Shown: piece after piece, positions 1 through 64,000 of the stretch
Numbering within the stretch: position 1 is the first letter of the stretch
Layout of the letters: each line of letters begins with the position of its first letter
Virus record (IMG/VR): IMGVR_UViG_3300033996_001430
Span: 10,837 to 74,836 of that record
Source of the DNA: a virus
DNA: 64,000 nucleotides
Reading direction: 5' to 3' (one strand)
Notes under the pieces: model-generated
Told to the model about the DNA's origin: nothing
Seen by the model: only the letters and a program-made list of their open reading frames with translations
Databases searched by the model: none
Made by a program: the position numbers and the translations under genes

Positions 1-57
1 AATGTTTATCTTTGTTTCCTCTTTGAGTATCCTTCTTATTGTCTCTTGTAGGTTCAT
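1..57 (-). CDS. leader-bearing hypothetical protein, truncated by window edge
   Basis: ATG at 57 overlaps the upstream gene's stop (TAATG); reads MNLQETIRRILKEETKINI. Confidence 0.8.
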   Translation of the reverse strand, partial: MNLQETIRRILKEETKINI

Positions 58-413
58 TACTTTCTTTTTTTTAAACAATTATCCACATAGTAATTTCTTA
101 TCTCATCACCATATTTAGAGTTTACATATTTAACCATATCATCGTATATATTAGGCCAATCTTCTCCCATATTACTAAAATAATTAAAATACATAGAGTC
201 AATAGATCCCCCGATTATATTTTCAAGTAAGTCTTCTTCATCATTATATTGATGACATATTGTATCAGGAGCATAAAAACCTTTACCCAATCTAGATTCA
301 ACTTCATAATCCAACATTTCTATTCTTCTCCTAAGAGAGTTGGATAGTTTTCTTTCTTCTTTTAATAGTCTCTTTAATGAATTATTTTGACTCTCTGTGA
401 TAATAATTTTCAT
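57..413 (-). CDS. leader-bearing hypothetical protein, RR..(P)C(D)Y domain family
   Basis: MKIIITESQ..LLKEE leader; TATTTATA 4 nt upstream. Confidence 0.8.
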   Translation of the reverse strand: MKIIITESQNNSLKRLLKEERKLSNSLRRRIEMLDYEVESRLGKGFYAPDTICHQYNDEEDLLENIIGGSIDSMYFNYFSNMGEDWPNIYDDMVKYVNSKYGDEIRNYYVDNCLKKRK

Positions 414-436
414 ATTATATAAATATATGTATAAAT

Positions 437-463
437 AAAAAATCCTCCATGTTAGTGGAGGAT
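437..463 (-). terminator. intrinsic terminator after tRNA-like gene
   Basis: ATCCTCCA/TGGAGGAT 8-bp stem followed by T tract on minus strand. Confidence 0.75.
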
Positions 464-470
464 CTTTATA

Positions 471-563
471 TTGTCAGGACAGGATTCGAACCTGTAACGT
501 CTCAAACAAATTATGAGCTCTTGAGGTCAACGTCCCTAGCATCTACCGTTCCGCCACCTGACT
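471..563 (-). tRNA. tRNA-like gene with extended, aberrant anticodon arm (possible CAT loop), no CCA
   Basis: GTCAGG/CCTGAC acceptor; TGGCGGAACGGTAGATGC D arm; ACAGG-TTCGAAT-CCTGT T arm; central ~43 nt non-canonical with a CTCATAA loop. Confidence 0.65.
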
Positions 564-580
564 ATTTTGATTTAAATTTT

Positions 581-955
581 CTACATTATATATGGTTGCC
601 ACATATTTAGCACCTTTCTTACTCCAACGTTTTCAACTTTTAATATTGTAATATCTCCACTTTCAATTAACATTTCATCTTCATTACCACCTTTCCACTT
701 TTTGAATACAGGATTATCTACTCGTATGTGATATAAATATCCTTCTTCACCACCTTTCAGTGCCCTATATTCATTTTTACCAGTCTTTTCGTTCCAATTC
801 ATATGAACAGCAAACGAAGCAGCTCTATGGTTAGATGTTGATAAAAAAAGAGGAAATCTGAAATCTTGTATTAATGTTTTGCTTCCGTGATAACCTTTAA
901 TAAACGTATCTTTTTCTTCGTTTATGAACTCTTCAAATATTTCATTTAATTTCAT
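581..955 (-). CDS. putative ADP-ribosyltransferase-fold protein with leader
   Basis: YHGS, FLSTS and NEDEMLI motifs; leader ends FINEE; TATTTATA upstream. Confidence 0.5.
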   Translation of the reverse strand: MKLNEIFEEFINEEKDTFIKGYHGSKTLIQDFRFPLFLSTSNHRAASFAVHMNWNEKTGKNEYRALKGGEEGYLYHIRVDNPVFKKWKGGNEDEMLIESGDITILKVENVGVRKVLNMWQPYIM

Positions 956-991
956 AATATTATTTATTATAAATATACTATTTTTATTTTG

Positions 992-1058
992 TAGTCAGGA
1001 CAGGATTCGAACCTGCAATCTTCCTTGTTAGGAGCTCTGCCAATTGAGTTACCTGACT
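992..1058 (-). tRNA. tRNA-like gene with truncated anticodon arm, no CCA
   Basis: AGTCAGG/CCTGACT acceptor; ACTCAATTGGCAGAGC D arm; TCCT-AACA-AGGA mini arm; GCAGG-TTCGAAT-CCTGT T arm. Confidence 0.7.
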
Positions 1059-1064
1059 ATTTTA

Positions 1065-1157
1065 CTATCAGCTCTTCGGCATTCTACTCCCCGCAACACG
1101 GAATTGTATCTTACTTAGCCCATCGTCAGCGGTATGGGTACCGAAGTTCACTAATAG
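1065..1157 (-). ncRNA. putative structured ncRNA (three-way junction), family unknown
   Basis: CTATTAG/CTGATAG and CTTCGGTA/TGCCGAAG stems enclose CCCAT/ATGGG and TAC..TTCC/GGGA..GTA hairpins; GC-rich, non-coding. Confidence 0.5.
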
Positions 1158-1160
1158 TTT

Positions 1161-1239
1161 GAGGTTGAGAACCTCTGTGTTGTAAAGTAGATTAAATTCT
1201 TTCTCTCAACTCCTATTCCTTTCTCAAGGGAACAACACA
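1161..1239 (-). ncRNA. putative structured ncRNA, family unknown
   Basis: TGTGTTGT/ACAACACA stem, inner TTCC/GGAA hairpin, GAGGTT/AACCTC hairpin, possible GTTGAGA/TCTCAAC pseudoknot. Confidence 0.45.
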
Positions 1240-1250
1240 ATATTTTATTC

Positions 1251-1484
1251 TCAAACATTTGGTGTGAAACGTTCTGCCGCCTCCTTGTAGATAGACATCT
1301 GAGTCATCATCAAGTGGGTATAAACATTATCACCAACTATCTCGTGAACCATTTTACATTTCTCTCTAACAACTCCTTCTGTACGGACAAAACCTTGTGG
1401 TCCATCTTCTTTCATTTCTCTAACCGCTTGAGCCAATTCCAAGTCAGTCATATCAGAGAATACTTTTGTTACTTCGTTTTCCAT
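1251..1484 (-). CDS. hypothetical protein
   Basis: 77-aa ORF behind TAGATTTG promoter. Confidence 0.75.
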   Translation of the reverse strand: MENEVTKVFSDMTDLELAQAVREMKEDGPQGFVRTEGVVREKCKMVHEIVGDNVYTHLMMTQMSIYKEAAERFTPNV

Positions 1485-1504
1485 AGTTTGTTATTTTGAT
1501 TTGA

Positions 1505-1512
1505 CAAATCTA
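1505..1512 (-). promoter_or_regulatory. Bacteroidota-type -7 promoter element (TAnnTTTG)
   Basis: TAGATTTG with TTTG further upstream; would drive the ORF, ncRNA and tRNA-like cluster. Confidence 0.65.
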
Positions 1513-1552
1513 CAACAAAAATACTCTCAAACAAAATTTATTTTATGTTCAT

Positions 1553-1744
1553 TTATTCACCCTCATGTAATTTCTTATTTTTTTGTTCAGCCCAAAGGTC
1601 AACTAAAAGGAACAATCCCCACCACTTAACATCAACATATTCTTCAATTTTAGTTCCTGTAAATGCTGAAATCAACAATAGTACAAAAAGGTAAAGAGCA
1701 ACGATTAAGGGAAGTATTCCTATTATTTTTTTGAAAGTTTTCAT
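1553..1744 (-). CDS. small membrane protein
   Basis: two hydrophobic segments. Confidence 0.7.
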   Translation of the reverse strand: MKTFKKIIGILPLIVALYLFVLLLISAFTGTKIEEYVDVKWWGLFLLVDLWAEQKNKKLHEGE

Positions 1745-1838
1745 AATATATATTTTTTAGTTATTTAGTTTAATTCATCAAATATTTTATAGGTAAAATC
1801 TGAATATCTTTTACCGAATGTTGCATATACTAATTATT

Positions 1839-2045
1839 TTAATCTTCTAAATCTAATAACCAAGTCATTTTATCCAACCAAAAACTAATAGTTGGAAATG
1901 CAATAGTAATTATTGCTAACATCCATCCCCATAGTTGCCATCCTATTTCTGTATCACTTTCATTAGTATATACACCCCAAATACCAATACCCATGATTGT
2001 ATTTGTTACAATGAATGCTAAAATTCTTTTTAATATCTTTTTCAT
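1839..2045 (-). CDS. small membrane protein
   Basis: two hydrophobic segments. Confidence 0.7.
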   Translation of the reverse strand: MKKILKRILAFIVTNTIMGIGIWGVYTNESDTEIGWQLWGWMLAIITIAFPTISFWLDKMTWLLDLED

Positions 2046-2059
2046 ATTTTTCTATTGTT

Positions 2060-2230
2060 TTAATTTTCAATATGATTGTAAATCAATTTCATTACCCAAG
2101 CATTTTCAAGTTCATTTATACCACATACATGACACGCTTCTTCTTCAAGATTGTAATACATAACATTACCGTCTTTATCTTTCATGAAATCCATATTTCT
2201 AAGATCTATGATTACGTATTGTCCTTTCAT
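2060..2230 (-). CDS. small hypothetical protein (56 aa, not in ORF track)
   Basis: MKGQYVIIDLRNMDFMKDKDG..; fills gap in operon. Confidence 0.65.
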   Translation of the reverse strand: MKGQYVIIDLRNMDFMKDKDGNVMYYNLEEEACHVCGINELENAWVMKLIYNHIEN

Positions 2231-2231
2231 T

Positions 2232-2348
2232 CTATTTCTTTTTAAATCGTTTCTCTTGTATCTTCTCTTTTACTAACCCCACGATCAGTAGTACCAATAA
2301 GGTTACGCTTACTATAAGGGTCATCCAATGTATCTCTATTCTATCCAT
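2232..2348 (-). CDS. small membrane peptide (38 aa, not in ORF track)
   Basis: MDRIEIHWMTLIVSVTLLVLLIVGLVKEK..; start overlaps upstream stop. Confidence 0.55.
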   Translation of the reverse strand: MDRIEIHWMTLIVSVTLLVLLIVGLVKEKIQEKRFKKK

Positions 2349-2518
2349 TACCTTTTTTTATTTTTTCTGAATATATTACGTTCGTATTCTAAATCCCAAA
2401 TCCATCTTGTTCTACAAGTCCATACCCACAATCTAACTCTCCACCGATGTCTTAGTTTAACCTTCCATGGAAGTTTCTCCATTTCTTTGAGTAATCTGTC
2501 AACAGTTTTAGTTCTCAT
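2348..2518 (-). CDS. small basic Trp-rich protein (56 aa, not in ORF track)
   Basis: MRTKTVDRLLKEMEKLPWKVKLR..; overlaps both neighbours. Confidence 0.6.
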   Translation of the reverse strand: MRTKTVDRLLKEMEKLPWKVKLRHRWRVRLWVWTCRTRWIWDLEYERNIFRKNKKR

Positions 2519-2855
2519 GTTTCTCTGTGATTTTAATTAACTTAGTTAGACAAGATAATTCAGCCTCTTCGTAGGTGGGGTGAGAACTCATCATTAAACC
2601 ATTCTTCAACAGGTTATAACCCAACTCAAGTTTCTTGTCATCAATGGGTTTAATCACTATGCACAACCCACTCTCTCTAAACCATCTAAATGCTTGTTGG
2701 TATAGTGGTGTATTACATTCACCATCAAAATCCATAGAATCATATAATAACACTTTTTCACCTTTCATATCTTTGTAATAAGCAAAGCAAGGTTCATCAA
2801 ATCCAAGTGTTTTGAGTTTCATTGCCAACTCATAGGGTACAAATTCTTTATTCAT
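2508..2855 (-). CDS. hypothetical phage protein (start revised to MNKEFVPYE)
   Basis: TATATTTG 4 nt upstream of ATG 2855; LKTLGFDEPC..PLYQQAFRWFR. Confidence 0.8.
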   Translation of the reverse strand: MNKEFVPYELAMKLKTLGFDEPCFAYYKDMKGEKVLLYDSMDFDGECNTPLYQQAFRWFRESGLCIVIKPIDDKKLELGYNLLKNGLMMSSHPTYEEAELSCLTKLIKITEKHEN

Positions 2856-3123
2856 ATGACAAATATATTGCAATGTTCTTGTCAATCCAAATTTTATTTA
2901 GTGATTGATGTCTTATCTCGTTTATGGTATCTGGTCTATATGTTGTATCAGGATTCATTATTATGGTCCCAAAGTTGTACACCGTCGTATCTTTCTTCTG
3001 TGTCACCATAATTGGTACCAGTTCCCCGTATTGATCCACCCAATATAAATCTTGTGATACCTTTGGTGAACATCCAATTAGTAGTAATACTATTATTATG
3101 TAATTACATATAATCTTCATCAT
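2848..3123 (-). CDS. putative lipoprotein
   Basis: hydrophobic N terminus ending LLIGC. Confidence 0.6.
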   Translation of the reverse strand: MMKIICNYIIIVLLLIGCSPKVSQDLYWVDQYGELVPIMVTQKKDTTVYNFGTIIMNPDTTYRPDTINEIRHQSLNKIWIDKNIAIYLSYE

Positions 3124-3277
3124 CGTTATTATCTATTCTAATATAATTTTCATAATCCTTACAATAACATTCAAAACATCTGTATATATCTTTTTCCGTA
3201 TCAGAGTTGTTATATGTCAAGATAACAAAAACTTCTTCAGATCCGCAATTCATACATTTGTTTTTTGGTTCTACCAT
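3104..3277 (-). CDS. small zinc-ribbon protein (57 aa, not in ORF track)
   Basis: CMNC..CFEC. Confidence 0.6.
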   Translation of the reverse strand: MVEPKNKCMNCGSEEVFVILTYNNSDTEKDIYRCFECYCKDYENYIRIDNNDDEDYM

Positions 3278-3280
3278 ATG

Positions 3281-3646
3281 TTACAATGTTTTATTCCAAC
3301 TTATCAATTCCATTATCTGTCTTGTTAGATGTCCTGCCGTTTTTGTTCCGTCAATACTCCATCCGATAATTAAATGTTCAATCTCAGAATATAAAATATT
3401 TTCTCTTACCAATGTGGGTAAACTATCTTTAGTTTTTTCTAATACTTCATTAGCCTTTTTTAGTGATTCAGGGAATAAAACGTCCTGACGGTACTTTGGT
3501 ATTGACACCACCTCATCGTACCACTGAAACCCATCTAAATCAGTTTCTTTCATTGAAAATAGAAGACTTTGGTACTCCATACCTGTTTCATAATAATTAC
3601 TTATAAACCATTGGATCCTTTCATCATATGTTAATTCTTTTTCCAT
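3281..3646 (-). CDS. hypothetical protein (start revised to MEKELTYDER)
   Basis: TATTTTTG just upstream of ATG 3646. Confidence 0.75.
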   Translation of the reverse strand: MEKELTYDERIQWFISNYYETGMEYQSLLFSMKETDLDGFQWYDEVVSIPKYRQDVLFPESLKKANEVLEKTKDSLPTLVRENILYSEIEHLIIGWSIDGTKTAGHLTRQIMELISWNKTL

Positions 3647-3659
3647 AACAAAAATATAC

Positions 3660-3689
3660 AAAAAATCCCCCATATAATCAATGGGGGAT
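3660..3689 (-). terminator. intrinsic terminator
   Basis: ATCCCCCAT/ATGGGGGAT stem plus T tract. Confidence 0.75.
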
Positions 3690-3703
3690 GAACCTACTTT
3701 ACC

Positions 3704-4486
3704 TTATGAATTTTTTTCACATTCCTCTTTCACCTGAATAAAGATATCAGTTAATTCACGTTTCTTATAGTCAAGAATATAATCAGGAACATTCTTTTTT
3801 ACCATCATATAAACATCATCATCAAACTTCGTTCTTGCCACCCATATAACATCATCTATTATAGCTTCAATAAACTCACCTGACGTTCTATAATCACATG
3901 GGTACACCTCCTCCAATACCGCTCTAATTAAAAGATCCAATTCATTTATTCTTCTCTTAAACTCATTTGAAAACTTTCTTTCTTCTGTGACATTTTCTGT
4001 GACATTATCTATGACATCTTCTGTGTCATCTTCCATATCTTCATTCTCAATAACATGACAATCTAAAGATATTTTTGGTTTTGTACTAAAAAATACTGGG
4101 TGACCCACATCCCTAACATCAAAGGGAAAAAGCCTTTTAAACTTATCTAACATAATTTGTTTATACCAACTATCTATATGTGAAACATTATCATCAAAAT
4201 AATGTTTTAAATGCACATCAATAATTTTACCACCTGATCTTCCAGTTCTTTCTTCTATAAACAACACTTCTACACCTTCCACATTTTCAGAATAAATAAA
4301 ATCCTTAACTAACTTAGCCTGATCGTTAATGTCATCAATATCAATTTCCAATATTTTCGCTAACCTTTTAAATCCACCAACAGTTTTTGACGCTCGTTGA
4401 ATACCGTCAGTCTTAATTAGATCAGTTAAACTATCTTTTAATGTTTCTTCATTTAATATTTTTCTTATACGTTCTTTTAGTTTCAT
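3704..4486 (-). CDS. leader-bearing multidomain hypothetical protein
   Basis: MKLKERIRKILNEE; N domain paralogous to 5084-5569; C-terminal RR..PCDY domain. Confidence 0.8.
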   Translation of the reverse strand: MKLKERIRKILNEETLKDSLTDLIKTDGIQRASKTVGGFKRLAKILEIDIDDINDQAKLVKDFIYSENVEGVEVLFIEERTGRSGGKIIDVHLKHYFDDNVSHIDSWYKQIMLDKFKRLFPFDVRDVGHPVFFSTKPKISLDCHVIENEDMEDDTEDVIDNVTENVTEERKFSNEFKRRINELDLLIRAVLEEVYPCDYRTSGEFIEAIIDDVIWVARTKFDDDVYMMVKKNVPDYILDYKKRELTDIFIQVKEECEKNS

Positions 4487-5094
4487 ATCGTATTAACCTT
4501 AATCATATTATAAAATATATCAGCAATTTCATCAAAACTACTAACATTTTTTGATCTAATTGTGTCCTTTGTTTGTGAGATTAATCTTTCAAAATGGTTC
4601 AATGGAATATCTTTATACATTGATAAAGTTTTTCTATTTGGAACATTTATAAAACCTAACTTAACAAATTCTCTTACTTTTCTATTGGCGAATTCATCCG
4701 CAATAATTTCAATTTTTTTCATTGCAATTGCAGCTTCTTTAACATCTGTTTCATCCAAATAAAATTCATACATCTTTTCATCACCATATTTTTTATATTG
4801 GTACTGATGAGCAATCTCATGGAATATTATAAATAAAAAATCAGGTAATTGTTGTTTAAAAATTACCTCATTAAATAAAACACCATTATGTACGGCTAAC
4901 CCTAAAGCCGGATATTTAAACGTCGCAACTTCAATTTTTTTACAGTTTGAATTCTTTATAAATGATTCAATATTATCAATAAAACCTTCAGTTTCAGGAT
5001 ATGTTTCCATTACTTGTATTAAGAATTGTTCAATACCTTGAGTTTCTTCCTTTAATATTTTTTTTATGGTTTCTTGCAGTATATTAGTTACCAT
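4483..5094 (-). CDS. putative zinc metalloprotease (HExxH) with leader
   Basis: IFHEIAHQYQ and EIIADEFA; leader LQETIKKILKEE. Confidence 0.6.
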   Translation of the reverse strand: MVTNILQETIKKILKEETQGIEQFLIQVMETYPETEGFIDNIESFIKNSNCKKIEVATFKYPALGLAVHNGVLFNEVIFKQQLPDFLFIIFHEIAHQYQYKKYGDEKMYEFYLDETDVKEAAIAMKKIEIIADEFANRKVREFVKLGFINVPNRKTLSMYKDIPLNHFERLISQTKDTIRSKNVSSFDEIADIFYNMIKVNTI

Positions 5095-5569
5095 TATAAT
5101 ACCTCCCTTCTAAATCTATTTCCCTCACCTCAAGACCTGAGTTATCCTCAAACCATCTTTTAAATATAGGAACCCATTTATCATTAAATAAATTATTTAA
5201 GTCATTTATAACCCAATTACATATAAATAATACATATAAATTATCATAACCATCCCATTCACCAAGATAAGCATATCCTTCTAAATCATCTATTTCAAAG
5301 TGATATGATCCATATACTCTAACCTCCTCATCATAAAAATCAAATAACTCAGGACCCCAATTATAATCAGGGTAATAGTTTTCAGTAAGGTATTGATATA
5401 TAAATCCATTAAGATCTTCTTCATTAAGATTTAGTATCTTTATTAACCTATTCATTCCACCAACGGCCTTTGACGTTTTTTTAATACCATCAGTATTGAT
5501 CATATCAAACAAACTATCTTGTATTGATTCTTCGTTTAATACTTTTCTTATAGATTCTTTTAAATTCAT
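5084..5569 (-). CDS. leader-bearing hypothetical protein
   Basis: MNLKESIRKVLNEE. Confidence 0.8.
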   Translation of the reverse strand: MNLKESIRKVLNEESIQDSLFDMINTDGIKKTSKAVGGMNRLIKILNLNEEDLNGFIYQYLTENYYPDYNWGPELFDFYDEEVRVYGSYHFEIDDLEGYAYLGEWDGYDNLYVLFICNWVINDLNNLFNDKWVPIFKRWFEDNSGLEVREIDLEGRYYNGN

Positions 5570-5571
5570 AT

Positions 5572-6063
5572 TTAGTATTTAAAAATATTCACAATTTTAA
5601 CTTTTTTATCATCAATTATAGTGATTTCATCTTCGTTTGGGTGTAGGGAAAATGTTAATATGGTTTCATGGTAATCAATATTATTAGTTGGGGTTTTTAT
5701 TTCTATAACCCATAAATCATCTTTTTGTAATTTTTTGTTTTCTTTTTTTGCATTGTAATATAAATAATCTATCATTTGTTCGTGAAAATAATCCAACTCC
5801 CCAACAAAATGATGACCAATTTTTTTAGTATTTATATCTGTTTTTGATTTACTATAAACAAGTCTATATAATTTGATTTCAGATTTTTTACTTATCCTTT
5901 TTAATGTTTTTATTTTATCATTTAATAAATCTTCTGGTTCCACCCACGATATCCCTGTGTCTTTTGAAGAAATATTATCTAATAAATCTTCATAATTATG
6001 ATCAAAAACCTTTTTGTTGGTTTCTTCCCTTAATATTCTTTTTATGGATTCTTGTAAGTTCAT
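5572..6063 (-). CDS. putative ADP-ribosyltransferase-fold protein with leader
   Basis: LYRL and HPNEDEITI motifs; MNLQESIKRILREE. Confidence 0.45.
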   Translation of the reverse strand: MNLQESIKRILREETNKKVFDHNYEDLLDNISSKDTGISWVEPEDLLNDKIKTLKRISKKSEIKLYRLVYSKSKTDINTKKIGHHFVGELDYFHEQMIDYLYYNAKKENKKLQKDDLWVIEIKTPTNNIDYHETILTFSLHPNEDEITIIDDKKVKIVNIFKY

Positions 6064-6066
6064 ATA

Positions 6067-6405
6067 TTAATCTTCCAAATCTTTCATTTCAGGATTATTT
6101 ATATTAACTAACGCATCTTTATGTTGTAAAATATCTTTTTTGGTTAATTTCCTTCCCATTCTTTTTTCAAAACAACTTTTACATAAAGTTAATTTATCAT
6201 TACCATGTTTATCCCATATATCATCATTAACCATATACATAGTGTAATCTTTTTCACCACAATCGGCACAAGTAAATCTTTCTTCTTCAGATTTTAAAAA
6301 ATCTTCATCATCATCATTATTTTTAGGTGATTTAAACCAATCTAAAAAAGATTCGTCAACCCCCATCATTTCTCTAATTCTTTGTATGTTTTCTTGTAAG
6401 TTCAT
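6067..6405 (-). CDS. zinc-finger protein with leader
   Basis: CADC..YMVNDDIW..LCKSC; MNLQENIQRIREMMG. Confidence 0.7.
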   Translation of the reverse strand: MNLQENIQRIREMMGVDESFLDWFKSPKNNDDDEDFLKSEEERFTCADCGEKDYTMYMVNDDIWDKHGNDKLTLCKSCFEKRMGRKLTKKDILQHKDALVNINNPEMKDLED

Positions 6406-6430
6406 TTTGATTTAATTACTTTTGTATCTT

Positions 6431-7288
6431 TTATTTAACCCATTTTGAATTTTTTAATTCTGAGATAGGGTAAAATCCGTCGGCATATTTGTCGTAACCA
6501 CTTCCAAAAAATTTACCTCTATCAATTTTGTCTTGCCAATTATTAAATTGTGTGGTATACTTCCATAATTCATCTTTATCTGTCATATAACCATTATTTT
6601 TAAGATAAGCACCAACCATTCCTCCAGTTCTATCCGCACCGTGAGCACAGTGAATTAATGTATCACCTTGGTTTAAAATGTCACTAGTTTGTTGTATTGA
6701 TGAAGTATAACCTTTACCTAATTTAAATCCACTATGAGCATTAATAAAATGGTAAGTACAATCATTTTCCTCACATATTTTTTTTTCAGTTTCTCCAAGT
6801 GTTTTAGAATGGGAACTTATATGTCTAGAATCAGAATCTGTATCTCCGTTCATTCTCACTATATTTTTTATACCATATTTTTTAATTACTGAAGGTAATA
6901 CATCTGCAGTTATTTGAGCTGATCTCCAATTATTTGTCCCTCCAGGTATTTTATGAAATTTAAATTCTTTTAAATCACTAACATCCACATCATCCACATA
7001 CTCTTGTGCCATTTCAGTTTTTTTTGATTCAAACTCTTCTGGTGGTATTTCTTCTTTGTAAGATTCATGTGCTGCCTTTGTAATTGGACCATATATTCCG
7101 TCAATACCATCTTTACTGTCACCAAATTTCCCAATATAATATCCTTTATTGATTAATTCTTTTTGGATTTCAATTACTTTTGGATCATATTTGTAAGAAA
7201 TATCCATATCAATATCTTTTATCTCAGTTTCTTCTGTGATAAGTCCCATCATTTCTCTAATTCTTTGTATGTTCTCTTGTAAGTTCAT
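6431..7288 (-). CDS. peptidoglycan-binding domain fused to Cys-based (PTP/DSP) phosphatase, with leader
   Basis: IQKEL..DGIYGPITKAA PG-binding motif; HCAHGADRTG CX5R active site. Confidence 0.8.
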   Translation of the reverse strand: MNLQENIQRIREMMGLITEETEIKDIDMDISYKYDPKVIEIQKELINKGYYIGKFGDSKDGIDGIYGPITKAAHESYKEEIPPEEFESKKTEMAQEYVDDVDVSDLKEFKFHKIPGGTNNWRSAQITADVLPSVIKKYGIKNIVRMNGDTDSDSRHISSHSKTLGETEKKICEENDCTYHFINAHSGFKLGKGYTSSIQQTSDILNQGDTLIHCAHGADRTGGMVGAYLKNNGYMTDKDELWKYTTQFNNWQDKIDRGKFFGSGYDKYADGFYPISELKNSKWVK

Positions 7289-7320
7289 AGTAATAAATAT
7301 ATCACTAATTGAAAATCAAC

Positions 7321-7803
7321 CTATACTAATTCCATTTTAAACCATTCAGGGATCTCTCTATTTTTCCACACGGCAATCTTTGATTTTTCCCCTATGTAAT
7401 AATTTCTATATGATTCTACCACACTTGGAACTTTGTATTCATCTGGCATTGCTCTTGCAGGTTCGGTGAACCCTTTATCCACAATGTTTGGTTTGTTTAC
7501 AATACACCACTCTATTACATCCTGAGACTTATGTCTCTTACCGTAACGATATGTATATTCTTTACATAACTCTAATCCCAAGTCACATAGGTATAAATAA
7601 TTGGATAGAGATTCTCTTGACCATATTGCACATGGATGATTTTTGTGGGATAACTTGTACGGTACTTGGTCGGTTACTTGGTCGGTCATATGATGAACAC
7701 CACACAATAGTTGTGCAGTCTCAAGGATCATCTTAACTACGTGCTTATCACAATGATATTGAGCACACTTTCTTGTGTCTGTATCTAATAGAAAAATATT
7801 CAT
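7321..7803 (-). CDS. pyrimidine-dimer DNA glycosylase (DenV-like family)
   Basis: MNIF..HCDKHVVKMILETAQLL..HKNHPC motifs; TATATTTG 4 nt upstream. Confidence 0.75.
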   Translation of the reverse strand: MNIFLLDTDTRKCAQYHCDKHVVKMILETAQLLCGVHHMTDQVTDQVPYKLSHKNHPCAIWSRESLSNYLYLCDLGLELCKEYTYRYGKRHKSQDVIEWCIVNKPNIVDKGFTEPARAMPDEYKVPSVVESYRNYYIGEKSKIAVWKNREIPEWFKMELV

Positions 7804-7866
7804 ATAACAAATATACGAATTTAATTTTTACTCACAAAAGTTTTTTAAACTATAATAAGATTACAT

Positions 7867-8568
7867 TCAATTACTTGAAGAATGGTCCCAATGCCATGGT
7901 TCACTTGATAAGGGTTTGAAGTTGAATCTTGACGCATTATCAACTAACCATGTATGAACTTTACTACCTCTCCTACAATGTTTAACGTCTATTGCACTAC
8001 CTTTACCATGATTTGATGTGCCAGGTTTTGCGGCTCTATTACCTTTCCCTGATTTATATTTTATCCATGCACACCACTGAGTAAAACCTTTACCACAACC
8101 TTCTTCTCTACTACCTAAAGGTCTATAACCTTGAGAAACTTTAATTTCAATCTTACCATCAGTTTCATCGTATGCCGTTTTAACCATATCATTATAGTCT
8201 TTAGCAGCTAAAGGATTTAATTTGTTTTTTGTTTGATTACCATCAGGATCCAACAAATTAACTAATTGTCCATCAGGTATATTACCGTTACTACTTTTTT
8301 CACTATCTAATTCAATATCATAATATTCATCATCAACACTATCAATACCATTTTCTTTCTCCAATTTATCTTTTTCCTCATCACTCAAATTCTTAATTTC
8401 ATCAACATCAGTGGTTCCAAATTTATCCTGAATGAATGATTTAATATCTTGACTAACATTTGAACTTTGTAACATATCAATAGTATCATCAATAAAACCT
8501 TCATTTAAATTATATAATCCCCTAATTTGTTTTCTTTCGTTTTCAGAAATAAGAAATCTTTTTGACAT
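7867..8568 (-). CDS. M15B (VanY-like) D-Ala-D-Ala carboxypeptidase or endolysin-type peptidase with leader
   Basis: SQGYR, AAKPGTSNHGKGSAID and EPWHW motifs. Confidence 0.85.
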   Translation of the reverse strand: MSKRFLISENERKQIRGLYNLNEGFIDDTIDMLQSSNVSQDIKSFIQDKFGTTDVDEIKNLSDEEKDKLEKENGIDSVDDEYYDIELDSEKSSNGNIPDGQLVNLLDPDGNQTKNKLNPLAAKDYNDMVKTAYDETDGKIEIKVSQGYRPLGSREEGCGKGFTQWCAWIKYKSGKGNRAAKPGTSNHGKGSAIDVKHCRRGSKVHTWLVDNASRFNFKPLSSEPWHWDHSSSN

Positions 8569-8607
8569 AATAGTGTTTTATTATAAATATATCATTAATT
8601 TTAATTT

Positions 8608-8694
8608 ATGGAAACGTTTTTAATACTTAGTTGGACTGTTATTGTTGTTATGACAACATTTTACCTAATCAAAAAAATTGATGGTAATAATTAA
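8608..8694 (+). CDS. small membrane peptide (28 aa, not in ORF track)
   Basis: METFLILSWTVIVVMTTFYLIKK. Confidence 0.35.
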   Translation: METFLILSWTVIVVMTTFYLIKKIDGNN

Positions 8695-9413
8695 AGGACG
8701 TTTATTATTTTCCAATTACCATCAAAATCTTCCACAAGACAGGTTGAGTTTTCACAGAAATCACCTGAATTCATATAGTCATTCTCTATCTTAGGTTGGT
8801 GAATATGCCCACACACCGCAACATCATATCCCTTCTGTTTTGTTAGACCTTTTGCGTTTTCCTCAAAATCAGATACAAAGTTAATTGCACCTTTTACTGA
8901 TTGTTTTATTGTATTTGCTAATGAATGATATGGTAATTTAAACCACTTTCTTATTTTGTTGTATATTGTATTAAACTTAATCACAATATCATATGACCAT
9001 CCACCAATTACCGCCAACCATCTTGCCTCCATTATAACGAAATCTAATACATCCCCGTGAAAACAAAAATACTTTCTATCATCTATCCCTGTATGTATAT
9101 ACTTCCTTACAATCCTAATGTTGTTTAATTTAAATGGAATGAAATCTTTTAAAAAGTCATCATGGTTTCCCCTTATATAAATTACCTTTGTATTCTTCTC
9201 AGACATCTTCATGAACTTTCTGAATATCTTGGTACAATCCTTTGTCCATTTACCATTACCTTTGAGAGCCCAACCATCTATTATATCACCGTTCAATATT
9301 AGTTTTTCGGTTGTGTTATTATCCAAGAAACTTATTATCTTATCTGTCTGTGATTGTCTTGATCCTAAGTGTAAATCACTCATGATTATCGTTTTCCAAT
9401 TATTCATTCCCAA
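8691..9413 (-). CDS. LpxH-like metallophosphoesterase
   Basis: SDLHLG, NGDIID, GNHD, HGD, GHIH and NSGD motifs. Confidence 0.85.
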   Translation of the reverse strand: MGMNNWKTIIMSDLHLGSRQSQTDKIISFLDNNTTEKLILNGDIIDGWALKGNGKWTKDCTKIFRKFMKMSEKNTKVIYIRGNHDDFLKDFIPFKLNNIRIVRKYIHTGIDDRKYFCFHGDVLDFVIMEARWLAVIGGWSYDIVIKFNTIYNKIRKWFKLPYHSLANTIKQSVKGAINFVSDFEENAKGLTKQKGYDVAVCGHIHQPKIENDYMNSGDFCENSTCLVEDFDGNWKIINVL

Positions 9414-10111
9414 TATCCTTTATCATCCTCAAAATGATTTTTATTATTCCTGTTGAAGAATGAACTAACCATAAGTTTTAACATATACCACACACCTTTC
9501 TGTTTGAACCTTCTTGGACTTGTGAATACCGTTGTATTCATGATATAAAACTTGCTTGGTTTAACTTGTTTGGAGAATAGATAATCCTCAGCAACTCTTG
9601 CGTTTTCATCAAACCCACCGATTGTATTATATACTTCTTTCTTAACCATCATAAACCCACCAAGACAAAATGGTGTTATTGGTTTGAATACCTTTTGTAT
9701 GGTATCAAACAATCTGAATATACTATTATACTCACCCGTTGTTGATCTTACTTTACACGTAATCAAATCTGTGTTATGTAATAAGAACTCTAACATACAA
9801 TTGTTTAATATGTCAAAATCCAATAAGAATATGTCGGCATCCAAAAATAGGACATAAGGTGTTTCCACATTCTTTGCTCCCTTATTTCTTGCAACAGACG
9901 GAAGTCCTCCTGAAATAATCTGTAGATTAAAATAATCTGATCTTCTATTTTCCAAAGAATAGGATGTATAATCATCATCCGATGAATCACAAACAATAAC
10001 TCTAACATCTTGTATTCCCTTTTGAAAGTTTAATAAGGACAACGTTTGTTCTATTATCTTACCCTCGTTCTTACAAGGGATTACAATGGTCAATAAATTT
10101 GATAAATCCAT
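9404..10111 (-). CDS. glycosyltransferase family 2
   Basis: IVIPCKNE, ARNKGA, FLDAD, GGFDE..AED, TSPRR. Confidence 0.9.
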   Translation of the reverse strand: MDLSNLLTIVIPCKNEGKIIEQTLSLLNFQKGIQDVRVIVCDSSDDDYTSYSLENRRSDYFNLQIISGGLPSVARNKGAKNVETPYVLFLDADIFLLDFDILNNCMLEFLLHNTDLITCKVRSTTGEYNSIFRLFDTIQKVFKPITPFCLGGFMMVKKEVYNTIGGFDENARVAEDYLFSKQVKPSKFYIMNTTVFTSPRRFKQKGVWYMLKLMVSSFFNRNNKNHFEDDKGYWE

Positions 10112-10173
10112 AATAATAAGTATAATTCATATTACACTTATTATATAACTTAACAATTTAATAATAAATATTT

Positions 10174-10995
10174 TTATGTAATAAAATTGGTTACGTAACC
10201 TAACGCACCCCAGTGATTAACACCATCTGGAGTATCTGTTGATCCTGGAACAACACCTTTACCTCTAAAGTCTGTTGATCCTGTAATAACATTTTCATTT
10301 GGGACTCCCATAGAAACCGCATCATTTACTGAATCAAATACACTTGATGCCTTAGCGTAAGATTCTACAATAAATAACCTATCTTTGTATTTGATCTCTT
10401 CTGCAATCTGTGAAGAGTATTTACACGCAGCACTAAATAAAACAACATAAGACTCAGGGTTTTTTCTAATAGCATCTAATACTCCCTGTAAATTGTTATA
10501 CCTAAAACCTATAATATTTTTATTTGGTAATTTATTTTTTAATACTTCAACTTGTTGGTCTATATTAAGATCACCAGGTCTTGTATCTAAACCACCCATT
10601 AATATAACATCACCACTTGAGACATTGGTTTGTGAATCATCTTCTTTCTCAGGTTCGTCAACTTTTTTAATTATATCAATTGATTTAGAGTCAGTTTTAC
10701 AAAAATCAGGTGTAACCCACTCAACTTTTCTATCCTCCAAATCTTTTAATTTACCTTTTGTTATATCCCCAACAATCCCGTCACTATCAATTTCCATTGC
10801 TTTTTGGAACTCTTGGACACAGGATTTTGTTTGTCTACCAAATTCACCATCTTTATGAATACCTAATAATTCTTGTAGTAATTCAACCTCATCACCGCTT
10901 GACCCTATTTTTAAGATAGATGTTATATCTGATACGGATTCAGTTATGATCCCCATCATTTCTTTAATTCTTTGTATGTTTTCTTTTAGGTTCAT
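10174..10995 (-). CDS. peptidoglycan-binding protein with C-terminal alpha/beta domain, with leader
   Basis: GSSGDEVELLQ..DGEFGRQT..FQ..DGIVG; MNLKENIQRIKEMMG. Confidence 0.75.
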   Translation of the reverse strand: MNLKENIQRIKEMMGIITESVSDITSILKIGSSGDEVELLQELLGIHKDGEFGRQTKSCVQEFQKAMEIDSDGIVGDITKGKLKDLEDRKVEWVTPDFCKTDSKSIDIIKKVDEPEKEDDSQTNVSSGDVILMGGLDTRPGDLNIDQQVEVLKNKLPNKNIIGFRYNNLQGVLDAIRKNPESYVVLFSAACKYSSQIAEEIKYKDRLFIVESYAKASSVFDSVNDAVSMGVPNENVITGSTDFRGKGVVPGSTDTPDGVNHWGALGYVTNFIT

Positions 10996-11017
10996 ATATT
11001 ATAAATATATTAAAAAC

Positions 11018-11050
11018 AAAAAAGGAAATCTAAAATAGACTTCCTTTTTT
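11018..11050. terminator. bidirectional intrinsic terminator
   Basis: AAAAAAGGAA..TCTA/TAGA..TTCCTTTTTT. Confidence 0.65.
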
Positions 11051-11058
11051 GTAATAAG

Positions 11059-11118
11059 TGTGTATAACAAATGATAAACAACATTAAAACGATTGTTTAT
11101 CATCGGACGTTATGTGTA
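11059..11118. repeat. attC-like palindrome
   Basis: GTATAAC..ATGATAAACAA/TTGTTTATCAT..GTTATGT. Confidence 0.5.
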
Positions 11119-11186
11119 AGTGTTCTGTTCATCGTTCTAATCAACATTTCAGTTGAAAATTTTAAAAGAAAAATCCCACCCACATT

Positions 11187-11777
11187 TTATAACAATCCGT
11201 CTTTTATTATGTTTTCTTTTGGTATGTGTGGTATTTTATTTGATAAAACTAAAACTTCTTCTTCATCCCTAAATCTATTTTCGTCTAATCCAATATAATC
11301 TATGACATTATTTATATCAAATAAAACATCATCATTATTTACATTAAATTTAAACACAATATAATATTTATATCTTCTTTTTGATGTTTTCAATAAAACT
11401 GATTTTATTCCCTTTAATGATTTTGAACAAGCATAATATTTTTGATTTTCCAAAACATCAAACCCATTTTTTAAAACCTTTTCATACAAAGTTTTGCTTT
11501 TAGTTTGAAATACTCTATATAAAACACCTTCATATTTTAATTCTTGTGGTATATTTCCTTTAAAATAATTTATAAAAATATCAATGTTTTCAACACTGTC
11601 CAATATAGTTCCACCATCTAAATGATAAAGTAATTTATCCTTAAAAATATTTTTGTTTTCGTTTAAGAACTCCTTAAAATTCTTAACTTTATCAATCATT
11701 TGTCTTATTTCTTTGCTCATAATTTTATCTTTAGTTTCTTCCCTTAATATTCTTTGTATGTTTTCAAATAAATTCAT
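11187..11777 (-). CDS. putative ADP-ribosyltransferase-fold protein with two tandem leaders
   Basis: LYRV, ACSKS and DEEEVLV (R-S-ExE pattern); MNLFENIQRILREE followed by MSKEIRQ..FLNE. Confidence 0.55.
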   Translation of the reverse strand: MNLFENIQRILREETKDKIMSKEIRQMIDKVKNFKEFLNENKNIFKDKLLYHLDGGTILDSVENIDIFINYFKGNIPQELKYEGVLYRVFQTKSKTLYEKVLKNGFDVLENQKYYACSKSLKGIKSVLLKTSKRRYKYYIVFKFNVNNDDVLFDINNVIDYIGLDENRFRDEEEVLVLSNKIPHIPKENIIKDGLL

Positions 11778-11781
11778 ATTT

Positions 11782-12426
11782 TTAAAATTCAATAGTAATT
11801 GTGTTAGGAAGTTTACTTAAACGATTAAAATGCTCCTCACAACTTTTACGATTATTGTCATTGTCGTCGTATCTGTCATCAATGGTCATAACAATAATAT
11901 CCACACCTTTGAAGGTATTTCGTAATTTCTTTTGAATAAATGATTCGTACTTATCCATAGTATATTTTATTTTAGTTACAATTGCAACCAAATAAAGTTT
12001 ATTTCTACCTACGGTAACTGAAACAAAACAAGGTTTATAATTTGACCTACTTAAATATTCACCACTCACTCCATCAATATATTCAGCAATAAATTCAATT
12101 TTTTTTAGGTCTGATGGTTTAACATCTTTATCTTCAGATTCATTTATATATTCATCACAACTTAATTGTGCGTTTTCAAAGTAATCCAAAAACTCCTCAA
12201 AATATCTTTCTCTTATTAAATGATGCAGATCAATTGCAATATTATCATCCTCTAAATTGTTATTATTTACAAAGTTTTCTACCACCCAATTAGTTATCTC
12301 CCTGAAGTATATATAAAACTTATCTTCATCGTAATCACAAGGTGTTACTTCATGGTAAACCTCATCAATAAGATCATCAATTTGTTTCAGTCTTCTAAGT
12401 AAAAATGGATTAAAACGGTCTTTCAT
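11782..12426 (-). CDS. hypothetical protein with RR..PCDY domain
   Basis: LRRLKQID..TPCDY; internal YINES; TATTTATA 4 nt upstream. Confidence 0.75.
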   Translation of the reverse strand: MKDRFNPFLLRRLKQIDDLIDEVYHEVTPCDYDEDKFYIYFREITNWVVENFVNNNNLEDDNIAIDLHHLIRERYFEEFLDYFENAQLSCDEYINESEDKDVKPSDLKKIEFIAEYIDGVSGEYLSRSNYKPCFVSVTVGRNKLYLVAIVTKIKYTMDKYESFIQKKLRNTFKGVDIIVMTIDDRYDDNDNNRKSCEEHFNRLSKLPNTITIEF

Positions 12427-12504
12427 ATAGTATAAATATATTTAAAAATTGTTTTAACGAAATAGTAATTGATTATCTCATATGTGATTGGTATTATTGT
12501 ATTT

Positions 12505-12879
12505 ATGAACCTTGAAAAACAATTTCATTTATTCCAAGATTTCTTAATTGAAATGAGTAATGGTGCAATATCTCACGTTAGGTCAATTAATCTTAAAAAA
12601 CTTGATAAACCAATATTAAGATATGAACTTGACCGTACCACTGTTAGTAGACCTGTTAGTAGAGAGTCATTTAATTATGAAGATTTGGATATGAGGGCTC
12701 ACGTTACGGAATACATATTAACAATTGATATTATTGCTAAATGTAATATAGATAAAATATGGTGCGATGATTTGGTTAATATGTTTCGTGGAACATTTAG
12801 TTCTTTAATACCAGCAAAATGTAAGATTGATATAATACCGTTAACTAATGAACCTACCCCAAGAAATTGGTTAGCTTAA
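12505..12879 (+). CDS. hypothetical protein (start revised to MNLEKQF)
   Basis: ORF fills gap; track start is a non-ATG codon. Confidence 0.65.
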   Translation: MNLEKQFHLFQDFLIEMSNGAISHVRSINLKKLDKPILRYELDRTTVSRPVSRESFNYEDLDMRAHVTEYILTIDIIAKCNIDKIWCDDLVNMFRGTFSSLIPAKCKIDIIPLTNEPTPRNWLA

Positions 12880-13430
12880 CCCCATTGAATATGTATGTCA
12901 TCAAATTCTATTCCAAATGAATGTGCGGTACTTTGAACAAAATCATTAATCATGTCTTTTATCTCAACATCTAATTCCCACCAAAGTTCTTCAGTTATTG
13001 ATTCATGATCAGTTAAATCATATTCCATACCATTTGTTATTAATGTAACACTACCGTGAGTAATATCAAAATCAACAAATATTTCAACTTGATTATTTTC
13101 TTCTCTTACAAAAACACTTGGAAATTTAAATGAAAAATCATATCCACCTGTATAAACACCAGCATCTTCCATGTCATCAGTACTGAACTCCTCTCTATTG
13201 GTCAGATATCTTTCAAACTCTTTTCTCAGGTCATATACATTACCCATATATTCTCTATAATAACCTAATATATCCTTTGCTTTACTACGAAAACCAAGTT
13301 TTTTTACCATTACTGGGTTGAATCTTGGTACCTCACCTAAAGATTTTTGTTCATCCCAAAGATCAAAGAAATATTTCTTCACAGGATTAACCTTTTCTTC
13401 CATCAATATTTTCCTGATAAGATCTCTCAT
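12876..13430 (-). CDS. leader-bearing hypothetical protein, paralog of 13655-14245
   Basis: MRDLIRKILMEEKVNPVKKYFFDLWD. Confidence 0.8.
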   Translation of the reverse strand: MRDLIRKILMEEKVNPVKKYFFDLWDEQKSLGEVPRFNPVMVKKLGFRSKAKDILGYYREYMGNVYDLRKEFERYLTNREEFSTDDMEDAGVYTGGYDFSFKFPSVFVREENNQVEIFVDFDITHGSVTLITNGMEYDLTDHESITEELWWELDVEIKDMINDFVQSTAHSFGIEFDDIHIQWG

Positions 13431-13454
13431 ATAAAATATAAATATCACATAAAA

Positions 13455-13481
13455 ACAAAACCTGAGACGTAGTTCCTCAGG
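13455..13481 (-). terminator. intrinsic terminator
   Basis: CCTGAG/CTCAGG stem plus T tract. Confidence 0.6.
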
Positions 13482-13490
13482 TCAATGGTA

Positions 13491-13631
13491 TTAATCCACA
13501 TTCTTATGTTTTTTCTTACGAGTGTAACATTTCTTACTCTTTTGAACAATAGGTCTTGTCGCAGCCCATATCTCTTGAATTGTAATCTCAATAGTTTTCA
13601 TCTTTCCGTATGTTTGAATATTGTTTGACAT
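13491..13631 (-). CDS. small basic protein (46 aa, not in ORF track)
   Basis: MSNNIQTYGKMKTIEI..YTRKKKHK; own TATATTTG promoter and terminator. Confidence 0.65.
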   Translation of the reverse strand: MSNNIQTYGKMKTIEITIQEIWAATRPIVQKSKKCYTRKKKHKNVD

Positions 13632-13654
13632 AATTAATTATACAAATATACAAA

Positions 13655-14245
13655 TTATTTTAATATATCCACATCAGCATCAGTAATTTCTGTACCATAT
13701 TTTATTGCGAAGTCAATAATAAATGATTGAACTATTGTTTTAATCTCATCCTGTACATCAAAATAAGTAGACATATCATCTATTTCATTATTACCCCTTG
13801 AAATGTTGTACCTTACCTGAGTATATTCATCTTGATCTTCATCATATTCGTCTAAATTTATATAACCTTCAAGTATATCAACATCAGCCTCAATGTTTTT
13901 ATCTCCAAATATATATTTATCAACACGAACATTACTTAACTTAAACGTGAATATTAAATCTTCATCACCCCATTGTCTTCTAAAACTAAGGTCATCAGAA
14001 TGAAATACCTGAGACGATAAAAAATCCAATAAATTCTCTTCACCAACACTTTCCCCACCAATGTATTCAGTATAGTAATCACTTATCTCTATTGATCGTT
14101 TTCTAAAACCAAGTTTACCAATCAAACTATAATCAATAGTCGGATATTCACCATTAGATCTCATTTCATCCCAATGATCAAAGAAGAACTTTTTGATTGG
14201 GTTCATCTTTTCTTCTTTTAATATTTTTCTAATTAACTCTTTCAT
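13655..14245 (-). CDS. leader-bearing hypothetical protein
   Basis: MKELIRKILKEEKMNPIKKFFFDHWD. Confidence 0.8.
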   Translation of the reverse strand: MKELIRKILKEEKMNPIKKFFFDHWDEMRSNGEYPTIDYSLIGKLGFRKRSIEISDYYTEYIGGESVGEENLLDFLSSQVFHSDDLSFRRQWGDEDLIFTFKLSNVRVDKYIFGDKNIEADVDILEGYINLDEYDEDQDEYTQVRYNISRGNNEIDDMSTYFDVQDEIKTIVQSFIIDFAIKYGTEITDADVDILK

Positions 14246-14261
14246 TATTCCATAAATATAG

Positions 14262-14393
14262 TTAAAAATACTCTACTATCGTATATTCTATAATATTTCC
14301 ATAGGTGTTAATCCAATCAATACATTCCTGTTGTGTTGCGTTTTCCAACATGATATCCCTTGTTGATATTTCTATTACGTTATAAGTTTCCAT
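14262..14393 (-). CDS. small hypothetical protein (43 aa, not in ORF track)
   Basis: METYNVIEISTRDIMLENATQQECIDWI..; starts 1 nt after upstream stop. Confidence 0.55.
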   Translation of the reverse strand: METYNVIEISTRDIMLENATQQECIDWINTYGNIIEYTIVEYF

Positions 14394-14394
14394 A

Positions 14395-15294
14395 TTAACT
14401 AAATGTTAAAGTTATTGTTTGTGATGGAGCACCAACCGTAGATTGATTTGTTCCACCCCAGTTTGCATTATTAATCATAGGTCTAAGTGCGTATGTACTA
14501 CTCGCAGTACAACTACCAACATTTGAGAACTCAACCGCAACACCACCAATTTTAGGGGTACCACAACCTGTCCCAACAAACCAAACATTGGCTCCGATTG
14601 TAACATTTCCAACAGTTGCAGTTCTTAAGTTATTTGCAAGAGTTTGTACTTTTGTTGGGTCGGAAACCGTTATTGAACTTCCATTGGTACTTGACCAAAC
14701 AAATTGTGTATATGTGGTACCAGTTAATTGACTTCTAAATGTATTCCAAGCAGTTTCCATAGCTGACGTTGGCGCAACTCCTTGAGTAAATGCCTGAAAG
14801 AATGTAACACCACTAGCTGGCACTGACGAAGTTGTAGGTGTTGGTGTCGGTGTACTTGTTAAGGTTTGTGTTGGTGTTTGCGTAGGTGTTTGAGTTGGTG
14901 TTTGAGTTTGTGTAGGCGTAGGTGTTGGGGTTAGAACAACAACCCATGAACTCCAAAAACCTAACGATTCCAAATAATACTTACAATCATTCCCATTTGT
15001 AAAACTTTGTCCATAAACACCATTAACTAAATCAACAAATGATTGTTCTGTCTTAAGTTTAGATCTATAAAATCTAACATAAGCAGGTACGTTATCAGGA
15101 TTAGGTTGATTACCACTAAGGTTAGGTCTACATATAACATAACCCAAATCTTCATCAGGACCTTCCCACCATCTAACACCACCAATTCCACCTGTATAAT
15201 CTAACGGATCAACACCAATAGCTAAGTCACCAACTTGGTCGGTGCCAGGTATTAATGACCCTGTATTATATGCAAATGGTCTTGATGTTGGCAT
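14395..15294 (-). CDS. putative virion or fibre-like protein with Thr-Pro linker
   Basis: two Gly/Thr-rich domains joined by (TP/TQ)n. Confidence 0.6.
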   Translation of the reverse strand: MPTSRPFAYNTGSLIPGTDQVGDLAIGVDPLDYTGGIGGVRWWEGPDEDLGYVICRPNLSGNQPNPDNVPAYVRFYRSKLKTEQSFVDLVNGVYGQSFTNGNDCKYYLESLGFWSSWVVVLTPTPTPTQTQTPTQTPTQTPTQTLTSTPTPTPTTSSVPASGVTFFQAFTQGVAPTSAMETAWNTFRSQLTGTTYTQFVWSSTNGSSITVSDPTKVQTLANNLRTATVGNVTIGANVWFVGTGCGTPKIGGVAVEFSNVGSCTASSTYALRPMINNANWGGTNQSTVGAPSQTITLTFS

Positions 15295-16097
15295 TATCTA
15301 TTGTATGGTCTAAACCTCATTGGGTTTGCCTTAATTGCGGATTTAGGAAATCTTAATTTAGATCCCTGTTGTCTTGCATTTTTTAGTGTCCTTGCGTATT
15401 CCCACATTTCTCGTTTATTACTATTCTCCTGTTCTTTAATATTAAAGATAAAATGTATTCTCCACTTATTAATTATTCTATCCGCAATAAGATAAATAAA
15501 ATCATCATAATCAATCCATTCTGATATACTATTAAAAGTTAAATTTAAATCAACTTCAAACATTGGAATGGTACTTATACCTTTTCTTCTTTCTATATTT
15601 ACAATACTTATTTTATCTATAGTATCAACAACATCGCAAGCTGAAGGTCTATAACCTTCCTCATCAGATAGCCATTCAGGAAAATCGTTGGTATCCAGTT
15701 CTTCACAATTATGTTTAATTTCCTCTAACGTTTCGTCAACAATGTCTTGGAATGTTTCCGTCATTGTTTCTTTACTTAACTTGTTATTTATAGATTCGTT
15801 TATACCACCTCTACTTTTTCTTTCGTCATAATAATAACCCTTAAGTAATGAATCGTAAGTTTTAATCATATAGTCAATAAAATTATCCACATCATCCTGA
15901 GGTTGATCTTCAATTTCAATATTATATTTGTAATGTATATAATTTTCTAGTGTCGCCTTAACTAATTTATATTTAAATTCTTCAAGACTTTTTGATTCAA
16001 AATAAATATAACCGATACCTTTCCTCATCATTTTTTCAAACTTATGATGGTCAATTCTTCTTTTAAAGAATGGTGATAAATTGTAATCTTCTGACAT
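15294..16097 (-). CDS. two-domain hypothetical protein (start revised to MSEDYNL)
   Basis: TATTTAT upstream; FFKRRID and internal GINES. Confidence 0.75.
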   Translation of the reverse strand: MSEDYNLSPFFKRRIDHHKFEKMMRKGIGYIYFESKSLEEFKYKLVKATLENYIHYKYNIEIEDQPQDDVDNFIDYMIKTYDSLLKGYYYDERKSRGGINESINNKLSKETMTETFQDIVDETLEEIKHNCEELDTNDFPEWLSDEEGYRPSACDVVDTIDKISIVNIERRKGISTIPMFEVDLNLTFNSISEWIDYDDFIYLIADRIINKWRIHFIFNIKEQENSNKREMWEYARTLKNARQQGSKLRFPKSAIKANPMRFRPYNR

Positions 16098-16189
16098 ATA
16101 ATGATAAATACCAGTTAAATCAAAAAACATTTTGCCCATTGATAGTTCTTTTATTTTGTAAAGTCAAATGTTTTCACTATCTTTGAAGT

Positions 16190-16534
16190 ATGAAAGATAT
16201 GAAAATTAAAGATATTGTGATGAAAGTTATTGACGTGTTGTACAACATCGTCGTTGGTGTATTAACTATGTTAGGTAAGGTGATTGTATTCTTGATCACA
16301 CTTGCTCAGTCAAGTAGTATTGAAAAGTCAAAGTCCGCAGTTGACTTTATCTTCTCAGATGTTAAACCTAAAGTTAAATCAACTGTAAATAACAGTTCAA
16401 CAATTAATGTTGAGCCTAAAAACAAACGTCAAGAACTTGAGGATAGCCTTCGTTATTTAAAGTCCAAAGTTAAAAAAACCGTTCAAGATAAAAATAACAT
16501 TGGAGTTATTGAATCCGTTCTTAAAAATATGTAA
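16190..16534 (+). CDS. membrane-anchored hypothetical protein
   Basis: N-terminal hydrophobic helix; TATCTTTG 4 nt upstream. Confidence 0.75.
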   Translation: MKDMKIKDIVMKVIDVLYNIVVGVLTMLGKVIVFLITLAQSSSIEKSKSAVDFIFSDVKPKVKSTVNNSSTINVEPKNKRQELEDSLRYLKSKVKKTVQDKNNIGVIESVLKNM

Positions 16535-16548
16535 CGGTAATACTTTTA

Positions 16549-16788
16549 TCAAATGTGTTTAATGTTTTTTGTTATATTAGTAAACCAATTTGGACCATAC
16601 TTATCTTTGTAATAATTATTGTTTTGTCCTCGTTTACTTTCTTTATCATAAAACCCACTTAAATATGCTCTATTAACAATATTTTCTTCAACAGATTTTA
16701 GATTATTTAATTTTTCTACAATCTGATCGTTAGTTGGGTTCTCCTCTTGAATAAATTTGATAAGTGCATCTACTGGTGTTTTTTCCAT
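16549..16788 (-). CDS. hypothetical protein (start revised to MEKTPVD)
   Basis: TATTTATA upstream. Confidence 0.7.
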   Translation of the reverse strand: MEKTPVDALIKFIQEENPTNDQIVEKLNNLKSVEENIVNRAYLSGFYDKESKRGQNNNYYKDKYGPNWFTNITKNIKHI

Positions 16789-16792
16789 AATA

Positions 16793-17041
16793 TTATAAAT
16801 AAGTATCTTCAACAAAAATTGGTGTTTTCTCACCCACATAAGCCCCAACAATATTATAGTAATAATGTTCAAGAGCGTCTTCCTCAGTCATATCCTCACT
16901 CATTAGTATTTCAATTACTTTTGATTTGGAATACACTAACCTCATACTATTCTCTTCTATCCCTATGATACCATCATCAAGACCATCAGCCTTTAATATT
17001 TCCTCATCAGGATAATTCTCAACTATCTGATCAAGTATCAT
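16793..17041 (-). CDS. conserved hypothetical phage protein
   Basis: ADGLDDGIIG..VYS..YNIVGAYVGEKTP. Confidence 0.75.
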   Translation of the reverse strand: MILDQIVENYPDEEILKADGLDDGIIGIEENSMRLVYSKSKVIEILMSEDMTEEDALEHYYYNIVGAYVGEKTPIFVEDTYL

Positions 17042-17244
17042 TTTCTTCTCCCTCTTATTTTTTGAAAGAAACTAACATATATAGTTGCAATCAAAATATA
17101 TAATGTCGCACTAATCCACAATGGAGCAGTTACCCACCACCAAGACCAATCAATATAATTTGTAAGTTTTAGGACTAAGAATATTAAAAATAGAATGGTT
17201 CCTAAACCCATTCCTCCACCTGTGTTACTACTTTTATTTCCCAT
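17038..17244 (-). CDS. small membrane protein (LKL..IDWSWWWV..PLW family)
   Basis: motif common in phage membrane proteins. Confidence 0.75.
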   Translation of the reverse strand: MGNKSSNTGGGMGLGTILFLIFLVLKLTNYIDWSWWWVTAPLWISATLYILIATIYVSFFQKIRGRRK

Positions 17245-17271
17245 ATTTTAATTATATGGGTTTTGATTTAA

Positions 17272-17850
17272 TTAGTCAATATAGTCAGGATCATTTTCTG
17301 ATAACCATTCAAACATTTCCAATCTACATTCTTCTAACCAATCAGTACAGGTATCAATAATACTATCGTAGTAGTTTGAATTAAACCAATCTAATAACTC
17401 GGATATTTTATAAAACTCAAAATTAATCTCAACAGGATAATATAATTGTGGATCATTTTCATAATTACGATTCCAATTATTATAAAAAATCAAATTTATT
17501 GGTAAAATATCACTACCATCCCAAAACATAGTTGCGTAACCGCCCATACTTTCTTTACTTTTTTTAAATGTAATTTCAAAAGTCCAAGATCCCACCATGC
17601 TATCAATATCAAGTTTAACATCAACACCCTTATTACTAAAAGTTCTTGGTAAAACTTTCTTTTTAAAAATATAATAACTTAATATATCATTACACTCTTC
17701 GTTAGTAAATGGTGTTGTTTTTTGAAACATTATATCAGCCAACTTAATAGGAAACTTATATCTTTTTAATGTTTCTATTAGACCAAACTCCTCAACAGAT
17801 TGATCAACCTCATGTTTAATATTATCAATATTTGATTCACTAATAATCAT
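17272..17850 (-). CDS. leader-bearing hypothetical protein
   Basis: MIISES; translationally coupled to upstream gene. Confidence 0.75.
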   Translation of the reverse strand: MIISESNIDNIKHEVDQSVEEFGLIETLKRYKFPIKLADIMFQKTTPFTNEECNDILSYYIFKKKVLPRTFSNKGVDVKLDIDSMVGSWTFEITFKKSKESMGGYATMFWDGSDILPINLIFYNNWNRNYENDPQLYYPVEINFEFYKISELLDWFNSNYYDSIIDTCTDWLEECRLEMFEWLSENDPDYID

Positions 17851-19337
17851 TATGGTTGAAGTATTGAAGAAGCGTATTTATAAGATTCTTCAGGTATTTT
17901 ACCTCTAAGTTCAGTAAATGGCGTTTTATTTTTAAACGCTTCTGAATATGCTTTTAAGTTAGGACCACTATTATATCCCGCAATTGAAAGATCAAGTCTT
18001 CCTGGAAATTTACTCAATAATACTTTCATCATTTTAGGATACGCTTTCAACGCATCACTAACATTACAAGGATCACCACCACCCCCATAAGTTGGCCAAG
18101 TTCCCGGCATAAACTGAGCAATACCTTTAGCACCCGCACTTGAATTTCTCTTACATAACATAACATCAGGACTAAATGCAGACTCACTAAATAATTGTCT
18201 GATTGCAATTTTTGGGTCTAACCCAATCTCTTCAACATCAGACATAAACGTTTCATAACTATCTCCAGCAGCATTTTTGAATCTAGATTCAATATCTGAC
18301 GGGTATTCTCTAACTTTTATACCTGGATTTTCAATTACCATTGGATTAAAGTTTTTATTACTCTTATCACTTTTACCAAAAGTATATCTCTTACCTGTTA
18401 TTTTAAATAATAAATCGCTTATAATACCACCTGTCGTATCAGGTGTTAATTTACCTGTCTGTTCTAAATTATTGGTTTCTTGATAGTCCTCAATAGCCTG
18501 TGTTGTTTCACCATCTACTTGACCTGTCATTGGTAAATCGCTTTTATTTATAACATTCAAGGAAAATTGCATGGTTTTAATATCTTCAGGTGTCGCTCCA
18601 CTTTCCATATTATCTTTTTTAGATAATATGGTTTGAATTGATTTAAAAAGTCTTTGGGACGCAGTTTGGGTTTCAGTATTAGTACTACTATCAGTATTAG
18701 CACCAACCGTTATATTTTTTAAATCACCCATATTAGCATAAACCTGATCTCTCATTAACTTGTGTTGCGCAGATCCTACGTGAACACCATCATTACTCCA
18801 ACTCATATCACCAACTAATTTTGGTATTACTACCGCTCCAGTAATACTAGTCGCCAAATCAGTTTGGTATTTCACTCTTTTAGGTTTATAAGCTATCATA
18901 CATTCTCTATCACAATATTTAGTTGGTTTAACTTTTTCCGGATTAAATATTGTTTCACTGTCAAATCCTACCAATACAATTGCCTTTCCACCTTGACCAT
19001 TAACTAAGTCAACCATTTTTTGTATATTACCAATTGGTTTTGTTATTGGTTGTGGAGACATTACGTCATTTGCACCACCATAAATGAAAACTAAATCATA
19101 TTTTTTTTCACTTAATTTTGTTGTAAGGTTTTCCAACATCCAATCAGTTCTCATCCCACCTTTAGCAACCTGAGTTACATCCCATTCAGGATGGTCTTTA
19201 GCAATTAAGTAGTTCCATGTCCATCCATCACCAGCACTATGACTATCACCAACAAACATAACATTAATTTTCCCGTTATCTTCTTTGATGAGGTGTACTA
19301 AAGTTTTTAATTGTTCTTCACTTATTATAATCTTCAT
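17850..19337 (-). CDS. SGNH esterase + peptidoglycan-binding + lytic transglycosylase (SLT) fusion, with leader
   Basis: GDSH, GANDV and DGVH (SGNH); TGQVDGETTQAI..YQ (PG-binding); SESAF, GAKGIAQFMPGT and AGYNSG (SLT). Confidence 0.85.
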   Translation of the reverse strand: MKIIISEEQLKTLVHLIKEDNGKINVMFVGDSHSAGDGWTWNYLIAKDHPEWDVTQVAKGGMRTDWMLENLTTKLSEKKYDLVFIYGGANDVMSPQPITKPIGNIQKMVDLVNGQGGKAIVLVGFDSETIFNPEKVKPTKYCDRECMIAYKPKRVKYQTDLATSITGAVVIPKLVGDMSWSNDGVHVGSAQHKLMRDQVYANMGDLKNITVGANTDSSTNTETQTASQRLFKSIQTILSKKDNMESGATPEDIKTMQFSLNVINKSDLPMTGQVDGETTQAIEDYQETNNLEQTGKLTPDTTGGIISDLLFKITGKRYTFGKSDKSNKNFNPMVIENPGIKVREYPSDIESRFKNAAGDSYETFMSDVEEIGLDPKIAIRQLFSESAFSPDVMLCKRNSSAGAKGIAQFMPGTWPTYGGGGDPCNVSDALKAYPKMMKVLLSKFPGRLDLSIAGYNSGPNLKAYSEAFKNKTPFTELRGKIPEESYKYASSILQP

Positions 19338-19339
19338 AA

Positions 19340-20485
19340 TTAAACATTAAATAATGGTTCATTTTTAAATAACACTAACCCACCTTTACTTACAACTTCA
19401 TAATCTTTGTTTTCAAATACCACATAGTTAGATCCATTGTCACTTATAAACATCAATAAATCAACATAATTTGGATTATACATTTTCATGGAGTTTGTTG
19501 GTACCGCATATTTAAAACCATCAATTGTACTTGGTTTAAGTTTACCATTTAATGGTTTTATTTGGTAATATAAATTTTCACTATTCACTTTTAAATCTCT
19601 CCCATATCTTGTGTCTTGAATTGATCCAGGACAATATTCAGTTAAACCACCTTCTTCAATATTATATATTTGTTTTAAAACATTAATCGCATTTTGCTCA
19701 TTGGTAATACCTCTTTTTAATGTACTCCAATTTAATTCTTCTAAATCATCCAAATATATAGATTCAGGACCTAAAATTTCTTCACTGTTATTTACTAACC
19801 AACTTAAAAATTTAGTTTTAAAATCTTCAAAAATGTCTTTTTTACCTTCTAAACTTGTTTTTGTTTTGTTTGCATATATTTCAAGTAACTTTGATATAAC
19901 TTCCGAGTTTGTATCAAAATAATTTAATATTGACCAATCAGATATTAAAGAAAAATTTTCACCATATTTTACACCTCTATAATGTATAACACCTCTATTG
20001 GTTTTGCAATTTTCATCCTTAACTGACTCACCATACATTGTATCTCCATTCTCATCTGTCTTGGTTGAATAAATTTTTTGCAGTAACTGTCTAAGAGTTT
20101 TTTGATAAGTGTCACCATCTTTATCATATTTTAATAGATATGACAAAGTTCTGTCATTACCAATAAGAACATTATATTTACCATCATTATTTAAAATGTA
20201 TGGGTCCCAAGTAGGATTTTTAAATACAAACGTATTTTTACCAATTTTTACTTCTTTACCGTCTTTAACAAGGATAATATCTTTATCACGATTATTTTGT
20301 ATTAATATTTTATCATCATTACTTATTCCTTTCACAACAATAAGTGATGTACTACCGTAAGATTTTTTTTCTGTCGCAGTATATTTAATTTTTAGAGGTC
20401 CACCATCAAGTTCTTCGCCTTCTTTAATGATACCCATTAAAGTTTTTATCCTATCCAACTCCTCAATAATTATATTTTTACCCAT
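19340..20485 (-). CDS. leader-bearing protein, possible PD-(D/E)xK nuclease C terminus
   Basis: NEQNA..QDTRYGRD..YQIKP. Confidence 0.45.
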   Translation of the reverse strand: MGKNIIIEELDRIKTLMGIIKEGEELDGGPLKIKYTATEKKSYGSTSLIVVKGISNDDKILIQNNRDKDIILVKDGKEVKIGKNTFVFKNPTWDPYILNNDGKYNVLIGNDRTLSYLLKYDKDGDTYQKTLRQLLQKIYSTKTDENGDTMYGESVKDENCKTNRGVIHYRGVKYGENFSLISDWSILNYFDTNSEVISKLLEIYANKTKTSLEGKKDIFEDFKTKFLSWLVNNSEEILGPESIYLDDLEELNWSTLKRGITNEQNAINVLKQIYNIEEGGLTEYCPGSIQDTRYGRDLKVNSENLYYQIKPLNGKLKPSTIDGFKYAVPTNSMKMYNPNYVDLLMFISDNGSNYVVFENKDYEVVSKGGLVLFKNEPLFNV

Positions 20486-20497
20486 AACTTATAAATA

Positions 20498-21166
20498 TCA
20501 CAATTTAATTTCTTTATGGAATCCGCTATATTTTAACACTTCATCTCTTATATTTAACTCAAGATCAATTTTATTCCTGTCAACATTAAAATTACCTTCA
20601 GAACCAGCTTCTGTATTCCACCCATTTTTATTACTATTTAAAAATTTAACAAAAAAGTTCTCAAATTGCATTATAAAACCTGGATCAGCATCACCATCCG
20701 CCCTTAGATAGTTAAACCCATAATCATTATGACCAGCCCAAAAATCAACACTAAACCAACTAACTCCGTCATCATCCATCATTTCCACAATATGTACAGG
20801 AGTTTTTTCCTGATATTCATGTGGCGCGTATTCCATAAAATAACAATAACTTTTAATGTCTATTTTTTTCTCTTCAGGATATATTCTAAAAATTAATTCG
20901 TGATTATCATTAAGATCAAAGTCAACAAGATCAGTTAATAAATGCATATGATCTTTAGTATATTCCATAAAGAAATTACGAAAAGTACCAATCATAGGTA
21001 CTTTTTTATTACTATTATGTGTTTGACCATCAAACAAAACTGTAGGTTGGAATGATCCTACATTTTCAATCTCATCACCGTAACAATGAACCAAAACCTC
21101 ACAGGGACCAATGTCTTCAAGATAAAGAAATATTGCTTGAGCTATTTTATTTATCTTATTACTCAT
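20498..21166 (-). CDS. hypothetical protein, paralog of 21163-21828
   Basis: FLYLE..GWNTEAGSEG shared with neighbour. Confidence 0.7.
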   Translation of the reverse strand: MSNKINKIAQAIFLYLEDIGPCEVLVHCYGDEIENVGSFQPTVLFDGQTHNSNKKVPMIGTFRNFFMEYTKDHMHLLTDLVDFDLNDNHELIFRIYPEEKKIDIKSYCYFMEYAPHEYQEKTPVHIVEMMDDDGVSWFSVDFWAGHNDYGFNYLRADGDADPGFIMQFENFFVKFLNSNKNGWNTEAGSEGNFNVDRNKIDLELNIRDEVLKYSGFHKEIKL

Positions 21167-21828
21167 TCTATATCTTCAAGTTTTATTTCAAGATGTAAAT
21201 CACTGTCAACCTGTTCTCTAGTATTCCAAATATGTTCAATTTCAATTTCTTGTTTAGTTACAGTTATTACTCCAGTAGCACCTTCATTGTTTTCCCAACC
21301 ACCAAATGATCGTTCCAAATAAGTATAAACAACGTCTTCCATTCCCGCACTCAAATCATATTCAACTCCATTATTTCCTTCACCTTTATCTTCAATGTGT
21401 CCATCATCTCCACCGCCTTCATATTTAACCGTAATTGATTCAAGGTTGTGTTCATCTAAAAATGAATTTACTTCCTCGTTACCATTTAATTCATAACTAT
21501 CACCAGCAGATTCTTCACCATTTTCTGTTATTTCACTAGTAATAATCATAATTTTTGATTCCACTTTAAATTTTATAAATAAACGGTAATACTCCTCCTC
21601 ACTTTCACTTTGAGACCCATACCATATTTTATGACCATATTTTTCTATAATCATATCAAAAAGTGGTAAAAAATTAGACGGAATTTTAACGTCTTTACGT
21701 AATCCATTAATCCATACTTTTTCATCCCACCATTCTATACTAGTTATTTCCATGCTAAAATCAACGGATGCCTCGTCGGTATTAAATTGTTCTAAATAAA
21801 GGAAAAATGATGTTAATAATCTTTTCAT
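21163..21828 (-). CDS. DUF6878-like protein
   Basis: YEGGGDDG and GWENNEGATG motifs. Confidence 0.6.
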   Translation of the reverse strand: MKRLLTSFFLYLEQFNTDEASVDFSMEITSIEWWDEKVWINGLRKDVKIPSNFLPLFDMIIEKYGHKIWYGSQSESEEEYYRLFIKFKVESKIMIITSEITENGEESAGDSYELNGNEEVNSFLDEHNLESITVKYEGGGDDGHIEDKGEGNNGVEYDLSAGMEDVVYTYLERSFGGWENNEGATGVITVTKQEIEIEHIWNTREQVDSDLHLEIKLEDIE

Positions 21829-21853
21829 AATACTATTTTATAATAAATATAAG

Positions 21854-22207
21854 TTAATCGTCAAATTTCATCTTCATTGTACGTATCATCCACATTGGTC
21901 TTTCGTTTGACTCAATAGCCTTTATCCAATCGTGAGCACTTGGAATATAATTATTACAATCTTCTTTGATGTGATCTTCCCCCACATATCGTGTATAAAC
22001 GACTTTACCATCACTATTGATGAATGAGGACCCAAATATCTTTTCCATCTCAAAAATACCCTCTGAATGATGTCTAAACATCCTGTGTAAAGAATTTCCA
22101 ACCCATGCTTTGGTCTCATCCAACCAATTATGTAAATGGATATAATCTTCTTCTTTACCTCCGTATTTCTTAACTGAACTTTTTGCGTGTATTAATGGGT
22201 GTGCCAT
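21854..22207 (-). CDS. DUF6915-like protein
   Basis: MAHP..HAKSS..HNWLDETK..HRMFRHHSEG..GEDHIKED. Confidence 0.7.
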   Translation of the reverse strand: MAHPLIHAKSSVKKYGGKEEDYIHLHNWLDETKAWVGNSLHRMFRHHSEGIFEMEKIFGSSFINSDGKVVYTRYVGEDHIKEDCNNYIPSAHDWIKAIESNERPMWMIRTMKMKFDD

Positions 22208-22270
22208 GATAAATGATTTTTTTATATAATAGTGAATTTTATAATGGAATTGTAGTGATATTTATTATAT

Positions 22271-22471
22271 ATGAAAATTATAATCACAGAGAAACAAGCC
22301 GATATACTATTTGGAAATAAGATCCATTGTTCAAAATGTGATCACTCATGGAAAAAAGAAAAGGATGATAAACATCCTTATTTATGCCATTCATGTGGTT
22401 GGGATAACAAATCCAAAAAATATAATAAAGTAGAACTAAAAAAGTTTTGGGATAACCATACCAAAAAATAG
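22271..22471 (+). CDS. small zinc-ribbon protein with leader
   Basis: MKIIITEKQ; CSKC..CHSC; TATTTAT upstream. Confidence 0.75.
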   Translation: MKIIITEKQADILFGNKIHCSKCDHSWKKEKDDKHPYLCHSCGWDNKSKKYNKVELKKFWDNHTKK

Positions 22472-22472
22472 G

Positions 22473-24239
22473 TTATGCACGTTTTTGAACATAATTATTA
22501 GTAATCGCTTTAGAGGTAACTCCTTTAACCATATCATTAGCTTTTTTGACCACATTATCATCATTACTAGCAAGTTGGGTTCCTTTGTCTATAAGTTTAC
22601 CAAATTGATCATATGCTTTATATCCTTTATCCGCAGTTTTTGCATAATCACCTGATTTAACCGCCCCTTTAAAATCTTTTGTAAGTATTTTTTTATAATC
22701 CCCAATACCATAACCTAATTCAAGTGCGGTCTTTGCTTTATCACCAGCAACATAACCCGTAGCGTCCGCAGTGTATCCTTTTACTTTATCTTTAGCCGGA
22801 TCGTATATAACTTTCTGTGTTATTTTTTTAGCATCTGCTTTAATTTGATCTTGAGTCAATTTTTTAATTCCAAGATCGGTCGCAAGTTTGGTTTCCGACG
22901 CAGCTCCCGTACCAGACCATTTCACTATACCTTGGAAAAGTTGTTCCATCCACGCAGCAGCTTTAGTAACCATGCCACCAATAGTTGTCGCACCAAGTTT
23001 TTCAACTACCCATGTACCCGCTTGTTTTATTAGACCCGCCGCCCAACTCAACGCACCACCAATCTTACTAACCCAAGGTTTAACGTATTTAATAAACCAA
23101 GATTGTTTGGCAATCTTTTGAAAAAATGAACCAATTGTGCCTCCCGCCCCAAAAAATGGTTTTAGGAACTTACCAATGATTTTTGCTAATGCCCCCGCAG
23201 TACATAGACCAATTACGCTAAAAAATAATTTACCCCAAGAACCAATACCTGAAGCAATTTGTGATACATCAAATAATGTTAATGCCGCCCATGCCGCGGT
23301 AACCCCAAGTGCCCCAACACCTGTATAATCTAATAATGTTTGTAGTATTGCCCCACCTGTACTCATAAGAATATCTCTCATTTGTTCAAAGAACCAAGGT
23401 ATTCCTTTTTCTTTTAACCATGTAAAACCTTTTTTAACCAAATCAACACCAGCACCCGCAGCCGCTAAAAAAGTATTATAATTGGCTCCACTATAACCCA
23501 AACCTTCTAATCTTTTCCAAATTGCTCGGTATTGAGTCGGATCAAAGTCTGACATCTCAGCATTAAGCCAAGCTCTAAGATTTCCATATGGTTTAATTTG
23601 ATATGCAATTATTTCATTAACTTTATCTAAAATATTTTTATTTACAATAAGATCTATTGCTTTAACCGCATCATCTTCATTTGTTCCGTCGTAGTCATCA
23701 AATACGTTATCACCATCAAGATCAAACGCCCTTTTTAACGCATTAACAACAGAATATGCCGCACTATCATTTTTAGCTTTAATATCAGCCTCACTCTTTA
23801 AAAACGCCGCCTTTTGTTCAGGTGTCATTTTTGCAAGAGCGTCATTTCTTTTTTGATTTTCAGCATCAATTTTTTTATCAATATCTTTAATCCATCCCCA
23901 TCCCGACCAATCGTCGTCTTCTTCTTCAGATAATATATTTGACTTTGTAACTTCATTTACAAAACTTTCTTTTAGAAACGAAAAGAATTTATCAACCTCA
24001 TTTTTAGGATTGAATGTTGATTCAACAATTACGTCACCATTAAACTCCCTTTCGTAACTCTCTCTAATAGTTTTATTATTACCAAATAAATTAGTAATGT
24101 ACTCATTCTGACTTTCCTTTAGGAATACCGCTTTATTTGTGAAGTTAGGATTTGTCTCCATCTCAAATAAATGTAATCCCCTATGAAAATCTAATTGTCT
24201 TTCAACTTTAGATAAGTAATAATTTAACCTATTGTCCAT
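22473..24239 (-). CDS. putative virion or ejection protein with annexin-like segment and Gly/Ala-rich hydrophobic region
   Basis: several (I/L)xE sites in first 105 aa; DGTNEDDAV..LRAWLNAEMS; long amphipathic and TM-like helices. Confidence 0.55.
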   Translation of the reverse strand: MDNRLNYYLSKVERQLDFHRGLHLFEMETNPNFTNKAVFLKESQNEYITNLFGNNKTIRESYEREFNGDVIVESTFNPKNEVDKFFSFLKESFVNEVTKSNILSEEEDDDWSGWGWIKDIDKKIDAENQKRNDALAKMTPEQKAAFLKSEADIKAKNDSAAYSVVNALKRAFDLDGDNVFDDYDGTNEDDAVKAIDLIVNKNILDKVNEIIAYQIKPYGNLRAWLNAEMSDFDPTQYRAIWKRLEGLGYSGANYNTFLAAAGAGVDLVKKGFTWLKEKGIPWFFEQMRDILMSTGGAILQTLLDYTGVGALGVTAAWAALTLFDVSQIASGIGSWGKLFFSVIGLCTAGALAKIIGKFLKPFFGAGGTIGSFFQKIAKQSWFIKYVKPWVSKIGGALSWAAGLIKQAGTWVVEKLGATTIGGMVTKAAAWMEQLFQGIVKWSGTGAASETKLATDLGIKKLTQDQIKADAKKITQKVIYDPAKDKVKGYTADATGYVAGDKAKTALELGYGIGDYKKILTKDFKGAVKSGDYAKTADKGYKAYDQFGKLIDKGTQLASNDDNVVKKANDMVKGVTSKAITNNYVQKRA

Positions 24240-24313
24240 AATATTTTTAATTCTTATATAATAAATATTACCATATACTAAAAACTATGATTTTTAATAT
24301 ATTTATATAAAGT

Positions 24314-25285
24314 ATGAAAGATATTAAATTACATAGTATTATAAAAAGAGTATTGTTGGAAGAGGTTGACGATAAGGCTTTTACCAAAAGAGAAATAATA
24401 TTCTTTAAATTTTTAAACGAGTTTAAAGAATCCGCTCAACCATCATCAGAAAAGTTAAGTAAATTTATCCAAAGTAATATGTCTTCATTTGGTTTTAAAC
24501 CTGAGGACTATACCGAACTTTCAAATAGGTACACTCAGAATTATAGAGAAGATGGCAGATACGAGGACACTAAAACAAGTGAACTTAAACAATATCACAA
24601 CTTAAAAACTAAAAAGGTAACCAACACAAACGCATCCGAAAGAGTCTCAGAACTACTACCATTTAAAGGATCTAACTTAGAAGGTAGATGGGAACAAGAC
24701 GGTAAAGGTGATTGGGGTTATGTCGTTCTTTCATATAATTGGTATCCTATATACATTTACAAATATAAAAAATGGTTTGAAACTTCTAATTCATATTCAT
24801 CATCCACATCTAAACAGATGAGGAATACAAGACCAACAAGATGGAATAGTAAGATAGGAAAACAAATGTTGATTTGTGATCGTAATGAGATGGATCAGAT
24901 AAGACGTGGTTCTATTAGTCCAGAACAATTAGTTGTAAATAAAAATAACAATTTTACTGAATCAATTGATAAATTGATTGACTCACATACTTTACAAACA
25001 ATCAGAGTTGGTTGGTTCCCAAGATTAAGATTATCGTTTTACTACACAGGAGTTAGATTCAATGAGAAAATGCCTGAGGTAGACATAAACATTGTTAAAG
25101 TTGATAAGATAATTGATAACAAAATAGATAGAGAATCAGGTGATTTCTTTACAGGTAATATGGTTGGTGTCACTGAAGAATATTTAAAAACCTCAGTTAA
25201 TTCACACTTTGAAAGATCATTTACTGAAATGTTAGGTAGAGATCTATCCGAAAGTATAATAGTTAACATATCTTTTAAAAAATAA
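24314..25285 (+). CDS. leader-bearing hypothetical protein
   Basis: IIKRVLLEE; TATTTATA upstream. Confidence 0.8.
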   Translation: MKDIKLHSIIKRVLLEEVDDKAFTKREIIFFKFLNEFKESAQPSSEKLSKFIQSNMSSFGFKPEDYTELSNRYTQNYREDGRYEDTKTSELKQYHNLKTKKVTNTNASERVSELLPFKGSNLEGRWEQDGKGDWGYVVLSYNWYPIYIYKYKKWFETSNSYSSSTSKQMRNTRPTRWNSKIGKQMLICDRNEMDQIRRGSISPEQLVVNKNNNFTESIDKLIDSHTLQTIRVGWFPRLRLSFYYTGVRFNEKMPEVDINIVKVDKIIDNKIDRESGDFFTGNMVGVTEEYLKTSVNSHFERSFTEMLGRDLSESIIVNISFKK

Positions 25286-25316
25286 AAAAGTCGGATCTAA
25301 GTCCGACTTTATTTTT
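25282..25316. terminator. bidirectional terminator between convergent genes
   Basis: AAAGTCGGA/TCCGACTTT stem with A and T tracts. Confidence 0.8.
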
Positions 25317-25329
25317 ACAATCCTTAATT

Positions 25330-25566
25330 TTATAACCCGTAGTTAACTCTTTTATCACCTAACAATTCCAAGGCTTTCTCAACCGCCATGTCTTTGTTTT
25401 TAAGACCACGTTCTTTAATCTTCTTACCATGTACGATTTGATAAGTAGTTGAAGCGACTTCTTTGTTATCACCTTTCCCAGATTGTTTTTTAATAGCTTC
25501 CATCGCATAAACATCTAAAAAACCAACTTTACAAATGTAACGACCTTTTGTTGAACCTTTTACCAT
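25330..25566 (-). CDS. small basic hypothetical protein
   Basis: TACATTTG promoter at 25600-25607. Confidence 0.75.
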   Translation of the reverse strand: MVKGSTKGRYICKVGFLDVYAMEAIKKQSGKGDNKEVASTTYQIVHGKKIKERGLKNKDMAVEKALELLGDKRVNYGL

Positions 25567-25612
25567 TTTTTTATTTTTTTGTTTTAATTAATACTTCTAC
25601 AAATGTACGAAT

Positions 25613-25960
25613 TTATTTTTGATCTGACAACATAAAATTTAAAAATTTTCTTATTGTCCTAATAATTTTTACTCTTTCAGGATCTTGTTCATCCATATCG
25701 TAAACATAATCAGTCATATCATTTTCATATAACATATTTACAATACTATTTTCCATGTCTTTTTTTGACATATACCCATTAAACCCATATCCTGGCAACC
25801 CTTCAAATTTGTATTCCTTAACTTTTAATCCTCCCCAGTCATCACCTATCTTTCTTTCGTTAACCTTAAGTCTTCTAATTAAGAAATAAAACAATTTACT
25901 ATCTATATCTTCGTGTTGTGAAGATATTTGTTCATTCTCATTCAAAGTTGACTTAATCAT
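25613..25960 (-). CDS. leader-bearing hypothetical protein
   Basis: MIKSTLNENE. Confidence 0.7.
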   Translation of the reverse strand: MIKSTLNENEQISSQHEDIDSKLFYFLIRRLKVNERKIGDDWGGLKVKEYKFEGLPGYGFNGYMSKKDMENSIVNMLYENDMTDYVYDMDEQDPERVKIIRTIRKFLNFMLSDQK

Positions 25961-26449
25961 TTATTTAAGAAATTTTAATTTGTAAAGAGTAGAATTTATT
26001 AGTTCTTCTACAGTATCAATTTGGTTCTGCAAATAACTTTCTTTAACTGAATCACGATTATCAGAAATAACATCCAATAACTCTTTAAAGTACTTAATTA
26101 ATTGATCATTTGACTTATAATCAACCATATCAAAAGTTTTGTAATTTTTAACTAATCCGTGTTTACCCTGATATGATTCAACTAACCCGTCAACTAATCC
26201 ATCTATACCTTCATAATATTTTTGTAGTGCTTTATGTTCTGAATATGAAGTTGTTTGTAAATGAAGGATATGTACTTGTGTTTGTGAATGTAATAACTTA
26301 CAAACTATTTCACAAAACTGATCATTACTTCCTTCGGACTCTGAATCATTTTCATTATTGTCATCTTTGTCTTCAATTGTATCTTCCTGTTCGTATAAAC
26401 CTTGTTTTTTTAATTCTTCAAACAATTTTTCTGTTAGATTTTTTTCCAT
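25961..26449 (-). CDS. ferritin/Dps-like protein (DUF5856-like) with leader
   Basis: HILHLQT.SYSEHKAL..YYE..DGLVESYQG..LYKLKFL. Confidence 0.7.
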   Translation of the reverse strand: MEKNLTEKLFEELKKQGLYEQEDTIEDKDDNNENDSESEGSNDQFCEIVCKLLHSQTQVHILHLQTTSYSEHKALQKYYEGIDGLVDGLVESYQGKHGLVKNYKTFDMVDYKSNDQLIKYFKELLDVISDNRDSVKESYLQNQIDTVEELINSTLYKLKFLK

Positions 26450-26477
26450 AGTTTTTTATTAATAAATATACTCAAGT

Positions 26478-26978
26478 TTATGATTTTACAACCAAATCCT
26501 TTTCTGATATAATAATACTAGATTCATCAAACGTACTATCTAACCTTAATATCTCATTTTTAATCTCAGAAAATGAAGACCACAATAACGATCCTTCAGT
26601 TTTTGGACTGTAATCATTATCAACCAAATATTGTACTATAATATTTTCTTCCAATGTTATGAACCCATGAGCAAACCCTCTTGGGACAATTAATTCATCA
26701 CCACCTTTCATTTCAAAAAATTGGCAGTTATTATACGATCTAAGTGGTTTCCTTAAATCCACCACAAAATCTAAAATTCTACCATTAATGACCTTTACCA
26801 ATTTTGCTTGGGAGGTTTCTCCTGTTTGATAATGTAATCCTCTTAATGTAAACTTTTTTGGGTTCACGCTAATATTACTTTGTTTCCATTCCTTGTCTAA
26901 TTCAAACAACGAAAGAGGACTAAATGATCCTCTCTCATCATAGAATATTCTGTTGTTGATTATTCTTGGTTGTTCCAT
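26478..26978 (-). CDS. rmlC: dTDP-4-dehydrorhamnose 3,5-epimerase
   Basis: DERGSF, LRGLHYQ, QAKLV, VDLR and PRGFAHGF motifs. Confidence 0.9.
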   Translation of the reverse strand: MEQPRIINNRIFYDERGSFSPLSLFELDKEWKQSNISVNPKKFTLRGLHYQTGETSQAKLVKVINGRILDFVVDLRKPLRSYNNCQFFEMKGGDELIVPRGFAHGFITLEENIIVQYLVDNDYSPKTEGSLLWSSFSEIKNEILRLDSTFDESSIIISEKDLVVKS

Positions 26979-27670
26979 TATATAAATTTAATTTCGTTAG
27001 TTATAGGGTCCCAATCAATATTCCATGGAGTATGTGAATAAAGATATCGTTCGTTCAATACAGACGCATTGAAGTAGTGTGTGTGACCATCAAAGTAGTG
27101 TCCATGACCAGTATGGATATGACCACAGATATGGATCTTAGGTTTGATTTGTTTGATTCTCTCCGCAAGTAATTCACAACCCAAGTGAACATTGCGATTA
27201 CCTTCAACATCATCTAATATTCCCCAAGCCGGTCCGTGAGTAATCAATATATCAATACCTTCAGGAATCATATCCCATTTTGCTTTCAACTCTTCACCAT
27301 TTCGTGGTAAGTTAAATGCCCAATTGTAGAACTCAGGTTGCCAAGGAGATCCCCAAATTTTAACTTCAGGACCATCACCATCTTGTGTAGTCATTAACTC
27401 ATCTTGGACGTATTCAATAGTCTTGTACCCTGTTAATATATCTTTTACTTTCTCAACATTGTTTTGAAAACCCCAATCATGATTACCTGCAATGAATACT
27501 TTATGGTCATAGGTTACGATTTTATCGTACCAAGCAGCAAACTCACGTATCTCGTGTTCGTAACCCATAGAACTAATATCACCCGCATGGATTAACAAAT
27601 CACCACCAGGTAAATCGTGGTGTACGTGTTTGTGTTTTCCGTGTGTGTCTGATATGATAGTTAATTTCAT
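26978..27670 (-). CDS. metallophosphoesterase (MPPED-like)
   Basis: SDTH, HAGD, AGNHD, THGP, GHIH; TATATTTG 4 nt upstream of ATG 27670. Confidence 0.9.
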   Translation of the reverse strand: MKLTIISDTHGKHKHVHHDLPGGDLLIHAGDISSMGYEHEIREFAAWYDKIVTYDHKVFIAGNHDWGFQNNVEKVKDILTGYKTIEYVQDELMTTQDGDGPEVKIWGSPWQPEFYNWAFNLPRNGEELKAKWDMIPEGIDILITHGPAWGILDDVEGNRNVHLGCELLAERIKQIKPKIHICGHIHTGHGHYFDGHTHYFNASVLNERYLYSHTPWNIDWDPITNEIKFI

Positions 27671-27687
27671 AATACAAATATACAAAA

Positions 27688-28080
27688 TTAATAGTGTAAA
27701 TCCAAATAAAGATTGTCGTCATCTGTATATTTTACACAACAAAATGCAGGATGGTATTGGTCTTTCAAATCATCAGTTAACTCATGAATATGTTTTGAAG
27801 GATCATCCACATAGTACATTGGTTCTTCTCCATTCTTTCTCCTTTGGATTTCTTCTTCCATTCGGGCATTATGGGTCATAGACATATTATACTGTTCTCC
27901 TTCTTTCAATACCACACCCCATCCGTGTTGCTCATAATACTTATCTTCAACTCTTTGGGCAAGAACAAGAGCATCATCAGGTAATTCAGGATGATCCTCC
28001 AAAAACTTTCTAAGTTTCCCGATGGTAAGGTAATATTCGTAATTACCTTTTAAATCATCAATGACATTTATTTTACCCAT
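27688..28080 (-). CDS. hypothetical protein
   Basis: 130-aa ORF in operon. Confidence 0.75.
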   Translation of the reverse strand: MGKINVIDDLKGNYEYYLTIGKLRKFLEDHPELPDDALVLAQRVEDKYYEQHGWGVVLKEGEQYNMSMTHNARMEEEIQRRKNGEEPMYYVDDPSKHIHELTDDLKDQYHPAFCCVKYTDDDNLYLDLHY

Positions 28081-28093
28081 TACACTAATTTTT

Positions 28094-28414
28094 TTATTTA
28101 GTTTTATAATCGTTCCACTTCCATCCTAGAAATAGTTTCATACATTTTCTATGTAACCAATTTGGTTTTTTCTCAAAATGAATACAAAACCCTTCGCCAG
28201 CACCAATACAATATTTGCCAACCTTCTTTACTATTTTATTTTCTTCACTTTTTGTAACATATGGTTTTTCTGAGTTATCAACTTGATGATTATCCAAATT
28301 TTCTTCAGTTATTACTTTTTTCTTTCTAGGTTTATAAGTCCTTTTTTTTGGTTTTTTTTCTACTACAGGTCTACCCGTAGTAACCGTTTCTTTTAAAATT
28401 ATTTTTTCTGTCAT
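28094..28414 (-). CDS. basic hypothetical protein
   Basis: KKPNWLHR..LFLGWKW motif. Confidence 0.7.
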   Translation of the reverse strand: MTEKIILKETVTTGRPVVEKKPKKRTYKPRKKKVITEENLDNHQVDNSEKPYVTKSEENKIVKKVGKYCIGAGEGFCIHFEKKPNWLHRKCMKLFLGWKWNDYKTK

Positions 28415-28419
28415 TTTTT

Positions 28420-29148
28420 TTATTTTTTAATTTTTAATACTTCCTTTTTATAGTATTCATCAAATCCATCTAAGTAATTTGTAATACTCTTACTTTTATC
28501 AACTCCAATAACTTCATCTATTAACCCAAACTCCATTGCCTCATCTGAGTTATACCATCTGTCTCTTTCAGAGAAGTCCAACACCTCTTGGAATGTTTTT
28601 CCACAATTCTCAGCCAAAATTTTAAATAAGATGTAATTGTATTTTTCACCTTCCATCTGATCAATACGTGTGTCTTGAATGTTTCCTTGTGTACCATGAC
28701 TTACTTGGTGAGTCATTACTTTAGAATGAATTAAAGATGATCTTTTACCTTTGGTACCTGAAGAAAGTAAAACAGATCCCATTGATGCACACATACCTAA
28801 ATTAGTTGTGACAATATCAGAACTAACATAGTTCATAAGGTCAACAATACCAAGACCACACATCACAGATCCTCCAGGACTATTAAGATACAACGTAATG
28901 TCTTTCTTCTCCACAGAATCCAAAAACAATAATTGAGCTTGTACAATATCAGACATATTTTGATTTACAGGTCCTGATAACCATAATATACGATCACGCA
29001 TCAACCTTGAGAAGATATCAATTTGAGTCGCACGTAACTCTCTTTCCTCCAAAATGTATGGTGTTAATGACGCTTCAAACTGATCTAATGCCATTGAACT
29101 AATCCCTTCGCTTTTTGCAAAACTTCTAAACTCTTTTCCGTAATTCAT
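28420..29148 (-). CDS. clpP: ATP-dependent Clp protease proteolytic subunit
   Basis: DIFSRLMRDRI, YLNSPGGSV, ASMGS, MTHQ, ERD and FGLID. Confidence 0.95.
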   Translation of the reverse strand: MNYGKEFRSFAKSEGISSMALDQFEASLTPYILEERELRATQIDIFSRLMRDRILWLSGPVNQNMSDIVQAQLLFLDSVEKKDITLYLNSPGGSVMCGLGIVDLMNYVSSDIVTTNLGMCASMGSVLLSSGTKGKRSSLIHSKVMTHQVSHGTQGNIQDTRIDQMEGEKYNYILFKILAENCGKTFQEVLDFSERDRWYNSDEAMEFGLIDEVIGVDKSKSITNYLDGFDEYYKKEVLKIKK

Positions 29149-29152
29149 AATA

Positions 29153-29785
29153 TTATAATTTATTTTCTGTGTTTTTTATTTCGTAATAATAGTTGTTTGA
29201 ATCTTCAGATACCCATTTATCCGATTGAGCTTCCACTGACTCAATGTGTGTATCAACTTTTAAACTTGATGGTTCTATTGGGAATGGTTTGGTCACCCAA
29301 TTTGAATCTTTCCAATATATTCTGTTGTTAGGTTGACAAAGTAGATAACCATCATCCGCAATTAGTATATGCCCACACTTATAATCAGATGGTTCATCAG
29401 AATATGGATTTCTATACCAGTCTACTGTCATAAGATAAGTAGCCCAAACTTTTGACCCGTCTTTTAATGCGACCTGACATCTTTTTTCATAAAGATAATC
29501 ATAGGTAATAACACTTACATTTTCAGAGAAACAATCCCATAATTGTTTAAAATCAAATGGAATATCATTTTTAGGTATTTCCATAAAAATTTCAGATATT
29601 GGGACTCTTGATCTTAACATTCCATAATCAGTCATAACATGAAATGTTAATATTTTACCCGCCAATGATTGAACTGCAAATGCATAAGCTTTGTGATAAT
29701 CGTCCTTATCTTCTTCTTTTTTTGTGAAGTGTGATGCTCTCACATAACACTTAAATAATTCAATGTTTTCGTTTAATTTTGACAT
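29153..29785 (-). CDS. conserved hypothetical phage protein (start revised to MSKLNEN)
   Basis: QLWDCFS, YLMTVDW, QPNNRI. Confidence 0.75.
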   Translation of the reverse strand: MSKLNENIELFKCYVRASHFTKKEEDKDDYHKAYAFAVQSLAGKILTFHVMTDYGMLRSRVPISEIFMEIPKNDIPFDFKQLWDCFSENVSVITYDYLYEKRCQVALKDGSKVWATYLMTVDWYRNPYSDEPSDYKCGHILIADDGYLLCQPNNRIYWKDSNWVTKPFPIEPSSLKVDTHIESVEAQSDKWVSEDSNNYYYEIKNTENKL

Positions 29786-29786
29786 T

Positions 29787-30203
29787 TTAATTTTTTTTAA
29801 TCCATTTATTTTCTGAGTCCAGTTCAAACTCCCCAACAAACTCTTGTCTCCATTCAGTTGGTCTTATTAATGATAAGAAATATTCCCCATTATTTCTACG
29901 GTATAGGTAATATTTTTCCCCAACAACAGGTTGGAAATTGTAATTTGATGAGTAAACCATTCTATTCCACTCAAACTCATCAACCAATTTATTATACTCT
30001 TCCTTTATCTCATCATACCTTTTATTGAAGTAATGATTGGTTTTAAGGATCTTTTCATTTTTCCAAGTTGATACATTATCAGGAATTATGACCGGAGACC
30101 CAACATTTGTTGCATATGGAAGAAGATGGGCATAATAACCCTTCTCCTCACTCCATACTGCATTATCGGGGTATTTATTTTCTTTTGGCATATCGTAAGA
30201 CAT
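29787..30203 (-). CDS. DUF2452-like protein
   Basis: LPYATNVGSP, YNFQPVVGEKYYLY, FLSLIRPTEW. Confidence 0.65.
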   Translation of the reverse strand: MSYDMPKENKYPDNAVWSEEKGYYAHLLPYATNVGSPVIIPDNVSTWKNEKILKTNHYFNKRYDEIKEEYNKLVDEFEWNRMVYSSNYNFQPVVGEKYYLYRRNNGEYFLSLIRPTEWRQEFVGEFELDSENKWIKKN

Positions 30204-30257
30204 TACACTTGGTAAATCAGAATACTGACACCATAAATCATCAGTGTGTACCTAAAA

Positions 30258-31310
30258 TTAATTTGATAACGGGAAATATATTTTTGGGTGTGATTGATAA
30301 TTTTCTAAAACAATATCATCCAAAGTATATTCTGAAATATCATTTACTGCCCTTTCAGATAATCTAACATTCGGTAATGGATATGACTCCCTTGTTAATT
30401 GTTCTTTAACACCATCTATATGATTTAAGTAGATATGACAATCACCTAAACTACAAATAACCTCATCAGGAACCATATTGACTTGTTTTGCCAACATCAT
30501 AAGTAACAAAGAATATGAGCTGACGTTATACGGCCATCCAAGTGCCGAATCGACACTGCGTTGGACCCACATTAAAGAGATTGCTCTGGTTGGGATATTA
30601 TGTTTATCCATATATTCCATTGTTTTAGGTTCTTTGTAATGAACTGACACCCAGTTATCTAATTTTTTCATCAACTCATATCTTTCCTCCAAACTCAACT
30701 CTCTTGTATAACATTGAAATCCATAATGACAAGGTGGAAGCACCATCGTGTCCAGTTCTCCAATATTATAAGCATTAACCATCAATCGTCTTGAGTCTGG
30801 GTTTGTTTTAAGGTCACGGATTAGGTTTGCGATTTGGTCAATTCCGTACTCAATCCTTCTTACACCTGCCTCTTTACTCTTATCTTCAACTACATCCCAA
30901 CCTGTATGCCAACTTCTCCATTGCTTACCATACACAGGACCTAAATCACCCCACTTTCTAGCAAACTCATCATCTGTTTTGATATGTTCAATAAAATCTT
31001 CTTTACTCTTTGGCCATCTTACTTCATCACTATCAACATATCTCTTATAAGCATCACCATCCCAAATATGACAATCATTATCAACAAGGTATTTGATGTT
31101 GGTATCACCTCTTAAAAACCATAGTAATTCAGTTACCATAGTTTTCCAAGCCATCTTCTTGGTTGTAAGAAGTGGAAATCCATCTTTCATATTATGACGA
31201 ATCTGTCTACCGAATACAGATAATGTTCCTCCGTTTCTAGTTTCTTTTTTTACTCCGTTATCAAGAATGTCTTGAAGGAGTGATTGGTATGATTTATCTA
31301 GGTTGTTCAT
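30258..31310 (-). CDS. thyA: thymidylate synthase
   Basis: FPLLTTKK, ELLWFLRG, LGPVYGKQWR, LPPCH, QRSVD..PYN, HIYLNH. Confidence 0.95.
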   Translation of the reverse strand: MNNLDKSYQSLLQDILDNGVKKETRNGGTLSVFGRQIRHNMKDGFPLLTTKKMAWKTMVTELLWFLRGDTNIKYLVDNDCHIWDGDAYKRYVDSDEVRWPKSKEDFIEHIKTDDEFARKWGDLGPVYGKQWRSWHTGWDVVEDKSKEAGVRRIEYGIDQIANLIRDLKTNPDSRRLMVNAYNIGELDTMVLPPCHYGFQCYTRELSLEERYELMKKLDNWVSVHYKEPKTMEYMDKHNIPTRAISLMWVQRSVDSALGWPYNVSSYSLLLMMLAKQVNMVPDEVICSLGDCHIYLNHIDGVKEQLTRESYPLPNVRLSERAVNDISEYTLDDIVLENYQSHPKIYFPLSN

Positions 31311-31332
31311 ATTTTTCTATTGTTTATCTAAT

Positions 31333-31647
31333 TTATTCACAACTTTCGGTATTAAATTCAGTTTCGTCAGGAGTTTCCTCAATCATAGGTTGGTTTTCTA
31401 ATCTCTCAATTACTATGTTAATTGCTTCAGGATAATGAGTATATCCCTGTCCGAAATTAATTCCCGTTAGTCCCAATACCTCATTGTTAATGTAATGTCG
31501 GTTTTTACCCTTACCTTTTAAAATCTCGTGGTCCATTGAAACATCGTTCCAATCTCTCAATACAAGTCCAGTACCACTAGGTTCCTTGTAATGTAACCTA
31601 ATGATATTGTTATGACTAAAGTTCTTAATAAATTCTCCTAGTGTCAT
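31333..31647 (-). CDS. hypothetical protein
   Basis: ORF in operon. Confidence 0.7.
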   Translation of the reverse strand: MTLGEFIKNFSHNNIIRLHYKEPSGTGLVLRDWNDVSMDHEILKGKGKNRHYINNEVLGLTGINFGQGYTHYPEAINIVIERLENQPMIEETPDETEFNTESCE

Positions 31648-31661
31648 ATTATTTTATTTAT

Positions 31662-31904
31662 TTAATTGATGTCTTCCAATCCATCAATTTTATCTCTCAA
31701 TGTGTTGATCGTTGAATGGACATATTCATCAAGTTCATGAGATACCTCCAAATACTTTCTTCTCAGTTCGTGGAACTTTTCATCCTGAACTTCTTTGAAT
31801 GATGAGTAATGTTTGAAACAATAGTGGAAACCTTCATTCTCCATTCTATAACGAACCATTTCAATTTCCTCTAATTGATTTTCTAATCTTTCTAAATCAC
31901 TCAT
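31662..31904 (-). CDS. hypothetical protein
   Basis: EGFHYCFKHYS..FHELR. Confidence 0.7.
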   Translation of the reverse strand: MSDLERLENQLEEIEMVRYRMENEGFHYCFKHYSSFKEVQDEKFHELRRKYLEVSHELDEYVHSTINTLRDKIDGLEDIN

Positions 31905-31995
31905 TTCTTTAAAAATATATTTAATATAGATTGTTTTACCACATTAAGATAGTACAAACAGACAAACAAATAAATCTTTATCTTCTTCATTTGTT

Positions 31996-32406
31996 TTATA
32001 CGGTGTGTTCTATATGAACTCTCACACAATTCTGAGGCATTCTATTCAAGTGTCTGTAATTGTTGATGTATCCCATCATATTACCGCTACCTACGGCATT
32101 TGCAGAGTGGATCACAACTTCTACTACAGGTTTACCATCCAACCATTGGTTAACCAACCATTTGGTGCAATCCATACCAGTTTTCTCAGTGATGTTATCG
32201 TAATTGATTATGTAGTTTTTCACAACACCGTAGTGCCATTCCGCCATCGCACTATCACCTAAGTCGTGATCCAACGATATTAATTCAATATTCTCCAACC
32301 CAATTGAGTTGATCTTTTGAACGAACTCATCATAAGAACGTACAACGATCCAACTTGGATCCACTGGCGTTCTTACATCATCTAAATAAATTCTAACTTT
32401 GTCCAT
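31996..32406 (-). CDS. cyclic-phosphate-processing receiver-like domain protein
   Basis: YLDDVR, ISLDHDLG, KTGMDC..WL, IHSAN; TATATTTG 4 nt upstream. Confidence 0.8.
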   Translation of the reverse strand: MDKVRIYLDDVRTPVDPSWIVVRSYDEFVQKINSIGLENIELISLDHDLGDSAMAEWHYGVVKNYIINYDNITEKTGMDCTKWLVNQWLDGKPVVEVVIHSANAVGSGNMMGYINNYRHLNRMPQNCVRVHIEHTV

Positions 32407-32421
32407 ATTACAAATATACTT

Positions 32422-32724
32422 TTATTTTTTTATTAAACCTAATTCTAACCGATATTCTTTAATCTTAACTCTTGCTTCCTGATATTGATCACCATTATTG
32501 GCTTGATGACCTTTTGAAACCGCAAGAGTAATTTCCATTTCATTATCAATAATGTAAGATATTTTTTCCTGATCCGTTAGTTCACATGGTGTTATTTCAT
32601 TCTTAATATAAGTTAAGATCAATTGTTTAATGTTAAGAACCTGTTTGTTAGGGTTGGTTTTACCATTATAACTCATAACAGAAGAATCGTAGATATACTT
32701 ACATAGTTGTTGTAGTTTATCCAT
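32422..32724 (-). CDS. hypothetical protein
   Basis: ORF in operon. Confidence 0.7.
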   Translation of the reverse strand: MDKLQQLCKYIYDSSVMSYNGKTNPNKQVLNIKQLILTYIKNEITPCELTDQEKISYIIDNEMEITLAVSKGHQANNGDQYQEARVKIKEYRLELGLIKK

Positions 32725-32729
32725 TTCAA

Positions 32730-32990
32730 TTATATTAACTCAAATTCTTTATTTACCAATTCTATTTCTTTATTCAATCTTTCAAGTTCTTTGGATATCA
32801 TTTCTATGATAATCTCCTTGTTATTAAAACTTACATCACCTTTTACCATAAACGGTCCAGGATTCGTAAACTCAATTTTTACCCCCAACCCACAACCTTT
32901 AAGAGCACCTTCTAGTTTGTATTTTTGTCTTTCCAATCTATCAAGATTTTCTTTGATTATTTTTGCCTGTTCAAATTTTTCTATTTCCAT
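32730..32990 (-). CDS. hypothetical coiled-coil protein
   Basis: ORF in operon. Confidence 0.7.
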   Translation of the reverse strand: MEIEKFEQAKIIKENLDRLERQKYKLEGALKGCGLGVKIEFTNPGPFMVKGDVSFNNKEIIIEMISKELERLNKEIELVNKEFELI

Positions 32991-33108
32991 TTTTATATTT
33001 TTTACGTAAGTATTCTTCCCAAACTTCTTGTTTTATTCCGTTCACAAAAAACCAACCAAGATTTAATTCAAACCATTTATTAATCCGATAAAAAGTTTTT
33101 TTGATCAT
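32971..33108 (-). CDS. small hypothetical protein (45 aa, not in ORF track)
   Basis: MIKKTFYRINKWFELNLGWFFVNG.. Confidence 0.6.
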   Translation of the reverse strand: MIKKTFYRINKWFELNLGWFFVNGIKQEVWEEYLRKKYKNGNRKI

Positions 33109-33110
33109 AT

Positions 33111-33497
33111 TTAAAAATTTCTTAATTTTTGATAATCTTCTTTGGTTAAAACAATTTCATTTAAATCTGAGTTTAAACCTCTAATGGTTTTCCAAGCTTC
33201 CTTAACTCTACCCCACAAAGATTTATTCCCATAAGTTTTATAAAACGTTATGTAATAATCGGTATCATCATTGAACTTGTCAACAGACATACAGGTACAA
33301 TTGTCAACACATTTAACAATTACTTCAGATCTTTCATTGTTTTCAACTTTCATCCTATTAATGTTGTCATTAATTTCCTTTAATTCAATTTCATCCAATA
33401 TGACTTTTAATCTGATCATGTAGTCATAGGTAGGTTTTTCACCGTATATGTTAATAAGACGATTGTAAATAAATTGTAAGTGTTCTCTTTTTATCAT
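33111..33497 (-). CDS. hypothetical protein
   Basis: ORF in operon. Confidence 0.7.
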   Translation of the reverse strand: MIKREHLQFIYNRLINIYGEKPTYDYMIRLKVILDEIELKEINDNINRMKVENNERSEVIVKCVDNCTCMSVDKFNDDTDYYITFYKTYGNKSLWGRVKEAWKTIRGLNSDLNEIVLTKEDYQKLRNF

Positions 33498-33500
33498 TTT

Positions 33501-35399
33501 TTATTTCTTTAAATTAATTACACCATTTTCAATAACATCATTAACCATTGATTTTTGCATATATTCTGTCCCTAAAGTGTGTTTCACTCCATTTTGGATA
33601 ATATCATTAAACCTTTCATCACCATCTAACCAATCACCATCTTCAGTGTGTTTCACCCCATTTTGAATGGTATCTTTAACAGTGTTTTCTCGTGAAAGTT
33701 TAAGATCTATGGTGTTTTTCACCCCATTTTGGATTATTTCTTCAACTTGCCAATCAATATATTGTGTCATTGGGGAAATATTTCTCACCCCATTTTGAAT
33801 GGTATCTTCAACTCCTGATTGAATCGATTCAGGCAAAAACAGGGTGTTTTTCACCCCATTTTGAATGGTATCTTCAACAAGCTTCTTATTTTCAAAAATC
33901 TTTGGACTGGTGTTTTTCACCCCATTTTTAATAGCATCTTCAACTTTATTATATTGTGCCCACCCAATCTCGATGTGTTTCACCCCATTTTGAATGGTAT
34001 CTTCAACCGCACAATCATTAAAGATGTCACCAATAACGGTGTGTTTAACTCCATTTTGAATGGTGTCTTTAACAACGCTGCTTCGTCGTAGACAAATATC
34101 CCCGATCTCTTTAACCCCATTTTGAATGGTATCTTCAACTGAAGTGACTGTCAGTTTTGACAATGGAAAGGCGTACTTCACCCCATTTTGAATGGTATTT
34201 TCAACGCTTTTGGGACAATCTGTACTTGAACGATTGGTGCGTTTCACCCCATTTTGAATGGTATCTTCAACTGCCAATGGTCTAACCCCTTTATGTAATT
34301 CAGTTTCCTTCACCCCATTTTGAATGGTATCTTTAACTCTCAACTTGTTCTTTTGTCCATTTTGGATGGTTTCTTTCACCCCATTTTGAATGATATCTTC
34401 AACATCATATTTACAGTTTCCAACAGAACTGGAGATGTATTTTATCCCATTTTGAATGGCATCTTCAACCTCAAACGAATCTTCTTCCTCTATCATTCGG
34501 GTGTATTTCACCCCATTTTGAATAATATCTCCAACCAGTTCCGGATGAAGATGACCAACCGTAGATGTGCGTTTCACCCCATTTTGAATGGTGTCTTCAA
34601 CTCTTTGGTGTTTCTTCCTGAAGTTCCTTCTGGTGCGTTTCACCCCATTTTGAATGGTGTCTTCAACTATCTGATGCAATGGATGATGATTTACCTTGAT
34701 GTGTTTCACCCCATTTTGAATGGTATCTTCAACTCGTGTTGCGTTCTCTTTCCCTATATCTGAGGTGAGTTTCACCCCATTTTGAATGGTATCTTCAACT
34801 GAATCGGGTTGTTCAGAATAGTAAGTAGAGGTGTATCTAACCCCATTTTGAATGGTGTCTTCAACTATAATGCTCAATGGTTCCAACGTACGATTGGTGT
34901 GTTTTACCCCATTTTGAATGGTATCTTCAACTACACTATTAATACGGATAATCGCTTTATTGGTGTGTTTCACCCCATTTTGAATGGTATCTTCAACACC
35001 CATGCACATCCACGGATTACTTTCTTCGGTGTGTTTCACCCCATTTTGAATGGTATCTTCAACTCTTTTCTCAGCATTAGCATTTGTTATGCTGGTGTGT
35101 CTCACCCCATTTTGAATGGTATCTTCAACCACCTCAGGTTTAAGAAATCTTGACTCAAACCATTCGGTTATATATTCTTGATTTTCCATAAGATCTAAAG
35201 ATATTCCCTTAAATAAAGATTTAAATAAATTGTAGTTATACCACAATGTTTTTTCTTTAGTAAATTCAACCATCCATTTTAATTCTTCGGTATTAATTAA
35301 CCAAAAAGATCCATTATGGTTGTATATGTCCATGCCATTTGTGACATCATTAATGATCTCAAATAAACATTCTTTTCTTTTTATTTTTTTATAATCCAT
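33501..35399 (-). CDS. 90-aa N-terminal domain plus 25 VEDTIQNGVK(H)T repeats separated by unique ~10-aa inserts
   Basis: 632-aa open frame; spacer lengths are all multiples of 3; repeat variation is largely synonymous or conservative. Confidence 0.8.
   Translation of the reverse strand: MDYKKIKRKECLFEIINDVTNGMDIYNHNGSFWLINTEELKWMVEFTKEKTLWYNYNLFKSLFKGISLDLMENQEYITEWFESRFLKPEVVEDTIQNGVRHTSITNANAEKRVEDTIQNGVKHTEESNPWMCMGVEDTIQNGVKHTNKAIIRINSVVEDTIQNGVKHTNRTLEPLSIIVEDTIQNGVRYTSTYYSEQPDSVEDTIQNGVKLTSDIGKENATRVEDTIQNGVKHIKVNHHPLHQIVEDTIQNGVKRTRRNFRKKHQRVEDTIQNGVKRTSTVGHLHPELVGDIIQNGVKYTRMIEEEDSFEVEDAIQNGIKYISSSVGNCKYDVEDIIQNGVKETIQNGQKNKLRVKDTIQNGVKETELHKGVRPLAVEDTIQNGVKRTNRSSTDCPKSVENTIQNGVKYAFPLSKLTVTSVEDTIQNGVKEIGDICLRRSSVVKDTIQNGVKHTVIGDIFNDCAVEDTIQNGVKHIEIGWAQYNKVEDAIKNGVKNTSPKIFENKKLVEDTIQNGVKNTLFLPESIQSGVEDTIQNGVRNISPMTQYIDWQVEEIIQNGVKNTIDLKLSRENTVKDTIQNGVKHTEDGDWLDGDERFNDIIQNGVKHTLGTEYMQKSMVNDVIENGVINLKK
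33510..35129. repeat. CRISPR-like repeat-spacer array inside a coding sequence
   Basis: 25 copies of consensus GGTGTGTTTCACCCCATTTTGAATGGTATCTTCAAC (+ strand), 66-nt period, 24 unrelated spacers (30 nt; one 27, one 33), most degenerate at the low-coordinate end; no cas gene in window. Confidence 0.9.
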
Positions 35400-35456
35400 T
35401 TTCTAATGTATTTGGGTAATATAAAACTTATTTATATTTCTTAAAGATACTAAAAA

Positions 35457-36200
35457 TTATTTGTATTTCCAAATAAAACCTTGTGACTTTTTATATCCTT
35501 TCCTTAAACAATTATTTATTGCTTTGTAAGATAATTCTAATTCTTTTGAAGCAATTAAAGCATTCGTCCATTCTTTAATAAATTCATTGTCTAATGAAAA
35601 TTGTAAAACAGGTTTAGATTTAGCGTGAGGTAATCCGGTTCGTTCTAAATATCTTTTATAATTATTATTTTTACCCTTTGCGGATTCACTCATTTTAGTT
35701 TTTGTTTCGGAGGTCTTTAATTTACCCTTCCAAAATTCACTCATCTTCTTTTTTGTTTCATCGGTAATTTTTTTACCAAGAGCTGATTGACTCATTTTCT
35801 TTTTTGACTCTTCATTATGTTTCCTACCGTACCAAAATGGTTTTAATGTCCCATTCAAAACTAACTCATCATCTTTTGGTACTCTATAAACTTTACCATT
35901 TTCACCCATATATTGTCCCAAACCAACAGTTTTAAAACCAACATCAGGAATATGGGCATTCCTGTTTAATTTATCGGAAATATGTTCAATGATTAACTCT
36001 CGTTCATATCTAATACAATCTTCTCTATTAATAAAATCACATTTAATAATAGTTTTAATTAATTTTTTTTTATCTGTTTTCCAAGACCTCATAGACCCCA
36101 TATAATAAACATCTTTAGTTGGTTCAACTTTAGATGTTCTACTACCAAAATAAAATTCTTTTGTTTTCGGTAATTCTAATTTATAAACATAATGATACAT
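35457..36200 (-). mobile_element. GIY-YIG-type homing endonuclease with NUMOD3/NUMOD1 motifs
   Basis: YVYK..FYFGSR; H.EESKKKMS repeats; KPVLQF..GFIWKY. Confidence 0.8.
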
Positions 36201-36250
36201 ATCTTATAAATATATTACGACATCCAAAAGAAAAATTTAAATGTTATAAA

Positions 36251-36850
36251 TTATAATGATTTAGGATAATATAATAATGTTGGGTTTTTTTTTACAATAT
36301 CTATATCAGGATATACATTACTAAACTGCAAGACATCAAATCTATCGGTAATCAAATGATATCCGTTTTTGGTAGGGATTTCACTTATGATTTTATCTTT
36401 CCCAAAAGGAGCACAACTGTCAATTGCAAGTTTAACCTTTAATAACTCTTTGTTGTCCTTACTATCAACATCAACAATCCACCTCTTCTCGTTGGTCTTT
36501 ATTTGTCCAACAACTGAGTCAAACAAACCTTTCTGAATGTGTTGTCCGTTTTTAATTCTTTCAGCCAAGGACATCATCATCTCCAATGAAACATCCTTAT
36601 GGTTTTGTTTCTGAACGTGAATGTATGCACGAGCCTTAAACATCTCACAAAGTTGTTTAATCTCATCATATCGTTTCTCCAAGTATTCAATAGAATCAAC
36701 ACAATAAGTTTTGATGGTACGAACTGATTGGTGGTTGTCTCTCTCACCTTCAGGTTGATCTTTCTTACGTTTGAATACATACAACATATAGAAATCACCA
36801 TCGTCAGTGAAGTTAAGTAATGGTTTTATAAGTTCAATATTGTTAATCAT
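36251..36850 (-). CDS. possible AEP (primase-polymerase) superfamily protein
   Basis: WIVDVD and PTKNGYHLI resemble AEP motifs I and II. Confidence 0.4.
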   Translation of the reverse strand: MINNIELIKPLLNFTDDGDFYMLYVFKRKKDQPEGERDNHQSVRTIKTYCVDSIEYLEKRYDEIKQLCEMFKARAYIHVQKQNHKDVSLEMMMSLAERIKNGQHIQKGLFDSVVGQIKTNEKRWIVDVDSKDNKELLKVKLAIDSCAPFGKDKIISEIPTKNGYHLITDRFDVLQFSNVYPDIDIVKKNPTLLYYPKSL

Positions 36851-36915
36851 GTTTGTATTTCTATAAATAATATTTTACAAATATACAAATATTATCAGTA
36901 CCAATCTAATTTATT

Positions 36916-38046
36916 TTACACTTTTTTATATATCAATCTATAACCATCGTAAATTTTAACATTTAAGTCATTTACCGTATTTAGGTGTCTACCAGGTGAA
37001 AACCAATATTCAAAACCTTTTTTTATGTGACTTACTGAAGAATATATAAAATTATCACCATCGTAAAAAATAATACTTAACTCTCTATCAAAATCTATAT
37101 TACTTGAAATGTAATATCTATTTTCATCTAAATCTATTCTTGAGTTAAAAACATTATTTTGTAATGTTACAATTTCATTTGACAACTCACCTTTAGCCCC
37201 ATGGAAAAATAATATGTCTCTTCTCTTTTCTTTACTAGGAACTCTAACATAAGATGTCACCTCTTTTTCATTCTCATAGTTTGATTCATAATATTCTTTA
37301 ACATTATTAATATCATCAATGTTCATCTGTAAAAATGGTAATCTTTTGTTGTACTTGTATTTCCACAATAAAACATTCATGGTTGTCTCATCACTAAATG
37401 GATAGTAAAACTTAATTTCTTCAAGATCCAAATTAAATGCAAACTCGTTTAACCAATCGTATTCTTTGAGGAATTGTTTACAATTTTTATTGTAAACCAT
37501 TACCGATGTAACAGAATAATGCGTTCTATTTTTTACCGGTATGTGGTTCATTTTCATTAATGGATATTCCAAAATATTTGTCTCATCAAAACCTCCATTG
37601 TGGAATGGATTACCTCTACCGTAATTTATTTGATATTCAAACAACCCCTGTTGGATTAACGGATAATCCTCAACCTGATCAAAATATTTAAATAGTCCAG
37701 ATATATCACCTGTAGGTACCATATCAGAATCAATGTAGATTGCCTGATCTAAATTAAGATGCTCTAACGTATGTAATACTACCTTACTTTTGAAGAACAC
37801 TGACTTAAACATATTCTTGTTGGATACATCATTTTTGTTTCCAACAAAACTCATATTGTTTTCAATACTTAATGATTCAACAGGAACCGTGGTTAAGTTT
37901 GGTATTTCAGAATTATATTTAAAATTAAGTGTGTATAAATAAAAATCTAAATTATTATGATATAGATTTAATGACTTAACTAAATTCAAAGAGTTCTGTA
38001 AATAATTCTCAGTACAATGAAGTATAATTGATATCCTATTTTCCAT
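36916..38046 (-). CDS. putative GT-A fold glycosyltransferase
   Basis: YIDSD (DxD), SDETTMN, FFHG. Confidence 0.6.
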   Translation of the reverse strand: MENRISIILHCTENYLQNSLNLVKSLNLYHNNLDFYLYTLNFKYNSEIPNLTTVPVESLSIENNMSFVGNKNDVSNKNMFKSVFFKSKVVLHTLEHLNLDQAIYIDSDMVPTGDISGLFKYFDQVEDYPLIQQGLFEYQINYGRGNPFHNGGFDETNILEYPLMKMNHIPVKNRTHYSVTSVMVYNKNCKQFLKEYDWLNEFAFNLDLEEIKFYYPFSDETTMNVLLWKYKYNKRLPFLQMNIDDINNVKEYYESNYENEKEVTSYVRVPSKEKRRDILFFHGAKGELSNEIVTLQNNVFNSRIDLDENRYYISSNIDFDRELSIIFYDGDNFIYSSVSHIKKGFEYWFSPGRHLNTVNDLNVKIYDGYRLIYKKV

Positions 38047-38049
38047 AAA

Positions 38050-38667
38050 CTATTTTTTAATGAACCACCAACTGGCAAGAAACTCATCGGTTTTATTTAC
38101 TTTATATCCGTTGTTAAGACAGAATTCATCCACTGCCGGGTTAACACCAAACATTCCTGTATATGTTGACTTCTCAGGTTGTCCATCAGGGAAAGTATAT
38201 AAAGGTTGATCCTTTTCAATTTGACCCTCATAAAAATAATCAGGTAAATAATCATGACCCATAATCAAACCACCCGACTTAACCTTAGGGTACCATAATC
38301 TAATATCTTCTTTAACTGCCTGATATGTGTGGTTAGCATCAATATACACAAAATCTAATGATTTATCCTCAATGAAATTACAAGCGTGTTCACCCTTCAT
38401 TCTTAACATATAAGCACGATCTTCAAATCCCTTAATGTTATCCATAGCCTGAGAATATGCGTCAATGTGTTCTCTATGGTTTGAGACATCATCATACTCC
38501 TGATGAGGTAATTCTCTCCATACATCAACCATCAATAAGGTTCCACCCCAATTGTTTAATATTGTGTTCGCAAATTGCCCTTTGAAGGATCCTAATTCAA
38601 CACCAATTCCATTTAAGTTATGAAACTTAATGAAATCACCAATCTGTTCTCTATTCGTAAAATTCAT
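38050..38667 (-). CDS. class I SAM-dependent methyltransferase (Methyltransf_24-like)
   Basis: GVELGSFKG, DFVYIDANHTY, GGLIMGHDY. Confidence 0.85.
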   Translation of the reverse strand: MNFTNREQIGDFIKFHNLNGIGVELGSFKGQFANTILNNWGGTLLMVDVWRELPHQEYDDVSNHREHIDAYSQAMDNIKGFEDRAYMLRMKGEHACNFIEDKSLDFVYIDANHTYQAVKEDIRLWYPKVKSGGLIMGHDYLPDYFYEGQIEKDQPLYTFPDGQPEKSTYTGMFGVNPAVDEFCLNNGYKVNKTDEFLASWWFIKK

Positions 38668-38695
38668 ATTCTATTACTTTCCATTTTATATAATT

Positions 38696-38935
38696 TCAAA
38701 CTTCATTCTCTAATTGTTTTTTTCTTAGTTCATCTCGTTTAAATTTCAATTCTAAATCTAAAGAAGATCTAACAGACCAAATTAAATTATGATCAACTTT
38801 ATTACGACACATTTGACCCTCAAAATTAAGTATCAAACTTCTTACACCAAAAGTTTGTTCATATGTCTCACATGAATCAATTACTTTTCTTACCCATTTG
38901 TCTACGTCTCCGTAATGTTTACTTCTATTTTCCAT
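38696..38935 (-). CDS. hypothetical protein
   Basis: KVIDSCETYEQ motif. Confidence 0.7.
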   Translation of the reverse strand: MENRSKHYGDVDKWVRKVIDSCETYEQTFGVRSLILNFEGQMCRNKVDHNLIWSVRSSLDLELKFKRDELRKKQLENEV

Positions 38936-38941
38936 AATTTA

Positions 38942-39676
38942 TTAAATTTCCATTGTGGGTTTTAACCACATTAATTTGTTTTCAAAAATATATCTTTTTA
39001 ACGTTGGGTAATCGTTTAACATATCCAAAGTCAACATGGTGTCGTGTTTGAAACATTTCAACAACTCCTCACGGATTCTTTCAGAAGAAACAACCTTCAT
39101 CTTTGTTTCGTAATTGTAGTTGTTGATGTAGTAATCCAAGTGTTTCAAACTAAACCCTTTTGTGATTGCAAATCTAATTGCTCTTAAGACACGAAGTGGA
39201 TCATCATCAAATGTTTGTTTTGTTGGTAGTGGTGTACTTAAAACCATCTTCCCTAAATCCTTCATTCCATCAAACAAATCTATAATCTCACCATCATCAT
39301 CTTTTGCCATTGCGTTAACAGTGAAATCCCTACGTTCCAAATCATCTTTAAGGGTTCCTGGAACAACGATAGGTGTTCTTGTACCTTCCACATACCCAAT
39401 CTCTTTACGAGCCATTACAAAGTCTGCAACACCTTGATATTTGTGATCCTTAGGGAACTTAGCTCTAACAGTGAAACAATCAGGAGTTGAAAGAAATATC
39501 TCAAACTTTTCATTAGTAAGGAATGTCTCCAAAATAACAAACATTTCATGAGCACTTTTGTACTTTTCCAATAACGTATCACTTGGAACCGCAACATAGT
39601 CAACGTCTTTAGATTGAAGACCTAAGATCTCATCTCTAACTTTTCCACCTACCTCATAAATTTTAAATAAACTCAT
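38942..39676 (-). CDS. tRNA nucleotidyltransferase (CCA-adding/poly(A) polymerase family)
   Basis: VGGKVRD, DVD, DLERRDFTVNAMA, DDPLRVLRAIRF, SERIREEL. Confidence 0.9.
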   Translation of the reverse strand: MSLFKIYEVGGKVRDEILGLQSKDVDYVAVPSDTLLEKYKSAHEMFVILETFLTNEKFEIFLSTPDCFTVRAKFPKDHKYQGVADFVMARKEIGYVEGTRTPIVVPGTLKDDLERRDFTVNAMAKDDDGEIIDLFDGMKDLGKMVLSTPLPTKQTFDDDPLRVLRAIRFAITKGFSLKHLDYYINNYNYETKMKVVSSERIREELLKCFKHDTMLTLDMLNDYPTLKRYIFENKLMWLKPTMEI

Positions 39677-39677
39677 A

Positions 39678-39941
39678 TTACTTAGTTTCAATTATTGTGT
39701 ACGTTCCTTCTATCAAACCCAAAGACGATTCTTCCTGAAATGTATATGTTTGACAAGAGTCCTTTGATGTCATTGGTCTTGTTAAATACCAAAGCTGAGT
39801 TTCTTTCCAAGTAATATTAACCAACTTTTGTCCTTTTGGTAATCTAAGGGTTCCATCCCCTCCAAAGTTTCTAACTCTTGAATTTTCTGTACAAGATGTT
39901 ATCATAACACCCATTAAAATTGCTAAAAAAACTTTTTTCAT
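39678..39941 (-). CDS. putative lipoprotein
   Basis: ITSC lipobox; KLVNITWK..WYLTRPM. Confidence 0.75.
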   Translation of the reverse strand: MKKVFLAILMGVMITSCTENSRVRNFGGDGTLRLPKGQKLVNITWKETQLWYLTRPMTSKDSCQTYTFQEESSLGLIEGTYTIIETK

Positions 39942-39945
39942 TTTA

Positions 39946-40191
39946 CTATTTTTTATTTAAAGATTTGTTAATTAAAGTATATGGTGGACTAATTCTTACC
40001 TGAGACCCGTCACTATTAAAGTAATATGCGGTATCACCATCAAAACTAATTGTGTCCGTTAACCATATCGCATCTCTCATTTGGTTTGAACCTGAAGTAG
40101 AAACATTAACTTTACCATGAATTTCATACTTATATTCTTTCATGGTACAGGAAGTTATACCCAATAACATAATAAACATTAATTTTTTCAT
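39946..40191 (-). CDS. putative lipoprotein
   Basis: LLGITSC lipobox. Confidence 0.7.
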   Translation of the reverse strand: MKKLMFIMLLGITSCTMKEYKYEIHGKVNVSTSGSNQMRDAIWLTDTISFDGDTAYYFNSDGSQVRISPPYTLINKSLNKK

Positions 40192-40196
40192 AAATT

Positions 40197-40421
40197 TTAT
40201 TCTTTGATTTTTTCGTGTTTTTCTTTAAACTTATTAAACAACTCAATTAACTCATCAAAGGAATCAAACGACCATCTTTCTGTTTCAATTACAAAGAAGT
40301 CACCACCACCACCGTTATCAGTTTTGATTGTTAAGAATTGATCTTCCGTACTAAGGCAGTCCGAATCTTGCGCAAACGTGAGTTTAAACTCCTGACTCAA
40401 TATTTCAGCTTTTTTCACCAT
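40197..40421 (-). CDS. hypothetical protein
   Basis: GGGDFFVIETERWSFD; TATCTTTG upstream. Confidence 0.75.
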   Translation of the reverse strand: MVKKAEILSQEFKLTFAQDSDCLSTEDQFLTIKTDNGGGGDFFVIETERWSFDSFDELIELFNKFKEKHEKIKE

Positions 40422-40452
40422 ATCTTATTTTTATCAAAGATATGAATTATTT

Positions 40453-40755
40453 TTAGATAAACCTAATACTACCTTCAAAATTTTCAACCTCACATACACC
40501 TTCATCAATAGATAATATTCTATCAATATCCTCAGGGGTTAGTTTCAACTTATCTGGTCTTGCATGGATCTTAAAACTTTTTGTTAAGGTTAATTTTGGA
40601 TCCTTAATCAAATTTAATACTGTTTCGTTTTCACACTTAACAATCATTGGATATTGTCCGTTTACCGTTACAATAGCGTCATCCCCAACAAAAATTTCTT
40701 CCGTTGATCCAAGATAAGGTTTCTCATCAATTACAAATAATTTTACTCTACTCAT
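40453..40755 (-). CDS. hypothetical protein (start revised to MSRVKLF)
   Basis: revised start overlaps upstream stop. Confidence 0.7.
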   Translation of the reverse strand: MSRVKLFVIDEKPYLGSTEEIFVGDDAIVTVNGQYPMIVKCENETVLNLIKDPKLTLTKSFKIHARPDKLKLTPEDIDRILSIDEGVCEVENFEGSIRFI

Positions 40756-41059
40756 TTTTTTTTCTGTTATATATATGATTATGATTCCAATTACCACACT
40801 GATCACAAGATTCGTAATCCGTTGAATTCTCAACATCATACTCAAACTCATCTCCATGATTGAGAATCAAATGAACAATCTCTGTCCAATCATTCATACT
40901 TAATTTATTTTTTATTGATCTTAGGTTATCAATCAATTTATCCTGCAAATCATTTATTATCTCAGGACTCCTATTGTCGTACTCATGGATAAATAATGAT
41001 TCATCATCTATCTCAACATCAACACCAAAACAATTTTCACTTAAACCAATCTTATTCAT
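40748..41059 (-). CDS. hypothetical protein
   Basis: ENCFG..CDQCG. Confidence 0.7.
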   Translation of the reverse strand: MNKIGLSENCFGVDVEIDDESLFIHEYDNRSPEIINDLQDKLIDNLRSIKNKLSMNDWTEIVHLILNHGDEFEYDVENSTDYESCDQCGNWNHNHIYNRKKNE

Positions 41060-41370
41060 ATCCTTAAATCATTTTTTGCGTTCATATCCATAATATAATT
41101 CTTTAAATTTTTAATTAAAGATTCAGAATCACATTTTTCGTACATACCAGGATATCTTTTTGATAATTCGTTTGTTTCCTCCATGTCACGACAACTTGTT
41201 AATATATCCAATAACATAGATCTTAACATATGTTCTTTATCGTATGAATCCTCAATCTTCCTTTGAAGTACCTCGTCTTCAAGTTCTCTTGTGTACTCAA
41301 CAAGTTCTTGAACTTCAGGTTCATCCATTAGATGTTTATTATTTCTGAATATTTGATTTATGTTCTTCAT
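41056..41370 (-). CDS. hypothetical protein (start revised to MKNINQ)
   Basis: ORF in operon. Confidence 0.7.
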   Translation of the reverse strand: MKNINQIFRNNKHLMDEPEVQELVEYTRELEDEVLQRKIEDSYDKEHMLRSMLLDILTSCRDMEETNELSKRYPGMYEKCDSESLIKNLKNYIMDMNAKNDLRI

Positions 41371-41725
41371 AATGTTTATTACATAATGTTCTATACCAAC
41401 CAATATCTGTTCTCATATCTCCCTTTTCCCCACAGGTTTCACAAATCTCATAACTTTGATTTTCAGCCAATGTTATTCTTTTAAAAATTTCATCAGATCC
41501 GGCATTGATGTAAAATCTTAACCCACCAAACTTTTCTTTAACCTGACATAATTGTTTGTCCCAACCAAGTTTTATTAGATCTTCAATCAGTTCTTTAATC
41601 AATGGGTACCATCCACTATCAACATCAAACACCTCGCAGTGTTTAATAGTTGGTCTGTCTGAGTAATACCCATTCTCAAGCCCGCCTATAGATTCAAGAA
41701 ATTCATTCATTTCATCTTTACTCAT
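41339..41725 (-). CDS. conserved phage protein with C-terminal zinc ribbon
   Basis: GW..QVKEKFGGLRFY..CETCG..TLC. Confidence 0.8.
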   Translation of the reverse strand: MSKDEMNEFLESIGGLENGYYSDRPTIKHCEVFDVDSGWYPLIKELIEDLIKLGWDKQLCQVKEKFGGLRFYINAGSDEIFKRITLAENQSYEICETCGEKGDMRTDIGWYRTLCNKHYEEHKSNIQK

Positions 41726-42302
41726 CTCTCAGAAACTTTAATATTTTTTCTTTAATACTTAATTGTTTAATACCTTCACTACTTTTTGGAGTTAAAACAA
41801 AATTATCAATTCCCCAGTTTTTCCAGTCCTCACCATTCTTACCCATATTAAGATCGTCAACCGCAACCCAATGTGTTACTTCAGGGTGATCGTGTAGGTA
41901 TTGGGTAATCTCAATAACACGAGTCATTTCCAAATTCCATCTTGGTGACCAAACCCAAACTTGATCGTTATACCAAGTACACTGACCAAGATTAGTAGTT
42001 ACCGCAATTGGTCGTTTGATGATCCCCTGACTTTCGTAGTAGTCACCAAGTTCTTCAAGAGTTGCGTGTAATTTCCAATCAGACGATACAACAATTTCAG
42101 CACCTGTCTCTTCAAGGATCTCATTAAGGATTTTAACCGCTTTCTTATCAAAGTCATCAAATCTTACAGATACCGGAGCATCTTTACGTTCCTTACTTGA
42201 ATCAGGATTTGCTGAACGATATTTCGCCCATTTCTTTGTTCGTCCACCCCAATTGTTGGAGAGACAAATTACACCATCGTTATCTAGAACTAATACTTTC
42301 AT
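41718..42302 (-). CDS. HAD-family phosphatase (Swiss-army-knife RNA-repair-like)
   Basis: LDNDGV, IVVSSDWK, R..EI..YL, WVAVDD. Confidence 0.8.
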   Translation of the reverse strand: MKVLVLDNDGVICLSNNWGGRTKKWAKYRSANPDSSKERKDAPVSVRFDDFDKKAVKILNEILEETGAEIVVSSDWKLHATLEELGDYYESQGIIKRPIAVTTNLGQCTWYNDQVWVWSPRWNLEMTRVIEITQYLHDHPEVTHWVAVDDLNMGKNGEDWKNWGIDNFVLTPKSSEGIKQLSIKEKILKFLRDE

Positions 42303-42304
42303 AA

Positions 42305-42580
42305 TTACATTATTGATCCTTTAATTTTAAAAACATATTCAATCCATTCTTCAATTATCTCATATAAGTCATCTAACATTTCATCATCAATGTTTAACGC
42401 TTTACATATTGGTTGAACAAAATTTTTATATTCCAAATATATAACCTTTTCTTTTATGTTAAATCTAAAATAAATCTCACCTTCTTTATGATAACAAAGA
42501 TTTTTTGGACTACACACTAATTCACCATAATGTGTATCTAAAAAATTTAAAATAACAAATATTTTATTTTCTCCTATCAT
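42305..42580 (-). CDS. hypothetical protein
   Basis: ends IIEEWIEYVFKIK; loosely resembles N domain of 33501-35399. Confidence 0.65.
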   Translation of the reverse strand: MIGENKIFVILNFLDTHYGELVCSPKNLCYHKEGEIYFRFNIKEKVIYLEYKNFVQPICKALNIDDEMLDDLYEIIEEWIEYVFKIKGSIM

Positions 42581-42677
42581 TTATAAACTTATTAAATGGA
42601 TGGTCCTTATCTTTATTAATTTTCCCCATAAAAACAGAGATTATTATGATTAACAAAAAAAGTATAAGTCCTACCAT
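42564..42677 (-). CDS. small membrane peptide (37 aa, not in ORF track)
   Basis: MVGLILFLLIIIISVF..; TATATTTG 4 nt upstream. Confidence 0.55.
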   Translation of the reverse strand: MVGLILFLLIIIISVFMGKINKDKDHPFNKFINDRRK

Positions 42678-42706
42678 ATTGCAAATATAGTGAATTAATT
42701 CCAAAT

Positions 42707-42736
42707 AAAAAACCCCACCTGGTAAGATGGGGTTTA
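42707..42736 (-). terminator. intrinsic terminator
   Basis: AAACCCCA/TGGGGTTT stem plus T tract. Confidence 0.7.
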
Positions 42737-42752
42737 AAAATGTGTTAATATT

Positions 42753-44249
42753 TTACTTTTTACCACATATTTTCTTAACATCTTCGTCATTGATGGTTTT
42801 GTTCTTTGTTTTTTCTTCTAATGCCTTTTCCGTTTCTTCTCCGAACTTACCATCAACACCAACACCTAAACATTTTTGTAATTGCACTATTCTTGGTCCT
42901 TTACATCCTTTATGATATTCACCATTACAATTCACATACTCACTTTTTCCTGTCCCGTCATTACCACCACCTGATGAACTTGGATCACATTTCCAATCAG
43001 AGTTTTTATAATCTTCCACAGATTTATGACCACATTTTTTAGCCTTTACTAATAAATCTTCTGATTGTAAAACGTTACATTTAGGATCGTTAGGTATTTT
43101 TTTACAATATTTTTTTAAATTCTCAGCACATTCTTCAACGTGATCTTTACAATATTCTTCAGATTCAGTTTGTGCGTATTTTTTAGTCATATCAACTAAT
43201 GGTTCAGCAATGCCTTCCCAACCATAATCAAAATCACCATTTAACGCCTCTAACAAAGATTCTCCAAATGTATTTTCATATTTTTCACCTACCGCACAAA
43301 AATCACCAGGACTTTTAAATGATTTGAATACACCGTAAACCGCTTCTTCATCTGTACCCAAACCTTCCATGGCATGATATAATATCCCTGAATTCTTTTT
43401 AACCTCTGTATCACTCATATATCTTTTCCACTTATCCTTGTCACTACTTGATTGACAAATATCAAATAATTTTTCAACCATACCCATTTTATCGTCTTTT
43501 GTGTACGCCCAAACACCTAAAGCCGCGATACTCGCAACACCAATTATTGCCCAACCAACAGGACCTAAACCTAAAAAAGTAGCCGCAGCCGCTGCCGCTT
43601 CACCACCACCAACCGCAGCGGCCGCTCCTGCCCCTACCGCGACCTCAGTACCTACCACCGCCGCAGCTTCCGCTCCTCCTACCACCGCCGCAGCTTCCGC
43701 TCCTCCTACTACTGCCGCGGTTTCCGCTCCTCCTACTACCGCCGCAGTTTCCGCACCTACCGCCGCAGCTTCTGCTCCTACCGCAGCTTCCGCTCCTACC
43801 GCAGCTTCCGCTCCCGCAACTTCAGCACCTACCGCAGATTCGGCTCCTGCAACTTCAGCACTTGACGCAGCATTTTTTCCTATACCTGTGACTGATTTTA
43901 CTACTTTACCTCCTCCAACAGTGTTTGTTGCAGTTTGAACGTTTTTATTAGACGCAACATCTTTTACCGCATCAATAACCTTTTCAGGTTTATTAATCCA
44001 TTTTGAACCTTTAGGTGTTTTTCCTTTATCAACGGCAGAATCAAAAATATCACCATCTGGTGTCCTAAATCTTCTTGGTTTACCATCTGAAGTCCCATAA
44101 ATATTAGTACCGGAATCACTATCTAAACTTTTTAATATATCAGCATAACCTTCATAACCTTCTTGTTCATTTAATGTCTTAGAACGATCGTAACCCATAA
44201 GGTTTTTAATCCTATTTAACTCCTCAAGTATAAGTTTTTTATCTTTCAT
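42753..44249 (-). CDS. leader-bearing protein: Ala/Gly/Val repeat, TM helix, annexin-like domain, peptidoglycan-binding domain
   Basis: (AEAAVG)n; GPVGWAIIG; LYHAMEGLGTDEEAV..YENTFGESLLEALNGDF; LQKCLG..DGKFGEET. Confidence 0.75.
   Translation of the reverse strand: MKDKKLILEELNRIKNLMGYDRSKTLNEQEGYEGYADILKSLDSDSGTNIYGTSDGKPRRFRTPDGDIFDSAVDKGKTPKGSKWINKPEKVIDAVKDVASNKNVQTATNTVGGGKVVKSVTGIGKNAASSAEVAGAESAVGAEVAGAEAAVGAEAAVGAEAAAVGAETAAVVGGAETAAVVGGAEAAAVVGGAEAAAVVGTEVAVGAGAAAAVGGGEAAAAAATFLGLGPVGWAIIGVASIAALGVWAYTKDDKMGMVEKLFDICQSSSDKDKWKRYMSDTEVKKNSGILYHAMEGLGTDEEAVYGVFKSFKSPGDFCAVGEKYENTFGESLLEALNGDFDYGWEGIAEPLVDMTKKYAQTESEEYCKDHVEECAENLKKYCKKIPNDPKCNVLQSEDLLVKAKKCGHKSVEDYKNSDWKCDPSSSGGGNDGTGKSEYVNCNGEYHKGCKGPRIVQLQKCLGVGVDGKFGEETEKALEEKTKNKTINDEDVKKICGKK
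43580..43870 (-). repeat. coding low-complexity tandem repeat (AEAA(A)V(V)G(G))
   Basis: imperfect 18-27 nt units such as ACCGCCGCAGCTTCCGCTCCT. Confidence 0.85.
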
Positions 44250-44283
44250 AAAATGTTTTTAATATAAATATGTGATAAAATAG

Positions 44284-44311
44284 AAACCCCCATCAAAATG
44301 AAGGGGGTTTT
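44284..44311. terminator. intrinsic terminator
   Basis: AAACCCCC/GGGGGTTT stem. Confidence 0.65.
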
Positions 44312-44321
44312 ATAATTTGTT

Positions 44322-44513
44322 TTACCATTTACTCACATCTGTAAGATCTAAAGTTGCATTTGCTAATTTACTATAGACCTCTACTATTTGTCCAATACCA
44401 TTTGAGGTGAATTTATATTCATACTGACCATATTCACCGTAGATAACCTTTATGTGTTCTTTCCACTCATCCAATTTTTTAACCTGATCATCATCTAATG
44501 TAAATGTTTTCAT
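44322..44513 (-). CDS. hypothetical protein
   Basis: YKFTSNGIG..LDLTDVSKW. Confidence 0.7.
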   Translation of the reverse strand: MKTFTLDDDQVKKLDEWKEHIKVIYGEYGQYEYKFTSNGIGQIVEVYSKLANATLDLTDVSKW

Positions 44514-44524
44514 ATTATATTTTT

Positions 44525-45520
44525 TTAAATTGGTAAATCATCACCAACCTCAATAGGGTTTCTTGGTCTTAATGTCTGTAATCTTTGTCTTAAATATTCT
44601 AACCCTTCATCTTGAATAATGCCCAGGTCATTGGTTCTTTCTTGTACATGATTTATTATCCCCTCCCCCATCATTTCTACCGGTATTGGTTCTTCACGAC
44701 CAACCATTTCTTCTTCCGGCTCCTCATACCCACGATATTTTTTTAACTTTTCCAATTCACTTTCACTAAATAACTTATAGTTAAAATTTTTATCTTTAAC
44801 ATCAGATTTTATTTCACTAAACAACTTATGTAATAATTCAAACGGAAGTCCTGTCTCCATTGAATCTATTCTATCATCTTTTTGATCGTAGATATGAATT
44901 TGTTGTTTACCATGGAAAAACCCAAATTTAAAATTATTTATTTTATCAATTACATATACAAGTACTCCATCTCTTGAGTGATTATAAAAGTAACTAGGGT
45001 CATGAACTGAAGCAGTACACCATTTTGTTTGATACCCATAAGATACAGATGCTTCATATGTTAATGGTTTAATACATAAATATTGATCATCCTCATAAAC
45101 AACTTTTACTTCTTTTTTTGCCTTTTTAAATAGATCACGATTCTTAGCCATATACACCTCACTTGAGACCATATCCCAACTATCGTATTTACTAATGTCT
45201 TTTTCATTAGTTAAACCTCTCTCCATATAGTCACAAAACTCAACAAATAAATTCATCTCATCCCAACCATACAGGTGTCCAATCAATCTCTTTGTCATCC
45301 AACTATCAAAACTATTATCACCTAAAACCTCATCAAGTTTTCTTTCTCTTGGTGACGCTTCTTTAAGTACATATTTCGAATCGTTGTTAAAACTTTTTAT
45401 AAGTATTTTAACCAAAAATTGAGTGTATTTTTTAGTACTACTAGTATCTAGTTTACCCATCAAATCAATTAAACTAATATTAACTAATTCGTTTTCTTTT
45501 TTAATTTTTTTAATTCCCAT
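44525..45520 (-). CDS. conserved hypothetical phage protein
   Basis: PLTYEAS..YG..TKWCTA motif. Confidence 0.75.
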   Translation of the reverse strand: MGIKKIKKENELVNISLIDLMGKLDTSSTKKYTQFLVKILIKSFNNDSKYVLKEASPRERKLDEVLGDNSFDSWMTKRLIGHLYGWDEMNLFVEFCDYMERGLTNEKDISKYDSWDMVSSEVYMAKNRDLFKKAKKEVKVVYEDDQYLCIKPLTYEASVSYGYQTKWCTASVHDPSYFYNHSRDGVLVYVIDKINNFKFGFFHGKQQIHIYDQKDDRIDSMETGLPFELLHKLFSEIKSDVKDKNFNYKLFSESELEKLKKYRGYEEPEEEMVGREEPIPVEMMGEGIINHVQERTNDLGIIQDEGLEYLRQRLQTLRPRNPIEVGDDLPI

Positions 45521-45710
45521 TTTCTATATTTTTTTCTTCTAATGATGTTCCAAGTATATATAATTCAAAAACTATTGTTATTACAATTTGAAAGAATCCA
45601 CTGAATAACCACCAATTAAGTGGATTGTAATCTTTTTCAATCCATATCATAATGGCGTAAAATAAAAGGTTCTTTGAAAAGAATGCAAACGTGTTTAACT
45701 CCTGTTTCAT
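45510..45710 (-). CDS. small membrane protein
   Basis: two hydrophobic segments. Confidence 0.65.
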   Translation of the reverse strand: MKQELNTFAFFSKNLLFYAIMIWIEKDYNPLNWWLFSGFFQIVITIVFELYILGTSLEEKNIENGN

Positions 45711-45982
45711 TATAAAGGTAATCTATCTGCAATTTTCTTAATCAATTCTTCCTCTTCGTTTGTTAATTGATGATATGAGTTCCATATCTTGGTTAAGTTG
45801 TCTCTCAACTCTTCTTCACCTGGCGATTCTTGTTCTCCTCTAACTACTTTACGTATATTAGGATTTATATGTTCATCTAAAATACCATCATCATATAACA
45901 ATTCCGCCATACCCATTTTATCTTGACGATCCATTTCGTCATAGATATCATCTAAATCAATATTAACATTTATCCAAGCCAT
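45710..45982 (-). CDS. hypothetical protein
   Basis: ORF in operon. Confidence 0.7.
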   Translation of the reverse strand: MAWINVNIDLDDIYDEMDRQDKMGMAELLYDDGILDEHINPNIRKVVRGEQESPGEEELRDNLTKIWNSYHQLTNEEEELIKKIADRLPL

Positions 45983-46009
45983 CTGTTATTTTTTTAATAA
46001 TAAGTAAAA

Positions 46010-46732
46010 TTATTCATACTTCCAAATAAATCCGCCCGATTTTTTTGTTTTATTTGATAAATTAGATTTAATATCACCTTTAATATTATTGTCCTTCATC
46101 CAATTAAAGGCATCAGTCATACAATCATATTTTTTTAAAAAATTACCATCTAAATCAAATTGTAGAACACATTTACCATTTCTCTTTTTTGACTCCGATC
46201 GTTTTTTTATTAAATCATCACTTTGTTTTACACCTTTTAAAGGGCTTACATATCCCTCAGGAATGTTTTTAGGTGTTCCCTTTCTTAACCTATTTCTTTC
46301 CGATAAATCTGGTCTTGGTATGCCTATTTTAGATAATGCGGTTTTTGGATTTGGTTTTCCTTTATTATGAGCAGGACGACCTTTGTATTTTTTTGAGATT
46401 AACTTTGAGAACTCGTTTCGGATCCTTTGGTATTGTCTTGAGTTTACTTTATATCTCATACCATTCCTATCTTGGTTACACATACCCCATAACGCAAATT
46501 TCAATTTGTATTCATCAGGATGTATCTCACAAAGTAATAAATGAGCAATAAAATGTTCCTTTGCTGTTAATAATACAATGTTTGGGTGTGTTTTCCACTC
46601 TACAGTTTTTCCTTCACCACCCAAACATTTTGGGATTATGTGGTGTGATTCATAGTATACCCCACAATTTTTAATTCTATTTTCACTCTTCGCCCTCAGG
46701 ATTATCTGGTCGTACACTTTTTTGTAGTTCAT
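46010..46732 (-). mobile_element. HNH homing endonuclease with NUMOD1 C terminus
   Basis: ESHHIIPKCLGG..NIVLLTAKEHFIAHLLL; VLQFDLDG..GFIWKY. Confidence 0.85.
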
Positions 46733-46853
46733 AATATTTCTCCATAGCAATTTTATTTATTCGTTCTTTGTTACGATGGTAATACTGATTAGCCCATTTT
46801 TTTTGAGCCTCTTTTTTCTCCTCTTCCGTTTTGTATTTTTTTAATCGTCCCAT
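46683..46853 (-). CDS. small basic protein overlapping the HNH start (56 aa, not in ORF track)
   Basis: MGRLKKYKTEEEKKEAQKKWANQYYHRNKE; TATTTATA 4 nt upstream. Confidence 0.65.
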   Translation of the reverse strand: MGRLKKYKTEEEKKEAQKKWANQYYHRNKERINKIAMEKYYELQKSVRPDNPEGEE

Positions 46854-46904
46854 ATAATATAAATATATTACTAATAGAAAAAAACTAATATAAATTAATA
46901 TATT

Positions 46905-48038
46905 TTAATGTGAATCACCGTAATTATTTTTCTCACTTGCTATCAAATAATCAGGGTTAATGATTTTAGCAATTTTGTGTCTACTACCATCCAAAGATTT
47001 AACAACAACACCTTCGTGAGGAACTTTAGTCCCTTGAATATAGTTACCGAACACGTATTTATCTTGTTTTTCTTTTGACCAAGGACCTGAATATAATGTT
47101 TCAACCTCATCTAATTCTAAACATTGGAAGTGTGTTGTTTGACTTAAATTATCTTCATAATGTCCATCAACCTCAACATCAAAACCAGCAAAACGAATCT
47201 CCGTTAAACCATAATCATAATTCTTTTGGATTCCGTGTCCGAAGATCTCACCATAGATAATAAAACCAGAACCTATCCCATCAGGTGAATAAACATCTTT
47301 AACGTGATCCCAAAGTTTTCTACGAATATCGTATTTTATTGCTATGTCTTCCCACACATTTCTATCATAAAATCCTTGTGAATCAGAACCTTTTTCTACA
47401 TTATGGCTACCCACAACATATTCATATCCAATCCATTGATTACCAAACCATCCACGAATCTTATCTAAGAATGAAAGTTTTTTCTTCCTTACAATTCCGT
47501 AACGAGCATTGGTCCCGTGTAATTTACGAGTAATACATACCTCATCGTCCTCATTAAACATATCCGGTACATTTTTCATATTTGGGAATTTGTAGTAAAC
47601 GTGGAAGTTAGGGTTTTGGTGGTACTTGAATTTTCTACCCCCAACACTCATCTCAACCATCTTAACTGGTGGTTCGTATTTGGTGATACCTAATAGTTCC
47701 ATTAAATCTTCTCCTTCTGTAAGAGTGGGGTATTTTCTTAAAGCAGGAATAGTATTCTTACTCATAATTAAACACTCAGAGTAAACTTTACGAAGTTTAA
47801 CGGTACGAACTCTTTGACCTTTTCTTAGGTAATTAGTTACACCCATTAAATCAGATAATTCAACGGGGATTACCGCATCGGTAGTTGCAACAACAACCTT
47901 ATCACCAACACTGTATTCACCTTTCTTAGTAATGGCTTGCCAACCACCAACCAATGCAAGTTCAATGTTATCCGCACCTTCTATTGGTATAATCTCTCCG
48001 ATTATTCCAACATAACATACACTATTTAAATTTTCCAT
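46905..48038 (-). CDS. RNA ligase (DRB0094/Rnl5-like family)
   Basis: N-terminal PIEGADNIE..GWQ; KLHGTN motif I; YGEIFG; FD; EGVV; K.I. Confidence 0.85.
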   Translation of the reverse strand: MENLNSVCYVGIIGEIIPIEGADNIELALVGGWQAITKKGEYSVGDKVVVATTDAVIPVELSDLMGVTNYLRKGQRVRTVKLRKVYSECLIMSKNTIPALRKYPTLTEGEDLMELLGITKYEPPVKMVEMSVGGRKFKYHQNPNFHVYYKFPNMKNVPDMFNEDDEVCITRKLHGTNARYGIVRKKKLSFLDKIRGWFGNQWIGYEYVVGSHNVEKGSDSQGFYDRNVWEDIAIKYDIRRKLWDHVKDVYSPDGIGSGFIIYGEIFGHGIQKNYDYGLTEIRFAGFDVEVDGHYEDNLSQTTHFQCLELDEVETLYSGPWSKEKQDKYVFGNYIQGTKVPHEGVVVKSLDGSRHKIAKIINPDYLIASEKNNYGDSH

Positions 48039-48048
48039 TTCTTATTTT

Positions 48049-48420
48049 TTAATTAATATCATACAATCCGTTTTTTTGATCCTCTTCCATCATTTTTATC
48101 AAAAGAGCCTCTCTACTATATTTTCTAATTAACTTGAACGTCTCTTTGATATCTGTAAAATCAGATGGTGGTGTATCGTTTCTCACAGGAAGAAAAATTA
48201 TAGTAAATCCGTGATTTCCCGCAAACTTTTCTTTTACTCTGATACCACAGATTTCATCAATATAAACCCACGGGTAATTACCTGAAAGTTTAACTTCAAT
48301 TCCAATTTTTTTCAATCTTTCAACAAACCTTGTGATCTTATCACCGGTTTTCTTTACATTAGTTTCTGTTTCCATTTCTATATAAGTTCCAAATTTAGTT
48401 TCTCTCTTCTTTTGATCCAT
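48049..48420 (-). CDS. hypothetical protein
   Basis: RLKKIGI..GNYPWVY. Confidence 0.75.
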   Translation of the reverse strand: MDQKKRETKFGTYIEMETETNVKKTGDKITRFVERLKKIGIEVKLSGNYPWVYIDEICGIRVKEKFAGNHGFTIIFLPVRNDTPPSDFTDIKETFKLIRKYSREALLIKMMEEDQKNGLYDIN

Positions 48421-48577
48421 AACATTCCAATTTTTTATTAGTTATATTCCACAAATCTTTTTTTCCTTCCGTCATATGACAATTATGTTTCTTTCCCGTT
48501 CTTTTACCAAACTCTACAATCATATCATTATGTCGGTTACGAATGGTATGAGGACATTCTTTACAGGGTTTTTTCAT
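48395..48577 (-). CDS. small Cys/His protein
   Basis: PCKECP..HNCHM..CYG. Confidence 0.65.
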   Translation of the reverse strand: MKKPCKECPHTIRNRHNDMIVEFGKRTGKKHNCHMTEGKKDLWNITNKKLECYGSKEERN

Positions 48578-48807
48578 TTCTTATCTAAGATTGAATCAAC
48601 ATATTCTTTTGCATCTTTCAACTTTTCAAAGTCATATTTAACATCATTAATGTTAACAACATATGATTGCCACTTAGTGAATCTCTTATCGTCTTTCTGA
48701 AATGTGCGCGGGTCTCTACGTCTGAAATAATCTTTGACTTTTGATCCTTCAAACTTTGTGATTATTACACCACGATATTCCCTTTTAGTTTCTTTAGTTG
48801 TCCACAT
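48574..48807 (-). CDS. hypothetical protein
   Basis: TACCTTTG 5 nt upstream. Confidence 0.7.
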   Translation of the reverse strand: MWTTKETKREYRGVIITKFEGSKVKDYFRRRDPRTFQKDDKRFTKWQSYVVNINDVKYDFEKLKDAKEYVDSILDKK

Positions 48808-48844
48808 AGAAACAAAGGTAATAAATTAATTTGGATTTGACAAA

Positions 48845-50080
48845 CTATTTTTTGAATTTAAATTCGGTTTCTATTTTTCTTTTACCGTATTTTTTTTCCA
48901 TCAGTTGTTGATGAAGTTCCCAATTGATTATAGATTCATTCATTGGTTGATCGTCTTCTGCCATTGCGTAAAGTTTACCTAGTTTTTTAATAATTTTGTT
49001 TGCGTCGTCAGATAATTGTTTACATATATCTTTAAAGAACATAATAGGATCATCATCATACTTTGTCAAATAGTTGATGAATTTTTGTCTTACTTTTTGT
49101 AAGTTTTTTTCTTCTTCATCTTGCGGAAGTAATCCACCACCAAATGCATTATTAAATAAAGCCCTAATACCATATCTGTCTAAAGGTGTTGATGTCATTT
49201 GATCAAATAACTCAACGTTATTATTCACCAAGTTCACATAAACTAATTTTAATGTTATTTTAATCTTTTCGTCTTCAGTTAAATTTTCATTATATTGTCC
49301 AATATGTTTAATTAACGCATCCACTCTATCCATTTGTTCTTTTAAACCATCAATTAACTTTTCAAAACTATAATCCCTAATTTCTAAAATCTCTTTAAAT
49401 GATCTGTCTTCTTTAAGGAAATTTAAAAACTTAGATTTTAAAATTTTCCTTTGTCTCATTCTTGACGCAAGTTCAGTTGGTCTAACTAAACTTTCGGCAA
49501 CTTGCATAAAATAATTGTACCTCATAAACTTATGGTCAATCTCAGGTATTCCAAACCTTAAATTTCCTTTAGAGTAAGTTTGGTATTGAGCGTCTTTACC
49601 AATTAAATCAAATTGTTTTTTCTGTTTGTCGTACTTATGTTTTAACTCATGAGCCAAAGTGGATTCAGTTTCAACACGATCTTGTGTAAATCTTTCATAT
49701 AAATCTTCAGGTTCCCATTCATTACCAACGACAAATGTTATATGTAATTCTATTTCAGTATCTAATAACTGAACTTTTAATTGTATTTTTCTATTATAAT
49801 TAAAATTTTGACCCATAGCCATAGATGCAAGTTCAGCCTTCCCATCATAACCTGGAATATGCTCAACATTAACATGAAGATCAAGTGAATCAATCTGATA
49901 ATCCGAAATAGTTAAATCAACACTTTGGTTAAAAATATATTCGTCTTTTTTATAATCAATTCCCTTAATTAAATTTTCAACTATTTCATATAAATCTGAT
50001 GCAGTATCTAAAATACCTTCAGGAACCCCTAACGCTTCGTTAAGTATTTTGTATTGTGTTTCTGTTAATATAATCTTCAT
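48845..50080 (-). CDS. leader-bearing protein with HExxH metalloprotease motif
   Basis: MKIILTETQYKILNE; LAHELKH; downstream Glu. Confidence 0.6.
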   Translation of the reverse strand: MKIILTETQYKILNEALGVPEGILDTASDLYEIVENLIKGIDYKKDEYIFNQSVDLTISDYQIDSLDLHVNVEHIPGYDGKAELASMAMGQNFNYNRKIQLKVQLLDTEIELHITFVVGNEWEPEDLYERFTQDRVETESTLAHELKHKYDKQKKQFDLIGKDAQYQTYSKGNLRFGIPEIDHKFMRYNYFMQVAESLVRPTELASRMRQRKILKSKFLNFLKEDRSFKEILEIRDYSFEKLIDGLKEQMDRVDALIKHIGQYNENLTEDEKIKITLKLVYVNLVNNNVELFDQMTSTPLDRYGIRALFNNAFGGGLLPQDEEEKNLQKVRQKFINYLTKYDDDPIMFFKDICKQLSDDANKIIKKLGKLYAMAEDDQPMNESIINWELHQQLMEKKYGKRKIETEFKFKK

Positions 50081-50106
50081 ACATATAAATATGTTGGAGT
50101 TGTAAT

Positions 50107-50760
50107 TTAACCCACAACCCCAACAATATCATCTAAATGGTGATCATCGTTCATCTCAGAGACAATATTTCTTTTATCCATCATGTGTACAATCTCGGTA
50201 ATACTATATGGTTGGAGGTTGTTTCCATCCACACCAACGTCCAATCTTTTACCTTTACCCCATTTTCTACTTGCCGGTAAGTGAACGTGTCCGTGAAGGT
50301 GAACCACCCCTTTATTAAGACCATTCCAACTTTCAAATGGATAGTGAGTCATCACAAAGTTTTCTCCACCAATGTTAACCTGTAGGTAATCACTAACAGA
50401 TAAGAACATATCTTTAATGCCATCTCTATTGTTTTTGATATGGTGATCGTGATTACCAAGAACCAAGTGAATGTTTTTACATACCAATCGGTCCAAGAAG
50501 ATTCTAATAAACTCAAAACCACCAAAAGCAACGTCACCCAACATAATTAAAGTGTCGTCTTGACCAACTTTAGAGTTGATGTTATCAACCAATGCGTTAT
50601 TCATTAGTTCTAACGTTGGGAAATTTCTTGTACTATGGTCTGGCACTTTCCCATCAGTAGTTCTCCAATCAGTTACACCTCTACAAATGTTTTTATGGTT
50701 GTAGTGGGGATCTGATGTGACCCACACTCTACCTGTCGTTAATATTTTATCAAATTTCAT
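50107..50760 (-). CDS. calcineurin-like metallophosphoesterase
   Basis: SDPHYNH, LGD, GNHD, HYP, HGHVH, DVGVD. Confidence 0.9.
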   Translation of the reverse strand: MKFDKILTTGRVWVTSDPHYNHKNICRGVTDWRTTDGKVPDHSTRNFPTLELMNNALVDNINSKVGQDDTLIMLGDVAFGGFEFIRIFLDRLVCKNIHLVLGNHDHHIKNNRDGIKDMFLSVSDYLQVNIGGENFVMTHYPFESWNGLNKGVVHLHGHVHLPASRKWGKGKRLDVGVDGNNLQPYSITEIVHMMDKRNIVSEMNDDHHLDDIVGVVG

Positions 50761-50763
50761 TTC

Positions 50764-51165
50764 TTAAATTTTAATTTCAAATCTATCTTTCATTAACTGT
50801 ATCTTATCTTCAGGGACTCCGTGTTGATTAATCCCACCATGTCTATTCTCAACAATCAAACAAAACACTTTATAATCAAATATTTCCGCCATATCAAAAT
50901 ACGGTTTCATTTCCCATTCTTGAGTAAATGTGTTTGAAACAACAATTACGTTATTAATATTTGCGGTATGATTTAATATCATCGCAGTATTAACACTATC
51001 TTGACACCACTTATGTGCTTCCTTTATTTTGGTGAAGTCAAATTTATATTCACCATTATCCATAAAGAACATATCAGTCTCAAAATGAGCACCACCTAAT
51101 GATTTAGCAAACGTAGATTTACCTGATCCAGGCACACCTCTAACAATATATAATATTTTTTCCAT
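50764..51165 (-). CDS. P-loop kinase (polynucleotide kinase/AAA_33-like)
   Basis: RGVPGSGKSTFA, AHKWCQ, VSNTF, HGVP. Confidence 0.85.
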   Translation of the reverse strand: MEKILYIVRGVPGSGKSTFAKSLGGAHFETDMFFMDNGEYKFDFTKIKEAHKWCQDSVNTAMILNHTANINNVIVVSNTFTQEWEMKPYFDMAEIFDYKVFCLIVENRHGGINQHGVPEDKIQLMKDRFEIKI

Positions 51166-51168
51166 AAC

Positions 51169-51381
51169 TTAATTTTTTACCCAACCAGATTTATTGTCAG
51201 GGTTAACTTTTATCAAACCTTTCTTTAACAAGTCATACGCAATGTTCCAAGCCTTATACCCAATAACCTTGTCATATCCTTTTTTATCTTTAGTATCTAA
51301 CAAAATGTGATCAAAAACCCAAACAACCCCTTCTTTTTCCAAGAGTTCCATAAATAATTGTTCTTTCTTTGTTAGTTTCAT
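51169..51381 (-). CDS. hypothetical protein
   Basis: TATATTTG 4 nt upstream. Confidence 0.7.
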   Translation of the reverse strand: MKLTKKEQLFMELLEKEGVVWVFDHILLDTKDKKGYDKVIGYKAWNIAYDLLKKGLIKVNPDNKSGWVKN

Positions 51382-51428
51382 ACCACAAATATAACGCTTT
51401 AATTGGAATATACAAAAAAAAATATCAT

Positions 51429-51453
51429 AAAAAAAGGGAGATCTCTCTCCCTT
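51429..51453 (-). terminator. intrinsic terminator
   Basis: AAGGGAGA/TCTCCCTT stem plus T tract. Confidence 0.7.
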
Positions 51454-51475
51454 AATAAATTTTTAGTTTTAACTA

Positions 51476-53815
51476 TTAATATATTCTTACATTTCCTCCC
51501 GGTGTTGATACCTTTGGTTCTTCAGCTCCTCCCCCTCCAGTTGAAGATCCACCTGTAAGAGCCATCATAATTTGATTTCTTGTATTTTGATCTCTTTTAC
51601 AATCGACGGTTAATCCCGCATCTTTAGTGTTATTTAAATATTGTTTTACTTGTCTTAAAGCATCACACATTTCTTTTTTACGTAAATCTCTTTGTCTTTG
51701 TCTTTCAGGATCTACATTACCTCCTCCTCCTCCACCACCACCTACTACTCCACTTCTTCTACCTCTACCACCTGTACCACCTGTACCACCTGTACCACCT
51801 GTACCACCTGAACCACCTGAACCACCACCTCTAATAACCTGGTCAGTACCCTCTTTTGCGTCTTCACCAAATAAAACTTTTTGTGTTGATCCACCACCAC
51901 CAACGTTTTTATATTCAGCATCAATCACTACATTATATTCATCTAAAACATTTAAAATTTTAAAGTACCCATTATTATCACTTAGTTGTGTATCACTAGT
52001 ATTAGGAGATACTTTAATCCATTTACCTTCATCCTTTGTCGTATAATTATGTTTTCTACCCGAATACTTTATAGGTGATGCAGCATCATAAGCCATAATT
52101 TTTTTAAATGTTAACTCATCAACATCACCCGTATCTTCCAAGTTAGTATCTTTTTGTTGGAAAGCTAATACCGCTTTTTGCGTTTCAGGACCATAACCAC
52201 CTTTAGTACTAATACCTAATTTTGTTTGTATTGCAACAACATCAGGACCCGTACTTTTAAGCGTTAAAGGTCTTGTGTATTCTGTTGCAGATGCGGGTAA
52301 TTCTGTTGCAGATGCGGGTAAAACATTCCGTGCGTTAAAGGCTTCAGTACCTATTATTGCCTCTAAAGTTGCATCATCAACAACTCCATCAGTTCTTAAT
52401 GGTGTTGGAAGTTTAGCTCCTTCAGTTGTTTGGAATTTAATTACCGCTTTTTGAGTGTCTTTTCCAAATTTGTTATCAACAGGTCTTAACTTTAATGCCT
52501 TTTGTATCAACCCAACATCAGGGTCTTCCGCACCTATCCATAAAGTTTGTTCTTCAGTTAATAAATTATGTCTAAAACCTCTGATTCTATTGTTACTTAC
52601 ACTATCTTCTAATAAATTACGATTAGGTGCACCTTGGATACTATTGTCACTTTTACCATTATCATTAAAATCGGGATCTGTAGTTAAAACTATTTTATTT
52701 TGTTCCGGTCCTGGAATTGCCCAACTAAAATATTCAGGGTTAATATATGGTACTATATCATCATAACTCCAAGCATTAGTTGATAGTGAAAATTGTATTT
52801 TTTTATCATTACAATCAAACTCAGTTATAACTTTATTACTATCCATTTGTACCCCTACATCTGTGTAATCAGTACCTCTTTGGTCTTTTGCAACACCATA
52901 AACAAACTTATCAATAATAGGATTACCTGTGTTTAATTGATACCCAACACCTCCAGGTATTTGTTTCGGTTTATTCACTAATGCCGGATTACGTCTTGGA
53001 GAATTAGGGTCTATACAGTAATAACCTTCAAACGATACTTGATAAGAACCAATTTCTCCATCACCAGTATGAGGGGTATATTTACGACCCACACATTTCC
53101 ATGCTTCCCCATCACTACCCGCTCTATATGCCTCAATTGTATCATATCCACATTTTTTAGCATTTGCTAATAATGTGTCGTTCAATGTTTCTTCACTTTT
53201 TTTAGTATTTTCAATACTATCACCAACAGATTTCCAATATTCGTCACGTTTAGCCTCTGTTAAATCAATTGACTTAGTTAATGAATGTATTGAAGCTTGA
53301 GCAACATAATAAGAATAATCATCTGATCCAACATTAGCAACCGACGCTCTATATATATTACCATATCCAAGGTCCTCTCCTCTTTTTACAGTAGCACACC
53401 ATGATGGGAAATCTAACTGATAAATTATACTTCTAACTTTATCCTCTACCGTATCTGTCGCTCTGTACTGAGTAATAAGATCCTCCACTACTTGTTCAAT
53501 ATTTGAACTTAGAGGTTTACCCATTTTTAAAGTATTACATTTTTTCGATAATTCATCTACCGCTAAATCAAGATTACTACGACTAATACTTGCAATTTCT
53601 GTTTGAGCATTTTTAGCTAGCCAGTAACTAGCACCATCAGCCCCAATACAAAAACCACCATCAACACATGGGTTGAACTCTATTTTAATATTATCATATG
53701 TTTTATCACCAACTGTTACTTTACCAGTGTCGTAACTCTCATTTAACAAACCATAACTTTCATTTAGACTTTGTCTAACAATTCTTTTTAATAAACTATC
53801 TGTAATTCTTTTCAT
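51476..53815 (-). CDS. large leader-bearing protein with two peptidoglycan-binding domains and Gly-rich linker
   Basis: IVRQSLNES; IQKAL..DNKFGKDT..FQ; IQTKLG..YGPET..FQ; shares AKKCG..Y...WKC with 42753-44249. Confidence 0.75.
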   Translation of the reverse strand: MKRITDSLLKRIVRQSLNESYGLLNESYDTGKVTVGDKTYDNIKIEFNPCVDGGFCIGADGASYWLAKNAQTEIASISRSNLDLAVDELSKKCNTLKMGKPLSSNIEQVVEDLITQYRATDTVEDKVRSIIYQLDFPSWCATVKRGEDLGYGNIYRASVANVGSDDYSYYVAQASIHSLTKSIDLTEAKRDEYWKSVGDSIENTKKSEETLNDTLLANAKKCGYDTIEAYRAGSDGEAWKCVGRKYTPHTGDGEIGSYQVSFEGYYCIDPNSPRRNPALVNKPKQIPGGVGYQLNTGNPIIDKFVYGVAKDQRGTDYTDVGVQMDSNKVITEFDCNDKKIQFSLSTNAWSYDDIVPYINPEYFSWAIPGPEQNKIVLTTDPDFNDNGKSDNSIQGAPNRNLLEDSVSNNRIRGFRHNLLTEEQTLWIGAEDPDVGLIQKALKLRPVDNKFGKDTQKAVIKFQTTEGAKLPTPLRTDGVVDDATLEAIIGTEAFNARNVLPASATELPASATEYTRPLTLKSTGPDVVAIQTKLGISTKGGYGPETQKAVLAFQQKDTNLEDTGDVDELTFKKIMAYDAASPIKYSGRKHNYTTKDEGKWIKVSPNTSDTQLSDNNGYFKILNVLDEYNVVIDAEYKNVGGGGSTQKVLFGEDAKEGTDQVIRGGGSGGSGGTGGTGGTGGTGGRGRRSGVVGGGGGGGGNVDPERQRQRDLRKKEMCDALRQVKQYLNNTKDAGLTVDCKRDQNTRNQIMMALTGGSSTGGGGAEEPKVSTPGGNVRIY
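52280..52321. repeat. perfect 21-bp tandem duplication (LPASATE x2)
   Basis: TTCTGTTGCAGATGCGGGTAA x2. Confidence 0.9.
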
Positions 53816-53818
53816 GTC

Positions 53819-54031
53819 TTATCCAATTATAGCTTTTTTTATGGCCTTAGCCGTCAAAGGACCAAATTTACCGTCGGCATCTAAACCCGCATTTTTATTG
53901 GTATTTAACCAATTCTGTATATCTAAAATGGTGTAATCCTGAGTCTGCTCAACCAAAACATTGGTCTTTACCCCATGTTTGCTTAGTATGTCTCTGATCT
54001 CACTTTCCGTTAATTTTAATTTATGCAACAT
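53819..54031 (-). CDS. leader plus single peptidoglycan-binding motif
   Basis: LTESE..VLVEQ; IQNWLN..LDADGKFGPLTAKAI. Confidence 0.75.
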   Translation of the reverse strand: MLHKLKLTESEIRDILSKHGVKTNVLVEQTQDYTILDIQNWLNTNKNAGLDADGKFGPLTAKAIKKAIIG

Positions 54032-54091
54032 AAGTATTGTGTCTTAAATTTATTTTATTATATAAATATACCTATATAATAAAAAATAAAT

Positions 54092-54119
54092 AAAAAAAGG
54101 GAACCGAAGTTCCCATTTT
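54092..54119 (-). terminator. intrinsic terminator with UUCG loop
   Basis: GGGAAC-TTCG-GTTCCC followed by T7 on minus strand. Confidence 0.85.
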
Positions 54120-54179
54120 AGGCCCGACATTGGATAAATGTCTGACTCCACCACCTTGTTTTTCTAAACAAGGAAACAA

Positions 54180-54455
54180 TTAGTTTGTTACCAACGCCTC
54201 AATCTTACTTTTAACTTGTTCAGTTAATGAAACTTCCTTAACGTTAGTAACGATAACCGAATCTTTCAATACCTTATTTGGGATGTGAACCAAGAATGTA
54301 TCTCCGTTGAAGAAACTCAAGTCTTCTTCTAATACCAATGCTCCGTGTACCATCTTCAAAAAGATTCTGAATTGTGTCTGATCCATGAATGTCTCGTTGA
54401 TTAAATCACCGAACTTATCACTTACTACTTTTATGTTGAAACCCGTCTTATTCAT
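54180..54455 (-). CDS. hypothetical protein
   Basis: TATATTTG 4 nt upstream. Confidence 0.75.
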   Translation of the reverse strand: MNKTGFNIKVVSDKFGDLINETFMDQTQFRIFLKMVHGALVLEEDLSFFNGDTFLVHIPNKVLKDSVIVTNVKEVSLTEQVKSKIEALVTN

Positions 54456-54472
54456 ATAACAAATATAGTTAA

Positions 54473-54805
54473 TTATTTCTCAATTACAAATTTTTTACCC
54501 ACTTTTTTTAGTGTACCAACAAAATCTTTTTGAGGATCAATACCTGACCAAAAACCAGAACCATCAGACCAAACGCCACGTTTATTATTTTTATAAACCG
54601 TTTCACCTTCAAATATAATATAATCAGGTTGATCATTTTCAGTCAAAGCATATGCTCTTGTCATTTCTCTACTTTCAGATGGTGTGTAAATACCTGACCA
54701 ATCTTGTCTACATAAAAATGTTGCTTGTCCAACAATTACTTCTTGCCCATCAAGGGTTGCTTTCTTGTTGAATTTTTTCTTGAATGTATTGATGTAACTA
54801 CCCAT
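54473..54805 (-). CDS. hypothetical protein (start revised to MGSYINT)
   Basis: TATATTTG at 54823-54830; track extension crosses a terminator. Confidence 0.75.
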   Translation of the reverse strand: MGSYINTFKKKFNKKATLDGQEVIVGQATFLCRQDWSGIYTPSESREMTRAYALTENDQPDYIIFEGETVYKNNKRGVWSDGSGFWSGIDPQKDFVGTLKKVGKKFVIEK

Positions 54806-54851
54806 ATGTTTTTTTGTTTTTACAAATATACAAATAAAAATGACATGGCAT

Positions 54852-54889
54852 AAAAAATCCCATACTTTTTTCTCAAAAAACATGGGATT
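54852..54889 (-). terminator. intrinsic terminator
   Basis: AATCCCAT..TTTTTT/AAAAAA..ATGGGATT plus T tract. Confidence 0.65.
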
Positions 54890-54991
54890 AATATTGATAA
54901 ACCAATTAATTCGTAGAAAGGAAGGGTATTGGTTGTTTTTTTGTGTAATATAAATATATAATACTTTAGTAAAAGTCAAAAAAATTTACTT

Positions 54992-55402
54992 TTAATTTAA
55001 AATTTTTGTTAAAATCTTGTATAATTCTTCATTTTTACCAATTGGAAGGTCTTCTAACGTAAAAAACCCAAAATCTGAATGTTCATGCCCATCTTTTGCT
55101 TTATCCAAGTTTGGTGTCATTTTCTTGTCAGATTCATATAGATACACATAAATTAAACCCTTCGGATCTCCATCATCATCTTTTTTTGTTATGAACCCAA
55201 CCAAACTTATTTCGTCTTCAATCTTAATGTTTGTCTCTTCATAAAACTCACGATAAGCACAATCTCTTGGAGTTTCGTTTGCTTCCATATGCCCTGATGG
55301 AATAAACCATTTACCCGCATAAGTTTCATGGTCAGCTCGTTTACATAACAAAACTTTATTACCATATTTTAATATTACACCTGAACTTCTATCTGATTTC
55401 AT
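54992..55402 (-). CDS. NUDIX hydrolase
   Basis: GHMEANETPRDCAYREFYEET Nudix box. Confidence 0.9.
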   Translation of the reverse strand: MKSDRSSGVILKYGNKVLLCKRADHETYAGKWFIPSGHMEANETPRDCAYREFYEETNIKIEDEISLVGFITKKDDDGDPKGLIYVYLYESDKKMTPNLDKAKDGHEHSDFGFFTLEDLPIGKNEELYKILTKILN

Positions 55403-55425
55403 TATAAGAATATATTTATAAGTAT

Positions 55426-55773
55426 ATGGAATTAATAGTAAACAATAATTTATTCAATGTCAAATGTGTTATAACCAGTAAAGACATACAAAACGGTATG
55501 ATGGATAAAAAATTTGATAAAAGTTTTGATGGTATGTTATTCATAATGAAGGATGGTGATCATTCTTTTTGGATGAAGAACTGTATCATATCTTTAGATA
55601 TAATTTTTATAAAAGATAATAAAATTAACAAAATACATAATAACTGTAAACCGTGTGACGCACCTGAATGCGATCGTTACACAGGTAATGGAGATATGGT
55701 ATTAGAACTTAAAGGTGGTACTTGTATTAAATACGATATAGCTGAAGGCGATACTATTATTTTACAAGATTAA
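55426..55773 (+). CDS. DUF192-family protein
   Basis: GMLF, FWMKNC..SLDIIF, VLELKGG. Confidence 0.85.
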   Translation: MELIVNNNLFNVKCVITSKDIQNGMMDKKFDKSFDGMLFIMKDGDHSFWMKNCIISLDIIFIKDNKINKIHNNCKPCDAPECDRYTGNGDMVLELKGGTCIKYDIAEGDTIILQD

Positions 55774-57176
55774 TCTTTCATTTTTTCTTTCAATACTCTC
55801 ACAAACTCATTCTGAACCATCTTTGTAAATTTTACATAAGGTGAATCATCTGACTCAGCGTTATATTTGTATTTACCCTCAGGTGGTCGTTTAGATCTAC
55901 CTAAGTAAGATAACCCAGAAATATTTGTAATACATTTGTGACCACCGCTATTAGATTGAATAAGGTCCCAAGCGTTCACACTAATTGAATCTAACAATTT
56001 CATTTCTTCGTCTCTTAATTCACTGAATGGTTTTTTCATTATCTTATCAACATCATTAAGAATGTCCTCCCCATCAATCATTTTTTTAAATTCTTTACCA
56101 TATAACGCATTGAAATCTCTGAATGTAAAACCAACTGATTGCTCACCAAAATCTTTTCCCGATTCTGATATCCATTTGATTGTTGATAGAGGAATATCCT
56201 TGTCCTGTAATTGTGATTTCCACTTGTTTAACACCTCATCTTTAATCTCACCTAAGTTCACACCTTTAAGTGCCCTTTCTTTCTTAAATGGGTTACAAGA
56301 CGCTTGTACCAACCCTAAAGGCCAAGCAATTACTAAGAAGTCAGCCTCAGGATTATTTCTGAATGGTGTATATCTATCGTAGGATCCTGGTTTCATCATA
56401 CTACCACCACCATACTGAACAATAACATTATCATCAACGTTAACATTCTTATGTGTCTTCATTGTTTGAACATAGTTCTCTTTGTTTTTTTCCAAAGATT
56501 CAACATCCGCATAGTTCTTTTCTTTTATCTGAGATCTGATGTTTAATAATATACTTAATAAAGATGGATTCGCATTCATTACAATATTTTCCAAGAACCC
56601 TGGTTTGTTTTTGAATGCCAACAATAACTTATTAGTTACCATACCCATTACCATTTTGTTTCTTTGTAAGGATTGATCTTTATCAACCTTAAACAAATAG
56701 TTCATTACTTCTTCAGGACTAATATCATGTTGAGCATAGTTTGCAGAATCTACAGTTGAAATCAAAGTAATATCATCTGTTGGGAAAATGTCTCTTGGAG
56801 ATACGGTTTGAGATATTGTTTCAACATTTGACCTTGAAGATTTAAAATTAGTTGCGGTACCTTGTTCAACACCAGCTTGTGTGTCGTGGTGATCCGTGTG
56901 AATAACAAACATTGGTTTACCATGAGCAAAGTCAACTAACACTGGCATAACATCACCTTCGGCATCTAATTTCTTAATCGCAAATTCCTTATCACCATAT
57001 TGGATAATCTCAGCGTCAACCACTTTTATACCGTTTTCTTCTAAGTAATTTTTCATACCCAACGCAGTGGTAACCCCATCTAAATCTTGGTGAAAGTATA
57101 TTTTAGCCTCAGGATATCTTCTGGATAATTCTCTGATATTTCTTATTCCCGATTCTGTTATTAATTTTTTATTCAT
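55770..57176 (-). CDS. DHH-family phosphoesterase with leader
   Basis: HQDLDG, VDF, DHH, GGH; MNKKLITES; TATTTATA 3 nt upstream. Confidence 0.75.
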   Translation of the reverse strand: MNKKLITESGIRNIRELSRRYPEAKIYFHQDLDGVTTALGMKNYLEENGIKVVDAEIIQYGDKEFAIKKLDAEGDVMPVLVDFAHGKPMFVIHTDHHDTQAGVEQGTATNFKSSRSNVETISQTVSPRDIFPTDDITLISTVDSANYAQHDISPEEVMNYLFKVDKDQSLQRNKMVMGMVTNKLLLAFKNKPGFLENIVMNANPSLLSILLNIRSQIKEKNYADVESLEKNKENYVQTMKTHKNVNVDDNVIVQYGGGSMMKPGSYDRYTPFRNNPEADFLVIAWPLGLVQASCNPFKKERALKGVNLGEIKDEVLNKWKSQLQDKDIPLSTIKWISESGKDFGEQSVGFTFRDFNALYGKEFKKMIDGEDILNDVDKIMKKPFSELRDEEMKLLDSISVNAWDLIQSNSGGHKCITNISGLSYLGRSKRPPEGKYKYNAESDDSPYVKFTKMVQNEFVRVLKEKMKD

Positions 57177-57305
57177 ACTTATAAATATTTTTTGGGTATA
57201 AAAAATTAAAATTCACATATTGCGTGATCTCCAAACATATTGTCGTATTCGTCTTCCATGGTATTCAATTTATTATAAATACCATTAAAAACTAAAACTT
57301 CCACA

Positions 57306-58154
57306 TTATAGTGGAAGTTCTTTTATTTGTTCTAAAGCTTTAAAATAATTAATCCTTGTCTCAGCAATCTTTTTATAATTTTCACTTAATTCAATTCCTA
57401 ACCATCTACGTTCTAATATTTGAGCAGCTACTAATGTTGTTCCTGATCCAGCAAATGGGTCCAATATTACATCGTTTTTGTAGGATAGTATTTTAATCGC
57501 TTTGGTTGGTATATCCATGGAGAAAGTCGCCTTGGTGAGTGATTTAGTATCCGCAAAGTAATTCCACTGACCAAACACAAGTTCCATAAACTCTTTCTTA
57601 TCTTTTTCCTCATACACTACTTTTTTCTTTAATGTTCCATCTTCCTGTTCAATTTCAGTTGGAACTCCTTTCCATTGTGGTTCACCTTTAACTTTTTTGA
57701 TGTGATGTTTTTTGTAAGCTAAAATAACACATTCCTTTGGATTATAGATGTAAGGACTTGACGGTGACATCCAAGAACCCCACGCAGTAGTTTTAGATCT
57801 ATGTGGTGATTGTTCTTCCAAGTCAACAATACCAAAGAATCCAAATCCAATTTCCTTCATTATCTGATACATTTCAGAAACAAAGAAGATACGACCACCT
57901 TTCTTTTGTCTGTTAATCTCATAAGGAATGTTAAGAGCAATACGTCCATCGTCCTTCAATACGTTATACGCTTCGGTTAACCAATTCTTAGCAAATACCA
58001 AATACTCATCAAATTCAACATCATCATCGTGTACATCATACTCAATCCCAACCCCATAAGGTGGTGATGTTACGATTAAATCAACAGATCCTTCAGGTAA
58101 TTTTTTCATTACCTCAACACAATCTCCCTTTATAATTTTTCCTGTTTCTATCAT
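57306..58154 (-). CDS. DNA methyltransferase (N4-C/N6-A, beta class)
   Basis: TSPPY precedes DPFAGSGTT. Confidence 0.9.
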   Translation of the reverse strand: MIETGKIIKGDCVEVMKKLPEGSVDLIVTSPPYGVGIEYDVHDDDVEFDEYLVFAKNWLTEAYNVLKDDGRIALNIPYEINRQKKGGRIFFVSEMYQIMKEIGFGFFGIVDLEEQSPHRSKTTAWGSWMSPSSPYIYNPKECVILAYKKHHIKKVKGEPQWKGVPTEIEQEDGTLKKKVVYEEKDKKEFMELVFGQWNYFADTKSLTKATFSMDIPTKAIKILSYKNDVILDPFAGSGTTLVAAQILERRWLGIELSENYKKIAETRINYFKALEQIKELPL

Positions 58155-58155
58155 G

Positions 58156-59085
58156 TTATTTTTTATATTGTGTTTCTAAGTATTCAAATAAATTTAAAAA
58201 CTTTGGTATCTCACCTTTGGTTTTAAGATAATAATCCCTCATTTTTAAACAATTTAATCCGTATTTTCTATCGTGACCTAAACGATCCTCAACGTTTTTA
58301 ATTTTTACGTCTGTTGTTAAAATATAGGATATTTTATTTATAATGTCCAAGTTTGTTACCCTAAATGATGTACCGATATTAAATATAGTGTTAATAATCT
58401 CATCATCAAACATTAAATCACAGATTACTTTTACGTTATCGTAAACATACATCCATTCCCTAACTTGTTTACCATCACCATACACAGGAATTTCTTTACC
58501 TTCTTTAATTGATCTAGCGATTGTAGGTAAGAACTTTTCCTCAAATTGGTGTTCACCAAAGTTATTACAAGTTCTTGTAATAATATATGGTAAACCATAA
58601 GTTCTGTTAGCAGATAAAACTAACATATCAGATGCCGTTTTAGTTGCGGAATAATATGAACTAGGTTTTAAATTATCATCTTCAGTTGCCGTATGATTAC
58701 TTGAGAAGTGTTCGTCCATATCACCATAAACCTCATCGGTTGAAATATGAATAAACTTCTTTAACCTTTTATTATTTCTTGATATCTCTAAAAGGTTAAA
58801 AGTCCCTTCAACATTTGTTTTAACAAATGGAAGTCCGTTTGTGATTGAATTGTCAACATGAGATTCTGCTGCGAAGTGAACAATATAATCAAATTCACCT
58901 AATTCATCTGCGGTTACATCACAAATGTCTTTTTGTAAGAATGAAACATTATGTTTAATGTTCGTTTTACGTCCAGCATATGTCAGTTTATCAATACAAA
59001 GAACATCACATTCAAAGTTATCTAATAAGTAATTTATAAAAGCGGAACCTATAAAACCCGCACCTCCTGTTACTATTATTTTCAT
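58156..59085 (-). CDS. rmlB: dTDP-glucose 4,6-dehydratase
   Basis: TGGAGFIG, DKLTYAG, AAESHVD, STDEVYG, YSATK. Confidence 0.93.
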   Translation of the reverse strand: MKIIVTGGAGFIGSAFINYLLDNFECDVLCIDKLTYAGRKTNIKHNVSFLQKDICDVTADELGEFDYIVHFAAESHVDNSITNGLPFVKTNVEGTFNLLEISRNNKRLKKFIHISTDEVYGDMDEHFSSNHTATEDDNLKPSSYYSATKTASDMLVLSANRTYGLPYIITRTCNNFGEHQFEEKFLPTIARSIKEGKEIPVYGDGKQVREWMYVYDNVKVICDLMFDDEIINTIFNIGTSFRVTNLDIINKISYILTTDVKIKNVEDRLGHDRKYGLNCLKMRDYYLKTKGEIPKFLNLFEYLETQYKK

Positions 59086-59354
59086 TTTTTTTCTAATGTT
59101 TCTATATGATGTTCTAAGTACCATAAAGCTTTCTTAAGATCTTGTAATTCTTTATCCGAATCTTTCTTTCCCGCTCTTGATATATACTTTACCGTATTTC
59201 CTAATGAGAATCCTAATTCCCAAGCATCAATTACTTTGATTGCCTCATAAGGGTTATCTTCTCCTCCGTAATGTTGGGGGTGATTTACTTGTTCCATTTT
59301 TGGTGGAGGACACATACAAAGTACGTTAGCTCCACATACACATTCTTTTTCCAT
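59082..59354 (-). CDS. DUF3310 (SaV-like) protein
   Basis: VNHPQHY..EAI..GNTVKYISRAGKK..DLKKALWY. Confidence 0.85.
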   Translation of the reverse strand: MEKECVCGANVLCMCPPPKMEQVNHPQHYGGEDNPYEAIKVIDAWELGFSLGNTVKYISRAGKKDSDKELQDLKKALWYLEHHIETLEKK

Positions 59355-59930
59355 TTATTTTATTTTTTTTACAGGTACACCCACGTATGTTCCAGATTCC
59401 CCTATATGTTTAACCACCGCACCATTCATACCTATCGTAGTTAGAGAATGGATTGATAACTTTTCTTTAATTGTTGAATTATTTCCTAAATATACAAGGT
59501 CATAAATTCTAACATTTCCTGATACTACCGATCCTGGCATTGCACTAAAAAAATCTCCAATCACACAATCATGTCCAATATGATTACCTCTATTTAATAT
59601 TGCGTGTTTACCAATTTTAATATTTGTTGTTAAAATAGAATTTGCCCCAATAAAACTACCTTCACCAATTTCAACATCATCCATTATTAATGCGGTTGGG
59701 TGTGCAAATGTGAAAAATCTTACACCCTTAGGTAGTCTTTGGATTGTATCGTACCTATCTCTTGGATCCGCAATAGCAACCATTACCTCATATTTCTCTA
59801 TATCTAATTCAGATAATGGTAATGTATCATTACTCATATATTGATCATCGACAAACCTAACGAGTTTGATTCCCATTTGAGCCATCACTTCTCTTGCGTG
59901 ACCACCATTACCAATTAGTGCTTTAATCAT
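59355..59930 (-). CDS. NeuD/PglD-family sugar acetyltransferase
   Basis: GNGGHAREV, HPTA, hexapeptide repeats, IGHD, GVP. Confidence 0.9.
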   Translation of the reverse strand: MIKALIGNGGHAREVMAQMGIKLVRFVDDQYMSNDTLPLSELDIEKYEVMVAIADPRDRYDTIQRLPKGVRFFTFAHPTALIMDDVEIGEGSFIGANSILTTNIKIGKHAILNRGNHIGHDCVIGDFFSAMPGSVVSGNVRIYDLVYLGNNSTIKEKLSIHSLTTIGMNGAVVKHIGESGTYVGVPVKKIK

Positions 59931-60571
59931 TGTTTATAAATGTCATATTTAGATAGATCAGGGTATGGTAACTCTAAATCTTGATTATGTCTCTTAGAAC
60001 CATCCAAATTATAAAACTGACTCATCATAAGTAATCCTCTCGCTGCCAACTCAGGCATCATATAAAAGTTCCACCCTAACATATCAAAATTATCATCATG
60101 ATATGAACATTCTCTTCTACCACTAAATCTCGCTCTTTTGAACCATAACATAGCCTTATGGTCATCAGTTAAAATTGCACCACCCTTACTAAGTTTTAAT
60201 GTTTTATATGGTCCTGTGAATGAAAGACACATATGTGATTTTGGAATATACATATCGGCAGTAAAACTCAATGCGGAATCCCAAACATTACTTGGTGATA
60301 GTTGGTACGCCCCTTTAATCATATCTCCGACAACAGGAGTAAAATTAACTTTAAAACCAGCGTGAATTATTTCACAAGGAACCGAAGGGTAAGTTTTAGA
60401 TGGACAATCTATCATATCCGTATCCAAACTTTTCTTTATATTTTTTTCATAATATAACGCCAAAAATAAAGCGTTACTCATATTATCCAATGCAATAGCG
60501 TATGGTGATCCCGTGTAATCACACAACGCTTTTTCAAAATCTTCTGTTATTTTGTGTACTCCGTTTGCCAT
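59927..60571 (-). CDS. shortened DegT/DnrJ/EryC1/StrS aminotransferase
   Basis: FE..L..Y.G, WDSA, LSF..YK..GGAILTDD, GWNFYM. Confidence 0.8.
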   Translation of the reverse strand: MANGVHKITEDFEKALCDYTGSPYAIALDNMSNALFLALYYEKNIKKSLDTDMIDCPSKTYPSVPCEIIHAGFKVNFTPVVGDMIKGAYQLSPSNVWDSALSFTADMYIPKSHMCLSFTGPYKTLKLSKGGAILTDDHKAMLWFKRARFSGRRECSYHDDNFDMLGWNFYMMPELAARGLLMMSQFYNLDGSKRHNQDLELPYPDLSKYDIYKQ

Positions 60572-60590
60572 ACGTATTCTAACTTAACTT

Positions 60591-60773
60591 TCATTTATTT
60601 TTATTTATATAATTTGTTATTTCTTTCTTGTCTTTTCCTTCAGTAAACATCCTATAGACATTACGTGAAAATTCATCCGTACACAACACTGCGTCGGTAT
60701 TTAAATAAGTCATAATATCATTTAAGTGAATAAGAATATTTTCTTTCTTTAAAAATCTTTTGTTAAAACCCAT
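60591..60773 (-). CDS. small hypothetical protein
   Basis: MGFNKRF; in operon. Confidence 0.7.
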   Translation of the reverse strand: MGFNKRFLKKENILIHLNDIMTYLNTDAVLCTDEFSRNVYRMFTEGKDKKEITNYINKNK

Positions 60774-60775
60774 GT

Positions 60776-61564
60776 TTAATCTTCTAAAAATTCTTTTTCT
60801 ATTTTCTTATCCTCTTGATCATTATTGTAATTTCTTGCTTGATTAATTAACATTATTGTTTTTCTTTTGAATAACGGTAATAAGGTTTCTTCAATTGGGA
60901 AATCACCTTTACTAATCATTTCTAATACCGGTAATTTTGTTCTGTTTTCAGTATCAGAAAATGTAGTTATTATTTTTGGTATTGTCAATTTGGTTTTATC
61001 ATCACAATAAATTAATTTAACACTTGTCTTACTTTCAGGTGATTTTTTTGCTGCCGGAGATACCCCATATTCCCAAACATAATACTTGTTGTCTCTTTTA
61101 TCCAAATGGAAGAAGAAACCTTTGTTGGATAAAATTTCCTTTTTGTTCTTCCTGTATTTTGTTTCAATACTATCAAAAACTATTGTCCATACAGATTTTG
61201 CAATGTTGAAGTACTCCAACATTCTTGGTGCAGTGTATTGTAAAATTTTTGTAAACTCCTCATACTCATCAGATGACATATCAGGAACATTTTTAATTTT
61301 AAGGTCCTTAACTAATAATTCGTCGTCAACTGAATTGAATTTCTTATTCGTATATATGATTTTCTTATCTCTGATAAGTGTTTGTATGTTTGCTAAATGT
61401 AATGATAATTCTATAAATCCAGGGTAAAGTTCCATGTTATCTAACTTTTGTCCCATACGTTGGAAATATGATAATAACTTATATTCTTTATGTTCCCTAT
61501 CAATTGGCCTTTCAAACATCCAATCGGTGTCCATTACAAATTCTATTTTTTTATTTCTTGCCAT
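60776..61564 (-). CDS. hypothetical protein
   Basis: DREHKEYKLLSY..LYP..ETLLP. Confidence 0.75.
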   Translation of the reverse strand: MARNKKIEFVMDTDWMFERPIDREHKEYKLLSYFQRMGQKLDNMELYPGFIELSLHLANIQTLIRDKKIIYTNKKFNSVDDELLVKDLKIKNVPDMSSDEYEEFTKILQYTAPRMLEYFNIAKSVWTIVFDSIETKYRKNKKEILSNKGFFFHLDKRDNKYYVWEYGVSPAAKKSPESKTSVKLIYCDDKTKLTIPKIITTFSDTENRTKLPVLEMISKGDFPIEETLLPLFKRKTIMLINQARNYNNDQEDKKIEKEFLED

Positions 61565-61605
61565 TAAACATAAACATAATAATATAATTGTATTCTGTAA
61601 AGGTA

Positions 61606-63141
61606 TTATTCAATTCTCATTACAACAAAAGTTGTATCGTTAACTAAATCTGTATCATATGAACCATCATACCCATTTATTGAACCATAATCACCATCAT
61701 TAACTAAACTTTCCAGTAATGATCTTTTATTAACAAAATTTTCAAGTTCATCACCCATATCATTTAACCAACTTGCCGGGTCATCTCTAATTTCTTGTAA
61801 CTTATCATCAACCGCTTCTTCAACCTCATCATCATTTAAATCACCATCAGGATAATCTTTTATATCTTGTATTTCAACATCAATGTCTTCTATTTCACTT
61901 TCAATTTCATCAATCCTTGAGTCATTATCCGATTCATGTTCACCATCTTCATCCTCATCTTCATAGTATACTTCATCAACTTTTTTACCGTTTTGGTAAA
62001 TTTGCCATTTATTTTCAGACCATTCAACAATTAATAAATTATCCATATAATCTTTAAACTTAAAGTACTTCATGCTTTCAATCTCTTCCTCAATAAGAGG
62101 AGATCTAGCACCATTTTTAATCAAATACGTTTCTATCTCAAGAGACCTTTTTTTGTTATTTAATTGTTCAATTTCTTTATCTTGTCTGAGACTAGTTTCT
62201 TTAGTAACACCATAATTGTCAGGATCTTCAGTAACCCATTCACGAATCATATCTTCATAATAATCCGCAACATCATCACCATCAATATGGTCCGATAAAG
62301 TACTTCTACTAAAATTATTTAAATCGTTTATCATTTCTTCATAATACTCTTCCACAGAGCTATCAGCATCACGTTCAGTTCCAACCGCATAAATATTACC
62401 CCCACTATCATCATGTACGGATCTAAATGTATCCATATCGTAATGTTTACCGTCAGGTATTAAATCATACACATCGTTATCATTTCCTTTAAGTCTATCT
62501 ATATCATCTTGAAGATCACTACGTTCCATATCCAATTCGTCAAGAACCTCAGGATCTTCCTCGTTATCTATCCTTTCCTCAAGTTCCTCCATTCTTTTTT
62601 CAAATTCTTTTAATTCTTCGCGTTCTGAATCAGTTAAATATCCAATATCTCCCTGTTGGGTCATATATTCAAATACCACATTTGCCATTATACCTTCTTT
62701 ATCAATTTCAGGATTATCTAAGTTCCACTCATCATCTTCTCGTCTTTGTTTCGCCTCTTGTCTCAAAGCCATTTCTTTTCTTCTCTCAAGTTCTATGCTA
62801 TATGGTGTGTCCCAATAACTAAAAGTACCACCAACTGTAATACCCTCAATACTTACAATACCTGAGGAACGAACATTTAAATTACCAGTTACGATTAACT
62901 CACCCAAATTAGTTATTTGTTTTAAACCCATTAAGGATAAGTTACCATTTACTCTTATTTTTTTACCTCTAAAGTCAGGAAACTTAGGAATGGCCTGTGC
63001 CTTATAGTTAACAGACTTTAATAGATCCATATATTCTTCTGGAGTGAAATCTTCATATTCAACATTATCATCTTGTTCAATAATAATATTCTTTATTAAT
63101 CCAATTAATTCACCCTCATTAATTCTAACAACTTTTTTCAT
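61606..63141 (-). CDS. acidic coiled-coil protein with leader (start revised to MKKVVRINE)
   Basis: TATTTAT upstream of 63141; LIKNIIIEQ. Confidence 0.8.
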   Translation of the reverse strand: MKKVVRINEGELIGLIKNIIIEQDDNVEYEDFTPEEYMDLLKSVNYKAQAIPKFPDFRGKKIRVNGNLSLMGLKQITNLGELIVTGNLNVRSSGIVSIEGITVGGTFSYWDTPYSIELERRKEMALRQEAKQRREDDEWNLDNPEIDKEGIMANVVFEYMTQQGDIGYLTDSEREELKEFEKRMEELEERIDNEEDPEVLDELDMERSDLQDDIDRLKGNDNDVYDLIPDGKHYDMDTFRSVHDDSGGNIYAVGTERDADSSVEEYYEEMINDLNNFSRSTLSDHIDGDDVADYYEDMIREWVTEDPDNYGVTKETSLRQDKEIEQLNNKKRSLEIETYLIKNGARSPLIEEEIESMKYFKFKDYMDNLLIVEWSENKWQIYQNGKKVDEVYYEDEDEDGEHESDNDSRIDEIESEIEDIDVEIQDIKDYPDGDLNDDEVEEAVDDKLQEIRDDPASWLNDMGDELENFVNKRSLLESLVNDGDYGSINGYDGSYDTDLVNDTTFVVMRIE

Positions 63142-63224
63142 ATTACAATAAATATTTAATGGTTTACAAAATATGAAACTTCTCTGATATTTATAATTAA
63201 ATAAACCTATTAAAAACAAATATT

Positions 63225-63365
63225 ATGGGATGCGGATGTAAGAATAAAGCAAATCAACAAAATGCTCAGTCACCTCAACAAGCTCCACAACAACCAGCGG
63301 CGAATCAATCTACGGTTCAAGAGTCGGTAAAGAAAATTGTTGAGAAGTATTACAACAAAAAGTAA
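63225..63365 (+). CDS. small MGCGCK protein (46 aa, not in ORF track)
   Basis: MGCGCKNKANQQ..QESVKKIVEKYYNKK; TATTTATA upstream and terminator downstream. Confidence 0.7.
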   Translation: MGCGCKNKANQQNAQSPQQAPQQPAANQSTVQESVKKIVEKYYNKK

Positions 63366-63387
63366 TCGGTGATTGGTTAAAAAGTTG

Positions 63388-63415
63388 AGGTGGGAAGTAT
63401 TTTCCACCTTTTTTT
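63388..63415 (+). terminator. intrinsic terminator
   Basis: AGGTGG(G)AA/TTCCACCT plus T tract. Confidence 0.7.
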
Positions 63416-63428
63416 ATATTTATATATT

Positions 63429-64000
63429 ATGAATGATATTGAAGAATTAATAGAAGAATTTAACGAAGGTAATTGGGATAATATATCCAAAATATTCAAT
63501 AATAGAATTGAGGTGTTTTTAAGTTTTATACTTAGAAAGGGTTTAATTGATGAATTAGATTTATCTAACATACCTTATGATAACGCACCCTCATTTGACT
63601 TTTTAGTTAAAACAAAAATTTTAGATAGTTTTGAATATAAAAATATACCAGAAATTCTTGAGAATGATTTTCTATTATATAAAATACAACAGGATCCTGA
63701 AGTTTGGTTAGAATGGATAACCGGAAAAATTCTAACTGACGTTGAGAGAAGATCGGATGGTTATTACCTATTCTTAAGAGACCGTACAGAACTTGCCGAA
63801 CTATTTGATGATCGTGGTCGCGATGCTACGGCAAAAGATGTCGCACAACGTGTATTAAGTGAAGATTACTGGGAAGATTTCTATGATTCAACTAATGATG
63901 TTTATACGGATGTAATTGAAGAATTAGATGTTGAAAATGTTATAAAATTAAGAAATTATATATTCAGAGAAATTGGTAATGTTGAGTTTTCATTAGATAA
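63429..64000 (+). CDS. hypothetical protein, truncated by window edge
   Basis: open frame MNDIEELIEEFNEG.. runs to window end; TATTTATA 4 nt upstream. Confidence 0.8.
   Translation, partial: MNDIEELIEEFNEGNWDNISKIFNNRIEVFLSFILRKGLIDELDLSNIPYDNAPSFDFLVKTKILDSFEYKNIPEILENDFLLYKIQQDPEVWLEWITGKILTDVERRSDGYYLFLRDRTELAELFDDRGRDATAKDVAQRVLSEDYWEDFYDSTNDVYTDVIEELDVENVIKLRNYIFREIGNVEFSLD

Follow-up and report, generated by a model that had tools for sequence, protein, structure and literature searches.

Capsid-targeting sequences and comparable systems

Phage T4 uses capsid-targeting sequences of 10-20 residues, which dock on the core and which gp21 removes (PMC5694885, PMC7411985), and the internal proteins of T-even phages are diverse, with this tag alone in common (PMC3012670). 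In the T4 record, the tags read MKTYQEFIAE-A in ipII and ipIII, ..STITE-A in ipI, MAKINELLRE-S in gp24 and MLKEQLIAE-A in gp22. The phiKZ-like giant phages (SPN3US, phiKZ and 201phi2-1) contain tens of internal head proteins, many of which are cut after x-x-Glu by a gp21-related protease, and their paralogous ejection proteins have identical N-termini in common (PMC5694885).

Here we describe leaders, encoded in a 64-kb stretch of phage DNA (hereafter, the window), that resemble the tags of the T4 proteins IPI, IPII, IPIII and Alt. These leaders are short N-terminal peptides (10-25 residues versus 10-20 in T4) on unrelated, fast-evolving accessory proteins, end in (L/I)-x-E, are expressed late, and occur in phages with a gp21-type protease, a gp23-type capsid protein and a separate scaffold; one cargo protein is ADP-ribosyltransferase (ART)-like, as is Alt. 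The design of endings such as MKIIITE-S or ..ILKEE-T is the same as that of the T4 tags, but only the design is shared, with no sequence homology to MKTYQEFIAE. Furthermore, there are five interchangeable leader classes versus one in T4, and each genome has 30-50 tagged genes (8-25% of the ORFs) versus about four; many of the putative cargo proteins are predicted to be peptidoglycan-directed, and the leaders often contain two candidate cut sites.

In contrast to the leaders described here, cleavage in phiKZ-like phages follows (S/A/G)-x-E and mostly removes long propeptides (>100 aa), the cargo consists of families of paralogues and not of unrelated proteins with one short tag in common, and the T4-type pair of gp23 and gp22 is missing. 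The transglycosylase gp16 of T7 is an internal core protein and a precedent for a capsid-internal protein that acts on peptidoglycan after ejection. The Dar proteins of P1 are a precedent for capsid-internal proteins acting on host defences after ejection (PMC9024508). A short shared cleavable leader is not known to be used for the incorporation of gp16 or Dar. Double-glycine bacteriocin leaders, which direct export by C39-peptidase ABC transporters, are likewise short N-terminal amphipathic helices preceding varied cargo, whereas the leaders analysed here lack Gly-Gly and precede large enzymes.

Leader genes of an uncultured giant phage

The window belongs to a longer IMG/VR contig (G000, 74.8 kb) from an uncultured phage, a fragment (~26%) of a T4-type giant (jumbo) phage of roughly 290 kb, with promoters of the Bacteroidota type; no cultured relative was found. 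Class-specific HMMs identified leaders in 31 of the 124 ORFs on the contig, about a quarter. Between 22 and 24 leader genes are located in the window, 22 supported by the HMMs and two with looser starts (17850 and 53815) below the HMM threshold, and ten further ones in the 10.8 kb to its left. The consensus is MNLQExIRKILKEE in class A, ..RIxEMMGxIxE in class B, MKIIITExQ in class C, MKKxIxLTESDLxxIxKRxIxE in class D and ..ISEEEKxRI..(I/L)xEQ in class E, with (I/L/V)-x-Glu at the end. Class E was added here and takes in leaders previously regarded as looser versions (8568, 44249 and 54031).

The first-pass annotation, made from the sequence of the window, had reported that unrelated proteins share such a leader. 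The family turned out to be larger, and all the starts listed there are real ORF starts (the high coordinate of minus-strand genes, except for the plus-strand genes at 22271 and 24314), including that at 57, where the gene runs past the left edge of the window. Grouping of the N-termini without prior bias yielded 101 similar pairs against 7.3 expected; on the contig, the clusters comprised 27 ORFs and 5 ORFs. In the whole set of collected phage DNA, the class HMMs matched 464 of 1933 N-termini, compared with none of the reversed N-termini and 0-3 of 1300 internal segments; thus, matches to the leader profiles are almost exclusively N-terminal. Beyond residue 28, the 28 proteins with strict-pattern leaders fall into 25 unrelated BLAST groups.

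Leader genes of the window (coordinates, strand, leader and predicted body):
1..57, minus: class A, first 19 codons MNLQETIRRILKEET..; runs off the left edge (10561-10893 of G000, 110 aa)
57..413, minus: class C, 118 aa, MKIIITESQ followed by A-like LKRLLKEE; HMM E 2.9e-7; TATATTTATA directly upstream
3704..4486, minus: class A, 260 aa, MKLKERIRKILNEET; no Pfam family matched
4483..5094, minus: class A, 203 aa, MVTNILQETIKKILKEET; HExxH at residue 92
5084..5569, minus: class A, 161 aa, MNLKESIRKVLNEES
5572..6063, minus: class A, 163 aa, MNLQESIKRILREET; ADP-ribosyltransferase-like body (invariant R67, S-x-S, E144-x-E146)
6067..6405, minus: class B, 112 aa, MNLQENIQRIREMMGVDE-S; zinc-ribbon body
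6431..7288, minus: class B, 285 aa, ..MMGLITE-E; PG_binding_1 and HCAHGADRTG phosphatase loop
7867..8568, minus: class E, 233 aa, MSKRFLISENERKQIRGLYNLNE-G; VanY/M15 peptidase (27.2 bits, cut-off 25)
10174..10995, minus: class B, 273 aa, MNLKENIQRIKEMMGIITE-S; PG_binding_1
11187..11777, minus: class A by sequence (slightly better score with the class B model), 196 aa, MNLFENIQRILREET
12876..13430, minus: short class A, 184 aa, MRDLIRKILMEEK
13655..14245, minus: short class A, 196 aa, MKELIRKILKEEK
17272..17850, minus: loose, truncated C-like start by sequence alone, below the HMM threshold, 192 aa, MIISE-SN; start overlapping the upstream gene's stop (TAATG)
17850..19337, minus: class C/D, 495 aa, MKIIISEEQLKTLVHLIKE-D; GDSL lipase, PG_binding_1 and SLT transglycosylase
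19340..20485, minus: class B/E-like, 381 aa, MGKNIIIEELDRIKTLMGIIKE-G
22271..22471, plus: class C, 66 aa, MKIIITEKQ; CxxC..CxxC zinc ribbon
24314..25285, plus: class A-like, 323 aa, MKDIKLHSIIKRVLLEE-V
42753..44249, minus: class E, 498 aa, MKDKKLILEELNRIKNLMGYDRSKTLNE-Q; hydrophobic segment at residue 231, weak annexin match
48845..50080, minus: class C, 411 aa, MKIILTETQ; HExxH at residue 144
51476..53815, minus: loose D/A-like, 779 aa, MKRITDSLLKRIVRQSLNE-S; two PG_binding_1 stretches; clustered with class D, missed by the HMMs
53819..54031, minus: class D/E, 70 aa, MLHKLKLTESEIRDIL..; weak PG_binding_1
55770..57176, minus: weak D-like start, 468 aa, MNKKLITE-SGIRN; DHH below the Pfam cut-off
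61606..63141, minus: class D, 511 aa, MKKVVRINEGELIGLIKNIIIE-Q

Several of the initial functional labels were supported: VanY/M15 for the M15 peptidase and GDSL, PG_binding_1 and SLT for the SGNH-SLT protein exceed the Pfam cut-offs, and the phosphatase, protease and zinc-finger labels correspond to an HCX5R loop, two HExxH motifs and CxxC pairs, respectively. The ART-like label is supported, as a lead, and the DHH label has a Pfam match, but one below the cut-off. Among the leader proteins, PG_binding_1 passes the cut-off in three (10995, 19337 and 53815) and narrowly misses it in two (7288 and 54031). In both AlphaFold models, a detached, low-confidence leader helix is followed by a flexible stretch and a confident body: in the ART-like protein, residues 3-16 are helical with pLDDT of 54-61 and the body exceeds 90, and in the zinc-ribbon protein (6067..6405), a helix at 3-13 and disorder at 14-31 precede a body with pLDDT of 83-96.

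Conserved ending, late transcription and prohead protease

The (L/I/V)-x-E motif is present in all five leader classes. Over the first 20 residues, its density is 0.08-0.09 per residue, compared with 0.02 in the background, an enrichment of 4-5 times that is in part built into the motifs used to define the leaders. At least one such motif occurs in the first 28 residues of 98.3% of the leader proteins, compared with 42% of the others, with (L/I/V)-x-D depleted by a factor of about ten. In one alignment of orthologues, the Glu hardly varies even where the remainder of the leader switches class. Leaders are frequently exchanged, with A/B, A/C and C/D swaps among orthologues and paralogues. The gene at 1..57 is a paralogue of that at 57..413, with 47% identity beyond the leader and a different leader class; orthologues of the ART-like protein carry class A, B-like and other variants; and one orthologue of the 55770..57176 product has a full class A leader on the same body.

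All leader genes belong to TATTTAT (late) units. At the operon level, 31 leader genes on the contig are late and none early, versus 29 and 31 of the other genes (p = 7e-8); in G010, 26 are late and none early. The previously reported promoter link also held, with 17 leader genes directly behind TATTTAT and none behind TAnnTTTG. In G008, TATTTAT is found upstream of the protease, scaffold-like and portal-like genes as well.

The prohead protease Peptidase_S77 (T4 gp21) was detected in all ten large leader-bearing relatives (E 1e-23 to 5e-28), which may form one broad clade and so not be independent, and the gp23-type capsid protein was found in four of four (E about 1e-64). Five of five capsid proteins examined in the clade contain ..ENQAS(F/H)LINE-A(T/S).. 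and so keep I-x-E where T4 gp23 has ..GSFLTE-AEIGG, the established cleavage position of gp23.

We consider it probable (roughly 60%) that the leaders are an expanded, multi-class set of T4-type capsid-targeting propeptides that are later cut off. Every computational test run, including the near-confinement of the leaders to phage DNA, fits this interpretation, put forward initially as capsid loading and protease maturation and partly supported here. Against it, ~2% of the leaders, such as that of P0059, contain no (L/I/V)-x-E, and the protease and capsid genes are not on the 74.8-kb contig and were found only in relatives. Against it also count the 30-50 tagged proteins per genome, a number that far exceeds the T4 precedent, and the large size (779 aa) or hydrophobic segment of some of the cargo. 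Class C is conserved past the first I-T-E (L at position 13, 78%; position 9 Q/N by the seed pattern), so that this site may not be the mature end.

Alternative explanations

The leader helix could instead be a docking or regulatory module unrelated to the capsid, which binds a phage hub, a chaperone or a membrane surface, or contributes to oligomerisation or protein stability, with (L/I/V)-x-E merely part of an amphipathic heptad pattern. The leaders are indeed amphipathic helices in which hydrophobic residues recur at i, i+4 and i+7, and both the conservation of class C beyond I-T-E and the few leaders without the motif agree with such a role. We nevertheless regard it as unlikely, given that it leaves unexplained the requirement for Glu and avoidance of Asp, the common ending and strict N-terminal position of all five classes, and the co-occurrence with a T4-type protease that is specific for Glu and has a capsid substrate retaining I-x-E.

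The promoter and leader DNA might mainly be a cassette providing homology for gene shuffling, the peptide itself being without function. The frequent leader swaps, near-identical leader DNA on adjoining genes and a leader synonymous codon diversity of 0.44-0.58 of the genome-wide value in classes A, B and D point in this direction. This explanation appears distinctly improbable: class C has near full synonymous freedom (ratio 0.89), leader peptides are kept on orthologues with bodies just 26-75% identical, and the preference for Glu over Asp is a protein-level constraint. Recombination is, moreover, compatible with a targeting function and has been proposed for T-even internal-protein loci.

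If the leaders directed export into the periplasm of infected cells, for example, via a host peptidase-containing ABC transporter, this would account for several peptidoglycan-binding or -cutting cargo proteins without Sec signals, and class D (MKKIIKLTESDL..II) may superficially resemble the pediocin-type double-glycine leaders. A role in export is highly improbable. Besides the missing Gly-Gly at the leader ends, Peptidase_C39 and ABC_membrane were not found in two complete genomes (G008 and G004), the 89% complete G010 or the partial records G000 and G001, whereas control genomes responded; cytoplasm-type enzymes (ART-like, phosphatase) are among the predicted cargo; and other proteins of the phage use ordinary signal peptides and lipoboxes (a cluster of 18 in G008). 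The leader is, furthermore, near-absent from 185,579 bacterial genomes and almost confined to phage DNA: the class D pattern has at least 119 matches in IMG/VR and only 3 N-terminal ones in 596 Gb of bacterial genomes. Recognition by a modifying enzyme (radical-SAM or RiPP-like) is already disfavoured and hardly credible, as a Radical_SAM domain was missing from four of the five records searched (G000, G008, G010 and G004; control genomes all responded) and present once, in the 412-kb genome G014.

Implications for the phage head

Under T4-type capsid targeting, the tagged proteins would be made late in infection, alongside the head proteins, and the amphipathic N-terminal helix of 10-25 residues would dock the cargo on the scaffolding core of the assembling prohead, the shell of which would then close around it. 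Cleavage by the gp21-type protease would follow the Glu of (L/I/V)-x-E, in many leaders at two sites, and would free the cargo inside the head, from which it would exit with the DNA at the next infection. This cargo is a fast-changing accessory set that, as predicted from motifs and domains, includes several peptidoglycan-binding or -cutting enzymes, an ART-like enzyme, a PTP-type phosphatase, HExxH proteins, zinc ribbons and many unknowns.

Leader classes on unrelated proteins

When all ORFs were translated, the leaders lay exactly at the starts listed in the first-pass annotation (for a minus-strand gene, the higher of its two coordinates), and the N-terminal leader it had described on many unrelated proteins proved to be real and more extensive than first stated. 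Five classes of short N-terminal peptides ending in (I/L/V)-x-Glu are distinguished here, class E taking in what had been recorded as looser versions. The first ten residues are common to classes A and B, and class D resembles a C-type start fused to an A-type end, so that the class designs overlap.

Table. Leader classes and their consensus patterns.
Class A: MNLQExI(R/K)(R/K)(I/V)L(R/K)EE
Class B: MNLQE(N/Q)IxRIx(E/S)MMG(L/V/I)(I/x)xE
Class C: MK(I/L)(I/L)ITExQ
Class D: MKK(I/V)I(R/K)LTESDLxx(I/L)(V/I)KR(V/I)(I/L)xE
Class E: ..(F/I)(L/I)I(S/T)E(E/D)EKxRIxx(L/M)(H/Y)....(I/L)(S/N)EQ

An unbiased clustering of N-termini yielded 101 similar pairs against 7.3 expected. Class-specific HMMs match 31 of the 124 ORFs of the contig (6797 aa, about one quarter of the coding capacity), 52 of 375 in the related complete 308.6-kb phage genome G008, and 30 of 350 in the 261-kb relative G010; the same HMMs gave 0 matches among reversed N-termini and 0-3 among 1300 internal segments. 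Past residue 28, the 28 leader proteins selected by strict patterns fall into 25 unrelated BLAST groups. Given the excess of similar pairs, the HMM matches, the clean controls and the unrelated bodies, the shared leader is real and far beyond chance.

Source contig and relatives

The source contig is a linear IMG/VR viral sequence of 74,836 bp with a G+C content of 30-32% and nearly all genes on the minus strand; the window covers its bases 10837-74836. A CheckV completeness of 26% puts the full genome at about 290 kb; terminase, protease and capsid genes are all missing from this 26%-complete contig. Among 50,697 phage records, neither blastn with a 7.3-kb query nor tblastn with two of the proteins and with a pair of leader peptides retrieved a useful cultured relative, and no informative name was found among the NCBI named members of the leader-bearing clusters. 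The nearest capsid protein belongs to Microcystis phage Mel-JY01 (42% identity). In IMG/VR, the back-translated class B pattern matched 83 contigs, many of them 260-309 kb long, and the class D pattern gave at least 119 matches. One genome found through such a match (L190), the 412,435-bp G014, rated complete, combines class D leaders with a gp21-type protease, so the leader system covers phages of about 260-410 kb.

The following features were also recorded in the window and in G008.
Window 470-564 (-): a single tRNA-Asn (GTT) predicted by ARAGORN, at 95 nt unusually long for a tRNA
Window 33501-35399 (-): a 632-aa ORF with a 35%-identical homologue at G008 59901-61934
G008 16676-67766 and elsewhere: a cluster of 18, hence 18 or more encoded proteins, bearing a classical signal peptide or lipobox; the phage thus relies on the host Sec pathway for some proteins and on the charged leaders for others

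A common Glu-specific ending

Within the first 20 residues of leader proteins, (L/I/V)-x-E occurs at a density of 0.08-0.09 per residue, a four- to fivefold enrichment that in part describes the motifs by which the leader set was defined, and near residue 25 the density has dropped back to its background level, 0.02. At least one (L/I/V)-x-E is present in the first 28 residues of 98.3% of leader proteins, compared with 42% of others, and (L/I/V)-x-D is depleted about tenfold in the same N-terminal stretch. Among the class B seeds, (L/I/V/M)-x-E starts within four residues after MMG in 97 of 108, nearly always at residue 1 or 2. The independent point is that five distinct sequence classes converge on one Glu-specific ending. 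About 2% of leader proteins, such as the collected protein P0059, have no (L/I/V)-x-E, and in class C conservation continues beyond the first I-T-E.

Head assembly genes and comparison with T4

All ten large leader-bearing relatives examined encode a prohead protease of the Peptidase_S77 family (T4 gp21) above the Pfam cut-off, and a gp23-family capsid protein was found in four of four relatives. The G008 head module runs portal-like gene, two small genes, protease (271066-271791), 69-aa gene, acidic 528-aa scaffold-like gene and capsid protein, an order like that of the T4 head genes. The five capsid proteins examined from the clade all carry ..ENQAS(F/H)LINE-A.. at the position of ..GSFLTE-AEIGG in T4 gp23, the established point at which gp21 cleaves gp23. 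Because LINE-A is kept at this cut point, the protease of the clade has probably retained I-x-E specificity.

The T4 record itself holds tags of the same design (MK..hydrophobic..I-x-E), too short for a homology test: MKTYQEFIAE-A in ipII and ipIII, ..STITE-A in ipI, MAKINELLRE-S in gp24 and MLKEQLIAE-A in gp22. In T4, capsid-targeting sequences are N-terminal propeptides of 10-20 residues; they attach proteins to the core of the prohead, and gp21 cuts them off (PMC5694885, PMC7411985). The internal proteins of T-even phages form a diverse set with this tag as their sole common feature (PMC3012670). Unlike in T4, the leaders described here stand on 8-25% of ORFs, belong to five interchangeable classes and precede cell-wall-directed cargo.

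The best-supported mechanism, to which we assign a probability of roughly 0.6, is an expanded, multi-class capsid-targeting and propeptide system of the T4 type, in which the leader proteins would be packaged into the head, cleaved after the Glu and ejected into the host. The principle is that of T4; the scale, the five leader classes and the cell-wall cargo set the system apart, and a full-text literature search on the motif strings returned no relevant paper and none describing such an expanded leader system.

Promoter motifs and timing

Two upstream motifs recur on the contig, TAnnTTTG, the Bacteroidota housekeeping -7 element, and TATTTAT(A). As the latter stands upstream of three kinds of head gene in G008 (protease, scaffold-like and portal-like), it is the late promoter, and genes behind TAnnTTTG are referred to as early. 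TATTTAT is the motif immediately upstream of 17 leader genes of the contig, whereas TAnnTTTG directly precedes no leader gene there, in agreement with the first-pass annotation. That annotation had named an equal frequency of the motif among early genes as evidence against its reading, and the leader is absent from the early genes of the contig: at the operon level the contig has 31 late and 0 early leader genes, versus 29 and 31 for other genes (p = 7e-8). The corresponding counts in G010 are 26 late and 0 early versus 155 and 62. In G008, the direct count is 22 late and 1 early, and the operon-level test, with 39 late and 11 early leader genes, is noisy and falls short of significance. Judged by promoter motif, leader genes are thus predicted to be expressed late, together with the head genes.

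Two further genes of the window fall in regions of either type.
Window 21163-21828 (-): a leaderless late gene, matching DUF6878 (E 6e-11)
Window 46905-48038 (-): an RNA ligase (PHROG 968, E 4e-56) in an early-type TAnnTTTG region with nucleotide-metabolism genes

The leader as an exchangeable module

The bodies of two paralogues (-275 to 57 and 57 to 413) are 47% identical, and their leaders belong to class A in one and class C in the other. Orthologues of the protein encoded at 5572-6063 carry the same body behind a class A, a B-like or a third leader variant, and the Glu of L-x-E is among the few nearly invariant leader columns of their alignment. Switching between A and B, A and C, or C and D was seen in several further orthologue groups, and in one orthologue of the DHH protein a full class A leader is prefixed to an unchanged body. 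G008 and G010 share 17 of 52 leader genes, a slightly lower proportion than among other genes (139 of 331); the leader genes behave as accessory genes.

AlphaFold models of two leader proteins show the leader as a low-confidence helix (pLDDT about 50-60); in that of a 112-aa protein, the leader helix is followed by a disordered stretch with V-D-E and then by a confident body. That the leader is a docking helix unrelated to the capsid seems to us unlikely, if the strongest of the rival explanations. A pure recombination cassette is considerably less probable. Synonymous codon diversity of the leaders, relative to the genome-wide value, is 0.89 in class C and 0.44-0.58 in classes A, B and D, pointing to selection on the leader peptide plus some copying at the DNA level; the swaps probably do arise through recombination at the leader DNA, but a mere cassette leaves the peptide-level conservation and the preference for Glu over Asp unexplained.

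Cargo domains

Most leader proteins match no Pfam family. Among ten proteins compared with PHROGs, one RNA ligase was recognized, and the only other matches were to two families without known function. The domains and signatures detected are as follows.

Table. Domains and signatures in leader proteins; genes are named by start coordinate in the window.
8568: VanY/M15, above Pfam cut-off
19337: GDSL, PG_binding_1 and SLT, above Pfam cut-offs
10995 and 53815: PG_binding_1, above Pfam cut-off
7288 and 54031: PG_binding_1, below Pfam cut-off
7288: DSP-type phosphatase, below Pfam cut-off, with HCX5R signature
57176: DHH, below Pfam cut-off
44249: annexin, below Pfam cut-off
5094 and 50080: HExxH, sequence signature
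6405 and 22271: CxxC pairs, sequence signature

The labels M15 peptidase (8568) and SGNH-SLT (19337) given in the first-pass annotation are thereby borne out, as are HExxH protease and zinc finger at the level of signatures. The PTP phosphatase label of 7288 retains its HCX5R signature, but the DSP-type profile stays below the cut-off, as does the Pfam match behind the DHH label of 57176; the Dps-like label is tentative.

Two bodies were characterized further.
5572-6063 (-): candidate ADP-ribosyltransferase (ART)-like body
6067-6405 (-): 112-aa zinc-ribbon leader protein

In the former, R67, the S-x-S of an S-K-S region and E144-x-E146 are invariant across 25 homologues, and a language-model search placed ART families of the same clan at 0.84-0.87. 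The fold matches, mostly ART toxins and PARPs, are weak (Z no higher than 5.1), no PDB match was significant in Foldseek (none at E <= 0.001), and a Pfam search gave no match. An R-S-E type ADP-ribosyltransferase-like body is a consistent lead. Homologues of the zinc-ribbon protein (among them the collected proteins P0031 and P0039) are annotated PF27269, and metagenomes contain many members of this widespread family, with 76 clusters matching at E <= 1e-20.

Possible roles in export, modification or delivery

Export by a double-glycine-type system, with the leaders as signals, is very improbable. The class logos contain no Gly-Gly, class B having only a single Gly after MM; C39 peptidase (PF03412) and ABC transporter (PF00664) domains are absent from the complete G008 and G004, the 89%-complete G010 and the fragments G000 (the source contig) and G001, in searches to which control genomes responded; other phage proteins use ordinary signal peptides and lipoboxes; and 596 Gb of bacterial genomes yielded just three N-terminal occurrences of the class D pattern. 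Export through a host-encoded C39-type transporter is conceivable, if improbable. A recognition tag for radical-SAM enzymes can practically be dismissed, as four of the five records searched (G000, G004, G008, G010) lack such a gene, which is present in the fifth, G014.

In bacterial assemblies, rare class D leaders were noted in three places.
L139:6597-7196 (+): class D leader on a protein of 199 aa (MNKKVIRLTESDLHKIVKESV..), from a Prevotellaceae rumen MAG, with bacterial-looking neighbours
L137:2172-2203: class D leader on an ORF of 57 aa from a Bacteroidota MAG
L135:1066-1729: two adjoining genes, one with an A-like and one with a class D leader; their 3.2-kb contig was assigned to an alphaproteobacterial bin but is probably a phage fragment placed there in error

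Within the capsid-targeting reading, the five classes might be non-redundant, each a distinct address for docking site, copy number or release order in a giant T4-type head, so that the phage would sort several dozen injected enzymes combinatorially and give over 10-25% of its genes to a swappable arsenal of virion-delivered effectors, with much of it aimed at the cell wall; we regard this extension as speculative and doubtful.

If the leaders are indeed capsid-targeting propeptides, viral-fraction metaproteomes should hold semi-tryptic peptides starting right after the Glu. The leaders would then predict the injected proteome from sequence alone, comprising hundreds of first-minute effectors and probable anti-defence proteins, and would supply several orthogonal tags of natural origin with which foreign proteins could be loaded into large capsids. 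Capsid targeting of the T4 type would be a general and scalable form of protein delivery, extending beyond three or four proteins, in an abundant uncultured clade of freshwater giant phages.

Follow-up and report, generated by a model that had tools for sequence, protein, structure and literature searches.

A translated CRISPR-like repeat-spacer array in a lake jumbo phage gene, possibly extended by spacer capture

The CRISPR-2 locus of Flavobacterium columnare is a type VI-B array that is filled in trans by the type II-C Cas1-Cas2 (PMC5395568, Table 4; PMC8092290), and its repeat is oriented with the GTTG end distal to the leader (PMC8092290, Fig. 1 legend). Huge phages also carry compact arrays, which lack Cas1, Cas2 and Cas4, and often an effector; they are non-coding and have a median of six repeats (PMC7162821). 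Phages also encode RNA anti-CRISPRs (Racrs), small non-coding RNAs in which the structure of the repeat is retained (PMC10651486). Some CRISPR arrays have been mistranslated into database "proteins with spaced repeats", which are annotation accidents (PMC7673337). Translated arrays of the kind reported below were nowhere described in the literature that we searched. Constant flanks conserved at the DNA level are known to frame short hypervariable peptide cassettes in other genes, i.e., in multi-core cyanobactin precursors (PatE type) and in the targets of diversity-generating retroelements.

The locus analysed here comes from an uncultured lake jumbo phage and lies in a window of 64,000 nucleotides (positions 10,837 to 74,836 of the IMG/VR record IMGVR_UViG_3300033996_001430). 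It is a 632-aa ORF (33501-35399, minus strand) made of an N-terminal domain followed by an in-frame repeat-spacer array that takes up the 3' four-fifths of the gene. Its features are:

33501-35399, minus strand: whole gene, N-terminal domain plus array; the stop codon comes two codons past the degenerate last repeat
35130-35399, minus strand: N-terminal domain, residues 1-90; the 3' end of its coding sequence is the candidate array leader
33510-35129, minus strand: array, 25 repeats of 36 nt and 24 spacers in one frame
35094-35129, minus strand: repeat 1, adjoining the N-terminal domain and differing from the consensus at 1 position
35028-35063 and 34962-34997, minus strand: repeats 2 and 3, identical to the consensus
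34338-35093, minus strand: N-proximal block with spacers 1-12, absent from all other arrays and proteins searched
34734-34763, minus strand: spacer 6, a 29/30 match to a TonB-dependent receptor gene of a Bacteroidia genome (G747)
34338-34367, minus strand: spacer 12, which includes a piece of the repeat
34236-34271, minus strand: repeat 14, a recombination breakpoint in the comparison with the viral contig L090
34272-34301, minus strand: spacer 13, an old cassette common to many members of the family
33945-33971, minus strand: spacer 18 (27 nt), an old cassette also found in other members
33612-33644, minus strand: spacer 23 (33 nt), of the old cassettes the one with the widest distribution in the family
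33510-33545, minus strand: repeat 25, the last one, degenerate and at the C-terminal end of the protein

Our preferred reading, to which we give a probability of roughly 0.55, is that a CRISPR-derived array became coding sequence and has been extended by CRISPR-type capture.

The array is very regular. All 25 copies of the 36-nt repeat lie in one frame of the ORF, 24 of them at 0-8 mismatches to the consensus and the last (33510-33545) degenerate. Repeats start 66 nt apart in 22 cases, and 63 and 69 nt apart in one case each; accordingly, 22 of the 24 spacers are 30 nt long, one is 27 and one is 33. Repeats share a pairwise identity of 86%, whereas that of spacers averages 27.5%, which is the level of shuffled spacers (27.0%). 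The original prediction had described this period, the mutually unrelated spacers with these lengths and the piece of repeat carried by one of them (spacer 12), and all three descriptions proved accurate. Since one unit (36 + 30 nt) corresponds to 66 nt, or 22 codons, gaining or losing a unit keeps the frame.

The translation of the array appears to be under selection, the open frame being hard to attribute to chance. The spacers of the window have no in-frame stop, whereas any one of the other five frames contains 8-25 of them. After shuffling with preserved composition, the spacers had a mean of 17.6 stops, and none out of 20,000 shuffles was stop-free. The same was observed in the family, which has more than 460 homologues: the 269 unique spacers of 30 nt include no stop in 2,690 in-frame codons, whereas stops make up 4.4-10.5% of the codons in their other frames. 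All repeats are in frame in about 100 related genes, and the distances between repeats within the arrays of 83 viral loci are without exception multiples of three (628/628, of which 461 are of 66 nt). The shuffles and the family counts rule out a spuriously translated CRISPR array, and they agree with the earlier proposal of stop-free spacers in a selected protein.

Old cassettes change by point mutation under moderate purifying selection: between homologous cassettes, 118 codon changes are synonymous and 158 non-synonymous, and third positions are favoured. In the spacers, T at the second codon position is rarer than expected from raw captured DNA, and hydrophobic codons are depleted. Third codon positions of spacers already fit the composition of the phage itself, and most spacers are therefore old residents. 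Synonymous sites of the repeats, on the other hand, are far from phage usage, e.g., ACC accounts for 82% of Thr codons (14% genome-wide) and GGG for 61% of Gly codons (12% genome-wide), so that what is maintained or copied in the repeats is their nucleotide sequence. With such repeats next to spacers at random-level identity, the array does not qualify as a series of ordinary tandem-repeat units, and tandem duplication is insufficient to explain it, as had been anticipated.

The repeat resembles those of type VI-B systems when read on the plus strand. Using the sequences of PMC5395568 (Table 4), we found 25 of the 36 positions identical to the repeat of F. columnare, a value that none of 200,000 shuffles reached, and 23 of 36 identical to that of F. 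branchiophilum; the II-C and V-A repeats of the same table reached only 12-14 of 36. The agreement with F. columnare extends to 19 of the 21 bases at one end of the repeat. These identities mark the phage repeat as a type VI-B (Cas13b) repeat that is carried on the reverse strand and has diverged. The hairpin made of the terminal and internal stems of VI-B repeats, to which Cas13b binds, is predicted to be lost on both strands: two small hairpins unrelated to it form in the phage repeat, with a folding energy of -6.8 kcal/mol (z -0.4), compared with -10.9 and -12.2 kcal/mol for real VI-B repeats (z -2.5 and -3.7). The VI-B-matching sense runs antisense to every gene in the region, and we found no promoter for it better than chance (8 promoter-like sites vs 13.8 expected). 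Rfam returned no CRISPR repeat family, with two chance-level matches only, and no phage in INPHARED matched the array. The Pfam match to Dodecin (E 2.6e-8) is not a domain, since it adds up 25 instances in which the repeat core partially matches one helix. The names "predicted peroxiredoxin" and "transcriptional regulator", attached to homologues in the source data, are spurious.

The first 88 residues of the protein were modelled by AlphaFold as a small alpha/beta domain with pLDDT above 90. The N-terminal domain occurs in 285 clusters (at 50% identity), at the N terminus in every one. It matched no fold among solved structures and nothing in PHROGs. The repeats are predicted to be disordered when modelled with an alignment; without one, a beta-hairpin solenoid with weak beta-helix matches appeared in one of five models.

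A repeat conserved at the nucleotide level beyond the needs of the protein, and similar to a host-type CRISPR repeat, might also be a nucleic-acid decoy or anti-CRISPR, whose copies soak up the integration machinery or, as RNA, pair or compete with crRNAs, their translation being tolerated. Inhibition of CRISPR-Cas by repeat mimics from phages has been described (PMC10651486), and an integration sink would accumulate captured host spacers. We nevertheless consider such a function unlikely. An RNA acting in this way would lack the canonical hairpin, which is gone on both strands, and would have to be made from the strand antisense to the region's genes, where promoter-like sites are fewer than expected. 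A merely tolerated translation also fits poorly with the visible selection on the peptide (absence of stops in the family, third-position bias and depletion of hydrophobic codons), and with the constant fusion of the array to the same folded domain.

The decay of repeats from the N- to the C-terminal end, first noticed in the window, was recovered across 52 related arrays, where mismatches per quintile rise from 2.3 to 2.6, 3.7, 5.1 and 6.9. In one related array (L045), five identical repeats with four private changes are N-proximal, with one older unit between them. The original prediction had proposed that shared C-terminal spacers with new N-terminal ones would support polarised acquisition. 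This is what we observed between the closest relatives (the pairs P0003/P0006 and P0002/P0004), which have distal cassettes in common and different N-proximal ones. Among 26 pairs of arrays, however, polarity is not clean: unshared cassettes make up fractions of 0.50, 0.39 and 0.45 of the N-terminal, middle and C-terminal thirds, respectively, and are thus not limited to the N-terminal end. The GTTG end being leader-distal in F. columnare, growth would be predicted at the C terminus. We observed the opposite polarity, since the GTTG-end side, where lineage-specific cassettes and fresh repeats sit, is the N-terminal one.

Both duplication of units and exchange of blocks at repeats were observed. 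The viral contig L090 is 99.88% identical to positions 30246-34271 of the window, and upstream of this segment it encodes a different N-terminal paralog. At least 24 metagenome runs from lakes contain the phage itself. Much of the array is covered by pieces that are identical in lake metagenomes from 2018, 2020, 2023 and 2024, with spacer 1 included in 2023; Logan contigs break at the 36-nt repeats, so that none spans the whole array. These unchanged pieces give no sign of current growth in this lineage.

The source of one of the 24 spacers of the window could be identified. Spacer 6 is 29/30 identical to a segment inside the ORF of a TonB-dependent receptor in the Bacteroidia genome G747, antisense to the gene and on a contig (C158) that is clearly chromosomal. 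The match runs one base into the repeat and then stops. Its calculated chance expectation is about 1e-5 over the approximately 870 genomes searched. The Atlas match of the receptor resolves to "Bacteroidota" only. This match points to the copying of a discrete 30-bp piece from a chromosomal gene of Bacteroidia. Composition points in a similar direction, since the GC content of spacers (38.6%) is close to that of stop-filtered random 30-mers of Bacteroidia (37-38%) and above that of the phage (31%). Searches with other spacers were negative. Neither spacer 1 nor spacer 4 had a match in viral contigs, and metagenome contigs had none for spacer 2. Among the three youngest-looking spacers of L045, spacers 2 and 3 had only self-array matches in viral contigs, and spacer 1 was unmatched in metagenome contigs, a collection that misses the contig of L045 itself. 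In 401 Flavobacterium genomes, the window array had only matches of about 50 nt (77-82% identity), which lacked flanking repeats and which we attribute to chance. A scan of genome contigs with one very degenerate pattern returned single chance matches only. No spacer-like match was found between the arrays of L038, L023 and L086 and the genome G747, nor between the L023 array and 401 Bacteroidia genomes. Since only the best 2-5 candidates per genome were scored in these genome searches, some matches may have been missed.

Several of these observations would suit an ordinary, ancient tandem-repeat protein with a 12-residue core and fast-evolving 10-residue linkers, whose likeness to CRISPR and match to a bacterial gene are coincidental. 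Many cassettes are old, common to several phages and diverge by point mutation; units duplicate and blocks are exchanged at repeats, third positions of spacers are phage-like, and much of the array was stable for six years. The original prediction had named spacers conserved in order and diverging only by point mutation as the mark of an old repeat protein, and this pattern was found for the three widely shared cassettes (spacers 13, 18 and 23). We still regard this explanation as improbable for the array as a whole. It leaves to coincidence the 25/36 identity with VI-B together with the exact 36 + 30 geometry, unmatched in 200,000 shuffles, as well as a spacer-delimited bacterial match with its very low chance expectation and a spacer GC content like that of the host and unlike that of the phage. 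Synonymous sites of the repeats have not drifted while spacers are saturated. Moreover, unequal crossing-over is expected to degrade both edges of an array, and here the decay of repeats is one-sided.

Our search for an adaptation machinery covered the phage and the relatives of its probable host. The 74.8-kb record, which is about 26% of the phage genome, encodes no ORF above 780 aa, hence no Cas-sized gene or cas13b, and Cas1 is absent from four sister phage genomes that are 98-100% complete. Cas1 was not detected in G747 but is present in 18 of its 68 relatives (the same 68 genomes at the genus, family and order levels), and some of these genes adjoin type II-C arrays with 36-nt repeats and 30-nt spacers. 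The spacers of these II-C arrays did not match the phage contigs that we compared. None of the 68 relatives carries a VI-B-like repeat array, and the phage-like repeat pattern gave single chance-level matches in them, as did the VI-B repeat pattern when 401 genomes of Bacteroidia were scanned. That the locus is a functional guide-RNA array for Cas13b of the host or phage, or for another effector, and open by accident, is very improbable: the array is VI-B-like in geometry and repeat, it has one spacer with a match in a host gene, and some of the compact Cas1/Cas2-less arrays of huge phages have host-chromosome spacers (PMC7162821), but the hairpin of the repeat is lost, the record has no ORF of the size of an effector, no CRISPR repeat family of Rfam matches, and a frame open beyond chance over about 100 genes is fused to a conserved protein domain. 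We also rejected a diversity-generating retroelement, because the cassettes are mutually unrelated rather than adenine-mutated copies.

We therefore return to a CRISPR-derived array that became coding and grew by capture. The idea of a CRISPR array captured into a gene, already raised in the original prediction, draws support from the VI-B-like repeat, the source of spacer 6 and the cassettes of the closest relatives; it does not extend to the part of the array that is old. During infection, a CRISPR-type integrase would insert 30 bp of DNA at the first repeats, duplicating one repeat per event. By analogy with the VI-B array of F. columnare, the likeliest enzyme would be the type II-C Cas1-Cas2 of the host, acting in trans. 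About 58% of random captures would be stop-free, and those with stops, frameshifts or very hydrophobic peptides would be purged. Each surviving capture would become a new 10-residue cassette between constant 12-residue cores containing IQNG. The repeats might double as recombination sites, at which blocks of cassettes would be deleted, duplicated or swapped between paralogs and phages. Our guess is that the array provides a small phage protein with a variable tail, in which the cassettes matter as peptide. The broader proposition that lake jumbo phages use a CRISPR-type integrase, probably the II-C Cas1-Cas2 of their hosts, to write protein, in the form of polar, recombining cassettes that record these hosts, is tentative, and we put it at somewhat below even odds.

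If it holds, spacer integration, which is known only for non-coding immune memory, would also build protein-coding sequence, and phages would be able to exploit the adaptation machinery of their hosts. This would add a route to protein hypervariability to those of diversity-generating retroelements, cassette recombination and RiPP precursor libraries, and would provide a natural case of selection testing random peptides within a living gene. Uncultured jumbo phages would also carry a built-in record of host DNA, which would help to assign them to hosts. In practice, such loci will be claimed by both CRISPR finders and gene callers.

The array shares traits with each of the known systems and differs from all of them. 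Like the VI-B arrays of Flavobacterium, it has a 36-nt repeat and a 30-nt spacer, no adaptation genes adjoin it, and spacers can derive from a bacterial chromosome (one of 24 in the phage array). Unlike them, it is phage-borne, lies inside an ORF and is translated on the strand opposite to the guide-RNA sense; it has lost the hairpin, has no cas13b in the record (about 26% of the genome), and its growing end is on the other side relative to the orientation of the repeat. As in huge-phage arrays, a jumbo phage carries it, Cas1 is missing (in four sister genomes) and a spacer matches the chromosome of the probable host, but its repeats number 25, its translation is under selection, and a protein domain is fused to it. 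With Racrs and solitary repeat units it shares the presence, in a phage and without cas genes, of look-alikes of a host-type CRISPR repeat; unlike in Racrs, the VI-B structure is lost and the copies, all coding, are split by unique spacers. The resemblance to mistranslated arrays, i.e., a spaced-repeat protein from repeat-spacer DNA, ends with the roughly 100 genes open beyond chance, the codon-position pattern and the folded domain in front. Finally, constant flanks surround hypervariable cassettes as in PatE-type precursors and retroelement targets, but the phage cassettes are mutually unrelated instead of mutated copies, and at least one of them is foreign DNA.

The array gene (33501-35399, minus strand) encodes 632 residues, which past residue 90 consist of 25 copies of the 36-nt repeat. 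Numbered from the N-terminal end, repeats 1 to 24 carry 0 to 8 mismatches to the consensus and repeat 25 is degenerate. The 24 spacers between them are 30 nt long in 22 cases, 27 nt in one and 33 nt in one. Pairwise identity is 27.5% between spacers, against 27.0% after shuffling, and 86% between repeats. The window spacers contain no stop in the coding frame, versus 8 to 25 in each of the remaining five frames; shuffled spacers had 17.6 stops on average and were open in none of 20,000 shuffles. The original prediction of a translated CRISPR-like array was thus correct throughout in its description of the repeats, the spacer sizes, the unrelated spacers and the open frame. Three antisense ORFs of 90-147 codons also cross the array (33819-34091, 34320-34763 and 34809-35153, plus strand). 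Stops are no more than moderately frequent in the antisense frames (4-6% of codons), and gene callers may therefore report spurious antisense genes.

The open frame is a property of the whole family. We found an exact 21-mer of the repeat in 83 viral contigs, several of them jumbo phages of 290-309 kb, and in all 83 an N-terminal stretch of ~75-120 residues precedes in-frame repeats. Some phages encode a tandem pair of array genes. Within arrays, all 628 repeat-to-repeat distances were multiples of three, and other distances occurred solely between genes. The 269 different 30-nt spacers of the family, i.e., 2,690 in-frame codons, contain no stop, whereas stops make up 4.4-10.5% of codons in the other frames. 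With a unit of 66 nt, or 22 codons, and selection against stops, each capture would add a 10-residue cassette.

Residues 1-135 matched 463 homologues of 347 to 1106 residues, without useful names, and the 90-residue domain alone matched 285 clusters at 50% identity. This domain is N-terminal in every member (proteins of 87-611 residues), and the number of repeats scales with protein length. The public names “predicted peroxiredoxin” and “predicted transcriptional regulator” and the Dodecin domain (homologues P0022, P0027, P0031, P0038 and others) are misleading and trace to the repeat core. Many members, e.g., proteins P0002, P0003, P0004 and P0006 and those of viral contigs L010 and L060, have a conserved module of ~60 residues C-terminal to the repeats. 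The window protein lacks it and stops two codons past the degenerate repeat. AlphaFold with an alignment predicted a helix, four strands and two helices for residues 1-88 (pLDDT above 90) and a disordered repeat region. Without the alignment, the repeat region was modelled as a beta-hairpin stack in one of five models, with weak matches to beta-helices. The N-terminal domain had no match among solved structures, and its structural relatives were exclusively uncharacterised proteins from uncultured phages.

We compared the repeat with VI-B, II-C and V-A repeats (PMC5395568, Table 4). On the plus strand it is identical to the VI-B repeat of F. columnare at 25 of 36 positions, including 19 of 21 bases at one end, and to that of F. 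branchiophilum at 23 of 36; the II-C and V-A repeats matched at 12-14. None of 200,000 shuffles reached 25 matches to the VI-B repeat. The VI-B and II-C arrays of F. columnare have the same 36+30 geometry as the phage array (PMC8092290). The phage repeat is a CRISPR repeat, through descent or imitation. A search of Rfam found no CRISPR repeat family. It differs from VI-B repeats in having lost their hairpin: folding z-scores were -2.5 and -3.7 for two genuine VI-B repeats and -0.4 for the phage repeat on either strand.

Third codon positions are the most variable in the repeats, hence the repeat also evolves as protein. Its silent sites have a usage of their own: ACC for threonine (82% in repeats versus 14% genome-wide), GGG for glycine (61% versus 12%) and GTG for valine (49% versus 12%). 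Saturated spacers adjoin repeats whose silent sites stay far from phage codon usage, which argues that the repeats are copied or conserved as nucleic acid. This is not given by the divergence of an ordinary repeat protein.

One of the 401 Bacteroidia genomes sampled, G747, matches the window at 34733-34763. The alignment (30/31) spans spacer 6, identical at 29 of its 30 positions, and extends no further than a single base outside it. Over ~1.5e11 placements (24 spacers x ~870 genomes x ~3.6 Mb x two strands), with a probability of 7.9e-17 per placement for at least 29/30, we calculate ~1e-5 chance matches. The site lies within, and antisense to, a long ORF that encodes TonB-dependent receptor domains, on a contig that also encodes a glycosyltransferase, RuvC, GreA and an IS1595 transposase and is therefore chromosomal. 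The match is absent from all 67 relatives of G747, which places the source close to the species of G747. A source was thus identified for one of the 24 window spacers; the other spacers had no match in G747, and the array had only short matches judged to be chance in 401 Flavobacterium genomes, with the best 2-5 candidates scored per genome. No source was found for spacers 1 and 4 in viral contigs or spacer 2 in metagenome contigs, nor for spacer 1 (metagenome contigs) and spacers 2 and 3 (viral contigs) of the viral contig L045. The arrays of viral contigs L038, L023 and L086 had no source in G747, nor had that of L023 in 401 Bacteroidia genomes.

Spacer composition agrees with a putative bacterial origin: GC content is 38.6%, versus 37-38% for random Bacteroidia 30-mers without stops (58% of 30-mers pass this filter) and 31% for the phage. 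Relative to such unselected captures, T is depleted at codon position 2 of the spacers, i.e., they encode fewer hydrophobic residues, and at third positions the spacers have come to resemble the phage in composition. This implies that the peptide is under selection and that most spacers have been resident for long. In 99 homologous spacer pairs, codon positions 1, 2 and 3 differed 108, 63 and 175 times. Codon changes were synonymous in 118 cases and non-synonymous in 158, about half the ratio expected under neutrality. By these substitutions, old cassettes evolve normally.

The array appears polarised. As predicted originally, repeats decay from the N to the C terminus: repeats 1-4 of the window have 0-1 mismatches and the final two 8 or more, and across 52 arrays mismatches per quintile rise through 2.3, 2.6, 3.7, 5.1 and 6.9. 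If unequal exchange homogenised the array, degenerate repeats would be expected at both edges, unlike the one-sided decay observed. Spacers 1-12 were in no other array or protein searched, and spacers 13, 18 and 23 are old, family-wide cassettes. L045 has five identical N-proximal repeats with four private changes in common, interrupted by one older unit, a pattern to be expected if the first repeat is copied serially. Polarised acquisition should leave orthologs with common C-terminal and different N-proximal cassettes, and the proteins closest to the window's domain bear this out. From the third or fourth cassette to the C terminus, P0003 and P0006 have the same sequence, and their N-proximal cassettes (three versus two) differ; P0002 and P0004 behave likewise, with some internal gains or losses. 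Other results argue against such polarity. In 26 array pairs, the enrichment of unshared cassettes at the N end was only slight. In three viral contigs (L055, L066, L071) the first unit is constant and variation starts at the second. In F. columnare, repeat base 36 adjoins the leader and the GTTG end is far from it (PMC8092290); VI-B homology thus predicts a growing end opposite to the N-terminal side indicated by the phage array. Because the two ends of the repeat form a near-palindrome, both orientations may be usable.

The repeats double as recombination sites, where cassettes are exchanged. The viral contig L090 (1-4765, 4.8 kb), which comes from another sample, is 99.88% identical to window 30246-34271. 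The identity breaks off precisely where repeat 14 begins, and a different N-terminal paralog (39% identical) lies upstream. L090 either arose by natural recombination at a repeat or was joined there in error during assembly. The phage occurs in at least 24 lake-water runs, and pieces spanning much of the array do not differ between the runs of 2018, 2020, 2023 and 2024, so the array of this lineage was stable for six years. Many other spacers are flanked by the same repeats in the same runs, at 10-20x the depth of the flanks. This excess of depth and inserts indicates that the lake community holds a large array pool beyond that of this phage. In four runs (X1, X4, X9, X14) we observed repeat bins of up to 20x flank depth over 33555-35108, and dozens of other inserts of 27-38 nt between the same repeats.

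The 74.8-kb IMG/VR record, of which the window is part, is 26% complete (CheckV estimate). In the window, GC content is 31% and nearly all genes are on the minus strand. Most remaining large ORFs had no match in a PHROG search, beyond these recognisable phage genes:
17850-19337, minus strand, large protein with endolysin-type domains
30258-31310, minus strand, thymidylate synthase
35457-36200, minus strand, HNH homing endonuclease (PHROG 314, E 2e-21), directly upstream of the array gene
38050-38667, minus strand, fragment resembling a DNA methyltransferase
46905-48038, minus strand, RNA ligase
51476-53815, minus strand, large protein with endolysin-type domains

A 93-nt stretch within the HNH endonuclease gene is the sole INPHARED match of the region. 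Mobile endonucleases adjoining a recombining array may be relevant to block exchange. The record (~26% of the genome) has no ORF above 780 residues, and no Cas1 was found in four sister phage genomes, each 98-100% complete. Both sister phages examined for repeats (n=2) have one array locus per genome.

Cas1 was not detectable in G747 and is present in 18 of its 68 relatives, where II-C-like arrays adjoin it (bacterial contigs L241, L246, L240, L243, L247 and L248). These arrays are of two kinds, with repeats of 36 or 47 nt and 30-nt spacers. Their repeats match the coding-strand phage repeat at 15-17 of 36 positions (p about 0.003-0.01), with a GTTG start and a central TTCAAA block in common. 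The F. columnare VI-B array lacks adaptation genes and is filled in trans by the II-C Cas1, about half of its new spacers coming from the cell's own chromosome (PMC8092290). By analogy, a II-C integrase of the host that works on the phage array would be the simplest writer.

The best-supported account is that the array is CRISPR-derived and was turned into coding sequence. The analysis demonstrates the array geometry, the likeness of its repeat to a CRISPR repeat, selection that keeps the frame open, the capture of one piece of host DNA, one-sided repeat decay and cassette exchange at the repeats; we infer the enzyme, the insertion site and any present-day activity. Growth of the array, in the past at least, would have come from CRISPR-type capture of DNA in 30-bp pieces, host chromosome included. 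Since selection acts at the protein level on both cassettes and core, we consider it more likely that the peptide tail itself has a role. The main rival is that the array serves as a nucleic-acid decoy. An ordinary repeat protein, a working guide array and a chance ORF are each contradicted by a tested feature.

The literature searched held no description of a translated array. Among the nearest published items are arrays of huge phages lacking Cas1 and Cas2 (in some of these arrays, spacers match the host; PMC7162821), repeat-mimicking RNA anti-CRISPRs (PMC10651486), and a warning about wrongly translated CRISPR arrays (PMC7673337).
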